From Salpingoeca rosetta (taxonomy: Eukaryota > Protista > Choanoflagellata): a stretch of DNA of 64,000 nucleotides. Under the pieces are notes generated by a model. That model had not been told where the DNA came from and made no database searches. It saw only the letters and a list, made by a program, of their open reading frames with translations. The stretch is taken from NCBI GenBank assembly GCA_033442325.1, contig JAWQFM010000006.1, positions 1,255,124 to 1,319,123 on the forward strand, given 5' to 3'. The translations under genes were made by a program, and so were the position numbers. Of the stretch, positions 1-64,000 are shown one piece after another. The number at the start of each line of letters is the position of its first letter. Positions within the stretch are counted from its first letter, which is position 1.

Positions 1-11
1 GGAGCCGTGGG

Positions 12-1839
12 CTAGGGTGTGACGCGAGCACTTGTGGCAGCAACGTCGCTTTGCTCTGAAGCAACCCACAGTGTGTGCATTGGACGCATGCAAGGCAGGC
101 ACGAAACCACTCATTTGAGAAACGTGAACACAAGTGCACACTAAACACGTCCATCCACCCACACGGCACGCCACGTCACGCGCCCGGTTCGCCAGTACAC
201 AGCATAACAGCACACCGCACCACACCGCAACACATGCCAACACGTGTCAACACACCTGCCGCCTGCTTTGTGAGCTGCATGGACGTAGCGAGCTGCTGCT
301 TGTGCCGCTCAAGGAGGGCATACACGGTGCGGCTGTATGCCAGCTGCTGCTGCTGGCTCAGCGCCTCCCGCTGCCGCTGCACCTGCATCTCCACGTCCAG
401 CTCCCGCGCAATTGCCGCCGCCATAGTCTGCCGCGCCCCAAACGACAGCTGCTGCTCCTTCAAAAAGTCCCGCACCACGGGGTCATTGCTCAGGACGATC
501 CTCCGCGTGTCTTTCTTCACGCTGGATGTTTCCTCCAGCAGCTCCTCCACGCGTTTCTCGTGCCGCTCCGTGCCCTCCTCCATCATGCGCTCCAGCATCG
601 CCGTCCGCTCCCGCATGGCCGTCGTCTCCGTCGCCAGCTGCTTCGCCCGCGCCCGCGTCTCCGCCACCTCGCCCTCCCGCACCCCAATCTCCTCCACCAG
701 CTCCTCCGTGTGCGCCGCCACCGCTGCCGCATCCGTCTGCAGCCGCTCCAGCGTCTCCGTCGCCTCCGCCTGCCGTGCGGGCGCCGACTCCACCCGCGCA
801 CGCGCCGCCAAGCACTCGGCCTGCACGTCGTCCCGCCGCTGCGTGGCCTCCGCCTCAATCCCCGCCAGCCGCTGCTCCTCGCAGTCCGTCTGCGTTTGCA
901 GTGCAGCGTGCTCTGCCCGCAGCTGCTTCTCGCGTGCTGTCGTGCGCTCGTATTCGGTGGACAGCGCCTCCTTCCGCTCCTCCAGTTGCGCCACGCGCGT
1001 GTCTGTGGCGGAAATGTCCGCCTCCAGCTTGGGCAGCACCGTCGCCGTGTCCTCGCGCACGCGCGCGTGAGTCTCGTTCACCTGCTGCAGGGCGGCTTGC
1101 ACGTGCGCGTGGAGGTCCTTCTCCACCGCCAGGTCCTCCTCCATCTCCCTGCAGCGGTGCTTGAGCGCGCGGTCGTCCAGCGCCATTGTCTCCTTCAGCT
1201 CCTGCACCTGCTGCCGGTGGTGCGTCACCTCCCGCATGGTCCGGTCGTACTCGTCCAGCGCCAGCTTGTACTGCCCCTCAATGCGCTGCATCTCCGCCTC
1301 CAGCGCCGCCTTGCCCGTCTCTGCAGACGTGATGGCCGCCTCTGTCGCCCGCACCACCTGCTCCTCGTTGAACAGCGCGTCGTCCGCGGCGTGAAGCTTC
1401 CCCGCGTCGTCGGCCAGCACGCCCTGCGCACGCTCCAGCGCCGCCCGCTGCTCCGCCATCGCCCGGTCCATGCGCTCGTGCTCGCTGGAGCTGTCGCGAA
1501 GGGCGGCCTCATATTGGGCAGCGCGCTCCTCGGCTGCAGCCTGCTCCTGCTCCACTTTCTCCTGCAGAGCCGACACCTGATAGCGTCGGTGGTGATCGTA
1601 TGGTGGTGATGGCATGGTGGCAGCGGTGGTGGTGGTGTTAGCGTGTTGGAATGGCGAAGAGGAACACGGTGTAGCGGTGTCGGTCGGGACAAGTTGGTAA
1701 ATGCGTAAGTGGGGAACAGGGGCGGGGACAAAAGCCGGAGGGAGGGAGAGCGGAAGAGGGGGGGGGGGTTGTGGAAGGGAAGGAGGAAACAGGGGAAAGT
1801 GAAATGAGGAAGCAGGGAACAAGAAGCATACACATAGAG

Positions 1840-1919
<80 letters not shown>

Positions 1920-2170
1920 CTAACCCACACGATCATACGATGTCGCGTGCACATTTGAGCAGGGACGGGCTGTCCTCTCCATAAGACGTACACACACACA
2001 CAGATCCACTCACGCAGTTAAAAAATCTCCCCNNNNNNNNNNNNNNNNNNNNNNNNNNNNNNNNNNNNNNNNNNNNNNNNNNNNNNNNNNNNNNNNNNNN
2101 NNNNNNNNNNNNNNNNNNNNNNNNNNNNNNNNACACACACACACACACACACCACACACACACGCACACA

Positions 2171-2202
<32 letters not shown>

Positions 2203-3221
2203 CACACTCACACACGCACGCACACACACACACGCACGCACGCACGCAGCGAAAAATCCCCACCGTCTCTCTGATCTGCTCTTTGGCCCGGAGAGCCTCC
2301 TGCACTTGCTGGCGGATGTGCTGCTGCTCCGTGATGCGCTTTGCAACCTTTGCCTTGAGCTCATCCGTGCGGTCGTCCGGTGCATGATCTGCCGCCTCTT
2401 CCTGCTGCAACAACTGCTGCGCGCGCGACAGCTGGCTCTCCGCGTCCTTAATCATGTCTGCGTGCGCGCGCTGTTCCTTGTTTGCGTGCGCCACCGTGTC
2501 GTCCCACGTGCCCTGCGCCTCGCGTTGCTGCTTGATGGCGGCGCTCAGCGCCTCCTGTGCATTCTGCAGCCGCTCCTCCACCGCTGCTGTTGTGTCGCCT
2601 TCGGTGGACACGCGCGTGTTCACGATAGTGCGCAGCTGCTCTGTGCGGTGGATGTCATCCGCGAGGCGTGCGCGCTCCTGCTCCGCCTCGTGCAGGCGCT
2701 CCCGCAGCCGCTGCAGGTTGAGCTGCATCTCGCTCAGGTGGACCCGCCGCTCGCGGATCTCGCTCAGGTTCTTGTGGGATTCGGCCTTGACTGCCAGGTC
2801 AATCTGCTGGCGCTGGAAGGTTTCAAACTCCTCCAGCTGGCGGCGGCGCTCCGCTTCCTCAAGCAGCCAGTACTTCCACCCACGCATGGTGAGCCGGCCG
2901 TCCATGGCCATGCGCTGCAGCAGGTGCTGCGCCTCCAGCAGCCGCCGCACCACCAGCTCATCGTTCTCCTCCACTGAGTTGGCCTCCAGCGCCCCTTTCT
3001 TCCTTCCTTTCTTCCGAGTCTGCTCGTTCAGCACCTCATTGTTGCTGCTCTGCTGGTGTGGGGTGAGGAGGAACGTTGACGGATGAGACACTGGGCCATG
3101 AAAGGGAAACGGTGAAAGTGGGCACGAGATCTCGTGCACAGACACACACACACACACGCACAGGCGCATGCATAGGCACACACACACACACACATAGGCA
3201 CACACACACACACACAGACAA

Positions 3222-3261
<40 letters not shown>

Positions 3262-3493
3262 AGACACACACACGCACACAAACATGCAAATCCGCACACA
3301 AGCACACACGCACTTCAAAGGCTTCCTTGAGTTGCGCCTGGAGATGCACATCCGCGATGGCCACAAGGGACTGGACCAACTCGACGCCTTGGTCTGCAAG
3401 CTGCTGCAATGAAGCAGCCCGCTGCTCCACATCATGCTGCTGTTGTTGTTGCTGCCCTTTTGCCTCTCCTTCCGTTGACGCCACAGACGTCAT
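12..3493 (-). CDS. Long coiled-coil protein, ~776 aa; exons approx. 3493-3314, 3049-2264, 1576-256, 55-12
   Basis: ATG at 3493 (MTSVASTEGEAK). GT..AG introns join ORFs 2018..3754 and 176..1999 in frame, and a short last exon ends in TAG at 14-12. Sequence is E/Q/A/R/L heptad-rich. Intron 2 contains an N gap, so a hidden exon is possible. Confidence 0.7.
2033..2132. other. Assembly gap (100 N) next to CA repeat
   Basis: Run of N. Confidence 0.99.
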
Positions 3494-3633
3494 GTTCGTC
3501 GTCTTGTTGTCTTGTCGTTCTTCGTATCTTCCTCTGCGGCTGTCTGCTGTTGGCAAGCAGCAGCGAGTGGCAAAAACGTGACGACTTGTTTTGCGCCCAC
3601 ACCCTCCAAGCCAAAGCAGCTCGGAGTGGATGG

Positions 3634-3992
3634 ATGGATGACACGACTGCGGTGGCCACAACGACAACGACGACGACGGCGACGACGACGACGGCTGTGA
3701 TGGATGGCGCACCGAGAAGCATCGGTGTTGGCGATCGCGTGCAGCATGGCACAACCAAGGGCAAGGTCATGTTTGTGGGACAAACACAGTTCAAGGAGGT
3801 CAGTGACCGACCATTTGATGCGTGTTCTGTGTGATGAGCATTTATGTGATGAGTGTGTGGTGCGACGTGGTGTCGTGTGTGTGTGGTTGACTGTACACCC
3901 GACGTTGGCTCGACTGTCAGCTTGCTGTGTACACACACACACATACACACACACACACATGTACACACACACACATGTACACACACATACAT

Positions 3993-4087
<95 letters not shown>

Positions 4088-6627
4088 TATGAACCCGCCA
4101 GGGCACATGGGTGGGCATTTGGTTGGATGAGCCAAAGGGAAAGAACGATGGGTCGGTGCGAGGCGTGCGGTACTTCGAATGCCCAATGAAGCACGGCCTG
4201 TTTGCCAAGGTCGACAAGGTGGTACTCCTCCAAGCTGCTGCTGGCAAGACAGCCGAAGAAGTACAAGAGGAGATACAGCACAAGGACCATTTGCAGCATT
4301 CACAGCAACAGCAGCCTGAGCCAGGTCGTCGCGACATCGAACTGAAGCCTCAACGCATCTCGCCGCAGCCGAGTGACGCGCACGCGTCGGCAAACGGTAG
4401 CACGGTGCAATCACACGACGACACCGAAGCTACCCACCCCCAAACACCACCACCACAACAACAACAGCAGCAGAATGAGAATGATTTCGAGGGCGAGTTG
4501 AGCAGGTTACGCGAGCACCATGCGCGGGAGATGGCGGCATTGCGAGAAAGCGTGGAGGCACGCGAAGCAGCGTTGCGGGCCGCAACGGCAAAGCAGGAGC
4601 AGCTCGAGACGGAGCACACCGCCCAGCTTGACATGCTGAACGAGGAGCTGGCGTCGTTTCGCGCCAAGGCAACGGCCGCCAAGGAGCGCGAAGACCAGCT
4701 GCAGGCTCAGTTGTTGGACACGGACACAAACCACAGATCGGCGCTGGAAGCCATGCAGCGCGCGCACAAGGCGGCGAGCGAGAAGGCGGCGGCCCAGCAC
4801 GAGGAGCAGGTCAGCACGCTGCAATCGGAACTGGCCGAACTGAAAGCGCAGCAGCAGCTGCTGCAGGACAGCAACACCGCAACCAGCGAAGCCGCACGTG
4901 CACGCACGGCCGAGCTGGAACAAACCAAGCACGCGCTCGAAGCAAAAGTGAGCGAACTGGAGGCGGCGGCGGCAGCACAACAGCAGCAGCAAGAGGAAGA
5001 GCAGAGACGGGCCGTGGCCGCCGCGGAGAAGGAGAGGGATGCAGCAGCAGAGGAGGCGGCAGCAGCACGCACACGTGCGCAGGCGCTGTCGGATGAACTT
5101 GCCACTGCGCAGCAGCAGCTCAGAGAGGCACAGGACAAGATGGAGCAGGAAGAGACGATGAGAAACGCAGAGGAGGACGAGAGGAGGAAGAGAAAGCAGG
5201 CAGAGGAACAACTGGAGGAGCGACGCGCGGAAGCCGAACTGCAGCAGAGGGAAGAAGAACAGCAACAGCAACAGCAACAGCAGCAACGCAGCGAGGAAAG
5301 GGATCGCTTGCAGCGGGAGCGTGAAGCCGCGTTTGAGCAGCAGCTGCAGCACCTCCGCAGCGCGCTTGACGCTGAACAGCAGCAGTGCCGGGCCCGAAGG
5401 GAACGAGAGGCGACGCTGACGGCACGCGTGGAAGCGCTGGAGCAAGAGGCGGAGCAGCGAGAGAGCGCGTGGAAGGAGAAGGAGGCCACATGGGCTGCAC
5501 AGTGGGAGGAGCGGGTGCGCGAGAGCACGCAGGCGACAGCGCGTGACGTGGAAACACAAACAGCGGGTTGGCAGCAGAAGGTGGCTGATTTACAGGCGCA
5601 ACTTGCTGCGGCCGAGCAACGATTACAGGGCCAGGATGCCAAACACCAGCAAGACCGTGACCAGCTGATGGCAGTACACGAAGACCAGCGCACAGCACTC
5701 GAGCAGGTGTGTGCGTGCATGTCTGTGTGAGTAAGTGTGCTTGCATGCTTGTGTGTGTGTGTTTGCATGTGTGCTTGCATTCCTGTGTGTGTGGGTGTGT
5801 TTGCATGTGTGTTTGCGTGTGTTTGCATGTGTGTTTGCGTGTGTGTGCATGTGAATGTGCAAGTCGTTGGAGAGTTGAGAACATGGATGCCCTTGCCTCA
5901 TTCTGAAAGTTGTGCCTGCACAGGAGATATCGCAGCTTCAACAGCAGCTGGAAACCGTTCAGGTAAGGCCTGTGCCGTTTGTTCCTTTGGAACCAAAACG
6001 TTCACTCAATGTTAACGGTGAAACCACGACACCATTGCTGCATGTACATGGCCCACTCGCTCGCTCCTCTCACACAACCCCACGCGCATGCATCACGCGG
6101 CACGATAGGCTGACACGAGCGCGATTGTGTCCGAGGTGACGGCGGCGCTGGAGACCGCAAACAGCGAGAAACAGGACGCACTGGCACGCGCGCAGAGGAG
6201 CGATGATGCCCTTGCGCACTTGAAGCAGGTGCGTCGTGGTGCGTGTTGCCCTCCTTTGTGTTTGCTCGGTATCTACATCCCTTTGTCCGTTTGGTGTTGG
6301 AAGCTGCTCTTCGCAACATCTTCATGCCTGACCCTTCCGGTTCCCTCCCCCGTTTTCTCCCATGTCTCTCTCTCCGCCACTCCCTTGTGCCTTCTTTAAC
6401 ATCGCCACTCACCGCGACTTGCTCTTGCGCCTAACTCGACACCCCGCCTTCATGATTGTCCGCTTTGTGCGCGACCCAGACGCATGAACAGGTGCTGCAC
6501 GAGAAGCAGGCGCTTGAGGCGGACTTGCACGCGCAGGGCGACGACACGAGCGCATTGCACGAGCAAGTGGCAACGTTCAAGCAGTCCCTCTCCACCCTCC
6601 AAACCATCAACGCCGATCTCCAGCAGA

Positions 6628-6710
<83 letters not shown>

Positions 6711-7900
6711 ACTAGTTTCGCTTGCGGATGCAGGAAGACCCATGTCACCCCCCCCCCCTTTTCTCTTCGTCCCCTCTGCTTCCCACTCACCACTTCTGGC
6801 GCATGCATGCATGCATGATGTGCTGTCAGGCTGAGCGCGTGAGCGGTCTCGAATCGACCGTGGCGGACCTGCATCGGCAGCTGGAGGAGACGCGCGCGCG
6901 TGCGAATGTATTGCAGGCGGAAGCGGCGAAGAAGGACGAGGAGCTGACGGCTACACGAGACAAGGGTGCGCAGGCACTGGCAGACGCAAAGGCGAAGCAC
7001 GCGCGCAAGATGAAGGAGGCGAAGGAGAGCAACGCCGCACAGGTGCAGCGGCTGACGCGGGAGCGGGACGAGGCGGTCAAGGCGCGCGAGGAGCTGGAGC
7101 AAACGCGGCTGCTGCAGTCTGCAGCGGCGCTGTCAGCACAGCGGGACCTGCAGGTGAAGCTGGAAGCAGAGCAGGCGCAGGCGGCAGCGCTGAAGAAGGA
7201 GCTGGAGGACGTGCAAGGCGAGCAGTCCTCCCTTGCAGCGAAACTGGCGGCAGCGGAGGGTGAGGTGTCTGCGCTGCAGGCGACGGTGCGCGAACGCAAC
7301 GCCTCTGAGGAACAACTCGAAGAGCAGGTGTCGGCGATGGTTGTGCACGTGCAGACGCAGAAGCGGGAGATTGAGGCACTGGAGGCGACGCTGGAGCGGG
7401 TGCTGTCGCGGCTGGACGAGGCGGTGGAGAAAGGGGCCGTTGCGCCGCTGAAGCCGTCGGAGATCCGGCTGCTCGGGGCGCGTCCGGCCCGCGAGCAAGC
7501 GCTGTCCATCAGCATCCCGACGTTCACCACCATGCAGTACCGCGGAAGCGAGTACCACGTGTACCAGATCTACATCACGGTGGGCGAGGAGCAGTGGGTC
7601 ATCTACCGGCGGTATCGGGAGCTGCTCGAGTTCCACCGCGACGTGTCCCGCCACCTGCAGGGCGCGCAGGCGCTGTCGTTCCCGCCAAAGGTGACGCTTG
7701 GCAGCCGCAACACCAAGGTGGTGGAGGAGCGCCGGGTTGCGCTGCAGTCATACCTGCAGCACGTGGTGCGGCTGGCGCGCACGACTCCGGGGACGCCTGT
7801 GCAGCAGGAGCTGAGCAAGGAGGCGCTGCTGCTCACGCTGCCGTTCCTTGCTGAGGACACCAGCTCCCTTGCCCCTCTCCCGGCGTTTGATGACCAGTGA
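3634..7900 (+). CDS. CAP-Gly + long coiled coil + C-terminal PX domain (SNX29/KIF16B-type) protein, ~1049 aa; exons 3634-3798, 4102-5706, 5924-5962, 6109-6228, 6480-6629, 6830-7900
   Basis: CAP-Gly: VGDRV...[13 protein letters not shown]|[34 protein letters not shown] (GKNDG motif). PX: [28 protein letters not shown]...[26 protein letters not shown]. All introns GT..AG, phase 0. Confidence 0.88.
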
Positions 7901-8212
7901 ACAAGAGATACAAGTTTGGAGGGAGGTCGTCAAACCCTCTGTTTTGTGTGTGTGTGTGTGTGTGTGTGCCTGCGTGTCTGTATGTGTGTGTGTGTGTGTG
8001 TGTCTGTGCGTGCGTGTGTGTGTGGGGGGGGGGTTTTCTGTGTGTCTGTGTGTATGTATGTGTGTCTGTGCCTGTGTATGTGTCTGTGTGTGTGTGTGTG
8101 TGTGTGTGCCTGTGTGTATGTGTGTCTGTGTGCGTGTCTGTGTGTGCCTGTGTGTATGTGTGTCTGTGTGCGTGTCTGTGTGTCTCTGTGCGTGTGTGTC
8201 TGTGCGTGTGTC

Positions 8213-8293
<81 letters not shown>

Positions 8294-8877
8294 CTGCCCT
8301 TGATTCATTGGTTGTTGTGTTTGTGCATACCTCCTCCACCTGCAAATGCAAGCAGCACCTGTGTACATGCTTCGCTGCTGCAGCTGCTCTCTGCGCATTT
8401 GTTCCCTCCCTTGCCCACTGTGTTGTGTGTCTAGGACCATTAGCATTACCTGCTCCCTGCACCCTGTTATTCTTCCCTTCCCTTTCCTCCTTTCAGCAGC
8501 GATGCAGTTGTCTGATTGTTTACTACGTTCTGCATGTCACCCCCATGTGAGCGGCACGACCTCTTTCCCCATCTCTCTGTCATTCACAAATACACGACCA
8601 ACCCCACCGCCAAGCTGGCCTTGTTGCGCGCCAACTCTAATGCGAGCACGCTGGCGTTGCCCCTCCTTGTGGCTGGTTGGCACGCGAATGTACGCACCAC
8701 TCCACAACTGCAAACCCTCACGTGCCGCAGCAACGTCCGATTACCTCACCATTCACACGGCAACCCTCCTTCCTTCCTCCTTCCTCCCTCCTCCTCCACG
8801 CAAGTGCGCCTACTCCCATCCTCCTCTCGCGCTCTTGTCCAATGTACATGCTCGATTAGATGTGCACCGCTCGCAGT

Positions 8878-9954
8878 TCAATACCTGTGGTGTGGGAAGG
8901 GCGGTGGGGGCGGCCAGCTGCGATTTGGATGATCATAGCGCGGGTGCGCAGGCCACGGGCGTGGTGGTGCCACGCCTTGCGCCGGACCTCGCAATATTGG
9001 TTGTGTAGGTGGAGGCGGTGGAGGCTGTCTTGGCTGCGCGAGCAAGGTGCGCCCTTGTTGCCAGCGTGGTGGCGGTGGCGGGTGGTGAGGCGCGCGTGCG
9101 ACGTCGTGGCGGTGGTGATAAGGGGGCTGGTGTGGGGAATGGGCGAATGGGGGCCGATCTGGGCGTGGCAGCGGACGATGGTGTTGTGCAGGGCGCGGCA
9201 TGTCGCGGCGCTGTTGGCCACCACGGCGAGGCGGTGTCCTGCTGCGATGAGCGTGTGACGCTGGAGACGGGGAGTTCCCGCGTTGGCGAGCTGGTGACGA
9301 GGCGCCACTGGCATCGCCAGCGGCTGCCCTGCTTGTCGCTGGTACCACTGGCGAGGACGACGTTCTCGCGCGGGAACCGTCGTGGGTTGTGGTGTCGCCG
9401 GCGCTGGCAGCTGTGTTGGTTTGGCCTGACCTGGACCTGGGCGTGGCGCTCGTGCGTTCTTGCGAGGCTGCAGTTGTCGCTGGTGATTCCTGCGGCGTGT
9501 GCGGTGACGCAGAGTGTGCCGATGTGTGGGAGTGCAGACTGTTGTCGAGGTTGTTCTGCCTGCTACTTGTGCTGCTGCCGTTGTGCGTGTGGTTGGTCAC
9601 ATGTGTGTCTTGCTGGTGCGTGGACGCAGCTGCTGTCGTTGGGCTGCCGCCGTCTTTCCATCTCTTGTGTGCAGGCTCGTGTGCAGGCTCGTGTGCAGGC
9701 TCGTGTGCAGGCTCGTGTGCGTTTGGTTCACTGGCGCTGTTTGGCTGTGCGCTGGTGTGTCGAGGAATGTGCTTGACGTCGCCGCCGTTGCCACTGCTGA
9801 TTCTTCGATGGTGAAACGCGTACAGCTCCTCGACTTTGGCGTCCTTCAAGCGCTCAAGCTCGCCCTCGAGCTCCTGCACCCTGGACACGAGCCTGCTCAC
9901 CACGTCCACCAGCTCCTGCGGCGCAGTCGACAGCACGCCTTCCAGGTGCTCCAT
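8878..9954 (-). CDS. Hypothetical protein, 358 aa: short N-terminal coiled coil, then disordered S/T/H/P-rich tail
   Basis: Open frame from ATG (MEHLEGVLSTAPQELVDVVSRLVSRVQELEGELERLK), tandem AHEP repeats. A possible donor near 8884 makes the 3' end uncertain. Confidence 0.6.
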   Translation of the reverse strand: MEHLEGVLSTAPQELVDVVSRLVSRVQELEGELERLKDAKVEELYAFHHRRISSGNGGDVKHIPRHTSAQPNSASEPNAHEPAHEPAHEPAHEPAHKRWKDGGSPTTAAASTHQQDTHVTNHTHNGSSTSSRQNNLDNSLHSHTSAHSASPHTPQESPATTAASQERTSATPRSRSGQTNTAASAGDTTTHDGSRARTSSSPVVPATSRAAAGDASGASSPARQRGNSPSPASHAHRSRTPPRRGGQQRRDMPRPAQHHRPLPRPDRPPFAHSPHQPPYHHRHDVARAPHHPPPPPRWQQGRTLLAQPRQPPPPPPTQPILRGPAQGVAPPRPWPAHPRYDHPNRSWPPPPPFPHHRY

Positions 9955-10100
9955 GTGCGGCGTTGTGTGTGTGCAGTTAGTTGTTGGCGGTGTGGTTTGT
10001 GGTTGGTTGGGGAGTTTTCTTGTGCGACACGACGAAATGCGGGAGATTGCGTTTGGTGCTGTGCTCTGTCTGTGTGTGTGTGTGTGTACATGTGTGTGTT

Positions 10101-10145
<45 letters not shown>

Positions 10146-10408
10146 ATGTGTGTGTGTGTGTGTCAGCTGGGTCTCCCCCTCCCCCTCTTTCCCCGCCCCG
10201 CCTCAGTCTCCCCGTGTCTGCGAACTCTCTGGTTGCGTGGCGTGTCTGCGCTGCGCTGGCATACGAGCTACGCTGATGTATGTTGTTGTGAAGAGACAGT
10301 TAATGATGACCAAAAAGGAGATTACCGAACAAGGGAAGAAGGTGCACGCGATGTACAAGTCTTCCATTCTCCCAGTGCGTAACGAAACAGCACTCGCTCA
10401 CTCGGGCT

Positions 10409-10612
10409 TCAGATAACGCCATACCACTGATCGTCCAGGGAAGCGGTGCGCTCCAACACATCAAAGTCTCCGTTGAACATTTTCAGCTCAGCGACAACGC
10501 GAGACACCTGGCAAAGGTGGTAACAGCGGGTATTACGGGTGAGAACGAGCGAGATCATAAGTGTGAGGTGTGTGTGTGTGTGGTGTGTGTGTGAGTGAGT
10601 GAGTGTGAGTGC

Positions 10613-10654
<42 letters not shown>

Positions 10655-11219
10655 GTGAGAGGGTGTGTGAGTGAGTGAATGTGTGTGTGAAGGGGAGACA
10701 CAGCCAGGCAACCAGACGCTGTGACGGCGAGACAAAGCTTGGTGGGGCTCATTTCAAGCTCGCCTCATTGTGTCCATCACGCAGCACACACACGCGTACA
10801 AGAAGTACACCGCAAACACACACACACACACACACACACATGTGCAGCAAGGCGGCACACACGACCTGGGAGGAGAAGGTGCCGACGAGGAAGCGAGCAG
10901 AGGCCATGATGTAAATTTCGCACAGAAGGTTCTCCAGGGATTCGAGCGAGACACGGGTAGACATTTTCGTCGCAAGGCTAGCGCCTAGCATCAACATCAC
11001 AAGCAATCAACACCACAAGCAACCATGCATGCAAGCAGTGAGTAAGTGAGTTGGTTGAATGGTTTGGCATGTCGAAAAGGGGAACTGAGAACAGAGGCAA
11101 GCTCATGAGGAGAGCGAGCGCTGGTGGTAGGAACCGAAGCACAGCACACTCACTCACTCGCTCGCTCTCACACAACAGCGGCCCAAAACACCACAGCACA
11201 CCAAAAGTGCGCGCGCTTG

Positions 11220-11303
<84 letters not shown>

Positions 11304-11403
11304 NNNNNNNNNNNNNNNNNNNNNNNNNNNNNNNNNNNNNNNNNNNNNNNNNNNNNNNNNNNNNNNNNNNNNNNNNNNNNNNNNNNNNNNNNNNNNNNNN
11401 NNN

Positions 11404-11479
<76 letters not shown>

Positions 11480-11540
11480 GCACACGCGCAACGCGCACAG
11501 CTCACAGCTCACAGCTCACACACAAACACACACACACAAG

Positions 11541-11572
<32 letters not shown>

Positions 11573-13086
11573 AACAAGAACACACGCACAGCTCGCAGCT
11601 CGCAGCTCACAGCTCACACACGAAGACGCACACACACACACACAGAAGCACACGCACAGCTCACACAACACAAGCACACGCGCACAAGCAGCGGAAGACC
11701 TTCTGGATTCCAGACAATGCGGTTGTGGCGCCATGTGCTGAGGGAGTTGCGGTCGCCCTCTGCAAAGATGGAGGGGTCATCTGTAGCCACAAAGGCGGTG
11801 GTGTTGGGCGTGTACGAGTGCATGGTGTGCCAGTACTGGCTGTCGCTGAAGAGAAAGTGGTCCACGTGCAAAAAGTACTCGCGCCAGCAATGCAGCTTTG
11901 CCTCCTTCTTCAGCTTGTCCGTCATGCGAATGTGCACGGCAAAGTCAACGGGGAGGGACAGCTGCAAGTCGGCCAGCTTTCGCTGCAGTATGGCCTTCAT
12001 GCGCGCGTTTGGGCGCATCAGCCAGCCAATCAGCTGCCCAACATACCACAAGCGGGCATCGCGCTTGCGCAGGAACAGGGCCTCCACCTCGTCCCGGATG
12101 AACGCTGGCAAGGGGTGATCAAAGGCCTCCTTTGAGGACAGGACCGGGGATAGCCGAAACGTCGCCACAGTGGAGTTGATGCCGTGCATTGAGGGTCCCA
12201 ACGAACGGTCGTCGGCCGAGCGCCGCACGCGTTGCATTGCGAGATCGTCCTTGGATTGGTGCAGGGTGATGGGCCGGCGCACGGGCTCAAACAAGCAGTC
12301 CCAGCCGCTGCAGTCGGGGCCGTCTGTGCGGTAGGTGCCAATCATCCTTGGCATGTACATGGTCCGATTTGTCTCCAATGCCCGGTTCAAGCACACTGCG
12401 ACGCGGTGCATGAGGCAGCCGAACCCGCATCCGGCCATCATCTCGCACACCATGATGTTGCTGCTGTCCCCAAACTGCGTGTCATGCAGGCGCTGCAGTA
12501 CGCGGGCCTGCAGCTCCCGCAACCTCTCATGCCGCTCCTTCTTGGAAAGCGCCGTGTGCCAAAAAGGGAACGAGTGCGTGTTACTGTTGACCTTCGTGGC
12601 ATCGTTGTTGTTGCTGCTGTTGTTGTTGTTGTTGGCATGGTCATTGGCGTCGCGGTGGTGGGTGACTTTGCTTGTCCGTGCTGGTGGCACTGCGGCATTC
12701 GGGTGCTTGGTGCGTGTGCGCTTGCCAGACCGACGGCGAGCTGGACTGGGTCTGCGATTCACGGCACTCGCAGCAGCGTCTGGCCATGTCACTTCCAAAT
12801 CAGCTGCAGCAACAGTGCTTGCTTCAGGCCCCAGCGGTGGAGGGTGGTTGTTCCTGCCGCTCTGTCGTTGGCTGCCTCGTTGCTGTTGTTGTTGTTGTTG
12901 TTGTGTGTTGGTCCAAGCTGTGTGATAATTGTCAAGGTTCAAGTCGCTTCTGCTTTGCATGTGGTGCTGGTGGAGCTTGTGGTGTTGGTGCTGGTACACG
13001 AGCGAGAAAAAGATCACGCCAAGGCACACCCCAAACACAAATGCTCCCGTGGCGATTGCAGCCACCCAGCTCTGTCGCACCGGCAT
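10409..13086 (-). CDS. FUT8: Alpha-1,6-fucosyltransferase-like (GT23/FUT8 family) type II membrane protein, ~534 aa; exons 13086-11700, 10984-10866, 10507-10409
   Basis: N-terminal TM helix, then FUT8-like motifs in order: CEMMAGCGFGCLMH, AVHIRMTDKLKKEA, FVATDDPS, IMASARFLVGTFSSQ|VSRVVAELK, SLDDQWY. Exon phases join in frame. Confidence 0.88.
11304..11403. other. Assembly gap (100 N) within (CA)n in FUT8-like intron 1
   Basis: Run of N. Confidence 0.99.
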
Positions 13087-13279
13087 CAGTGTGTGTGTAT
13101 GTGTATGTGTGTGTGTGTTGGGGGGGGGGGGGGTGAGAGGGAGAGCAAGCAAGCAAGCAAGCAAGGAAGCAAGCGAGAAGCTCGCTTTTGCTCGCTGAGT
13201 CCTGCCGTTGCGGAAATGTCGTGGATATTTTCTTTCAATCGCCACAACTTGCAGCTGCCACAGGCGCACGAATACAACA

Positions 13280-13448
13280 ATGGGGGACAGCAGTCGTGGC
13301 GGTGGTTATGGCCGTGGTTATGGTGGACGTGGTGGGTTTCGGCCGCCGTTTGGTGGGGCGATGCCGCCACCTCCCTGGGCACAACCGCCTTCCATGGGTA
13401 TGGGCAGGGGAATTGGGCCACCACTCATCTCAGCGGTACGTACATTTC

Positions 13449-13532
<84 letters not shown>

Positions 13533-13678
13533 CGTGTGTGTGTGTGCGTGTGTGTGTGTGTGTGCGTGTGTGTATGTGTGTGCAGAAATGCTTGCATGCT
13601 GATGCTAGCGCAGGCATTGTGTTCGACTGCGCGCTCACGCTCGCGCCATCTTCGCTCGAATATTGTCACATTTCAACG

Positions 13679-13742
<64 letters not shown>

Positions 13743-14328
13743 CGGTTGCAGGCGCCGCCGCAGCCACGATTCGGCGGCTATGGCGGCGGTGGTCGAGGTC
13801 GAGGTCGAGGGCGCAGAGGGCGTGGTGGTAATGGTGGCGGTGGACGCGGTCGAGGACAGAACAGACGACCGTACGTACAGCGTACACGTGTGTCTCTGCA
13901 TGTATGCGTCTGTAAACTCGTGTGTGTCTGCATGCGTGCGTGCGGGCAGCTATGCATGTTCGTGTTTGTGTCTGTGCTTGCTTGTTGCCTCTTGTTCATT
14001 GCGTGCCTGTTGCGAGTGTCGCAGTGGTGGATCATTGTGCGTGGTTTGCTACTTGCCACTCACCGAAGAGATACACTTGCCGTGTCGCTTGTCACCGTTC
14101 AGGCGTCATCGAGACGACGAGGAGCCGCAGAGCTACTTTCACATGGCCATGAGCATGGATCCGTGGCTGGCGTTGTTAACAGAGGAGGAGCGACAGCACA
14201 TCCCGTCAACCACTGTCATACCCCAGCAGCGCCAGCAGCCGCCGCCGTCGGCACCAGCACCTATCTCTCAGCCACAACACACCCCTGTCACCACCACACA
14301 GTCCAACCCAGCAACAAGCCATGAATAG
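13280..14328 (+). CDS. RGG/Pro-rich protein with MPLKIP/TTDN1-like C-terminal motif, ~166 aa; exons 13280-13435, 13752-13870, 14103-14328
   Basis: [19 protein letters not shown] start. Two GTACGT..CAG introns (phases 0 and 2) keep the frame open. [15 protein letters not shown] resembles the YFxxSMxxDPWxxL motif of MPLKIP. Confidence 0.65.
13679..13743 (+). repeat. (CAA)n trinucleotide repeat directly upstream of a splice acceptor
   Basis: About 21 CAA units followed by GGTTGCAG. Confidence 0.95.
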
Positions 14329-14783
14329 TCAAGAGGAGTGGTGTGCATATGTGTGTGCGTGTGTACGTGTGCGTGTGTGTGTGTAAGCTACGTGCATTTG
14401 CGTTCGTGTGCACGGTGTGTGTGTGTGTGTGTATGTGAACATGTGCTTCGTATCCGACTGTGATCTCCTTCTGTCCCTTGTGCTTTGTTTTCTTCCCAAT
14501 ATATCGAACTCACAGGCATCGGGTTTATGTCGTAACTAAGCAAACCACACACTCTCTCACGTGCGCGCACACGCAACTACCAAAGTACACGCTCTGCATG
14601 ATCTCAATGCTCTGATCTCGGAAGAGTAAGCAGAGCAGACGAACTTCGCACAAGGAACGAAGAAAGATGACTCCGACATGACCAGCAAAAGTCACACGAA
14701 CTACACGCTTTGGGCTATGCCGCCACAAAGAGACAAAGGCTGTGAGAATGAAATACCGAAACACACACGCGCAGCGAATCCGC

Positions 14784-14876
<93 letters not shown>

Positions 14877-14976
14877 CACGCACGCACGCATGCACGCACA
14901 CACATATGCACACACAAATACACACACATGCACACACATACAAAGCAACAACAGCGAGACAGCAAGACGGCCATCA

Positions 14977-17298
14977 TCAGAAGCGCTCAACCCATGCCGG
15001 GCGTGGGCGATGCGGAAGATACATTGGAGTGGAGCGAACAGCGTACGAGCGGGCACGCTGACCATCTGTCCCACCCACACTCATCATGCCCATTGCCATC
15101 GCAGGGGTCGTAAAGGTGACGTTACCAGCTCCGCTGCCGACCGCACTGGTGGCGCTCGTGTTGGTGGCACTGGTGCTGGTGGCGCTGCCGAAGAGAGAGA
15201 ACATGGACGTGCTGGTTGCGGTACCGGGGCGGGACGCAGTGACTAGCCGCTCTGCCGCCGCTTGGATGCGCTGGGAGAGGCGGTGGTGGAAATCGCGCGC
15301 AGCGGACGGTGTCTTGAAGGCAAGCGCGTGCGTGCGGTACACGGGCTGTTGGAACGGCTGCACGCGAATCTCCACCACGGCAACCATGTCCAGCTTGCCG
15401 CCAACGCCGGCCTGGGTGCTGCTGCAGCGCAGGTGGCGCATGGGCAGGTAGAGCAAAGGGTCGCCCGTGTTGTTGTCCGAGATGAGTAGGCCGCGGGCGT
15501 TCAGGACAACCAGACGCTTGTGGGTATCAGCCAGGTCCTTGCGCGTCAAGTGCGAGACAATTCGCCCAGCGGCGCGACAGCCCAGCTGCACCACGTCCAG
15601 CGAAGATGCACATGACATGTCGATGTGCGACACATACTTTGCCTGCACGCAAACGGGCGGCTCCTCCGATGGCACTGCAACGCGCTGGTCATCCGACGGT
15701 GATGCACCCTCATCAGGAACCACGCCAAGGGTCGCACCACGGCCGCCCCGACCCGCTTGACGCTTGGACTTGGACCTGTCGAGCGTTTGGGCTTTGCAGG
15801 CTCGGGAATCCTGGGCAACGCCCACCTTTGCCGAGGCGCGTGGTGCGTGGCCCAAGGTGCGAGAGCGCCAGCGCCGCTGTTTGCGAGACAGCGATGCTTG
15901 TTGGCGTTGTTGTTGCTGCTGCGGCTGTGGCGGTTGGTGTTGTTGGTGTTGTTGGTGTTGTTGGTGTTGTTGGTGTTGTTGGTGTTGTTGCTGCAGGTGT
16001 GTCTTGGGCGATGCAGGGCGCTGGGTCGTGGGCAGCGTGTGCTGTTGGTGGTGCTGTGCGGAACGCGTGTCCTGATCCTGCTGGTGGTGCAGGCGCTGCT
16101 GGTAGTAGGGGACGGCGTGCGAGCAGGAACTGTGGTGGCTTGTGGTGGTGTCGCTGCTGTCGCGGTGAGGTCGGGGCCCATGGTCAGGCTGGTTGGACTG
16201 GTTGGAACCCGCATCCGCCGTGTCAGCGGGTGGTGAAGGAGAGGAGGAAGACGCCGACGACGGTGCTGGTGTCGCCCTCTTGCTCCAGCGCTGCGGCACG
16301 TTTGTGGCCGGCAGGCTGCGCTGGAGCACGTCCTTGGGCACCTCGCTCACGGTGGCGTTGGTATTGGAGGAAGAGGTGCGAGAGGACCTGGTGATGCCGG
16401 AGGCGAAGCTTGGCGCGCGCTGCGCAAGGAAGGCGCGGACGGCTGGGGATGGCGCAGCAGACGTGGAGATGGTGTAACTGCGCTGTCGGGCGGACGCCGC
16501 GCGCCAGGAACGAGGGGATGGGGGAGTAGAGGAGGTCGTTGGGGCGGAGGAACATGCCGCGGGGCTGCGACCACCACCCCTGCGATTTCTGCTGGCACTG
16601 CCCGTCTTCTGGAAGTCTGTGCTGGTGTTGGGTGCCGAAGGTGCTGTGGTTGATGTTGGCGTCGTTGTTGTCGGTGGTGTGTTGGGCTTGGGCACCGGAG
16701 ACGGTGCTGCACTTTCGGGCACTTGGCCTGTTATTGCGGGTGGGGGTGCGTTTGGGCGAACCCCATGCCAAACATCAGCAGCTCCGCGGCTTGTGTCCCA
16801 ACACGAGACGCCGTCGTGGTGGCTATTGCTGGTATCGCCGGCGGGGGCGCTGGTGCTGATGCGGACGTTGATGGCGGTGGTCGGGGTGGTCGGGCGACTT
16901 GAGGTGCCACTGCTGCCCGCACTGACGGTGGCACTGCGAGAGCGACAATGCATCTGGAACGGGCTCGTACTCCTCGAGCGCGCTCGCCCTTGGTGGCGTC
17001 GCTGCTGTTGTTGTTGTTGTTGCGGTTGTTGTGGTTGTTGTGGTTGTTGTTGTGGTTGTTGTCGTTGCTGCTGGTGCTCGTGCAGGCTCGACACATTATC
17101 AACACTGTTGATTGGAGCGGGACTGGCGTTGTTGGTGCCTGCAAGCACGCGCAAGCTGTTGTCGCAGCTGTTGCCATTGCTGTCGTTGTTTGTGGCGGTG
17201 GTGGTGGTGGGTTTGAACTTGGCAGCACTGGACGCACGCAACATGGCGTGTTGGTGGTGGTGGTGCGCAAGCTGGCGCACGGTGATGTCCACATCCAT
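14977..17298 (-). CDS. Disordered Q/S/T-rich protein with C-terminal PTB/PID domain, apparently single exon
   Basis: ATG at 17298 (MDVDITVRQL). At ~15260-15655: VQAKYVSHIDM...LVVLNARGLLISD...LYLPMRHLRCSS...THALAFKTPSAARDFHHRLSQRI, a PTB-fold pattern. Confidence 0.7.
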   Translation of the reverse strand: MDVDITVRQLAHHHHQHAMLRASSAAKFKPTTTTATNNDSNGNSCDNSLRVLAGTNNASPAPINSVDNVSSLHEHQQQRQQPQQQPQQPQQPQQQQQQQRRHQGRARSRSTSPFQMHCRSRSATVSAGSSGTSSRPTTPTTAINVRISTSAPAGDTSNSHHDGVSCWDTSRGAADVWHGVRPNAPPPAITGQVPESAAPSPVPKPNTPPTTTTPTSTTAPSAPNTSTDFQKTGSASRNRRGGGRSPAACSSAPTTSSTPPSPRSWRAASARQRSYTISTSAAPSPAVRAFLAQRAPSFASGITRSSRTSSSNTNATVSEVPKDVLQRSLPATNVPQRWSKRATPAPSSASSSSPSPPADTADAGSNQSNQPDHGPRPHRDSSDTTTSHHSSCSHAVPYYQQRLHHQQDQDTRSAQHHQQHTLPTTQRPASPKTHLQQQHQQHQQHQQHQQHQQHQPPQPQQQQQRQQASLSRKQRRWRSRTLGHAPRASAKVGVAQDSRACKAQTLDRSKSKRQAGRGGRGATLGVVPDEGASPSDDQRVAVPSEEPPVCVQAKYVSHIDMSCASSLDVVQLGCRAAGRIVSHLTRKDLADTHKRLVVLNARGLLISDNNTGDPLLYLPMRHLRCSSTQAGVGGKLDMVAVVEIRVQPFQQPVYRTHALAFKTPSAARDFHHRLSQRIQAAAERLVTASRPGTATSTSMFSLFGSATSTSATNTSATSAVGSGAGNVTFTTPAMAMGMMSVGGTDGQRARSYAVRSTPMYLPHRPRPAWVERF

Positions 17299-18332
17299 GG
17301 TCTGGCTTTCTCTCAATGCGCAAGTTGAACACCTGCAGCGCGCGTTGGGACCAGGAACGATGGATGGATGGGTGGATGGGTGGATGGGTGGATGGATGGC
17401 ACGCGACCAAACAACGAGAAAGTGGTCGTGGCAAGCGTGGTGGTGTGGGTTGGTGGGCACCAAAGCAAGCACAAGCAAGCACAAGCAAGCACGCCAAGTG
17501 AGGCGAGCACGTCAGCAAGGGTTGCTCGAGGAAGAATCAATGAGCACCACCAAGACAGGCACACACATACCTGCTGACGTGGTGTGCGGCACACAGAAGA
17601 ACAAGCGAAGCAAGAGAGGGGGGCATGGGAAGAAAGGCATGGAAGAGCAACAGGATGGTTGGATTGTGTGGATGTGCCTGTTTGGGTCTGTCATGGGGGC
17701 GGTGTGGCGATGGTTGGGTGTTGGATACAGGGATAGTGAGACTGACTGCCTTGGGGAGTTTGGGAGCAAGGCGAAAGCGTGTGTGTGACACGGAGGGAGG
17801 ACAGGGCGTGGGCGATGCTTTGGCGGTGTTCTTCTTGGCGATGTTTGTTTGTTGCAGGCAAACAAGCAAGCACGTTGAGGGTGGCGAAGCAAGCGCGTGT
17901 CGATTGCGTGGCGTTGCATTTAGTCAGGGTTTAGAAGCGAACAATCCCAAACGCGCGCCGAACCGCATAGCCTGGCTGCCACGCATGCTTTTCCGGGTGT
18001 GCGAGAACGTTGGTTGGCTGTGCTGTGTGCTGTGTGCTGGTGTGTGTTGTGTGCTGTGTGTGCGGTGTGGGAGAGATGACAGTGTGTTGGCGAGAGTGTG
18101 TCATTCATTCATTCATGCATCCAGGAACACACCAACAGCAGCTACACACCAATAACACCAACACAAAACGCCAGCAAGGAAGAGCAAGTTTCTTTGTTTG
18201 CCGAGCAACACCAGCACCAAGACGACCAATCCCAGCAACAGCCAAGCAAGTAGTCCAACCAACAAGTCCAACCAACCCGTCCAACCAACCCAGTCCAACC
18301 AGCCAGCCAATTAACCAGAGACAGGGGCGAGG

Positions 18333-18911
18333 ATGAACTTTGAGCAGGATACGGTCGGGGTGTGCGAGTCGCTGGCCCGCAACCAGCCAAAGCAGCTGGG
18401 GAAGCCAGCCACGCCACGCGTGCACAAGACGTTCACGGCAAAGTACTTTGGGTTTGCGCTGTGCAAGAACGGCGACAACAACAAGCTGCTCTCCTACGCC
18501 AGCCGTGCCCTGGAGGCCGTGCTGCGCGCGGAGACAAAGGCCGCAAAGGTCACCGTGGAGGTGACCTCCGACCAGGTCACCATGACCACAACAAAGGGGG
18601 AGCGCGTGGCCGTCATCCCAATTGCTGAGCTGCGCTCCTTTGCGCGCCACCAGTCCGACAAGACCGCCAAGCCCAAGATGATCACCCTCATGGCGCTGAA
18701 CCGCTTCAACGAGGACAAGCACAAGCCGTACCAGTGCTTCATGATCATGACCAACACCACCGCAGACGCCGACGCCCTGTGCGACTGCATCAACATGGCC
18801 TTCAACTACGCATCCGAGTACAAGCGCATGCTTGAGGAGAAGCGGCAGCACGACTCAAAGCTTGCCAAGCTGCCAGGATCCCCACGCCTCGTCCGCGTTG
18901 GCTGGTCCTAG
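18333..18911 (+). CDS. Small PTB/PID-domain protein, 192 aa
   Basis: FTAKYFG...KVTVEVTSDQVTM...IPIAELRSFA...CFMIMT...ADALCDCINMAFNYA: canonical PTB start (FxAKYLG) and end helix. GC3-rich codons. Confidence 0.8.
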   Translation: MNFEQDTVGVCESLARNQPKQLGKPATPRVHKTFTAKYFGFALCKNGDNNKLLSYASRALEAVLRAETKAAKVTVEVTSDQVTMTTTKGERVAVIPIAELRSFARHQSDKTAKPKMITLMALNRFNEDKHKPYQCFMIMTNTTADADALCDCINMAFNYASEYKRMLEEKRQHDSKLAKLPGSPRLVRVGWS

Positions 18912-18932
18912 CTTGCTTGTGGTTGTGAGCGC

Positions 18933-19037
<105 letters not shown>

Positions 19038-19137
19038 NNNNNNNNNNNNNNNNNNNNNNNNNNNNNNNNNNNNNNNNNNNNNNNNNNNNNNNNNNNNNNN
19101 NNNNNNNNNNNNNNNNNNNNNNNNNNNNNNNNNNNNN
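19038..19137. other. Assembly gap (100 N) after (GT)n
   Basis: Run of N. Confidence 0.99.
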
Positions 19138-19331
19138 CTGCAGTAGAGCAGCCAGCAGCCAGTACACATGTCTGTCAGAACGCGCCAGTCAGCCAGTGAG
19201 TGAGTGCCAGCGTGCCAGCGTGCTGCGTGCAGGGACAGGAGAGGAAGGTGGGAACGTTGTGTGTGGTGTATTTTTGGCGCACTGTGGAAAACGACAAGCT
19301 GCTGAAGCAAGAACAACGGACACGGACGACA

Positions 19332-19818
19332 ATGAACGACCATGACGTGGAGCATGGAGGGCGAAGCCAAAGAGGAAGAGGTGGTGGTGGTGGAAAGCAC
19401 GCCACGACCGCGGCGGTGCTGGTGAGCATGGCTGCGCTGGTGTGCGCGGGCGTGTACCTCGCGTGGAACCAGGACGTCGCGTTAGAACTCCTGGCGTGGT
19501 TGGAGGCCTCTCCCATGCATGTCCGCCTCATCGCCTTTGCCCTCTTGTACATCATGGCTTCCCTTCCCATGATGCTTGGCTGCGTCGTCCTCAACGTCAC
19601 AGCAGGTACTTTTGTGTGTGCGTGTGTGTGTGTGTGTCTGTGTGTCTGTGTGTCTGTGTGTCTGTGTGTGTATGTACTTTTGTGTGTGCGTGTGTGTGTG
19701 TGTGTCTGTGTGTCTGTGTGTCTGTGTGTCTGTGTGTGTATGTACTTTTGTGTGTGCGTGTCTGTGTGTGTCTGTGTGTATGTACTTTTGTTTGTGTGTC
19801 TGTGTGTCTGTACTTTTG

Positions 19819-19893
<75 letters not shown>

Positions 19894-20124
19894 GTGTATG
19901 TGTGTTTGGAAACGGGCTTGGGCAAAGCAGAGGCTTAGAGATGCTTGATGCATGCAACCCACACTCACACCAACCTTACATTCACACACACACACACGTG
20001 TGCGCGCACGTAATGTGAACACGCATTCACGCTCCACCAGGGTTCCTGTTTGGGTTCTGGCTTGGCTGCGCTGTGAGCGTGGCATCGGCCGTGTTGGGCG
20101 CGGTGCTCGTCACCCACGCGTCGT

Positions 20125-20186
<62 letters not shown>

Positions 20187-20629
20187 TTGCAGCTCTTTCT
20201 ATGCGTTGATGTAGTACTGTGTCGTGCTTCGTCTGTGCTTCACGCTCACCTGAATACCCGCACCCCAACGTAACACACTCCTGGTAGACGGTGGCTGCTG
20301 TCATGATGACGGTTGCTGTGAGCATTCTGACGCGGAGAGAGCTTCGCCGTTTGCACATGCACACCCTCGTTAATGGCAACCCAGCCTACAGTCCCGCAGC
20401 CAGTGCCAATGACAGGGGCAACGGTGATGGCGCCGCCGGCGGTGGTATTGATGATCGCTTTGCTGCAACTACAGCGGCGACCATGCAGACCACCAGTTCG
20501 CGTGGCCGTGCCACTCGCGACCTCCTTCAAAGCGACAGCCCTCACCACACGCTCGTCAACGTGGGTGCCCAGACCAGCCCTCACGGTCCCAGCACCAAGT
20601 CCACGGCGTCCACGGCGGGCTTGCCCTGA
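19332..20629 (+). CDS. TMEM64/VTT (DedA/SNARE-associated) family membrane protein, apparently incomplete; exons 19332-19605, 20041-~20125, 20288-20629
   Basis: LLAWLE...[24 protein letters not shown]|[20 protein letters not shown] is the VTT N-terminal signature. The central part of the domain is not visible. Confidence 0.6.
19818..19892 (+). repeat. (TCTG)n tetranucleotide microsatellite
   Basis: Tandem TCTG units in intron. Confidence 0.9.
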
Positions 20630-21096
20630 ACGCGTGCTGCCGTCGCGGCTCGGTTCCACTGGTGACGCAGTGATGATGATGATGATGTGACGGCACTTTG
20701 CCGGGGCGGCTCTCGCAGTTCCGTTTTGTAGCTGTGTGGCGCACACTCACGCCAAGAGGGTGTTTTCGCAGATGCCACGCCAGATAAGGGAATTAGCGAA
20801 TACTTCCTCCATATCTATATGCTGACCATGTACATACGTGCTGATTGACCAGAGAGAAGAAGAGAAGTAAATGACGCAATACACGCACGTGTGCACGATG
20901 CACTGAACGGTCGATAAGAGGCGCAGAGCAGAGAGGGAACATTGGGGGAGGGCAGGGGGCGAGGGTGGACAGGAGATGGTCGCAAGGTGGGGAGACGATC
21001 GCAACGTGAACGAACCACATGCACTCGAGTCACAGAGATGTGTGCGCGCACGCGTGTGTGTGTGTGTGTATGTGTGTGTGCGTGCGTGTGTTGCAG

Positions 21097-21243
21097 CTAG
21101 TCTGCAAGCACGCTTGGGTCAAATCCTGATACAAACAAAAAGAACGACGCAGGAAAGCAAGAGACACATTGTGGGAACCGTGGTGTGGTGCAGACGCGTA
21201 CTGTCAGCATGAGAAGATGCGAGATTGACAGGGAGAGAGAGAA

Positions 21244-21274
<31 letters not shown>

Positions 21275-21367
21275 CAGAGACAGAGACAGACAGAGACAGG
21301 GACAGAGAGACAGACAGAGACAGACAGAGACAGACAGACAGAGACAGACAGAGACAGACAGACAGAA

Positions 21368-21400
<33 letters not shown>

Positions 21401-21716
21401 AAGAGAGAGAGGGAGAGAAGAGGGGGCACACACACACGCGCACACACGCACACGCACACACAGACACACACACGCGCGCGCACACACGCACACACGCATA
21501 CACACACACACTCTCTCTCTCTCTCCAAATGTCTCACCTGGACCAGTCTGTGGCAGGAGGTCACGCTTCGGTGTCCATGTTTGGAGGACTGTTGGCAGCA
21601 AGGAACACATGCGCAACGCGGCATCAGCCGTAAGGAACATACGCCAAAGAGCAACCCGTTTTCACACACACAGACAGAGAGAGCATGTGTGTGTGTGAGA
21701 GAGAGATATATATATC

Positions 21717-21747
<31 letters not shown>

Positions 21748-22053
21748 AGCAACTCACGTTCGCTCTTGTTCATGGCGTTGCATTCTGGTGTCAGTGAAGC
21801 CCACGCACACCAGTAATTACGAAGGAGGCACGGCACAAGGTGAGAGTGTGTGAGAGTGTGAGAGCAAGCGATTGCAGAGGGTGGATGTACACAGGCACGG
21901 ACGCGAGAGGTGGACTCTGATGGTGGGACTCACGTGCTGTGAAGAAGGCAGTCACTTCCTGCTTGTTCAGCTGAGGCGGCCTGCAAACAAATGTGTGTGT
22001 TTGTAAGGAAGGGAGAGAAAGTGGGGTAACCAATGGCTTATGTGTCTGCGACG

Positions 22054-22128
<75 letters not shown>

Positions 22129-22161
22129 CTCTCTCTCTCTCTCTCACCTTGGTTGATCCAT
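21097..22161 (-). CDS. 55-aa microprotein in five micro-exons (22161-22148, 21980-21934, 21784-21758, 21588-21538, 21125-21097): MDQPRPPQLNKQEVTAFFTAQCNAMNKSELLQTWTPKRDLLPQTGPGFDPSVLAD
   Basis: Four strong donors (GTGAGA, GTGAGT, GTGAGT, GTGAGA) and CAG acceptors. Phases 2,1,1,1 join into 168 nt from ATG to TAG with no internal stop. Confidence 0.65.
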
Positions 22162-22307
22162 CGCTTCTTCACTCCCTCCTTCTCCTGTCTGTGTGCGTTT
22201 TGCAAATTGCGGCTCCTCCGAGAACAATTGGCAAAACCACACCTCCTGCTGAACACAAACAACACACAACAAAGCAACAACAACAACTCCCACACCCGAC
22301 TGCGGCG

Positions 22308-24839
22308 ATGGCAACCAAGTTTGCCTTGTCGGCGTTTTCGGCAGTGGCTGCTGAGACATGCACGTTTCCACTGGACCTCACCAAGACCCGGATGATGATC
22401 GCCACGCAAGCTGGCCAGCCAGTACGTGCTTTTGTTTCAGCCTTGTCTTGTTTCCCCCACTACGTTTGCGCAATGGTTGAGATTCACTCATTTGGGAACA
22501 GTGACACATTGCTTCCTCGCTTGCGCACGAGTACTCTCTCTCTCGCTCTCTCGCCTGTGCCCACTGCACTTGCTGCGCTCGATGCGCACGCCGATGCTGT
22601 CTGAATCTCAACTGCTGTTGTTTGTTTGTGGTGCACAGGCCCACGGCATGTTTGCCACAGCTGCCAGCATCGTCCGAAATGAGGGCCTGCGCTATTTATG
22701 GAGGGGATGTCCCCCAGCGCTGCTGCGACACGTCATCTACTCAGGTTCAGTGCGGCCTGCACCCTCGCTCCATTGCCGATGTTTGGGATGTGCTCAGTAC
22801 CGTCGCACGCAATGCTTCCTGGTGCACTGGCTGATGCGCTCTGCTGGTTAACGTCCGATGTTGCTGGCTTGGCTTTTGTCATCGCAGGCTCCCGCGTGTG
22901 TCTTTACGAAGTGTTTCGAGATAATGTGTTCGGCAAGAACAAAGACGGTTCCGTTGCTGCTTGGAAGGCCGTGACATGTGCGTTCAGTGTGCTTGGGTTT
23001 GTTTGGTTTGTTTGGTTTGTTTGGTATGGTGTGGGTTGGATTGTTTGGTGTGGCTTGGTGTGAGCTGGGTGAGCGTGGGTTGTTTGCTCGTGCTTGAGTT
23101 GTATGGGTTGCTTGGGTTTATGTCTGCGTCGTGCGACATCAACGTGCTGGGAATCTGGTGACACCGTTTTGCCTCGCCTGTCGACCACACGAACTCGCAG
23201 GCGGGCTGTTGGCTGGTGCCGTTGGCCAATTGATTGCCAGCCCAACCGACTTGGTGAAGGTGTGTTCAGCCTGCAGCATCCCGCGTAATTGTGTACGTTG
23301 CCACATACGTATTGTGGTGGTTGCTGATGTCGCCTCACCGTGTTGTATGCTCGTGTTGGCGATCCCTGGAGTAGGTTCGGCTCGCTGGACAGGGCGCTGA
23401 CGCTGCACTAGGCAAGCCCCTTCGATACAAGGTTGGTATGTGTGTGTGTCTGTGTCTGTATGTGTGTGTGTGTGTGTCTGTCTGTGTGTCTGTCTGTCTG
23501 TCTGTCTGTGTGTGTGTGTGTTTGTGTGTGTCTCTGTCTGTGTGTGTGTCTGTGTCTGTGTGTCTGTGTCTGTGTCTGTGTGTGTCAATGTGTGTGTGTG
23601 TGTATCTGTACCTGTTCATCTGTCTGCGTCTGTGGTTACTTGGTTTATCTATCTGCGTGTGGTGTGAAGAGGAAGCAGGGGGCACGTGCTGCTTTGTGAG
23701 CTGGGGTTTTGCCAGGTTGCACTCATGAGCGTGATGACTGTACAACGTGCATTGCCGTGACCCCCAGGGCACGTTCCATGCGTTCTCCTGCATCGTACGA
23801 GAGGAAGGCGTCCTCGGGCTGTGGAAAGGGTGTGTCCCCAATGTACAGCGTGCTGCCATTGTCGGCTTCAGTGAGCTCGCCACATACAACCTGGCGAAGG
23901 ACACATATCGCAAGCTGGTGCGTGCTTCGAGTCTGTGTGTGTGTCTGTGTGTCTGTGTACGTCAGCGTGTCTAGGAACGCGTGTTGTGGTTTGCGATGCA
24001 TGCGTGTCGCTGTGCTCTCGTCTCATAAACCCGGCGTTGTGTGTTTCTATGTGTGTGTGTGTCGCCTGTGGACGCCTGCGTTGTCCGTTTGCAGCTGGGC
24101 GACAACCCTGTCTCTCATACCCTCTCAAGCTTAACGTCCAGCTTCGTCTGCGCCGTTGCAAGTGCGTTCGTTGCACGAGGATGGCCTGTTTGTGCGGTAT
24201 TCGTGTGTGTGTGTGTGTGTCTGTGCGGTATTTGTGTGTTGTGTCTGTGTGTGTGTGTGTCTGTGTGTGTCTGTGTGTCTGTGCGATATTTGTGTGTATG
24301 TGTGTGTGTCTGTGTGTGTGTGTGTGGGGGGGGGGGTCTGTGTGCGTGTGCGTGTGTTTGTCTGTCTGCCTGTCTGTCGACCAATGTGCCGGGTTTTTTT
24401 TTTTCTGTGTATCATCTCACGACGTCGTCACGTGTTGACCGCAGGCACGCCGGCCGATCTTGTGAAGACGCGCGTCATGAATCAGCCCGTAGTCAACGGA
24501 AAGTGGGTTCCGCAAACCACACCCACGCCAGCCCTTGCATTTGCCTTTCTTCATGCAGCTTACAACAACCTCTGCAGTTGCTTTTCAGCTCACACATACA
24601 CACACACTCACACATACACACGCACACACTCACGCATGCGCCGACAGAGGGGTGTTGTATAAGAGCAGCTTTGACTGTCTTCGCCAAAGTGTACGGGCTG
24701 ATGGCTTTCTCTCCCTGTGGCGTGGACTTTTGCCCGTGTGGCTGCGCATGGTAACTGGAGCTTGTGCTGGCGCTGCAATTGTCACCGCAGTTCACTCGCA
24801 ACCAGACCTCCCCGCCTTGTCTTTCAACGTTCAGGACAT

Positions 24840-24892
<53 letters not shown>

Positions 24893-25089
24893 CAAAAGAC
24901 AGACACACACACGTACAAAAGACAGACACATACACACACACACGTACAAAAGACAGGCACATACACACACACACACATGTACGCACTCTCACCCACCATC
25001 CACTCGCAACCGTACAGACGCCGTGGTCACTGGTGTTCTGGCTCACATATGAGCAGACGCGCAACCTGGTTGGCTTGGAATCCTTCTAG
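22308..25089 (+). CDS. SLC25A27: Mitochondrial carrier, uncoupling protein 4-like (~10 exons)
   Basis: Three carrier signatures: [38 protein letters not shown]4-like segments [17 protein letters not shown] and C-terminal [23 protein letters not shown]. Confidence 0.9.
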
Positions 25090-26243
25090 CGCCAGACTCG
25101 AGGCTTCATCAACAGTGCTGGTACGTTTCGTTTGCACACACACACACATCACACACGTATCGCAGCACGAATGCTGCAGCCAATGTTGAATTTGTCAGCG
25201 TTTACTGTGATGCTGTACAAGGCGCGGTTCCGACCTTCCATCTGCCACGCGCTTGCGGTGTCGATGTTGGTGTCGTCGCTGCGTCTGTGCATGATGTGCG
25301 TGCTCACTCACACGTCATGCACCCACAAACGAACCAACAAAACAACCAAGACACAGGCGCAAGCGCGGCAGGCAGGCAACCGAACATGAAAGGCCAGGAC
25401 GCGCACAACAGCGGCGGCAGCAACGCGGCAGCCAGTTAGGTAAGGAAATAGATGAAAGCAAGAAATACGAAAAATGGATGCGCAAAAATGGAAACTTGAT
25501 TGGTATTGGTGGCCCGAGCAACGGGGGCAAACCCACGCGCGCTGGCGTGAAATGTCCCGAAAAGCAGCCATGTATGTAAAGCAAGCAATAAAGTAAGAGA
25601 GGAGCAATTGGAGGCAAAGGGGTCATGGGTGACAGACAAGAAGAGACACGAATGGTCAACATCACTTCATGTCAACAAGTCTGTTAAAAGCATCACGTAG
25701 GTCGTAGGAAGAGTAAGGCAGGTAGGGCGGGTCAGGGTCGGGCAATTGGGCGTAAAGCAAACAACACTACAACACAACACCACACTAAACAAGGCGCGCA
25801 GCCACCAAGAAAACAAACGGGGCTTTGCTCCCATGCCAGCAAGGGACACAGGCAAGCAAACCCAGGGCGGGCATGACGGCACAAAACTTAGGAAAGACCA
25901 ACAACATCAAGCAAGCAAGAAAGAAAGCAAGAAACAAACAAACAAACAAAGAAAGAAAAAAAGGGAGGCTGCACACACAGCGCAGCGGCAGTCAACAGCT
26001 GTCCAGTCAATAGGCAATGAGAACAAAGTGGGCAGGTGCAAGATGCACAAAGGCACAGTTTTGTATTGTTTCGCAAGTCCATGAATGTACAGGCTGCTGA
26101 TAAGTAAACGTCAGGTCGAGGGGATGGTTGGATGGATGGTTGGCTGGATGGATGGGGGGGGGGCAAGGAAGTCACACGATAGGCAGTTGGGGCCCTCTGT
26201 GTGTTGGCCACCCAATGGACTCAGCTCACAAGCGGTGAGGTTT

Positions 26244-27418
26244 TTAGGCGTGGCCCTTGCGCTGTGCCTTGTCAAAGCCCGCCACCGAGTGTGGGCGGTA
26301 GTGCACATATCTGCTGTTGTGCCTGCGCTCCGGGGCCATGCCGAAGCGGCCCTCGTAGATGGCGCGCAGCGTCGCGTCCTTGACCGGCACCGCCTTGGAC
26401 GCCTCGTGCAGCTGGAACCCCGCAAGCACAATCGTCTCTGGCTGCGGCTGTGGCTCGTTCTTGCCAAGACGGAAGTACCGCCAGAAGTCTCCCGGCTTCT
26501 CCGTCAGCGCCTGCACCGCGTCGATAAAGTCCTGGCGCGGCACCTGCGGCAGACGGCTGCTGGGCTTCGACCGCGCCGCCTTTCGCGCGTGCAATGCCGC
26601 AGCAGAACTGGCGGCAGTGGTGCCGCTGGTGGTACTGGTGGCGGCGGCGCTGCTGCCTGTACCGTGCGCGCGCTTGGCGGCCCGGCGAGCAGCGGCCGTG
26701 GCGGAGGGCGTGGTGGTGGTGGTGGTGGCACTTGCGGTTGCCGCCTTTGGCTTGCGGCGGGAGCGGCCCACGCCACGGATCTTTGGCCAGCGCTTCTTGC
26801 ACTTGGCAACAAGCTTCTGCGTCTCCTTGGCAAACGCAAGATGCTGCTTGTAACCGGGGTAGTGCTCGTTCAAGAACTGCAATTGCGTATGTGTGAGTGT
26901 GTGTGTTGGAGGGTTGGTGTGTGAGCTTCAGTTTGGGAAGAAGGGTGGGTGGAACTTGGGCCGAGCAGGCAGACGACAAGCAAGCAAATAAGAGAAGCAC
27001 TTGAGTACAACACACAACACACAACACACAACACACAACACACAACACGCGCGCGATGCAGACACACGCACAAGGCATGGCATACAGCAGACGTGTGGTG
27101 TGAGACTCACCGCTGCGACAGTGCGCTCGTCGCGATCACGAAGCCGTGGCGTCTTGCACGCGCCCTTGTGGCCGCCAACGGCCTGGCCGTTCTCAAAGAC
27201 TTCACCGCAAGGGCACACAATGTACTTGTGGCCCTGCACGACCAGGTCAATTGGGCACGCGCGCTGGTACGCGTCAAACATGCGATCAAGGTCTGCAGCC
27301 AAAAGCATCGCAAAGAGAGGGAGAAACGAGTGTGAGGCAACGCTGCAGTGTGAACAGACGCGCACATGTACGTTAAAGGCGCACACGTACGTGAAGGCTT
27401 TCAAGCTTGCACACCCAC

Positions 27419-27450
<32 letters not shown>

Positions 27451-30074
27451 CGCACGCACGCGCAAACCCACCACACACACACGCGCGCACACGCACAAAC
27501 ACGCACAAACACGCACGCACACACACACACACGCACGCACGCACGCACAAACACAACCAACACACACGCACGCACCGTATTCGTTTGATGTGCCTGGGAT
27601 GTGGAAGCGGTTCATAAATGCGTCGGCGGTCATGGAGTTGTCGACCTTTGGGCGCTTGGCGGCGGCCTTGCTCGTGTGCGGCTTGTCGGCCAGGTAGTAG
27701 ATGCGCTCATGGTCGCCCGTCGGCGCCTCGCGCGACTTGAGCCGCGGCACGTGGATGCCCAGCTTGTTGTAATAAGCAAGCCACTTGGGCGCGTTTGTCG
27801 TGCGTTGGCGCTCAAGCTCGTCCGTGTCGGCGGCGCTGAGGGCATCGTCGTCTTCGGCGTCGACCTCATCCTCCTGCGTCGCAGTTGTCACCTCTGTCGC
27901 CGCATCATCGTCCACATCCTCCGTCTCGTCGCCCTGCACCAGGGGCTCCTCCTTGTGACGGTGGTGATGGCGGCGGCGGTGGCGGCGCTTGCGTCTGCGG
28001 GCCGGCTGCTGTGCGTCTGCGGCGTGGGATGCCTCGTCCTCCACGTCATCTGCTTCCGCGGACAGCGCTTCGTCCGTCTCCGTCTCCGCGCCGGCTGGGA
28101 CGGTCATGCCGCCGCCGCCGCTCAGATACATGCTGGCATGGGATGCGTTGACGCCGGCGGCGGCTGTGGCGCTGGTGGCCGGGTTCATGCCAAAAAACGG
28201 GTGGTGCGCATGCGGATGCTGGTGCTGGTGCTGCGGGAACATGGACGCCTGCTGAGAGAAGTGGAGCGGGTGCGCCCTCAGCATGGAGGCCTGAGCCGGG
28301 TGGGACGGGCCAATAAAGGGCGAGAGGCCACCAGCGTATGGGCCAAACGGCTGCTGTGGTTGCTGTGGTTGCTGCGGTGGCGTGTGCGTCGGGGTGTGCT
28401 GGCCCTGTGCAGGGTTCTGCTGGTTGGCCCAGGCACGCCGCATGTAGTCTTGCTGGTACATGCGGTTCATGTGGTATGGGTTGAGCTGAGCGCCTGCGCT
28501 GGTGGCCACGCTGAGCGGATGTTGCTGATGCTGGTGCTGCATGGCTGCTGGGTGCATGGCCATTGGCTGCGCCATGCTCATGCTCACGCCGGCAGCAGCA
28601 GAGGAAGAGGGCACAGCAAGCGATGAGGGCTGCGCTTGGGGGCTGGCCGTTGCAGACGGGCCGTTGCTGTGGCTGCCCGCCTTGCTCGCGGCAGGCCTGT
28701 GTTTTTTGTGCTTGTGCTTCATCTGCTTGCGGGGCGACGAAGAAGCCGGTGCTGTTGCTGTTGTGGCTGTTGTAGCTGCTGTGGCTGTGGGCGGCGCTGC
28801 GGCGGTGCGGCGCTGCTGGTGTGGTGAGAGCGGGGGCGACTTGGCGGCGTCGCTGGAGGAGGGCTGGGCGTCCTCCGCCTCGTCCTGGTCAAGCTCCATG
28901 TCCGAGGTGGAGTCGATGTCCGACGCGTGGGCGTGGGCGCGGGCGCGGGCGGCGGCGATGGCGCGCTTGGCGCGCTTGGTGGAGAGGCCAAGGTCTGTGT
29001 CAATGTCGGCGACGGCGGGGCGGGCGCGCTCCTCCGTGTCGGAGCCCTCGTCCGTGAGGCCAAGCATGGCCTTGAAGGGCTTGCGCGCGATGAGCGGGCT
29101 GACAATGTACAGGGGCTGGCAGTGGCTGTCGAGGAGCACCATGTGCGTGTAGCAGGCGGTGGTGCTGCGGCCATCTGCGCCGGCCTTGCAGACAAGCACG
29201 CTGCCGGGCCGGTACTTGGGCATGTACAGCTTGAGTGGGTAGGTTGGCGCGGCGACGCGGTCCACGTCGTTCTTTGCGGCGACGGGGAAGCCGTTGAGCT
29301 CGTGGGCCTTGTTGGCCGGGTACTGCATGGCCGGGTTCATGCTGTTGAACAGCAGCTCCTCCTCGCGGTCCATAAACTCGTGGTGGCAGCTGGCGCTGCA
29401 AAACTCCACCAGCCAGTCGTCGTCCACCTGCAGCAAAGCAAAGCCAAGCAAAGGCGCACTTAGAACAACGTACACATGCATGCAAACAGTAGGAAAGCAC
29501 ACACACACACACACACACGTGCCTCCCGCATATGCATCACGCAGAACAAGCACTCAAACACACGCACTTCACACTCAACACAAACACAAAACACTTCACA
29601 CTCAACACAAACACAATACACACGACGAACCTGGCCGGTGCGGCAACGGGCACAAGTGATGGGGTTGGAAGAAGGGCTTCCACTGCGCACTCTGTCGAGG
29701 AGGGTTTGCATGAGGGCTCTGCCAGACTCGCTGAGCTCGTCGATATCGTTGTCGTCGTCTGCTTCAGCCCCGTGCCAGACGTCGTCGGCGTTGTCGTCCT
29801 CGTCGCTGAGGGTAGGGGCGTGGGTGTGGGTGAGGATGCTTGGGCGGCGGGAGCGGCGGTTGCTGCCGCTTGTGGCGCCATCCTGCTGGGCGCTTGGCGC
29901 TGCTGTTGTGGGGGGCGTGGCGTTGCCGCTTGTGAGCAGAGCGACGGCCTGTTTGTGGAGGGGCTTCGACATGGGCACGGCGGGCTTCCCTGGCGAGAAG
30001 AGGTGCAGCATGGTGTTTGCCGCAAGAACCTCCGCTGCGGAGTACTGTTGGCGTGAGGCAAGGCAAGCAGACAT
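26244..30074 (-). CDS. Putative nuclear zinc-finger protein, ~1036 aa; exons approx. 30074-29631, 29427-27576, 27292-27111, 26876-26244
   Basis: In-phase GT..AG joins. FCS-type finger CARC...EFCSASC split by intron 1; second finger CPCGEVFENGQAVGGHKGAC; basic NLS-like runs and Q/H/P-rich disorder. Start codon uncertain. Confidence 0.65.
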
Positions 30075-30359
30075 GTCGCCAGTGCAGTGTGTGAGTACAG
30101 TGTGGTGTGCGCGTGTGTGAGGGTGTGTGTATGTGTATGTGTGTGTGTGTGAGTACAGTGTGGTGATGGAAATTAGTGACAGTGATAAGTGTGTTCACGT
30201 GGCGCGGCGCGGGTGTGGGAAGTGGGTGAGTGTCAAACAAGGAGAGAAGTGGGAGAAGCGAAAGAAGAGGTGGGGGCAACGCCACACACGGAAGCCGCAA
30301 AGGAATACAAACAAACAAACAGTGATGTGACAACAATGAGGTGGGCAACAAGTGGTTGG

Positions 30360-30434
<75 letters not shown>

Positions 30435-32726
30435 TGGAAATGTAACAGGTTCAAATTTGGTATGGCGTTTGATTTGATTCACATCATGCATAACTTTGTG
30501 TGTGTGTGGAGACGATTGCAGAAGCAGTGGCCACCGAGGCCAAAACAGAAAGAGAAGATGGAAGCGTGTTACGTACCGGCTCAGACGCCATCTCTGGCTG
30601 TCTGTTGATCTCAGTGGTACTGGTGCTGATGGTGTTCGCTTGTTGCTGCTGGTTGCTGGTTGTTTGTTGATGCTGTGGCGGCAGTGAACGTGATAGTTGG
30701 ATGTTGAGTGGGGGGGGGAGGGGGAGTTCTGGCAGTGAGTGGCTGGCGCCCAAGAAGAGCGAGGGCACACAAGAGGAGGAGCGAGGGCACACAGGCGACG
30801 CAAAAAAACAAAAACAGTGGCGATGGTTGTTGGCAAGCACGGCACGGCGCGCGCTGTGGTGGATGGCGTGGCTTTTGTTTGTATTTGTCTGTTAATCTGT
30901 GTCTTGGCGTACCGTGATTGCGCGGTTTCCGTTGAGGAGCTGCTGACAAAGAAATGCACGAGACGGCGTGAGGCAAGCGTGGCAAGGAAGAAAACCAGTG
31001 ATCGACAAAAGGAGAGACGTGCGTGTGCGTGTGTGTGTGTGTGATCAATGTTTGGCCAGTGCGCAGTGCGCGACAAAAATGCAGCTTGGTTCGCTTTGCA
31101 CGTAACAGTGGTGGCAGGGGATGGATGATGGAGGATGATGATGATGATGATGACACACCATGCAATGAGGAATGGACACACGCATTCACACGACACACAC
31201 ACACACAGAGCACATACGCACCTGGTGTGTGTGAAAAGTGTTGCGTGGCTTCTTCCGGCAAGCACTGGCTGCAGAGTCAAATGACATCCAAATCAGCAGT
31301 CGTCGTCGTCGTTGTCGTCGTCGAGGAGTCACGGCACGGCTGGCGTGGGTGGGCGGTGAGTGTACTGGCAAAGTCAGGTGGAAAGTGGCCGTTGTCAGCA
31401 ATTGCAGCAACAACGTCAACGATGGTGACACGCCGTTCCAGCCGTTGTTGTTATGTATTGCTTTGCTTCTTCGGTTTTGGGCGGGCGGTTGGGCGGTTGG
31501 TCGGTTGGGCGGTTTGGATGGGATGGGATGGGGAGGAGCAAGAATGTCGCAAGCAACTGCTAAGCACGTACGCACGCACAATGCACTGATTGTTTTGTGG
31601 GTTTGTTTGTTTGTGTTTGCGTGTTTCGTTGGCAGTTCCAGTGTGCGCGTGTGTGATGTGTTGTTGTTACACACCAGTGGAAGAAGAACAAGCTGAAGCA
31701 AAAGAAAGATGTGGCATGCAGAAGCAACGACAAGTCACGAGCAAGACGAAGACAGCCACTGGAGCGGAACGGCAGCAATGGGCGAAGCGCAAGCAAAGGC
31801 CCGTGGACATGAGTCATCATCTGACACGAAATTTTTCGGTTTTTTCGATCTATTGTGGCTATTTTTAGCAGTTCTCGGAAAAATCCAAGAAATCTTCGTT
31901 TAACAATCTTGCACACTTAAACGTGGGGCAAGTCCGCAGAAGGAGGAGCAGCATCAAATCATGACGACGAGGACGACGATTGCGTACGTACCCGCGTTTT
32001 GGAAGCGAACGGAAGCGAAGGCATTCCCGCAGAAAATTGTTCAAGATAATTTGTAATCGACAGCACAAAAGGTGTTTTGATGTGTCACGTCACCGGCTGG
32101 TGGTGGGACTGACCAAGCGCACACAACAATCACAACAGCCATAGCAAAGACAATCAGTGGACCGGTGTGCGACATGCGTCGCTTGCTGGCAGCACGGAGT
32201 TTGCGGACACGATCGCATGTCGCACTTTCCTCTCGTCGCTTCTTTCCTCACAGCACTACATTGAGGTTTGTCCTGAGGAGATAAAGCAGAGAACAAGCAA
32301 GAAGCCAGATCAGATCACTGGTGCCTGCTTGCCTGCCACCCACAACCAAGGTCACTCCACAGCGTGTGGGAGACCATACTACCACCAAACCAAGGCACCA
32401 AGCCTTCCTGTCAACAAGCAGCTTTCCACTGCCACCCGACGGACAACATGAGCGAGGTGAGGCTGTGAAATCACGGGGAGTGCGGCAACTCATGCAATTC
32501 ATGTCTTCATATGTGTCTTCATGTGTCTTCATGTGTCTTCATGTGCATGAGGGTGTTTCTTTGCTCGACGTCTTTGCTTCTTCCACCAGTGAACCCGACA
32601 GTTGCGTCCACAAACCAATTGCGCGAGCTGCGCTCACTGCTTGTCCTGCCTTTCTCTTTCGAAATGATCACCCCGTCCTTTCCCTCCTTCTCCTTCGGTG
32701 ACAAACAGCCCAAAACGGCACCATTC

Positions 32727-35700
32727 ATGGCCACCTGGAGAAAGGCCCACAAGGCCTGGATGGAAGCTAGAGCCTCGAAGGAAAAACAAGCATGCATTCC
32801 ACCTCTCTTCAATGCCGTCCTGGATGTCGCCTCCAACTTTGCCAAAGTCGCCGGCCAAACGGAGTGGTCCAAGCTGGTCAAGGGCCTGGGCTTCCTGCCG
32901 CAGTACTTCACCGCCTCGTAAGCAACCCGTGTTTTGGTTTATGTTTTGGTTCATGTGGTGTTCCTCCTATGTCCTCCAGCTCTCCTGCACTGCCCCTTGT
33001 CCGGTTGTGGGCACCTTGTTGACTTTGGTGTGCTCACATCACTGTGTCCACTCATCATGCATGGTTTTGACTCACAAGTCGGACACATGTCACTCAGCAA
33101 CTTGTCTACTCACTCACACACACACACACACACACACTCACTCACTCACTCTCTCACACAAACGCACACACTCTCACACACACACACACATACACACACA
33201 GGACAACCCTTCGCGAGGCTGCGCTGGAGCTGGCCGTCGCCGTGCTCAGCAACGAGGATGCTCGAGCAAACTTGACTGAGGCCGCCGACGCCAGCGCATC
33301 TTTCCTCCAGCTCCTCAACACTGTCGTCGATCACTTTGTGGGCGCAAGCACTGATCCGGATACGATGAGTGGCCGGTCATTTGACCTGTGCGCCCAAATC
33401 TGTGTGCTCCTGCTTGAGCACAGGAACATCCTCGACACTGCCCACCGCCAACCGGACCTCCTCCGCACCCTCGCTCGTGCTTCGGTGCGCCAACCCCAGA
33501 TTCGTGAACACGTGTACCGTCACAAGAACAAGGGCATCGTCCACACGCTGGATGCCGCGGACACCAACAGCAAGGTGAGAAAGCCCTACAACACTGCCGC
33601 ACACACGCACACGCACACGCACTGTCACACAACACACGCACACGCACATGCGCACATAGGCACGCACACGCACTGTCACACATAGACACGCACGCACATG
33701 GTCAGTCTGTATCTGGACTGCATAGCCTCGTCCTCTTGCACATTTCGCCTCGTTCTGCTCATCATCCCTTGCATTGTCCATCACCACGAACAGGGACCAT
33801 CCTCCCTTGTGCCCAACTTTCGATTCACCTGGACCGATGATCGCGTGGATGAGATGAGCCAGACGACCTGGGAGCACCAGCGCAAGCTCTGGCGTGTCGC
33901 TGACCCCCACCACTACCGCAGATTCACAGGCACGTCTCATGAACTGTGTGTTTGCGCTCCTGTGCGCGTGCATCGCATGTGTTCATCAAGCCATTGCTGT
34001 TGCATGGCCATGCAACCAACGACACACACACACACACACCACGCACGCATGCATGCGTGCACTTCACACATGACGCGGCAACGACACTCACCCCTTTCTC
34101 CTCCCCCTTACATGTTTGGACTGCAACACAGGCCCCGACACCCTCGCCCGCGTCTTTTCCCTTCTCACTTCAACCGATGATGAGCTCAACGATTTCATTC
34201 GCCATGTGCTGCGTGAGTCCCTCGCCGCAAATCTCACCGTCGACGAAACCAAGTACCTCATGTACAAGCTGGGCGCCGTTGCATTTTCGACCGACGTCAG
34301 CAACACCCACGTGCCCGCGTTTTGTCGACTGCTGGACGTGTCAGCGTGGGAACGCGCATTCACCGTGCTCGCTGGCGCTGCATCGGACGCCGAGGCACAC
34401 GAAGCCTTCCTCCAGTCCCCTGCTCTCGCAACTGTCTGTGCTGCCGTTCGTGGCACTCTGGAATCGGGCTTGGCCGAATGGCTCTGCCAGCCAGCTCAGG
34501 ACAACATCGCCCGCACCCGTCTCCTCCAAGCCGTTCAACAGCACGTGGACACAACGCTACAGCTGTCAGCCTCCGTCGCGGGCTCCTCAACGACACCGCC
34601 ATCTGACACTCTTCAAGCATCCCACACGCCCCATATCAACTCCACCAGTGCACTGGACACTCCCCAGCCCGACTCGGCACTCGGCACGTCCGTCTCGCCC
34701 AAACCTTCCTCGCCTGACTCTGCTACAAAGCCCCGTGATGATCTCAGCAACGCTGCTGATGATGATGATGACGATGACGATTGGGGTGATGGTCACGATG
34801 ACCAAACCGACCATATCAGCAATGATGCCAATGGTGCCAATCACACCACTGCTGCCGATAATGATGATGATGATTGGGGCGATGACAGCACCACTGACAG
34901 CACCACTGACAGCACCACTGTCAGTACCAGTCCTCAAACGGATGCTGACACCCGCGCAGCTCTCATCCAGCGCGTGACCGACCTCATCAAGGAACACTTG
35001 AGCGCACTGTACCACCTCGTTCTCTGCCGCACAAACACCATCCTTCAATTTCACCTGCAATCCAGCAACACAGAGGCAGTCTCCACGGTCTGTGTTGAGG
35101 TGCTGGAGATTGTGCACAAGAGCAGCACCTTGGCCTTGCTGGACCTGCATGAGGTTACCGACCTGAAGGATCTCCTCTCCAATCTCCTGCGCATCAACAC
35201 CGCCCCGTCCGATGGCCTCCTCGTCGCCCTCGTCTGCCACATCCACCCAAAGCCTGCCACGCTGCATCACCTTGCCACAGAGTCGAACAGGCGCCGCCTC
35301 CTCGGTCGACTCCAACTCGTTCAACGCATCCTGGTTGAGTGTGTGGAGCGTGATCCCTCTGAAATGTACAACGCAACGGAAGAGACCCTCGACCTGCTTG
35401 CTGCAGCCGTGCCAGACCACACCGCCTGTCCGGCTGACTGTGCCGCTGCCTTCCTGGCCATCTTCGGCAGTTCCGGTGCTTTCCAATTCACGCCAGCCCA
35501 CGCCAGCCACATCATCGAGGTCCTGGCTGCCACGTCGCTCGATGGTGAACATGCCACTCCAAGCAACACTCCAGCCACTCATGCTACAACTGTGATGGCG
35601 CCCACCACAACAACAGCCCACGCCTCTGTCGCTGACCCAAAGACTGAGCAGCGCACGCGCCTATGCATGCTGCTGCTCTCCCTCACCCGTTCTGCTGATA

Positions 35701-38700
35701 AGGAGGTGATCCAGCGCAATTGGCAGCCCATCGCTGACAGGCTCCTCGCCGGCCTGCCCCTCATCACAGCCACGCCACAGCAGCACAAGGCGTGTTGGCA
35801 CGTCCTCTTCCGTGCAGCGCCAGCCCTGACTGCGAGGACCAAGATTCTAGCCGCCTTGTTCGAATTCTGCATGCAGCAGTGGCTTCGGCACGACGAGCTA
35901 GCGTGGGCAAAGGGAGACGCCCTTGTCGACACCCTTCAAGTGCTGTCTCAGAGCAACCGCAACCGCACCCGCAACCTTATCAAGGACCAGATCGCCAAAG
36001 CCATGCACACGCTCACGCACATGCTATCGTTCGACCGTCAGACCTCCCCAGCGTACGCCCTCTTGTTTGAGCTCGTGAAGCCCCACGACCTAGCCTCCGT
36101 CATCGAAGACCACGATAACGATGGCGAGTTCGACAGTGGTGCTCCATCCCACAGTGAGCATCTGCTCGTCAGCGCCACAGATGCAGACTCCAAGTTCCCT
36201 CTCCCCGCAGCATTCAAGGAAGGCCTACAGCATGCTGTGGCAGAGTACAACACGAGCGAGGCTGACCCTTTCGAGATTGTCAGCGATGGCGAGCGCGCCA
36301 CCTTTAACGGCCACGTCCTGGGCAACTGCTTCAACTCTGCTCGCGCGTATGCACAGGCTTGCAAGATGTTTCCGGCAGCAGACGGGGGCGTGGTCCCCAC
36401 AACCCGCACCCTCCAGTACCTCAAGACCATCTTGTCCACACTTCGCACTAACGACAACCTGCTCCTGCAAGGCGAGACTGGTGTGGGCAAGACGATGCTG
36501 ACGCTCTTCGCCGGCCATCTCGCCAACCAGGTCGTGCTGCGCTTCAACGGGTCATCACACAGCAGCGTTGAGGACCTCTTTGGCAGCGTCACCAACGACC
36601 CCACCAAGCCCGGCCACTTTGGACTTGCCCCTGGCCCCGCCATCCTCGCCTACACTTTTGGCTATTGGCTGTACATTGACGAGGCAAACCTGCTCAAGGA
36701 GGAGCTGGTGCAGACTCTGGCCTGCCTAACTGAAGACCGTCTCTCTCTCGCCCCCTTTGCCAAAGGCCTCTCGATCCTCGACTGCACCTCCGCTTACACG
36801 GGCAAGCCCCTGCCCATCATTGGCAGCGGCAGTGGCGGTGATGATGCTGCCCTTGTGCGAAAACACAAGAACTTCCGTCTCATCTTCGCCCAGAACCCTT
36901 GCGACAGCAGATACAACCGCGAAAAGCACAGCCTCAACGTCCTCAGTACCTTCGTGCCACTGGATGTGACGTGGGGCTCGAACCTTGCATCCCGCAAGGC
37001 CGAGTGGAAGATGATCGTTACCAGTGCCCTTCGTGGTGTTCTGCCTGAAGACATCCACCACAGTCTGTCTTCCGACAAGTTGGCGAGCCAGCTGGTGGAC
37101 TTTCACGTGCGAATCACAGATGCACAGCTCCTCGAAGAGCTTCGTGCCATGGAGAACGAGGGCGAGGTGTACGAGCAGCAGCACTTCATGGACTTGACGG
37201 TGCGCGAGCTCAAGCGTTTTGCCAGCGCGTGTCGCGCATACATGGGCCGCCTCAAGGGCTCCGCTTCGAAGGCTTTTCAAACACACTTGACAGCCTTTGG
37301 GCTCATGCTCTCCTCCATCTACGGCGCCCGTTTCCAGTGTGCTGCGTCCCGCCAGCGCATTGCCGAGATTGCATTTGAATGCCTCAACGCAGATCAGCCG
37401 CAAGCAACAGGAGCCTCTCCTCAAGGCCGGTTGCAGATGCATGCGCAGGCTGTCTTCATTGATGGCATCCCACTCCAGCGCAAGGTGGCCGCACCCGAGC
37501 ATGATATCGTGGACATTGTTCACGACAAGATCATGCAGTGCGCGACACACCCCAATTTCATGCTCAAGTATGGCTGCTACGACTTTGTCAACCATGCATG
37601 TGTGGACCGCGTTCATGCCCTGATGCGCGATGAAAGCGTGTCGCTGGGTCATGCGCTCTTGCACGCGTATGTGGCGCCAATCCGCTGTGTCCGTGCTCGG
37701 GCGGACCTTCTCGCTGACATTTGCAAGACGCTTGATGCCACGCATGCAGCGGAGGCCCAGCGCCTGCGTAACGTCGACCCATCCTCTCTGCTGGAACCCG
37801 ACCAGTACATCTGTTCGATTGTGGTGACACCAGAGCTGGTGACAGCAGCACGCGAGTGCGCAGTGGCGTTCCTCCTGCGCACACCCTTGATGATCTGCGG
37901 CCCGAGCGGCGCTGGCAAACAGGTTCTCGTGCGCTTCCTGTCTGCCCTGACCAACATCAGTCTCGCCCACCTTCACCTGACAAAGGAGACGGAGGTGCAA
38001 GACTTCATTGGCATGGCCATCCCAGAGACAGACCACGCGACAGGGGACATGAACCTGCGGTGGCACGATGGCCACTTGCCTCGCACCATGCGCAATGGCG
38101 GCATTCTGGTCCTTGATGACATTCTCTCCCTGCAGTCGTCTGTGCTCGAACGGCTCAACCCGGTCTTGGAGGAGAAGCCCACGCTCGTGCTGTCCGAGAA
38201 CAACCAAGTCTCACCGATACCTGAGGACGAGATCAGCGACTTTCTGCGCTTTGTCGCCATTGTCGAAGCAAGGAACAAGGCCATGACGCCCGCCTTTGGC
38301 AACCGCTTTCACATGGTGTACCTCAACCCGCCGCCACAGGAACCATCGACGTGGCTCGTGGCTGCCAGCCGTCTCTTGCTCGGTCACGAAGCGGGTGATG
38401 GGGAATGTCCACGTGATGTCTGTGAGCTGACAGCCAAGGCACACCAAGCCTGGTGCAGTTCAGAGGAGCGACCCAGTGTGCGGCGCTTCGTGATGCTGTT
38501 TGATGCCGCGTTTCACCTCACCCGCGGTACTACACCTCCCCCACTCAAGAACAAGGCTGCAGCCGCGGTGGGAGAGGCGTGTGAGCTCGTGCTCGCCCAA
38601 CACCCGAAAACGGCGGAAGCTCTCAAGCAGCAGCTCGTCAATTCCCTTCCACCCAACAGCGTTGACTATGTGGAGGCATTGCTGACGTCACCTCAGCCTG

Positions 38701-41700
38701 ATGGTGGGGTAACCTTTGTCCTGGACAAGGACACAACACCACGGGTGTATGCAAACGCGAACAAGGTGCTGCGCGCCCTCAAGGCACGCGTTCCTGTCGT
38801 GTTTGAGGGCAGTCAGGCCGTGGGCAAGACGGCAACCGTGACTGCTCTCGTCCACTGGTTGACGCACAAGGCGATTCTGCGCAAGACCAACAGCGATTCC
38901 ACGCAAGCCACGGACTACCTCTCCTACTGGCGTCCCAGCAAGCAAGGCAACTTTGCCTTTGAAGAGGCAGAGTTCGTGCGCACCCTGCGCAACGGCACAT
39001 GCTTCCTGAACGACGAGTTCAACCTCGCCAACACGTCCACCCTCCTCTCTGTCTTCATCCCTGTGCTTGACAGCGGCTGCTTGGCGCTTCCAACCGGCGA
39101 GTACGTGCACAGAGCACCTGGCTTCTGGCTTGCAGCTTGCCAGAACCCCGTTGGCTTTGCTGGGCGCAAACCTTTGGCTCGCAAGCTGGCTGACCGCGTG
39201 TGTGTCGTGCCGTTTGAGAACCTGACACTGGACGAGCTGACGGAGATTGCTGCCAAGCGCACAAGCAACGCCATGAGCACAGACATGCTGCGCAAGTTTG
39301 CTCAGCTGCAGGTGCAGATGCGGGAGTACACCGCACTCAAGCAAGACCCGGCAGTCACCGTGCGCGAGGTGTGTCGCTGGACACGCCGCATGCAGGCCAC
39401 GCCAGACTCAGCGCCTCACGCCGTTGCGAACGGCATTGAGTTGCTGGTGGGGCGATCACAAGGCCAACCGCAGCTTGTCGATTTGGTCACGAAAGCGTTT
39501 GCCAACGAAGAAGACGGCCAGAACGTTGACAGATTGCACAGCGTAATGGCGGGTGGGGATTCCATCCCCGATGTTTGCTCTTTTACACTCCCTCGTGATG
39601 GCTGCGTGGAAATCAGATATGAGGGCCATCCAGCGTCAACAGTTCGGGTCGAGACACAGCTGCCACCAGCCGCCATTGCACCATTGCTGACAGCACCCTG
39701 CTTCAAGTCCAAGCAGTTTTGCCTTGATTTCTACCGCCTCTGCAAGTGCTACACAAACAAGGAGCCTGTGCTGTTGATTGGCCCCACGAGCCGTAAGACT
39801 CTGCTCGTAGAGATGCTGGCCAAGGTGACGGGTCGCCCGCTCTCAGCCTACACGCTTGGAACGGATTCGACGGCAGAAGAGCTCATTGGCCGCGTCCTGC
39901 CAACAACACTCGACGCGCAGATGGCAAGTGCCGTCGATGTCATCAGGCGCATCGACACCATCCTTGCTGCTCAAGGCACTGCTGATGCATCCTTGACCGG
40001 CCAGGCGTCTTTGCTGGAAACGGCTGCTGGGTTCATCGGGAGAGCCGACCTCAACTACACGGACGTGGGCCAGTGGCTTGAGCAAGTTGGTGCCGTGTTC
40101 CCTGCTGCTTCATCGTTCGTGGAGGAGGGAAAAACACTCCTCAACGATTTGCAGGTGACCCCGAACAAACAAGGTGATGAGTATGGCGATCCCTACGCGC
40201 GCACCGAGCACAACGGAGATGATAGTAGCAGTGATGGCGAAGATGATGATTGGGGTGACGATTCAAATGAGCGGTCATTACTCCCCACTTCCGCAGCGGG
40301 TGATGGCACGGAAAGTGTTAGCCATGGCAATGCCGACGATGACGAGGATGATTGGGGTGACGAAGATGCAGACGGTGATGACGATGACGATGACTGGGCC
40401 GATGATGGTGGCGCTGATGATGATGCGGGTGCCACACGAGGCAATGTGAGCAGTGACGACGACAGCTGGGGTGGTGACACCAGCGAGCACAGCTCCCGTC
40501 GCTCGTCCTCATCACTCAGTGTCATGGATGAAGAACCCCAGGACGCATGGTGGCTTCAAGAGGACATTGTGACACCAGGCAATACCGCCGATGATGAACC
40601 GCAGACAAACGCCGTGGACGTGCGAATCTCCGAGCTGAAGCTCAAGGTTGTGGTGTACAAGGTTGCCTTGCAAGCGCTGCAGTTCATCACAGCGTCTGTG
40701 TCGGCCGTTTCCGAGAGCCGTGACGAGCACACACAAATGCAACAAGAGCTGGCGGCTTGTGCTGGTCTTCTTCGTCACAGTGTGGATGCCCTCCTCAAGG
40801 AAGATGTTCAGCACTCGTCTGAATTCCAGCGCGCGCGCTTCCAATTCAAGGACGGCCCAGTCACGGACGCTGTGCGGCGTGGTGGCATGCTGCATCTGCG
40901 TGACTTGCACCGCGCCCCTGCATCTGCTGTGGAGAAGTTCAACTCTCTCTTGGAGTTGGAGCCTTCGCTCGAGACAAGCGAGTATGGCAACATCGACTGC
41001 CCGCAGTCGTTCTTCTTTGTCGCTTCCGTGACATCTGATCGCCAGCTCTTTGAGTGCGGCTTGTCACCGGCTCTCATCTCGCGCGTCACCGTCATTGACG
41101 TGCAGCCGTACACCAACACTGAGTTTCAGCACCTGGTCAGAGGCGCCCTCGGTAGCGTGGCAGATACGACGAACGAGCTTGCCCACTTCATCAACGACGT
41201 GTTTGAAGCATATGGCTCCTTCAACACGCGCCTTGCGTACCAGATGATTGGCTTTGTGCAGCGACACAAGGACCGCTTCGTCCGCGTGCAAGACGGCGTT
41301 CTTCACGCTGTGGCGGCGCTCATAGCGCCTCGGCTGGATGACGCGGGAATTGACAAGCTCAACAAGGTCGTGACAGATCGATTCCAGTTCAGACTGGAGG
41401 AGTTTGAAAAGCAACCCGTTGGCTTCTATTCACTGCCTCCCGCGCGACAAACAACGCATGCATCCTCGACACCAACGCAGCAGCCACAGAAGCTGGAAAT
41501 CATCCCTGGCGAGCACATCCTGGAACAGGCACATTTCTTCTCAGCTGACGGTGATGGTGTGGTGTTCGGTCTTGGTCCTTTCTGCATCAGAAGTGTGCAC
41601 ACGTCCGCAGATGTGGCGCCAAATCTGCAGCTGTATCCCGGCATGAGCACCAACCACAATCTTCGCGCGATGGCTCGCGTTTTCAGCGCAGGACTGTACC

Positions 41701-44700
41701 CTGTTCTCCTGGGCCCACCGGCAAGTGGCAAGCTGTCCTGTGCTCGAGAACTTGCGCGTGCGCTTGGCTACAGCAACGTGACGCTGATCACATTTGCGCG
41801 TTCCACATCGAGCGAGGATGTGATTGGCCGCTACCACCAAGCGCTGGACGGGTCGTTCCGGTGGGAAGATGGCGCGTTCATGACCGCTGTCAATTCAAAC
41901 CGGTTCATCGTGCTCAAAGATATCCACCTCATCAACAACGAACTTGCTGTCCAGATCGCTCGCATCCTACGCGAGCATTCAACACCCCCAACAACTGCAA
42001 TGAGAACAAGCACAGCTTGTCAGGTGCCGAAGTTGCCGCTCGTGTGCGCGACTGCTCCAGCGTTGGAGAAGGTTGCAGATCAACTGCAAATCGCCTTTGC
42101 CCCGCTGCCCTTCCAACACATCCTGCCGAGCAGCCCACACCCTGATTTGGTGTATCCACTGGTCTGCCACGCATTCCGCGACATTGAACAGCTGAGTGTG
42201 AGCCACGAACTGTTCATGCCATTGGCCCGTCTATTGTGTGAACTGGTGGAATTGAGCGAGGACGACTCGACAGATCTGGTTGGCGCATTTCCGTCCTGGT
42301 CCCTGCGTGAAATGGAGAAAGTGAAGACCTTGTTCGTGCCGCTCTTCGAGACACTGCAGTGCCTGCAGTGGGTGGAGCACGACGAGCAAGGCGCAGATGA
42401 CGACGAAGATGGCGGCGTGCATCTGGATCATAACCAAGCAGACAGCGGTGACCACCACGACAACTGCCTGCCTGCAGACATGCAGCAGCTGGCGCTGCAA
42501 GTCCTGACCAAAGTGGCACGGCTGGTGTTTGTGGGCGGCCTTGAAGGTCGAGCTCGTGACCTGGCCTTGAAGAAGGTGGTCAAGTGTTTTCCTCAAACAG
42601 CGCCTGACACTCAGTCGGCGGTTGTGGTGGACACAACCCTAACGCACTGTGTGCATGTGGGGTTGGTGTTCTTTCCGCGTCGCCAAGCCACGCGAGAAAC
42701 GCCCGCGAACGATGCACGGCAGACCGTCTCACCGGATTTCGTGCTCACACCACAGCATGCCACAACCCTGCAGGACATGGCGCTGGTGCTGCAGGCCCAC
42801 CGCAGCCTCACCATGCGTGGCCCCACGGCCAGCGGCAAGACCCAGCTCATTCGCTGGTTCGCCCGTGCAGCCAATGCACCCACCCTCGAACTCCATCTGA
42901 AGAAAGCAACGGAGATCGGAGATGTCATGGGGCAACTGCGCGCAGAGATGGGAATCGTGCGCGTACAGAGACTGGCCAACGCTGTCTCCAGCGCCCTGTG
43001 CAGCATCTTCGTTGATCTCAACACGCACGTCCTCAGTGCGCAGGAGAACGCACCTCAGCACACACCTCAGGACGCAGCGGCGCTTGCAGCTTCACTGACC
43101 CACGACATTGCTCAGCTCGCTTCGTGCATGGACAAACTCGTGTGCGCTCTGCAAGCAGGAGACGTGGCCAAGGCGATGCCCTTGAAGGATGACATCAAAC
43201 AGCAACTCGCAAACCTCCAAGCCAGACTCGAGGCCTCTGCCGCACAGATTGGGCTGGATGTACAAGCATTTTCATCTGCTGCGCATGAGTTCACAGAGTC
43301 CATTGACCACTTGCTTGTGCGCCTGGATGACATGTGTTTTGACGCGGGGGATGGGCCTCTCCTGCAAGCTGCCCGCAACGGCTGGTGGCTTGTCCTGAAC
43401 GATGTCAACTTCTGCCCACACGACTTCTTGCTGCAGCTGCAAGGATTTCTGGAGAACGACGTCGCTGACATGGGTGCACACACTTCAAAAGACACCACCA
43501 ACGGCACAAGCGCGTGGCAGGTGTCGCCAGACTTCCGCATCATCCTCACGTATGACCCAGACCGACCAGGCGTGGTTCCGCTGCCACCCTCTGTGCGCCA
43601 GCGCTCTGTTGAAGTTGCACTGCCAGCAGTCGATGCGGTGGAGCAGAGAGACACGTTGCATCACATCATGAGCCAGTGGATCTCAGAGATTGGATGCGAC
43701 TATCCACAACGAGTGGCAAGCGTGTTTGTGACCGCCCACTTTGCAGCAAAGCAGGTAATGTCACCTTCCGAGGCGGACGGTCCGTTTGCAGTGACATTCC
43801 GAACAGCCATCCGCGCAATGAAGCTGTTCCGCACCCTCATCCCTCACGTGACGCATGCCAACCTGCAGCAGGCAGTACTCTTTGTGCTGCGTCAAGTCTA
43901 CGATCAGCATGGTCGCGGCGTCATCAAGCAGCCCTTGCTGGCCGAGCTCCAGCATTGGCCGGACGAAGAGCCGAGGTCACTCAACACATGCATCGTATCA
44001 TCTGGCGATACTGCCATCTCAACAATTGACGACACACTTGGTGCGCTCATATGGCACATGGCGGCTGTGGCGATGAAGGACGACAGCGCAACCGCCAGCG
44101 CACAGGATATTTGTCACTGGGCGGTGGCCAGAGCCATGCAGTCCCTGAGCTGTGGTGGGGAGGAGCTGCCCCATGCTCACTTTCCTGACAAGCCGCAGCT
44201 CTTCTTCAACGCCTTCGCTGATCCCGAGCACTCCATTGCGCTTCTTGCTCTGGAAGCTCAAAGCGTGGAGATTGTGTCACGACAACAAGTGCTGGCGACT
44301 GTGCGCACTCTTCAACGCGCACTGGCAGATATTCCACAAGTGGCAACCCTGCAAGACTGCGACAAATGGCGCAACAAGCTGCAGCAGTGGTTGGAGGCAT
44401 GTCAACACCTTGTGATCGCAGGTCGCACATTATCCAGGCGCCCTGGCATGCAAGACCTTGTCTCGTCCTTTGAAGGACTGGTGGCTGCCCTGAGCAACTA
44501 CGTGGCTGCTTTTTCTGGACTGTTCAGGAAGGAGGTTGGTGCTCACATTCTGCTGTCTCGATTCAGAGCACTCATCGAAGCCGCGGAGCGACGCATGGAA
44601 ACAGCGTTGCCTGACTCCAAAGGAAGGCTTGGATTTTTCATTGCACAAATGGAGGCAGTTGTTCGCGCCAAACTCGTGCCACTGTCCCTGCAGGACCAGT

Positions 44701-47700
44701 CCGTGTTTCGCATTCTCGCCCAATCCCCATCGCTCCAAGGGCTCATGCAGCATTTCAGCACGTTCCTTCCGAAAGCCACCATCCAGTTGTCAGCAGCAGC
44801 CGTCTGCCTGCGCAGGGACATGCCTTTCTCCGCTGATGAGTACACGGCCACAGCAACCACGCTTGCCAGAATGGTCAGTGCCGCGGCCACCTCAAGTGAT
44901 GTTGGCGGCACTGAAGCCAACCCTCTCTTCTCCCAAGATTTCATCACAAAGGCCAACTTAATGCAAGACAAGTTTGAGGATGTGAAGGATATCCTTGGGC
45001 CGCGCTTCAACAAAGCTCGTCGAGAGTACAAGAAGGCCGTCACGGAGAAGCTTGATGACGACACCCCCGACTCTGTCCGTACATTTCTGTCAAACTGTGA
45101 AGAGCCTGCATTGGCTCCACCTGAGGAGTGTGGGAAAGAGTTTGCAGAGCTTGGGGAGAAGCGACATCAAGTGGCGGGATTGTACGAGGAAATGAATGCG
45201 CTCAAGGAAGAGCTGAATGACCTCAAGCAGTACGTGTTTGAGATGTTGGAAGAGCACGGTCCCACGCTTCAACCATCGCAGCACCAGTTTGACGTGATGG
45301 AGGCCAAGCGTGTCCTTGAAGGCGGTGCTGATGCCGGCTTTGAGGAGAGCGATAAGATCCAAGACGCCTGGCACGTTTTCCGCAACTTTGCAGCGTCATC
45401 TTCCAACACGTTCCTGGTGGTTGTGAACGCTGTGGGCGAAGACTGGCACACACAAGTGGATGTGCAGCTCCTTCGCGAGCATGGACATGACACCGCGACC
45501 GTTGTTGTCGTTCCTGCATTTCTGTTGAGTGAGCGCCACGTATCTGTGAAAGAAAGCGAAGAAGAGGTGGATGGCGGAGCACTGAAACTCAGGATCACAC
45601 TCATCCAGGAAGCTGAGACCGGCGCAGGGTCCAACATGCTGGAGCAGGTCATCACTCGCGTCATGACGCCTCACCATGATGCAGACTTTTCCCTCAAGCG
45701 CGAAGTGGAGCGGTTTCAGGGACGAAGAAAAGCGCTGACAGGGCACAGCACGGCGAGCCATGTCATGACCAGAGCCATTGTTACACACTGCTCCTCGCAG
45801 CGCAAGGTTGTGGCGGCATCAAACTCGGTCGTGAAGACGCTCGCCGCCTTGAAACGGCACGACATGGAGTCTGACGCGTGGGTGAGCAAAGTTGGCTTGC
45901 TCATCGCCCACATCAAGCGCTTGCACAAGGCTGTTGACGCCAACAAGGATACTGAGCATCAAATGTCCGACGCAGTTATCGAGTTTTGGGCATCGCAGTC
46001 TATTGATGAGCGTACGAAGATTGGCTTGCACCATGCCCTCGTCAAACTGGCCAACAACGATGTTCCTGGGTCTGCCCGCATGCTGCAAGCTCTTGACCAA
46101 GACACATTGGACAAGTACCGCTGCATGTTTGCCGTGGTGCGTGTGTGCACGCTCTACGCATCACATGGGGATGCCAGCATGTCCTCCGTTCAGCCTGCAA
46201 TCTCCTCCATGCTTGCAGCGTGGTTGGATGATGTTCCATCACAATCCACAATGGCCGATGCGCTCTCAACCATCCTCTCCAGCTGTCCTGTGACCCCACG
46301 TGATTTCAAGGACAATCTCTCGGCCCTGCTGCAGCTGCTTGGTCAGAAGCTCGTGGGCGGCAAGGAAGCACGTCAGCAGCTGGCGGCTGTGCTTGACCAA
46401 CTGCGTGAACTGCAGGAGCAGCAACCAACACCACCAGAGCTCGATGCGGATATCAACCGGCTTTCCTCATTGCTGGATCCTGATTATGTTTGCGGTGTGG
46501 ATGTGGCACATTGGCAGCGAAAGCCCGATGAATGGCGAAAGCGTTTGCGTGAGGAGAAGTTGCGCCTGGCAAAGCGAGAACTGCGCTCAATGTTCAAACT
46601 GCCAGCTCTCGAAGGCACCCTAAAACACGAGCTTGTGGACGCCTTGCAGGGGCTGGCTGCAGATGTGAAGAAGTTCAACAAATCGGCTGTGGAATGCTCA
46701 GATCTGCGGCGAAAGCTGAAACGTGTTCTGGTTGGCCAAGTTGTGGACAGCATTGCTGATCTTGTCCATCGAATCGCGGGTCTGTGTGGCGAAGGAACAC
46801 GACTTATGTCAAGACTGCGAGAAAAACAACACCTCATGCTCCAACAACATGAGGTGCCAGTTGATGTGTTGCCACGCGTGCTCAAAGCGATGCAGCGTGT
46901 CGCCAGTGCCACGTGTGTGACTCCAGAAACGGCTGAGTCCGCAGATTGGTTCAACGTCTCACCAGATGAGCTGGTACTCGGGGTGGTGCCAGCTGGGTGG
47001 CGCGTCGTGTTGTCCCGCAGCTTGAGTGCTGAAGAGATTGAGCAGCAAGCAGAGCACTTTTCGCGTTGCACAACGAATGCCTTCGAACTCATGCATGAAC
47101 GCTTTGAAGAAATGGAGCTCACCCTGGACAATTATGCCGAACAGGTGCGTAGTTCACTTTGTGATCTGGTCAGAAGCATCAGGGAAACGATCCAGCAGTC
47201 AGATCTGCAAGGTCGGGCTGAAACAGGGATGAGAAAGCGAGAAGCGCAAGATCAAGTCGTGCAAAAGCTGCAACAAGTCGAAGACGGGCTTGCAGCAGAT
47301 GCCTCAGACGACATTGACGGCCACGCCGAGGCCCAAGAGTGCTTGAATTTGGTCGTCCCTGGCACCAATGTATCACAGCAACTCCAGCACATTTGCGGTG
47401 CACTCGATGTGATGTGCTGCTTTGACCAGTCCCAACACCAGGCCACAGAGGATTCAGCAAGTCCCTCCACAAACCTGATCCTGCGCGAAGGGGAAAGTGT
47501 TGTTGACTGCGTCCAGCGTGTCCTTCAACGAACCAACATTTCTGACCCGCACAATGTTGCCGTGCAGAGGGTGTGGTGCTGGTACTTGTCGACTCTGCTC
47601 ATTGTGGGGGCGCGCAACAGCAGCGAGGTCAAGTGGGGCACGACAGATGTTTCGGAACAAGCGCGGGATGTTGCTGTGCGGTGCTGTCAAAGCGTGATGG

Positions 47701-50700
47701 ACTTTGGCGGCGCAGTTTCCGTCACCAAACGCGCCATCAAGTCATTTGAGCATGCGTTGTCCCAATGTGACCTGTCCACCGGCACCTTCAAGTTCAGTGT
47801 GAAGGTGCTGCACTCGCTCAGCGTGCTTCACATTTTGACGCTTCCGCGGCCACTGATCGACTTTGCTTTTGCGTTGTCGCGAACCTCCGCGGTGGAAGCC
47901 AACGTGGATGTGCCTGTTGCGGTGGGTCAGTTTGTGGAGGGCACGCTTCCTGAGTATGCTCGAGCGCTGCTTCAGAGCGCCTTGTCTGGTCAGCCACCAT
48001 CAGTGATCGACGCGCTGGATGAGGTACTGCCACCTCCGAGTGAGGTGGAAACATTGGACGCTCTCATGCCTTGGGAAGGTGTGCTGTCGAACATCTCCAC
48101 GATCAATTTCACGCCCACTTCAGCAGGAGCTGTCCCAGCCACGACCTCAGACACCGAAGGGCCGTCCATCTTGACAGCATTCACCGCAGCATTTGCGCAA
48201 CTCCTCTCCTTGGAAGTGCTGCTTCCGTGCTCGTTGGCCTTGAACCAAACAGCCAACCTCGCATGGGGTACTGCGGCCACGCGCTTCAATGAGTCACTGC
48301 AGGAAGGCCTCTCCTTGCTTCAACACAACCATCTGGGGACGCTGACCATCCAGGACGAAGAGCTGCTGCAGCTGCTCTGCTTTGGATCGGCCTTGTCCTC
48401 TCTTCAACAAGACGTGCAGCATGCCTGCACTCAAGCTGTCGAGGCAATGCGCAACGTCGTGGGTGCTGACAGCGACGACGACGTTGAGATTGGCGAGGTG
48501 GATGCGCTCTCCAAGCTAATGTACCTTTCGGTGTTTCGGGTGAATGCTGGAAGCGCTTTTGCAAAAGGGCTGGATCTGGCTGCCTGCAAGACTGCACTTC
48601 AGCGCTACAAGAAGGTTGTCTTGGAAGAGCAGCGCAAATGGTCTGAGTTTGTCGACACGCAACTTACCGCGCACGCTCATACGCCTCGCATCACGCGCTC
48701 GGTGGCAGACGACATACGAGAAGCATTGCGACTGTGCAAGAAGTGGATCTTTACTTCGTTGTGGAATGAGCTCACCCTCAAGCGCGCCATTGAACGTCAC
48801 CAGAATCTGCTGGCACTGGCTGAAGAGCTGGGGATGCAGGATGTGCTGGGAGAGCTCGATGTGCACGACATTGTTAAAACACGAGGCTGGTACTCGAGTG
48901 ACTTCCATGTTATCCCTCCTGAAGGAAAACTGTTTTATGTACCAGGCGGGCGGCGGCTCTTCGAGCCAGGGGAGTGGCCGGACGATTCCACGCTCCTTGG
49001 CAGATTGCCAATGGTGCGTGATCCTGTGGTCTCGCAGTACTTCACCTACCAAGATGAGTGTCGCCTGGCTGATCTTGAAAGGAAGATTCGAGCCAAGTCA
49101 GATCCTCGAACACAAGTGGATGTATGTGCACGCCGTGGCGAACAGGTGTTGCAGGATCTGCTGGTTGCAGCGGCTGACGTGAACGCCGCTCTGTCTGGGC
49201 TGCGTTCCAACGGCACCAAGCAGCTGATGAAGGCAATGACACGACTGTCACCGCCAGATCACCTGAACCTGGCCGCCAATGGAATCGAACCTGCGCTGGC
49301 GCGCGCAGCCGAAAACCAGTACACCAAGGCTGCTCGGGTTATCAGCGATGCCGCTCAAGCAGTCGAGTCCGCCGCCAAAGGTATCACGCAATGCCAACAG
49401 ATGAACGGCATCATGCGCGATCTGCACGAGTTGCAGGCTCTGACAGATTCAACAACTTCCCTGCAAACTGCACTGCCAGCCATGCAGCAGCAAGTTGATC
49501 GACTGGTCAAGCGGTACTCGACCCGAGAACCAGAGCAGCTGTGCAAGGGCGTGTGTCACATGATGACAATGACCAAGGACCGCTTGGAGAGCTTTGAGGC
49601 ATTGCTGAAGCAGGCAGATGAGCTGCACAAGAACGTTTTGAAGGAGTGTCCATCCGGCTCTGAGGCGAAGCAGCTGGTGGTGACCATCGCAAACAACCAG
49701 CTGTCATTGCAACCCTTGCTTGTTGAGCTGTCGGCAGAGAGTGCGACCATGCATTCCTCTGGCGACGATGCAGGTGACGAAGCTGAAGACGAGGCTGCAC
49801 ACTGTGATCCCGTTGCTATTCCATCATCTGGGAGTCGACTTGATCTCCAATTTGACGCTTGTCACTTCTATGGCGACGCATGCGAGCCATCCAAACGCCA
49901 GATGGTGGTGCGCAACACGTTTGACACGCACGTGCAGTTCAGGCTGGAGTTGGGCGGGGAGCATGAAGATGATTTCAAGGTTGCATTTGGCGAAGCAGGC
50001 ACGTTGTCTGCAGGCAGCTCAGAGGCGATTGAATGGACATTTGAGCCAACAGCCGAGGATCAGAGAATAGCAACTTGTCACATCCACTGGGAACTGCTGG
50101 ACGAAACAAGTCGCGGGGTGATTGAAATGCGACTGGTTGGCGAGTGCAGGCCTATGACCGTGGAAATGACTGTCAACGCCGACACAACAAGATGCCAGAA
50201 GCTTCCACACGATGTTTTTGAACCTTCGGTGCTCACACAGAACATCACGCTCCAAAGTCACGTGGACAAGCCGAGATGGGTGGCTCTGAACTTGGTTGGT
50301 GGCCTCAGGTTCGCCGGCACAAGCCAAACGACCAAGCAAGTTCACCTGGATGCACGAGGACAGACAACGCTGACCGCAGATTTCAAGCCACGACCGCACA
50401 TAACACCAGGGGTCTATGACGCCCAGGTGGAGCTGTACCTTCACCCATCCAAAGCACAGCTGTGCGGAGTCATTCCCTTGCAGTTTGAGATTGTGGCGCC
50501 AAAGGCGAATTTCAAGCTGCTGTGGAAGGACAAGGAGGTCGACATCAATAAGCGCGTGACGTTGAGGGGAAACCAAGTCGGGCACCCCTATCGGCTTGTC
50601 CTGCGTGTCGAGAACACAGGCACAGCGCGGCTCAAGTGCAACCGAGCAAACCACAAAGACGTCAGCTTCCCAGTGCCCGTGCAGGATGTTGTCCCAGGCG

Positions 50701-53700
50701 GCAGCCTCGAAATTCCATTCACTGTGGGACCTGATGGAGGAATTCTTCGCCGCCTTCGTGACTTGGTCAGCAAGCCAAGCAACGCTGCGTCCATTGGAAT
50801 GTCCTTGAACGACCCTGCTCAACCAACCCTCAACTTGGAGTTCAAGTTGCAGTACTCGACGCCTCAACTTCAACTGGAAAAGCCAGTCAACCTACACCAG
50901 TTGTCGTTTGACTATGACGAAGCGCAGACAGAGTACCGCCACACCTTGCTCGTGACCATCCGCAACGAAGGCAACTCGCTTGGTGTCATTGAATCTGTTG
51001 CCTCTTGTGACCGCTCAGTCCTGGCCGCCCTGCCGGATGGTGAGGATGTTGAAGTGCAAGCCAGCAAATCAGCCAACATGCAGCTGAATGTGACGACGAA
51101 GAAACCACTCTCCCGTCAAGTGACCTTGACCCTACGCACGAATTCCACCGTTACGCCAGCCCTCAACGTGAAGCTGCAGCTTGTCTTCAACTTTCCGCAG
51201 TTGCAGATTCATTCCCCAATGACTTTTGAAGGCTTTGTGTCTGGCACGGCCGTGTTCAGCAAGATATTGACAAACATTGGCTCAAGGACGTTGACTGGTA
51301 CAGCCACACTGGAGGATGGAGAGGGCATGGGACTTCAACTGCGAGCCAAGGGAGGCGAGCCAGCGACACTGTTTGGCCCATCAGCTCCAACCGCTGACCA
51401 AGTCGTCGTTGCCAAGCCAGCCGACAAAGCCTCCTTCATCACCAGAGTGGAGGTGTACCCCAAGAGCTTCATCATTGAGAGTGGGAAAACCAGGACGCTC
51501 AAGATTGCCATCAAGGGCAAGGACAAACCGAACGCTCGCCAGTTTGCTGAGGCAGTCCTGTTGAGACTGAAGACCAACGAGCCAAAGCATCTCGGGCCTC
51601 GTCATGTTGGGGTTGTGGTGAGTCCGCGTCCTCAGGTTCACGTGCCACGACTTCCATTCAGCATCAACCCTTCGAGAACACGTGAATCGTTGGTGAAGCA
51701 ATCATTTGTTGCTGCCTTCCAAGGGCGTGACGATTCTACGCCAGCCAAGGGTGTGGATGAGTTTCTGGGGTTCAAGGGACTGCCGTCATCCCCTGGTGAA
51801 CTCCGGCAGCTACTGGCTCAAGACGAGTTTGGAGTGCTGAGGTTTGATCTGCTGACGGCAATCACCAACGAAAGAAGTGCAGCAAAGGACGACATCATGC
51901 CAGTTGTGGATGGTTTTGTGCTTGGACTCTCGGCGTGTGGGGTGCCTGCATCTATTGGGCGCGAGCTTGAAACCGCCATCACGAGCAAGAAGTCATTTGC
52001 ACGGGCACTGCTTCAACTGGCTGATCATTTCGATGACGTGGACACACGTTCACTGGCCGATGCTGTAGAGCAAGTTGAGGGCACAGGGCCCAGGCCCCTT
52101 CCTGCAGGCGCCTTCTTCACACTGGTGCATGCAACAGCGTCCATGCTGGGTGTGACTGCGCTGTATCCCACGCAACCCGTGACATCCTTTGCACATGTGC
52201 GCGACCTCTTTGATCGCATCACCGCGAACGAAACAGCGCAAGCGCAAGAGGAACAAGATGCCAGCGCTTCTTCGCGACAGCTGTTCGAGGCGCTTGCGCG
52301 ACTCAGCATCCACACACCGGGCATGTTGTCGGAAACCATCACCACCTGGAAGGTTGAGCAAAGCGCGTCACAGGGAGGGAACAGCCGCTCGCTGGTGAGT
52401 ATCGTGACAAGTGCCGAGGCAACTGGCGCCACGGGATGGCGGTTAGCCCTCTCCATTATGAACAGATGCACCGCCGGTGCTGGTCGGCTGGGTCACAAGT
52501 TCGTTGACAAGTTTGTGCGCTGGGCCGAAGACCCCACCAACACTCCACCCGACTTCATCTTGCCGCATGCCGGGGGATATGCTTCAAGGAAAGACATCGG
52601 GGACGCCATCATGAGAGCCATCCCAGAGCAAAGAGACCTTGCTGACGAGCAAGTGCTCTCGCTGGCTCGCAACTTGTATCTCTGCAAGGCAAAGAAATCG
52701 AAGCTCAGTGATGAGCAGCGTCACTTCCTCAATGAGCTCGAACACAAATCAAGCGAGGCGATGAAGGTGCTGGATACGGCGATGAAGAAGCAAAACCCAC
52801 GCTGGCAGAACATTCAGGATGGCTTTTTCAAAGGCGTTGCGCACACACTCGTGTCACCATTCACGGGTAGCCCTTCTACAATTCAACTCCTGGATACAAT
52901 GTTTTCGCGTCTCAAAGACAAGGCGCCATCACCAACAAACACTGCCCTTCGTCCGCTCAAGAGCGTTGCTGCGAGCGCCTCTGCTTTGAAGACAAATTGG
53001 GCACGAATGTTTGCGCTGTTTGTTGTTCTGGACACGATGTCAAACTCAGCGCCAGTTCTCAACATAAGCCTGTCACAAGCCCTTGACCGCCATATTCAGC
53101 ACCATCCACTGTTGTGCCTTCGCATGGTGCTGCAGGCCAACACCAAGAGCCAAAAGAAAAGCAACGATGTCGATCGGCTGTGCGACGCTCTGGTCCGAGT
53201 GAAAGCCACCGGGGCGCGTGAACACGCCGCACTGTTCTGCCTTCTCGAGCTTGGTTTCCAACCATCTGAATCAGGAGGTCCGCGAACGCTGCAGGAATGT
53301 TTGGAGCAACGAAAGCTGGCCGCGAAGCTTGCCCAGCTCTTGCCAGAGTGCTTCGGTTCTTCGAGGTCAGAACACTTGAAAGAAATTGCCGCCCGACTTG
53401 AGAGCGGTGATGACTCATTCAATGGTGTGGCTCGTCACATTGAAGCAGGGGACTTTGCCGCGGCAATCGATGAGTTGCCCCTTCCCAAGACACCTACACT
53501 GAAGCTGCTACTGACGAGTCTCCGAGCATCGAAACGCGCAAAGCTGGACCCCCAACTGCTGCGCTCTCCCGATGACACGATTGCCCTCGTGGAACAGCTG
53601 GTCGACTTGATGTCTGATCCTGAGCCCATGCAGACTCTGAAAAAACCTTCTGCCGTGCAGTACTTGGGCGTCCTTGCCCATGTTGTGCACCGACTACACA

Positions 53701-56700
53701 GAAGCGTTGATGAAGATGTCGAAAGCGATGGAGTGACCGGCGAGGACGACATTCCGTCATCGCTTGTTTGTCCCATCACGCAGGACCTGTTCGACGACCC
53801 CGTCATGTTGCACGGCAACACGTACTCTCGAGCAGAAATCACGAAATGGCTTGAAGAGTATGGCACGGACCCACTCACTCGCCAGCCATCAAGCGTGGAT
53901 GACCTGATGCCAAACCGCGCCATCCGAGACGCTGTTGAAGAGTACGAACTGAAGCGGGCGGCAACTGGAAGTTGGCGAGAGGAGAGCGTGCGCGGCGAAT
54001 GGGTGGAAGCCATCTGTCGTGAGTTGGATCATGTCCAATCTTGGGCGAGGGAGCAGGCAGCTCAGACACAAGCAGATGCGAAAGAGGATGAAGAAGGTGA
54101 AGAGGGTGACGGCGCGCCACCACTGCGTACCACGTCTGATGCAAGCGGAAGCACGAGCGCTCGTCCCGCCACAACACCAGCCGTGTCAGGAAGTGGGCGA
54201 GCATGGGATGATGGTGGCGGTGATGATGGTGACAGCGAGGGAACGACATGCGTCGCAACGACATGTGTGTTCTGTGCTGCTGGAGAGAGTGGCTTGAACA
54301 TTGCAGAACTTTCAGCTGCGCCCACGAGCTTCTCGCACCATGGCCCATCTGGTTCCACCCATTCCAGGCCCTCGGAGAGCCACGACGACTTTGACGCTGG
54401 CCCCCTCGTTGCCTGTGCAGATGCGTTGATGGCTGCTCAACAACGCGTGTTTGAGCACATGAGTACCACGAGCATTATCGCGTACAGGACGAAAGCGGTT
54501 GCCGTCCTCTCATCGTTTGAGACAGCGATGGCAGCTGTTGCAGACACGACGCCAGCGACTGTGTGCGAGGCCATTGTTCGCAGCGGCCTTCAGCTGATTG
54601 TGTCTGCTCGCTCCATGCTGCACATACTGGAGCGCGTTCGAACAGATGCGCTCGTCTTGACAGAAGAAGAGTGTGTGGCGGTGATGGAGGCGGTATCAGC
54701 AGCGCTATTTTATGGGTTTGGCGCAGCCCTCCCAGAAGCCCTGCAGCACCGACTGCACAAGATTCAACGACTGCTACAACTGGAAGGTGTGCAGGCGAAC
54801 CTGCGCCACACCCAGTTCAAGTGGCTGAAGGACGAGGACGCTTGCTCTGTTGAGGAAGAAGAAGGAAGCGACAGCACGCCCAGCACGCCCCAACCTCGTC
54901 ATCGCAGACGGAAGCACGGCGACATCGACCTGCAGCATTCGCAGTCAGAGACGTCACTGGGTCACGTTGGGACGGCGTATGAAACCGGGCTTGGGAACAC
55001 CAACGAGGATGAAGATGATGACGAGGATGATGACATTGTTGGTGACAACACGACAGCTTCGCAGGCAGCAAGTTTGTACGGCTTCAATCCTGATGATGCC
55101 GTTGATCGCATGAGCATCAGTCTCAGCAAGCTCATCTTTGATAAAGGTGCAACACCTGGCGACAGCGATGGTGATCACGGGCCCAGCGGTGATGGGGGTG
55201 GATCAAGGCCTGGTGCTCATGTGCCCAGGCCAGAGCACGCTGATGGTGTTCGCATTTCTTCTTCGATGCTGGCAAACGCCGTCATCAAGACCAGTACCTC
55301 CACCTCCTCATCATCAGACAGGAAGCGAATGGTCACTTGCAAGGTCAAACTGACCAAAGAGGACATTATGGCTGCGACGAAGCAGTTCCAGCATCGGCTT
55401 GGAAGCGGGGAAGTGCGATTCCGACCTGCCGCGCTCTCTGCCGATCGTGAGGTTGGAGATGTGACCACGGTCAAAGACATTGACTTCAAGGATGGGTTCT
55501 CGTTTCAGGAGTCCCTCTTTGGTCGGCTGTGTCGTGCGCACCACATGAACATCCTGTCCCTTCAGCAAAAGGTGCTGGATCTGCTCATGCAAACACACGT
55601 TCGCGGTGTGGAGGTGCATCTTGAGGTGGCCATTCTGGTCGACAATTCGCTCTCCATGCAAGGCGGGTGCGGCAACCAAGCTCGCCAAACACTGGTGGTG
55701 CTGTTGGAGGCACTGCGGCGCCTGGAATTGAAGACTGCGGTCCTTTCGTTTGCTGGGAAGGGCCAGGAGCGGTGGCTGAAGAAGTTTGAGCACGCCATGT
55801 CCTGTGAGAAGGGTGAAGAAGTGCTGCTGCGCCTCAACTTCAACCAGTTTGGCACTGCCATTGCGGATGCAATGCACTGTGCGCGCGCGCACCTGGCCGA
55901 GCGTCGACGTACTCGCGCCGCCAGTGGCAAAGCCGTGTATCCGCAAACAATGGTGGTGATCACAGATGGCCTGTCGAGCCAGTTGAAGGCGGAGGGCCAG
56001 GCCCATTCTGCGTTCTCGCAGGTGCTGTCGAAAGCTACCTCGGAAGGTGTGAAGGTTGTTGGCATTGAGATGAACAGCTCAACGACAATTGGTGGAAGCG
56101 ACTTGCGCGGCTTGGCCAAGCATGGACTGGGATGGACCCAGCCAAACCTGGAGAGCATGAGCGTGGAGGTACCCAACGTGTTGTACCGGGTGCTGGAGGA
56201 GCAGTTGAGGCAGTACAGGGGTGTTGCTTCACGCCAGTCTCCATTCGATGGCAACCGCGTGCACCTGGGTGTCAACGGACGCAACTCAGCCTTTGAGCTT
56301 GATTTGCAGAAGCTGGCCAGCGATCGGTGGATTGACACGTACAAGCCAGGGCCGTACCGCCCGCCAAATGTGTGCGTGCAGGCCCTTGGTGCTCCACCGC
56401 AGAAGTGCAAGGCGCCAATGCTGCGTTCGGATGTGCTGCGGAAGATGCGCGTGACCCACACGACACTTCGACGCGCCGCAACCCCATGTGAACACCCCAC
56501 TCAGTGGTACACGGACACGTTGCAGAAGTACGGCCAGCAAGTGAACATGGTGCAAGATGTGCTGAAGCAGCACCTGACGAAGCGTGCATCCATGCGCAAG
56601 AAGGCCGGCTTCACCAGCGGCAAGAGCGTCAACCCAGCCAAGCTGATGCAATGCAAGGCGACCCAATTCACCTCCACTGCGTATTGGGAACGCTACGTGC

Positions 56701-58112
56701 CCGAGGGCCGGCCAGCCTACCGCTTTGCACTGGCGATTGACATGAGCGCATCCACCGGTGACACGCCAACGTCCTTCTTCAACGCGCAGTCCCTGGTGCT
56801 GCTGCTGGAGGCCTTCAAGCGATTTGGGCTGCACGATACGATTGTGTACGGGTTTGGCGAGAGCGCGTGCACGCTGATGAAGGATCGCACAGAGCACGTG
56901 GACGCGACGGCGCTGAGCACCATCGTGCGCACGCTGGCGACTGTTGGGTTTGCGCAGCAGTCGACGAACGTGGCTGCGGCCATCGCCGCTGGCGTGGAGC
57001 TGTTGACGGAGGCGAATGACAACGACGCGAGCGTTGAGACGTCGACGCTGTTTGTGTTGACGGACGATGCGCCAGATCCACAGCATGAGGCTGCGCTGCG
57101 CTACGCCGCTACCCTCGGCATTGATGTGGTGCAGATTGTGATTGGCACGGTGCCCATGTCCACGCAGCGCGCGTTCACCCGCTTCATCGAAGTGTCGTCG
57201 CCGCTTGAGCTGCCAAAGGCGCTTGACATGTACTTTGAGCGGATGCATCTTCCGCAAGCACGGAGTCAAACGGTCCCCGTGCGCAGGGGTGATTTCGTGC
57301 TGAGCGATGACGAGCAGAAGGATGTGCAGGACAAGGTCGCTGCTGAGCTGGCCAAAGACAGTCCATACCGAGAGTATCTTGCTGAGAATGCTGATGAAGC
57401 AGAAGTGCGGCTTGAATTGACCCAAGGCGCAGCTGTGACCTTAGAGGTGGAGGCGGTGATTGTGATGGACTGCACCGGATCCATGGGGCACTGGATCGAT
57501 GCGGCAAAGGCCCACGCCACCAGCATGATGAAGTTTGTGAGAGACCAAGCAGTGAGCAAGTTTGGCCGTGATGTGAACGTTCGCCTCGGCTTCGTTGCGT
57601 ACCGCGACTACGACTTTGGAACAGTATCGGAACAGTGCCCGCTGACACGAGATTTGAGACATGTTGATGCGTTCATTTCGAGGCAAGTTGCCTGCTCAGG
57701 ACGACACCGTGATGTTCCAGAGGAGGTCTTGACTGGACTCCGAGCAGCAGTGAGCATGGCGTGGACGCCGACAGCAGCGGTGAAACTGGTTGTCCTCGTT
57801 GGGGATGCACCGCAGCACGGACCGGAATTCGTCCACGAGAAGAGAGACAATCATCCAAATGGGCCTCCAGCAGGGTACCCGGACCATGGCAAGTCCCACT
57901 TGCAACGCGCAATTGAAATTACTGATGCGATGAAGGACAAGAACATTGAGCTGATCTTCACTCATATTCGAAGACAGACAGCCAAGTTTGAGGCCAAGTT
58001 GAATGAACTCCTGGACGGCAAGATGAAAACAGTCAATCTTGGCAACCACCCGGATTCGTTCGCCAGCAGCGTCCAGGAGCAGATGGTGCTCATGCTGAGC
58101 GAGCTGGGCTGA
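32727..58112 (+). CDS. Giant (~8,226 aa) midasin-like protein: helical N-terminus, six tandem AAA+ modules, helical linker, tandem Ig-like (ASH/PapD-like) domains, U-box, acidic region, three VWA/MIDAS domains; exons 32727-32917, 33202-33574, 33794-33929, 34132-58112
   Basis: 7998-codon open frame plus three upstream in-phase exons. Six Walker A/B pairs, a U-box consensus and three DxS/TxS motifs (see sub-features). Confidence 0.92.
36440..43900 (+). other. Six tandem MoxR/midasin-type AAA+ modules
   Basis: GETGVGKT/YIDEANL (~36470/36670); GPSGAGKQ/VLDDILS (~37900/38110); GSQAVGKT/LNDEFNL + QNPVGFAGRKPL...DR (~38810/39010); GPTSRKT/LRDLHR (~39780/40900); GPPASGKL/LKDIHL (~41710/41910); GPTASGKT/LNDVNFC (~42820/43400). 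Long inserts in modules 4 and 6. Confidence 0.88.
49830..51640 (+). other. Tandem beta-sandwich Ig-like domains (ASH/PapD-like)
   Basis: Repeated hydrophobic-x-N-T/E/I-G strand motifs (MVVRNTFD, LRVENTGTARL, VTIRNEGN, ILTNIGSRTL) with GTLSAGSSEAIEWTFEP, VVPGGSLEIPFTV, IIESGKTRTLKI. Confidence 0.6.
53745..53950 (+). other. U-box E3 ubiquitin ligase domain
   Basis: IPSSLVCPITQDLFDDPVMLHGNTYSRAEITKWLEEYGTDPLTRQPSSVDDLMPNRAIRDAVEEY matches the U-box consensus throughout. Confidence 0.93.
55620..58100 (+). other. Three tandem VWA/MIDAS domains
   Basis: VWA1 ILVDNSLSM..GT..VITDG; VWA2 LAIDMSAST..STN..VLTDD; VWA3 IVMDCTGSMG..GFVAYRDYD..VLVGDAPQHG. Confidence 0.9.
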
Positions 58113-58127
58113 GGCAATGTGTGCGTG

Positions 58128-58187
<60 letters not shown>

Positions 58188-58543
58188 GACTTGCGTATGC
58201 GTGTGTTTGTTTGGGGTGAGAACTGGGTCCCTTTTGCTGTGTGCACTGATACCTCAACACTTTGTCGTTGCGGGCTTCTTCCGTGATTTGTTCTCATGCT
58301 CTTGTTTGACCTTTGTTGCCACGTTTTCGTCACAACATCACGTACCCTGCTTACATGTTATCCTGCACTTGATTCATTTGTGTTTCTTGCTTGCGTTCCA
58401 CCCTTTGTTTTCGTTTGAATGAGTTTACACAACAACGACAACAACAAGTGGCAAGAGTATCACCGAGACATCATCACATTCCACAACACCCACCAAGTTC
58501 ACGACACACCACCAACAAAGCCAAAACCCACGCGAACAACAGA

Positions 58544-61148
58544 TCACATGCACGAGAGCAAGCGGGTGTGGAGGGCGGAGATGATGCCATCACGAAGATG
58601 GGTGAGCTCGAGGAGGTTGTTGAGTGCACAGACGGACCCAAACGTGAGTGCTGCAGTCAGGTCGCATGGCTGCAGCGCCTCGTATGACGAATGCAGGTGT
58701 GCCACCAAGTCGTGCGTTCCGTGCTTAGCTGCATCCCCGCTCGTGCGCGCCGCTGGTGTTGCCGATGTGCATGTGGCGTGACTGCTGCGCTCGCTGTCAC
58801 ATGAGCGCCAGTGGCCAAGCATGTACGCATACAGGGTGGCGGCGACCACCATCTGCAGCAGGGCAATCAGCATTTCGTTTGCGGTGCGGCTTGCGTTGCG
58901 TCCACGCACGGCCTGCACCAGGGCAGTGCGGGCAGCGTGGGCGACGATGCGTGCGAGCGGCTGGATGAGAAGCATGGCGGCGGCCAGCACAGCGACGTCT
59001 GGAGATGATGACGAGGAGGAGGAGGAGGATGATGCGGCGGTGCCCTGGTCCGCGGTATTTGCTGATGACGCGGAGGAGGTGGTGAATGGGGTGAGAGCTG
59101 CGGCGATGGGCTCGGGAAATGCGCTTCGAATGGCGGATTCGATGCATGGGCAGCGACCGGTGATGACGAAGAGCATGGCGAAGCAGCCCACGGCGATCAC
59201 GGCCTCCTTGCGCTGGCCCTTGCGCGTGCCAACACCCCATGCGAGGAGCGCACAGACGCTCGCAGCGATGATGCACACGCTGTTGCAGCAGCCGGACGAA
59301 GCGGGCGTTGGGGAGGGCAGGGGAGAGGCGAGGCCAAGAGGGGCGAGGGCGCCGGCGATGCAGTGGGTGTGGAGTGCGGCCAGCAGGAACGCGCCGCAGA
59401 GCATACGCGTGTAATCACCGGCAACCGGCGAGCGAAGGAGGAGCAGCTGCGTTGCAACAAACACCACCATGACGGCCAGCACCACGTGCACGATCACGGA
59501 GAGTGATGTGCCAGACACGGCGGTGACGGCGATGGCGAGGGTGGAGGCCGACAGAAGGTTCACAAGAACGTTTAGCGGCGCCCACAGCTTCGAGTTTGCG
59601 ACGAGGGACGGTGGCTGGAGCACGAGGCCAAACCAGCTGTCGAGGATGGAGCCTGCTGCGCCGTAGAGTGCGCCCTGTGCAGCACCCTGCCACGTGCCAT
59701 GAGCAGCGCCGATGATGGCCCCACCAACCACGCTCATGACAGTGCCGAGCACGGAGACGGCGCCGTCGCGGCCCGTGGGGACGGGTTGGAAGGTGGAGAT
59801 GAGGCGTGGTGCAGTCTTGGACAGCTGCCCAATCTCCGACGCAAGCGTGTCTCCACAGCAACAAGCCAGATACGCGAAGTAGCCCACTTCCCACCTGAAG
59901 CAGGGGGGAGGGGTTGTATGAATGTGTCGTGGGTGTGCGGGCTGTGGGTGAGCGCAGCAAGGAACGCACCAGTCGATGGCCCACAGAGTGGGAAGCAAGG
60001 GATGTGTTGGTGCGCTGCGTGCTAAGGAAAGTGTTGGGTGCCACACAAACTATAGCGATGCTGACTTGGGGGCAAGATAGCCAGTGGACATGCCGAGGCA
60101 GAGGAGAGCAGGAACGCCGCCAGTGGCCAGCACCTGCCATGCATTTCGACCTGCACGGTTATGGTCGGGAACGTTGCACAATAGAGCTGGGGTTAGGGTT
60201 GTGGTGAACGACTGGAGGTGAACGACTGAGTGAATGACTGAAGTGAACGACTGAGGTGAACGACTGAGGTGAGCGACTGAAGTGAACAGCACAGACCAGT
60301 CGGCCCAGTGCATGCACGTGCAGGCCAGTGGAGTGCGGTCTCGTGCAGGGTTGGTGATAAGTTTCACGTCGCACCCATCAGTGCGTGGTGATGGTATTGC
60401 CGTTTTGACCAGCGACCAGGAAACGAACGCGCACCTGTCGTTGCGTCAGTGTCTGTATCGCGGCGGTGTGTTTGCCGTTTGGCAGCAACTTTCGTGGCAA
60501 GAGACCTGGTGCAGATGGAAGGTGCACCTGGTGTGAGATTTCGCTTTTGTTTTGGGGTGTGCAAGGACGTGCAACGGAACGGGTACTTGGGCAAGGTGAC
60601 AGCCTTCTGGACGATGGACTCAACGCAGTGCAAGTCGGCGAACAGGCATTGCATACGCGCGCGCAGGCACGTGCATTCACAAGGTCGGCAAGAAAACCGA
60701 AACCACCTTTGCCCTGCCTGCATCAAACACCTCGACCAACGTACCCGATGACGAAGAAGAGGGCCAGCATGATGAACGAGGTGCTTCCGTGGTAGCTGAT
60801 GGCCACACCCACGGGGATGGCGGCAAGGGCACCATCCACCGTCAACCTGTCACACGCACACGCACACACACGCATACACACGCGCACGCGCGTATGGCGA
60901 GCCGGTATTGTTCACGGTGTGAGAGACACTGACACACGCGTCGTTCCGGTTTTTTTTTTCCTTGTCTCGGTGGCGATCGCTCATTCCCGATTCATGCAAC
61001 ACCCACAATGTGACCACAATGTGACATGACACGTGTGCACGCTGTGCCTTGTGCTCGTGTGCCACACTCACAGCTTGCGTCGCTGCGCCACTGCTGCCAG
61101 CAGAGGCATCGCGCAGATGAGCACGTCCATCACGTTCACTTGCACCAT
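58544..61148 (-). CDS. TMEM19: TMEM19/DUF92 family membrane protein with long C-terminal multi-TM extension, ~561 aa; exons 61148-61072, 60846-60745, 60505-60435, 60150-60066, 59894-58544
   Basis: LTVDGALAA...LALFFVIGSLATK...GRNAWQVLATGG...CGDTLASEIGQLSKTAPRLISTFQPVPTGRDGAVSVLG...GSILDSWFGLVLQ...NVLVNLLS. All intron phases match. Confidence 0.87.
60203..60287 (+). repeat. ~13-bp minisatellite (GTGAACGACTGAG), about 6 copies, in a TMEM19 intron
   Basis: Degenerate head-to-tail copies. Confidence 0.85.
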
Positions 61149-62054
61149 CTCTTCTCTTCTCTCTCTGTTTTGTAACGGCGAACGTTGTGAAAATCTGCCA
61201 TGTCTTCATGTGATTTTCGGTGTGAGGAAGGACTCGCCAAGATCCACTGCGAGTGGTCTTGAGGTGTTTGTTAGGGTGTTCTGGAGCTGGGTGTTGTACT
61301 GTTGTAGTCTGGTCTAGTGTCGTCTCGTGGTATTCTTGTGGTGGTGTCGTTCAGCGCGCTGACGCTGTCGCTTGCGTCACACGCTAACAAGATTTGATCC
61401 TTTTGTTTATCCCACACGTTGAGCATTAAACATACTGGGAAAGCTGAAAGGGATCAACAGGAGAGGAAGAGGGGGGGAACAATCCAATCAAATAAAAAAA
61501 GAAAATACATGAACACAAACACCAAGTGCAGAAGTACGCGCTGCCAGGCTTTGCCAATAGGAGTACGTGGTTGGAGTGCTTGCACTTTCGTAACAACACA
61601 CGGGGAGTCGGGGACACTTGCTGTCAGTCCTGCCGGAAGCTTTCCTGTTGTGTGTGCATCAGTGCCGCTCGTGTCAACCTCTAACCTCATCTGTGTTTTT
61701 TTTTTTTTTTTCTTCTTCTGTTGCTTTCCCCGGCGCAATAGCACAGCATGTGCGTTACAACGAAACAGAGCCCTCCAGCTTACTGGGAGCAAAGAAGAAG
61801 TACAGCAGTAATGCCAGGGCTTATTGACCGGAAGGAGAGCACGGAAATGCCCGTGCATGCACAGATGCACATGTTCGTGCGCGTGATGGAAGGTAGAAAG
61901 CCATGAAACACGCAACAAAGCCACGAAACGCTTTGTTACTATTATCTTTGATCTTCTGCTGCGGCAACAAGCAGTTTATCTGCAGTACGGGTTGACATGT
62001 TGGCATCCCATGAAAAAAAGAAAAAAAGATCATCAAGTCGCGACACACACAGAC

Positions 62055-62199
<145 letters not shown>

Positions 62200-62297
62200 C
62201 ACACACACACACGCACGCACGCACGCACGCACGCACACACACACATACACAGATAGACACCCTTACCCCTCCTCTCCCCCCTCACAAGCATGTATGG

Positions 62298-63590
62298 TTA
62301 TGGTGTGGGCGGGGCAAGAAGTTGATGGAAGCGGTCCGTGAAAGCGGCGACATTTTCCTCCTTGACGGAAATGACGACTTGGTCGCTCGTGTTGATGACA
62401 ACGCCGACGGCCCACTTGGACGTGGAGAACGTGGCGCGCGGGCGGATGCCCTCAAAGGGAACCTCAACATCAAACGCGCTCCAGTCCGAGTAGAGGATGC
62501 GCAAGGGGTTTTCGCGGAAGATCTGCACACAGCTCGCACTCACGGGCCCGCGGGCAGCCATGAGCTCGTGGAGATACGCAACCGTGTCGTTGACCCGTTC
62601 CTCCGATGTGGACGCCTGCACCTTGGCGCGGAAGTGGGCTGCGAGGTCGTACAGCGACATGCTGCGCACCTCGCCCACGGGCCGCTCAAACACGGGGGAC
62701 ATGACCGCTGCGTTGCCAAAGTACTCGTCGGGGATGGCCGAACGCTTGCGCATGTTCACGGACCACGACACGCCCGTCAGCTCGTCGTCCTTGGCCGCGT
62801 TTGCCTCAACAAACGCCTTCCACACCAACGCCATGCGGAGGTCATTGCACGAGAACGGCAGCCCACCAGCAGCTGACGTTGCGGTTGCGGTTGCGGTTGT
62901 TGCCGGGGGCGCTTGGTCGGGCGTCGGCTGCGTCTCAGCGGTGGCGTCGCTGGCGCCCTTGTGTTCGCGCATGAGGTGGGTGCGAAGGGCAGCAAGCTCG
63001 TCCCTGGTCACGCGCAGGGTCACGTGCTGGCCAAAAGTTGGCGGCCCGGTTGGCGGGGCGGCGTCGGCCTGCACGATGTAACCGGAGCACGGCTCGGCGT
63101 TGGTCTTGGCGGTGGCGATGGCCTCAATCGTGTCCGGCGCGACAACGGGCTTGGGCCATGCGGTGCGATGGGCGTAGTGCTCCGACCAGGCCTTCAGGAA
63201 CCGGCCGATGGAGAAGCCGTCTGTGACCTTGTGCGAGAAGTACAGGGAAATGGTCCACCCGGTGCGGGCCTCGTTTGGCGCGAGGCGAGCAAAGAAGGGC
63301 CATTGCTCCATGATAAAGCGCATGGGCCTCGGACTCAGATCCAACGGCTCATCGAGAACCTCGAACGTGCCGTTGGGTACGTCGCTGTCGTCGCCGGCTT
63401 GCTTCTTCGACTCCTGTGCTTCGGCGGCGGTGGGCTGCTGGCGCAGCATCGGGTAGTGCTCCTTCACGACCTCATCACCGGCGCGGGCGATGGCCGCCAG
63501 CGGCAAGTCACGACGCCCTTCCCCCGCCTCGTAGTGCAGATCAAACTGCACATAGATGGGCGGCATCGTCTGGTCCACTGTCGTCGTCAT
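62298..63590 (-). CDS. BAHD/HXXXD-type CoA-dependent acyltransferase, ~430 aa, intronless
   Basis: Catalytic FSHKVTDGFSIGRFLKAWS, FSCNDLRMALVW, VNMRKR..IPDEYFGNA, and YSDWSAFDVEVPFEG at the DFGWG-equivalent position. Confidence 0.85.
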   Translation of the reverse strand: MTTTVDQTMPPIYVQFDLHYEAGEGRRDLPLAAIARAGDEVVKEHYPMLRQQPTAAEAQESKKQAGDDSDVPNGTFEVLDEPLDLSPRPMRFIMEQWPFFARLAPNEARTGWTISLYFSHKVTDGFSIGRFLKAWSEHYAHRTAWPKPVVAPDTIEAIATAKTNAEPCSGYIVQADAAPPTGPPTFGQHVTLRVTRDELAALRTHLMREHKGASDATAETQPTPDQAPPATTATATATSAAGGLPFSCNDLRMALVWKAFVEANAAKDDELTGVSWSVNMRKRSAIPDEYFGNAAVMSPVFERPVGEVRSMSLYDLAAHFRAKVQASTSEERVNDTVAYLHELMAARGPVSASCVQIFRENPLRILYSDWSAFDVEVPFEGIRPRATFSTSKWAVGVVINTSDQVVISVKEENVAAFTDRFHQLLAPPTP

Positions 63591-63755
63591 GGCTACGGTT
63601 CCGTTGTTCTGGGTGCTGAGTGAATGTGAGCGAGTGGATGGTGAAGGCACGTGCGCATGCGAGCCAAAACAGCGTCGACACAGGCACAGACAAGCGGTCA
63701 AACACACAGACAGGCACACACACACACACTCACCCCCCCACCACACACACCCACT

Positions 63756-63787
<32 letters not shown>

Positions 63788-64000
63788 CCACGGCGATTGT
63801 TGGCGATTGTCGAATGATTTCTAACAGTTTTCGGCACGACTGCGGACGATGACGACAGGAGGAGGCAGAACGGTAGGCGGCGAGGAGCAGGTGCCGCTGT
63901 TGGGAGGCAGGCATGCAACCACAGCAGTGACAGCAGCAGTGGGAGCCGGGGGACGAGGAGAAGAAAGGGCACGGCGGACAGCGCGGCGCGTGAACGGGAC

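What the first reader, a model, noticed from the sequence alone, without database searches (positions are those of the whole stretch)
32727..58112. Giant midasin-derived AAA+ ring fused to a U-box E3 and triple VWA: candidate RNF213-like defence or remodelling machine
Seen: one ~8,200-aa chain with six AAA+ modules, a long helical linker, Ig-like repeats, a U-box, an acidic tract and three VWA domains. Known: midasin/Rea1 has six AAA+ modules, a linker, a D/E region and ONE MIDAS, and pulls on ubiquitin-like domains during ribosome assembly; it has no E3 domain. RNF213 is a separate six-AAA giant with E3 activity that ubiquitylates invading microbes. MoxR-VWA pairs occur in prokaryotic chaperone and conflict systems. 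Inference: this is a divergent midasin paralogue that gained its own ligase and extra substrate-gripping MIDAS domains, so one chain could bind, ubiquitylate and extract targets. In a bacterivorous protist, anti-microbial or anti-viral defence is a plausible role. I do not recognise this architecture as a described family.
Basis: partly seen in the sequence, partly recalled or inferred. Interest (0 to 1): 0.92.

Follow-up and report, generated by a model that had tools for sequence, protein, structure and literature searches.

The report
Giant midasin-like ATPase with ubiquitin ligase
This is a real, probably expressed gene for a protein of about 8,200 residues, found across choanoflagellates, that joins a six-part midasin-like motor ring to a ubiquitin-ligase domain and three metal-dependent gripping domains, a combination I found described nowhere.

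Summary
ATG 32727 to stop 58112 encodes about 8,226 aa: three short 5' exons and one uninterrupted 7,993-codon exon.

**Domains found**
- Six AAA_5 modules.
- A roughly 2,000-aa region that matches nothing known.
- Five ASH-type Ig domains.
- A canonical U-box.
- Short acidic tracts.
- Three VWA domains with intact metal-site motifs.

**It is not the MDN1 orthologue.** A canonical midasin lies on another contig. This ring differs from midasin in three ways: only modules 1 and 3 keep both Walker A and Walker B, module 2 has no insert, and the midasin lid families are absent. RNF213 is not a sequence relative.

**It is a family.**
- A full-length colinear orthologue occurs in Barroeca monosierra.
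- Relatives occur in Monosiga and in three other choanoflagellates (partial or fragmentary sequences).
- Some relatives carry a one-zinc-site RING in place of the U-box.
- This genome holds two paralogues. One is full-length with a U-box, with gene-conversion tracts over modules 1-3 and VWA2. The other is 95% identical, lacks the Ig domains, the U-box and VWA3, and is under purifying selection.

VWA1 folds like the Rea1/MDN1 MIDAS domain (Z 25).

**Best reading (inferred):** a machine that binds a target, ubiquitylates it and pulls it out of a complex. The defence role is untested. The ASH domains hint equally at a ciliary role. I rate it a new variant of a known kind.

The parts
32455..32706 (+). 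Intron in the 5' UTR (GT..AG), so transcription starts upstream of 32454
   Evidence: A spliced joint 32454->32707 in a contig of run X19
32727..32917 (+). Coding exon 1, starting at the ATG
   Evidence: ATG at 32727 and donor GTAAGC at 32918. An X13 contig ends at 32918. The exon aligns to Barroeca aa 20-54.
33202..33574 (+). Coding exon 2
   Evidence: AG acceptor and GTGAGA donor, in frame. Aligns to Barroeca aa 57-149.
33794..33929 (+). Coding exon 3. The donor is ambiguous: GC at 33930, or GT at 33948.
   Evidence: Aligns to Barroeca aa 166-212, E 4e-10. Enumeration of in-frame splice models.
34132..58112 (+). Giant last exon of 7,993 codons plus stop. The aa numbers used in this report count from 34116 as aa 1.
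   Evidence: Frame open from 34074 to 58112
36426..36995 (+). AAA+ module 1 (aa 771-960). Walker A is GETGVGKT and Walker B is IDE, so it is predicted to be catalytic.
37854..38351 (+). AAA+ module 2 (aa 1247-1412). It has GKQ and DD, so it is predicted to bind nucleotide without hydrolysing it. It has no helix-2 insert.
38763..39242 (+). AAA+ module 3 (aa 1550-1709). Walker A is GSQAVGKT and Walker B is NDE, so it is predicted to be catalytic.
39735..41129 (+). AAA+ module 4 (aa 1874-1942 plus 2191-2338). Its Walker motifs are degenerate. It is split by an insert of about 250 aa that is acidic and holds DDW-type motifs (densest at aa 2040-2115).
41667..42134 (+). AAA+ module 5 (aa 2518-2673). 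It has GKL and KD and is predicted to be inactive.
42774..43649 (+). AAA+ module 6 (aa 2887-2962 plus 3011-3178). It has GKT and ND, with a small insert.
43650..49835 (+). Post-ring region (aa 3179-5240), the presumed linker. It is conserved only within the choanoflagellate family.
   Evidence: Colinear with Barroeca and the C12 paralogue. No PDB or Atlas match. Its fold was not tested.
49836..51623 (+). Five ASH/MSP-type Ig-like beta-sandwich domains (aa 5241-5836)
   Evidence: AlphaFold2 model. Foldseek E 1e-28 to ciliary central-apparatus Ig-array proteins. Weak Pfam and PDB profile hits to CFAP65/FAP65.
53751..53948 (+). U-box E3 domain (aa 6546-6611)
   Evidence: PF04564, 50.2 bits. Matches LubX, PUB12 and CHIP in the PDB. 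Alignment with orthologues.
54063..55295 (+). Low-complexity segment with short acidic runs (aa 6650-7060), likely a flexible tether
   Evidence: Composition scan
55467..56222 (+). VWA1 (aa 7118-7369). Its fold is of the midasin MIDAS type and its DNSLS motif is intact.
   Evidence: VIA-align Z 25.4 to the Rea1 MIDAS domain.
56700..57242 (+). VWA2 (aa 7529-7709). Its DMSAS motif is intact.
57435..58109 (+). VWA3 (aa 7774-7998), of the VWA_4 type, with a DCTGS motif and an integrin beta-I-like fold
   Evidence: Z 21.7 to integrin beta I-like domains.
48196..54990 (+). Segment missing, in frame, from the 95%-identical paralogue at G000:C6:295377-312152. It covers the Ig array and the U-box.
   Evidence: blastn of the window against that locus. 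The paralogue's ORF has no assembly gap.
36385..39907 (+). Gene-conversion tract shared with the paralogue on contig C12 (modules 1-3)
   Evidence: 87.6% DNA identity here. Third-codon-position identity is 0.91-0.95 here against about 0.30 elsewhere.

Best explanation
The locus encodes one member of a family of ~0.9-MDa single-chain AAA+ machines found across choanoflagellates. The family is related to midasin but distinct from it.

Shown here:
- A ring of six MoxR/midasin-class modules, in which only modules 1 and 3 keep both Walker A and Walker B.
- A long region after the ring that is specific to the family.
- Five ASH-type Ig domains.
- A U-box, replaced in some species by a RING with one zinc site.
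- Flexible acidic segments.
- A VWA domain with the midasin MIDAS fold, followed by two more VWA domains with metal-site motifs.

Inferred mechanism, by analogy with Rea1:
1. The VWA domains grip an acidic residue or a ubiquitin-like domain of a target through a bound metal ion.
2. The nearby U-box recruits a charged E2 and ubiquitylates the gripped target, or the machine itself.
3. ATP hydrolysis in modules 1 and 3 remodels the post-ring region, pulling the target out of a larger assembly or switching the ligase on.

The target is unknown. The ASH array suggests a cilium- or centrosome-associated site. A role in defence is also possible.
For: Real and probably expressed:
- An 8,012-codon open frame.
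- A spliced joint and an exon-end contig in runs guessed to be RNA. The same runs hold the U-box region completely.
- Relatives in other choanoflagellates listed with Trinity-style ORF labels in EukProt, which I take to be transcriptome-derived.

Architecture.

Family:
- Barroeca P0240 (7,806 aa) is colinear over the whole length and has a U-box.
- The C12 paralogue (8,145 aa) is colinear and has a U-box.
- Monosiga, S. kvevrii and ENA P0004 have a RING-like domain at the same place.

Not MDN1:
- A canonical midasin lies elsewhere in the genome.
- The module tree separates the two.
- The motif pattern differs from Rea1's active AAA2-AAA5 (PMC11603028).

Midasin-like logic:
- Midasin is the nearest solved and nearest named relative of the ring.
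- VWA1 matches the Rea1/MDN1 MIDAS domain at Z 24-25, rmsd 3.0, 221 residues.
- The order ring, long region, flexible acidic segment, MIDAS is the same as in Rea1 (PMC11603028).

Selection: dN/dS is 0.19-0.30 against the E3-less paralogue.
Against: - No biochemical or genetic data exist. ATPase activity, E2 binding and metal-dependent ligand binding are all inferred from motifs and folds.
- The post-ring region has no detectable similarity to the Rea1 linker, and I could not fold it.
- With only two competent sites, the ring may be a switch, as proposed for RNF213, rather than a puller.
- VWA1 has no sequence-level match to the midasin MIDAS domain.
- The E3-less paralogue is under purifying selection, so the ring and VWA parts can work without a built-in ligase.
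- RNA coverage is sparse. The runs are only guessed to be RNA.
Confidence: 0.55

Rival explanations
1. It is an RNF213-like innate-immune machine. It would ubiquitylate and extract components of invading bacteria or viruses in a bacterivorous cell.
For: - The logic is the same as RNF213: a six-AAA ring plus an E3 in one giant chain (PMC7311170).
- There are three paralogues in one genome. Long stretches have diverged to saturation while the ATPase core is homogenised by gene conversion.
- The E3 type changes between species, U-box in some and half-RING in others.
Against: - No sequence relation to RNF213.
- dN/dS of 0.2-0.45 shows purifying, not diversifying, selection in every 500-codon window.
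- The architecture is colinear between Barroeca, the C12 paralogue and this gene, with partial matches in more distant choanoflagellates.
- No pathogen-sensing or lipid-binding domain was detected.
- No induction data.
Confidence: 0.15
2. It is a cilium- or centrosome-associated remodelling and E3 machine. The five ASH domains would anchor it to axonemal or centrosomal structures, where it would extract or tag components.
For: - The Ig array's best structural matches, E 1e-28 to 1e-20, are all ASH-array proteins of the ciliary central apparatus, from mouse sperm and from Chlamydomonas C1/C2.
- There are Pfam and PDB profile hits to CFAP65/FAP65, CFAP74 and ASH.
- Choanoflagellates are flagellated.
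Against: - The link rests on domain type only. ASH/MSP-like Ig folds also occur outside cilia.
- The E3-less paralogue lacks the array yet is maintained.
- There are no localisation data.
- The Hariotina giant, the one relative scanned across this region with hits reported, shows no ASH hit.
Confidence: 0.2
3. It is the organism's MDN1/Rea1 orthologue and works in 60S ribosome maturation.
For: Midasin is the best PDB match of the ring, E 9e-58. VWA1 has the MIDAS fold.
Against: - A canonical midasin exists at G000:C1, scoring 1,155 bits over 1,804 aa against 198 bits over 2,500 aa for this ring, with all the midasin lid families.
- The modules are not orthologous to midasin's.
- The active sites and insert pattern differ.
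Confidence: 0.02
4. It is an assembly chimera or a decaying pseudogene that joins unrelated pieces.
For: The 95%-identical copy on the same contig lacks the 6.8-kb segment with the U-box. In principle this could signal a misjoin in one of the two copies.
Against: - The C12 paralogue and the Barroeca orthologue have the same order of parts, including the U-box.
- Runs from 8 studies hold all sampled words of 48100-54050.
- There is no stop in 8,012 codons.
- dN/dS is below 0.5.
Confidence: 0.02

Closest known systems
Midasin / Rea1 / MDN1
   Same: - One chain with six MoxR-class AAA+ modules and helix-2-type inserts in modules 4 and 6.
- A very long region after the ring, then a flexible acidic segment, then a MIDAS-fold VWA domain (Z 25 to the Rea1 and MDN1 MIDAS domains).
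- Midasin is the nearest solved and nearest named sequence relative of the ring.
   Different: - It is not the orthologue; the genome has its own MDN1.
- There is no one-to-one module orthology.
- The competent sites are modules 1 and 3, not 2-5.
- Module 2 has no auto-inhibitory insert.
- The midasin lid families are below threshold.
- It has only short acidic runs, not a ~600-aa D/E region.
- It adds five ASH Ig domains, a U-box and two more VWA domains, and is about 3,000 aa longer.
RNF213 / mysterin
   Same: A giant single chain that combines a six-module AAA+ ring with few active sites and an E3 ubiquitin-ligase module downstream of the ring.
   Different: - No detectable sequence relation.
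- RNF213's active sites are AAA3 and AAA4, and AAA1 lacks Walker motifs (PMC7311170).
- By my recollection, which I did not check here, RNF213 uses a RING plus an RZ finger and has no VWA or MIDAS domain.
Prokaryotic MoxR-VWA pairs and giant AAA_5-VWA proteins of algae, metagenomes and Omnitrophota
   Same: - An AAA+ ring of the MoxR clade works with VWA domains.
- Modules 1-6 are orthologous module by module to giants P0007, P0008 and P0009 (Hariotina).
- The triple-VWA cassette recurs in P0195, P0158, the sponge protein P0114 and others.
   Different: None of the relatives outside the choanoflagellates that I scanned has an E3 domain or the ASH array. None is characterised.
Stand-alone U-box E3s (CHIP, PUB12, LubX) and U-box/RING-VWA E3s such as Mb_UBOXa (PMC3087547)
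   Same: The U-box is canonical, E 1e-12 to 1e-5 against solved U-boxes. The pairing of an E3 domain with a VWA domain also exists in small protist proteins.
   Different: Here the E3-VWA unit is the tail of an AAA+ giant. The short U-box proteins found by the exhaustive search carried tandem U-boxes, not U-box plus VWA.

Membership tests
Midasin/Rea1/MDN1 orthologue | It is the genome's midasin, with no other canonical copy | tested here: not met
   A canonical MDN1 lies at G000:C1:~1043336-1061298. It scores 1,155 bits to 6or5 and carries PF17865, PF17867 and PF21108.
Midasin/Rea1/MDN1 orthologue | Six tandem AAA+ modules of the MoxR/dynein class in one chain | tested here: met
   Six modules found with an iterated profile. 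Pfam AAA_5 E 1e-70.
Midasin/Rea1/MDN1 orthologue | Midasin-specific lid families (PF17865, PF17867, PF21108) above their thresholds | tested here: not met
   Only AAA_lid_7 appears, at 17.8 bits against a cut-off of 22.7.
Midasin/Rea1/MDN1 orthologue | Catalytic Walker-B glutamates in AAA2-AAA5 (PMC11603028) | tested here: not met
   DE is present only in modules 1 and 3. Modules 2, 4, 5 and 6 have DD, RD, KD and ND.
Midasin/Rea1/MDN1 orthologue | A helix-2 insert in AAA2 that plugs the ring | tested here: not met
   Module 2 matches the profile end to end without a split. The splits are in modules 4 and 6.
Midasin/Rea1/MDN1 orthologue | Modules orthologous one to one with midasin's modules | tested here: not met
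   In the maximum-likelihood tree of 83 modules, each module groups with the same-numbered module of non-midasin giants. At most an odd/even class is shared with midasin. This was a quick search with SH-aLRT support only.
Midasin/Rea1/MDN1 orthologue | A MIDAS domain in the C-terminal part that binds UBL domains | tested here: inconclusive
   VWA1 has the Rea1 MIDAS fold (Z 25.4) and an intact DxSxS motif. It is followed by two more VWA domains, and no ligand was tested.
RNF213/mysterin | Sequence homology of the ring or the E3 module | tested here: not met
   No RNF213 chain appears among the PDB matches of the ring at E <= 0.001. The E3 is a U-box.
RNF213/mysterin | Only AAA3 and AAA4 competent, AAA2 an ATP-binding glue site (PMC7311170) | tested here: not met
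   Here modules 1 and 3 are competent.
U-box E3 ligases | A U-box domain above the Pfam threshold that lacks the zinc ligands | tested here: met
   PF04564, 50.2 bits against 21.4. The alignment shows the CPIT...DPV...PLT...PN pattern without Cys/His zinc sites.
U-box E3 ligases | E2-dependent ubiquitin transfer | not testable with these tools
   Needs an in vitro assay.
MoxR-VWA systems (broad class) | A MoxR-clade AAA+ coupled to a VWA domain with a MIDAS motif | tested here: met
   CbbQ and NorQ are the next PDB matches after midasin. There are three VWA domains with metal-site motifs.

The most novel reading that the evidence does not exclude
Choanoflagellates carry a previously undescribed class of single-chain mechano-ligases. 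In these, a midasin-like ring, a MIDAS-type gripper and a U-box or half-RING act together to grip, ubiquitylate and forcibly extract a target, possibly at the flagellar apparatus. The genome supplies a natural E3-less paralogue as a control. The orthologues also capture a RING-to-U-box transition in progress.
Probability: 0.3. Interest if true: 0.8.

Novelty: new variant of a known kind. Interest (0 to 1): 0.66.

Why it matters
**A second way to build this kind of machine.** Midasin shows how an AAA+ ring can pull on a target held by a MIDAS domain. RNF213 shows that such a ring can carry an E3. [quoted passage not shown] If the parts work together, it would be an independent solution to coupling force with ubiquitylation.

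**It is testable.** I take the organism to be Salpingoeca rosetta or a close relative, which by my recollection is genetically tractable. The U-box, VWA1 and Ig parts are small enough to express on their own.

**The genome offers natural controls.** One paralogue lacks the Ig domains, the U-box and VWA3 and is under purifying selection. Another is full-length, and its catalytic modules are kept similar by gene conversion.

**Evolution of the E3 domain.** At one orthologous site, some species have a one-zinc-site RING and others a full U-box. This bears on how U-boxes arose from RING fingers.

Tried and rejected
**Searches that found nothing**
- ESM Atlas feature searches of aa 3201-5200 and 5201-7200 gave no usable hit.
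- A PDB profile search with the post-ring region found nothing.
- A phmmer search of VWA1 against the PDB found nothing at E <= 1. Only the fold comparison linked it to the MIDAS domain.
- BLAST self-comparison of aa 3100-7200 found no internal repeats, although five Ig domains are there.
- Seven literature searches for the architecture found no description. Marin 2010 (PMC3087547) lists extra Monosiga U-box genes, including a U-box-VWA gene, but not this giant.

**Ideas tested and dropped**
- *C-terminal unit derived from a small U-box-VWA protein.* The short two-stretch hits I re-blasted had tandem U-boxes, not U-box plus VWA.
- *VWA8 as the nearest family.* VWA8 did not appear in the length-matched search, where midasin fragments lead. 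The candidate set was capped, so this is weak evidence.
- *Omnitrophota giants as closer relatives than midasin.* Their higher summed scores come from many repeated AAA_5 modules. The alignments are short and not colinear.

**Errors and failures**
- My first exon model, with exon 1 ending at 32918, was out of frame. I corrected it with the Barroeca alignment.

**Not run**
- No complex prediction, because no specific partner could be named.

Full report
**1. Is the feature there?**

Frame 0 of the + strand is open from 34074 to the stop at 58110-58112. That is 8,012 codons in a window of about 57% G+C, which cannot arise by chance.

Upstream of the giant exon, three short exons have consensus splice sites. 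They align in order to residues 20-54, 57-149 and 166-212 of the Barroeca monosierra orthologue. My model is 32727-32917, 33202-33574, 33794-33929 and 34132-58112, giving 8,226 aa. The last donor is ambiguous: GC at 33930, or GT at 33948.

Public runs support the region:
- Runs from 8 studies hold every sampled word of 48100-54050, the region that contains the U-box.
- Two of the runs guessed to be RNA give sparse, perfectly matching contigs on the exons.
- One of these contigs ends at the exon-1 boundary.
- One contig shows a GT..AG joint, 32454->32707, which defines an intron in the 5' UTR.

This is modest evidence of transcription. These are contigs, the RNA label is a guess, and depth is low.

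**2. Anatomy** (aa numbers count from 34116)

*The ring.* Pfam gives AAA_5 at E 1e-70. An iterated profile delimits six modules:

| Module | Residues | Motifs |
|---|---|---|
| 1 | 771-960 | GETGVGKT, IDE |
| 2 | 1247-1412 | GKQ, DD |
| 3 | 1550-1709 | GSQAVGKT, NDE |
| 4 | 1874-1942 + 2191-2338 | SRKT, RD |
| 5 | 2518-2673 | GKL, KD |
| 6 | 2887-2962 + 3011-3178 | GKT, ND |

Only modules 1 and 3 combine a canonical Walker A with a Walker B aspartate-glutamate. The same pattern holds in the orthologues. The insert in module 4 is about 250 aa long and very acidic. D+E reaches 0.44 in one 50-aa window, and it holds repeated Asp-Asp-Trp-like motifs.

*After the ring.* Residues 3179-5240 are conserved only inside the family. 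They match nothing in the PDB or the ESM Atlas.

*Ig array.* Residues 5241-5836 fold in AlphaFold2 as five beta-sandwich domains, with pLDDT mostly 75-92. Their best Foldseek matches, E 1e-28 to 1e-20, are the ASH-type Ig arrays of ciliary central-apparatus proteins. This agrees with weak Pfam and PDB profile hits to CFAP65/FAP65, CFAP74 and ASH.

*U-box.* Residues 6546-6611 score 50 bits against a cut-off of 21.4. They match LubX at E 1e-12, PUB12 and CHIP in the PDB. About 100 U-box proteins in the exhaustive search score E 1e-10 or better.

*Tether.* Between the U-box and the first VWA domain lies a low-complexity stretch with short acidic runs.

*VWA domains.* An 18-sequence alignment and an AlphaFold2 model (pLDDT 75) show three Rossmann-type VWA domains. 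Their motifs are DNSLS (7176), DMSAS (7542) and DCTGS (7785).
- VWA1 aligns best to the Rea1 and human MDN1 MIDAS domains: Z 24-25, rmsd 3.0, 221 residues, 20% identity.
- VWA3 aligns best to integrin beta I-like domains, Z about 21.

Two corrections apply. The acidic tract before the VWA domains is short. The Ig repeats are specifically of the ASH type.

**3. It is not the midasin orthologue**

A scan of the window's own genome (55.4 Mb, 68 contigs) with AAA_5 found a separate locus on contig C1. Its exons score 1,155 bits to S. pombe Mdn1 (6or5) over 1,804 aa. They carry the midasin-specific lid families PF17865, PF17867 and PF21108. The ring studied here scores 198 bits over 2,500 aa and reaches none of those thresholds.

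Midasin is still the nearest characterised family. It is the only strong PDB match of the ring, ahead of CbbQ and NorQ. Midasin fragments lead a length-matched database search, and no VWA8 appears.

'Midasin-derived' is not shown, however. In a maximum-likelihood tree of 83 individual modules, each module of this protein groups with the same-numbered module of its choanoflagellate relatives. Beyond those, modules 1 and 3 (SH-aLRT 98), module 6 (90) and, more loosely, modules 2 and 4 group with the same-numbered modules of uncharacterised giants (P0007, P0008, and P0009 from the green alga Hariotina); module 5 does not. None groups with the same-numbered midasin module. Only an odd/even class is shared.

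The insert pattern differs too. Here the modules run whole, whole, whole, split, whole, split. In midasin they run whole, split, whole, split, whole, split. Rea1's four active sites are AAA2-AAA5, and its AAA2 insert is the auto-inhibitory plug (PMC11603028). Neither feature holds here.

RNF213 is not a sequence relative. Its competent sites are AAA3 and AAA4 (PMC7311170). The likeness to RNF213 is one of design only.

**4. It is a family, and the E3 belongs to it**

Orthologues and relatives:
- Barroeca monosierra P0240 (7,806 aa) is colinear over the whole length: 31% identity over aa 249-6309 and 40% over aa 6504-7998. It has a U-box at E 1.5e-12.
- Monosiga brevicollis P0001 (7,261 aa) is a relative.
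- Salpingoeca kvevrii P0093 is a 3,672-aa sequence covering only the C-terminal part of the architecture.
- Fragments come from Hartaetosiga gracilis and Didymoeca costata.
- A metagenomic protein, P0004, also belongs.

Where this protein, its C12 paralogue and Barroeca have a canonical U-box, Monosiga, S. kvevrii and P0004 have a RING-like domain. That domain keeps the first zinc site (CxxC...CxxC) but has U-box-like residues at the second. This looks like a RING/U-box intermediate at one orthologous position.

The triple-VWA cassette also occurs in other proteins. Examples are a 1,264-aa sponge protein and 6,830-aa metagenomic 'MoxR-like ATPase/YegL' proteins. Outside the choanoflagellates, the relatives I scanned show neither the E3 nor the ASH array.

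Seven literature searches found no description of the architecture. An earlier first-stage note of this scan (s1-435305) flagged the same architecture on another piece of this genome. That piece is probably the C12 paralogue.

**5. Paralogues in the same genome**

*(a) G000:C12:1153959-1178393.* This is an uninterrupted 8,145-codon frame. It is colinear throughout and has a U-box (E 2e-8) and VWA domains. Most of it has diverged to saturation, with third-position identity about 0.30. Two tracts stand out:
- aa 801-1800, covering modules 1-3, with third-position identity of 0.66-0.95;
- aa 7401-7800, around VWA2, with third-position identity of 0.73.

This is the signature of non-allelic gene conversion. 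It is confined to the parts predicted to be catalytic and to one gripper domain.

*(b) G000:C6:295377-312152.* This lies about 1 Mb away on the same contig.
- It is 94.8% identical in DNA from window position 32736, just after the ATG, to 48195, and again from 54991 to 57386.
- It lacks the roughly 6.8-kb segment between, in frame. That segment holds the Ig array and the U-box. It also lacks VWA3.
- It has its own ATG and first exon and no gap inside its 5,592-codon frame.
- dN/dS against this gene is 0.30 and 0.19.

It is therefore a maintained, ligase-less version. An assembly gap 1.2 kb downstream leaves its 3' end uncertain.

**6. How it most likely works**

*Shown:* the domain order; the motif states; the MIDAS fold of VWA1; the U-box identity; conservation of the whole chain.

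*Inferred, by analogy with Rea1 (PMC11603028):*
1. The VWA domains hold a target through a metal-coordinated acidic residue, possibly on a ubiquitin-like domain.
2. The flexible acidic tether lets the VWA domains and the U-box reach the ring.
3. Hydrolysis in modules 1 and 3 remodels the post-ring region and produces force or a conformational switch.
4. The U-box brings a charged E2 next to whatever the VWA domains hold.

Whether the ring pulls, as in midasin, or only gates the ligase, as proposed for RNF213 in PMC7311170, cannot be decided here.

The biological role is open:
- The ASH array points to cilium or centrosome structures.
- Paralogue turnover and the change of E3 type are compatible with a conflict role. 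However, every 500-codon window shows purifying selection, and no sensing domain was found.

The neighbouring genes are unrelated: a CAP-Gly protein, a FUT8-like fucosyltransferase, a DUF92 membrane protein and a BAHD-type transferase.

**7. Verdict**

- It is too specific about descent from midasin.
- It is unsupported as to defence.

I rate this a new variant of a known kind, namely single-chain six-AAA+ giants of the midasin/dynein/RNF213 design. It has good experimental handles.

Limits of this work:
- The organism is coded in the tools.

Noticed in passing
window 53751-53948; P0001 aa ~5879-5960; P0093 aa ~2236-2320; P0004 aa ~6153-6240: At one orthologous position, this protein, its C12 paralogue and Barroeca have a zinc-free U-box. 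Monosiga, S. kvevrii and a metagenomic relative keep only the first RING zinc site (CxxC...CxxC) and have U-box-like residues at the second. This is a possible natural RING-to-U-box intermediate.
   Followed up: partly
window 36385-39907 and 56457-58218, against G000:C12 (L013-L016): Gene-conversion tracts between two otherwise saturated paralogues on different contigs. They cover AAA modules 1-3 and the VWA2 region, with third-codon-position identity up to 0.95 against about 0.30 elsewhere.
   Followed up: yes
G000:C6:295377-312152 (L017-L019): A 95%-identical paralogue with an in-frame loss of about 2,266 codons (the Ig array and the U-box). It also lacks VWA3, has its own ATG, and has dN/dS of 0.19-0.30. 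An assembly gap 1.2 kb downstream (313381-314368) leaves its 3' end uncertain.
   Followed up: partly
window 40233-40460 (aa ~2040-2115, inside AAA module 4): A very acidic insert with repeated Asp-rich motifs that end in Trp (DDDW, EDDW, DDDSW). It recalls the acidic-Trp peptide motifs used for protein docking elsewhere. Its function is unknown.
   Followed up: no
window 34132-58112; G000:C12:1153959-1178393: Both full-length paralogues have about 24 kb of coding sequence without any intron. Three or four introns crowd the first 1.7 kb of the window's gene (the C12 5' end was not examined), and the genome's canonical MDN1 is split by introns. This fits intron loss through a processed intermediate or through conversion.
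   Followed up: no
window 33100-33200, 33590-33660, 34020-34045 and 32490-32545: The 5' introns are full of CA/CACG microsatellite-like runs. The 5' UTR intron holds a short tandem repeat (units of catgtgtctt). Logan contigs break at these places.
   Followed up: no
G000:C1:~1043336-1061298 (L021-L023): The canonical midasin (MDN1) gene of this genome, split into several exons (open frames of 546, 1,804 and 3,014 codons). Its C-terminal MIDAS part was not located, and an assembly gap follows at 1065228.
   Followed up: partly
window 4111-5727 (+), 11614-13266 (-), 58544-60043 (-), 62298-63911 (-): The neighbouring open frames match CAP-Gly, an alpha-1,6-fucosyltransferase (FUT8-like), the DUF92 membrane-protein family and a BAHD-type transferase. 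These are ordinary genes with no evident link to the giant gene.
   Followed up: partly
P0114 (Corticium candelabrum, 1,264 aa); P0195 (6,830 aa, metagenomes): The triple-VWA cassette (MIDAS-like, VWA, VWA_4 type) is a mobile unit. It also occurs on its own in a sponge protein and at the end of other AAA+ giants annotated 'MoxR-like ATPase/YegL'.
   Followed up: partly
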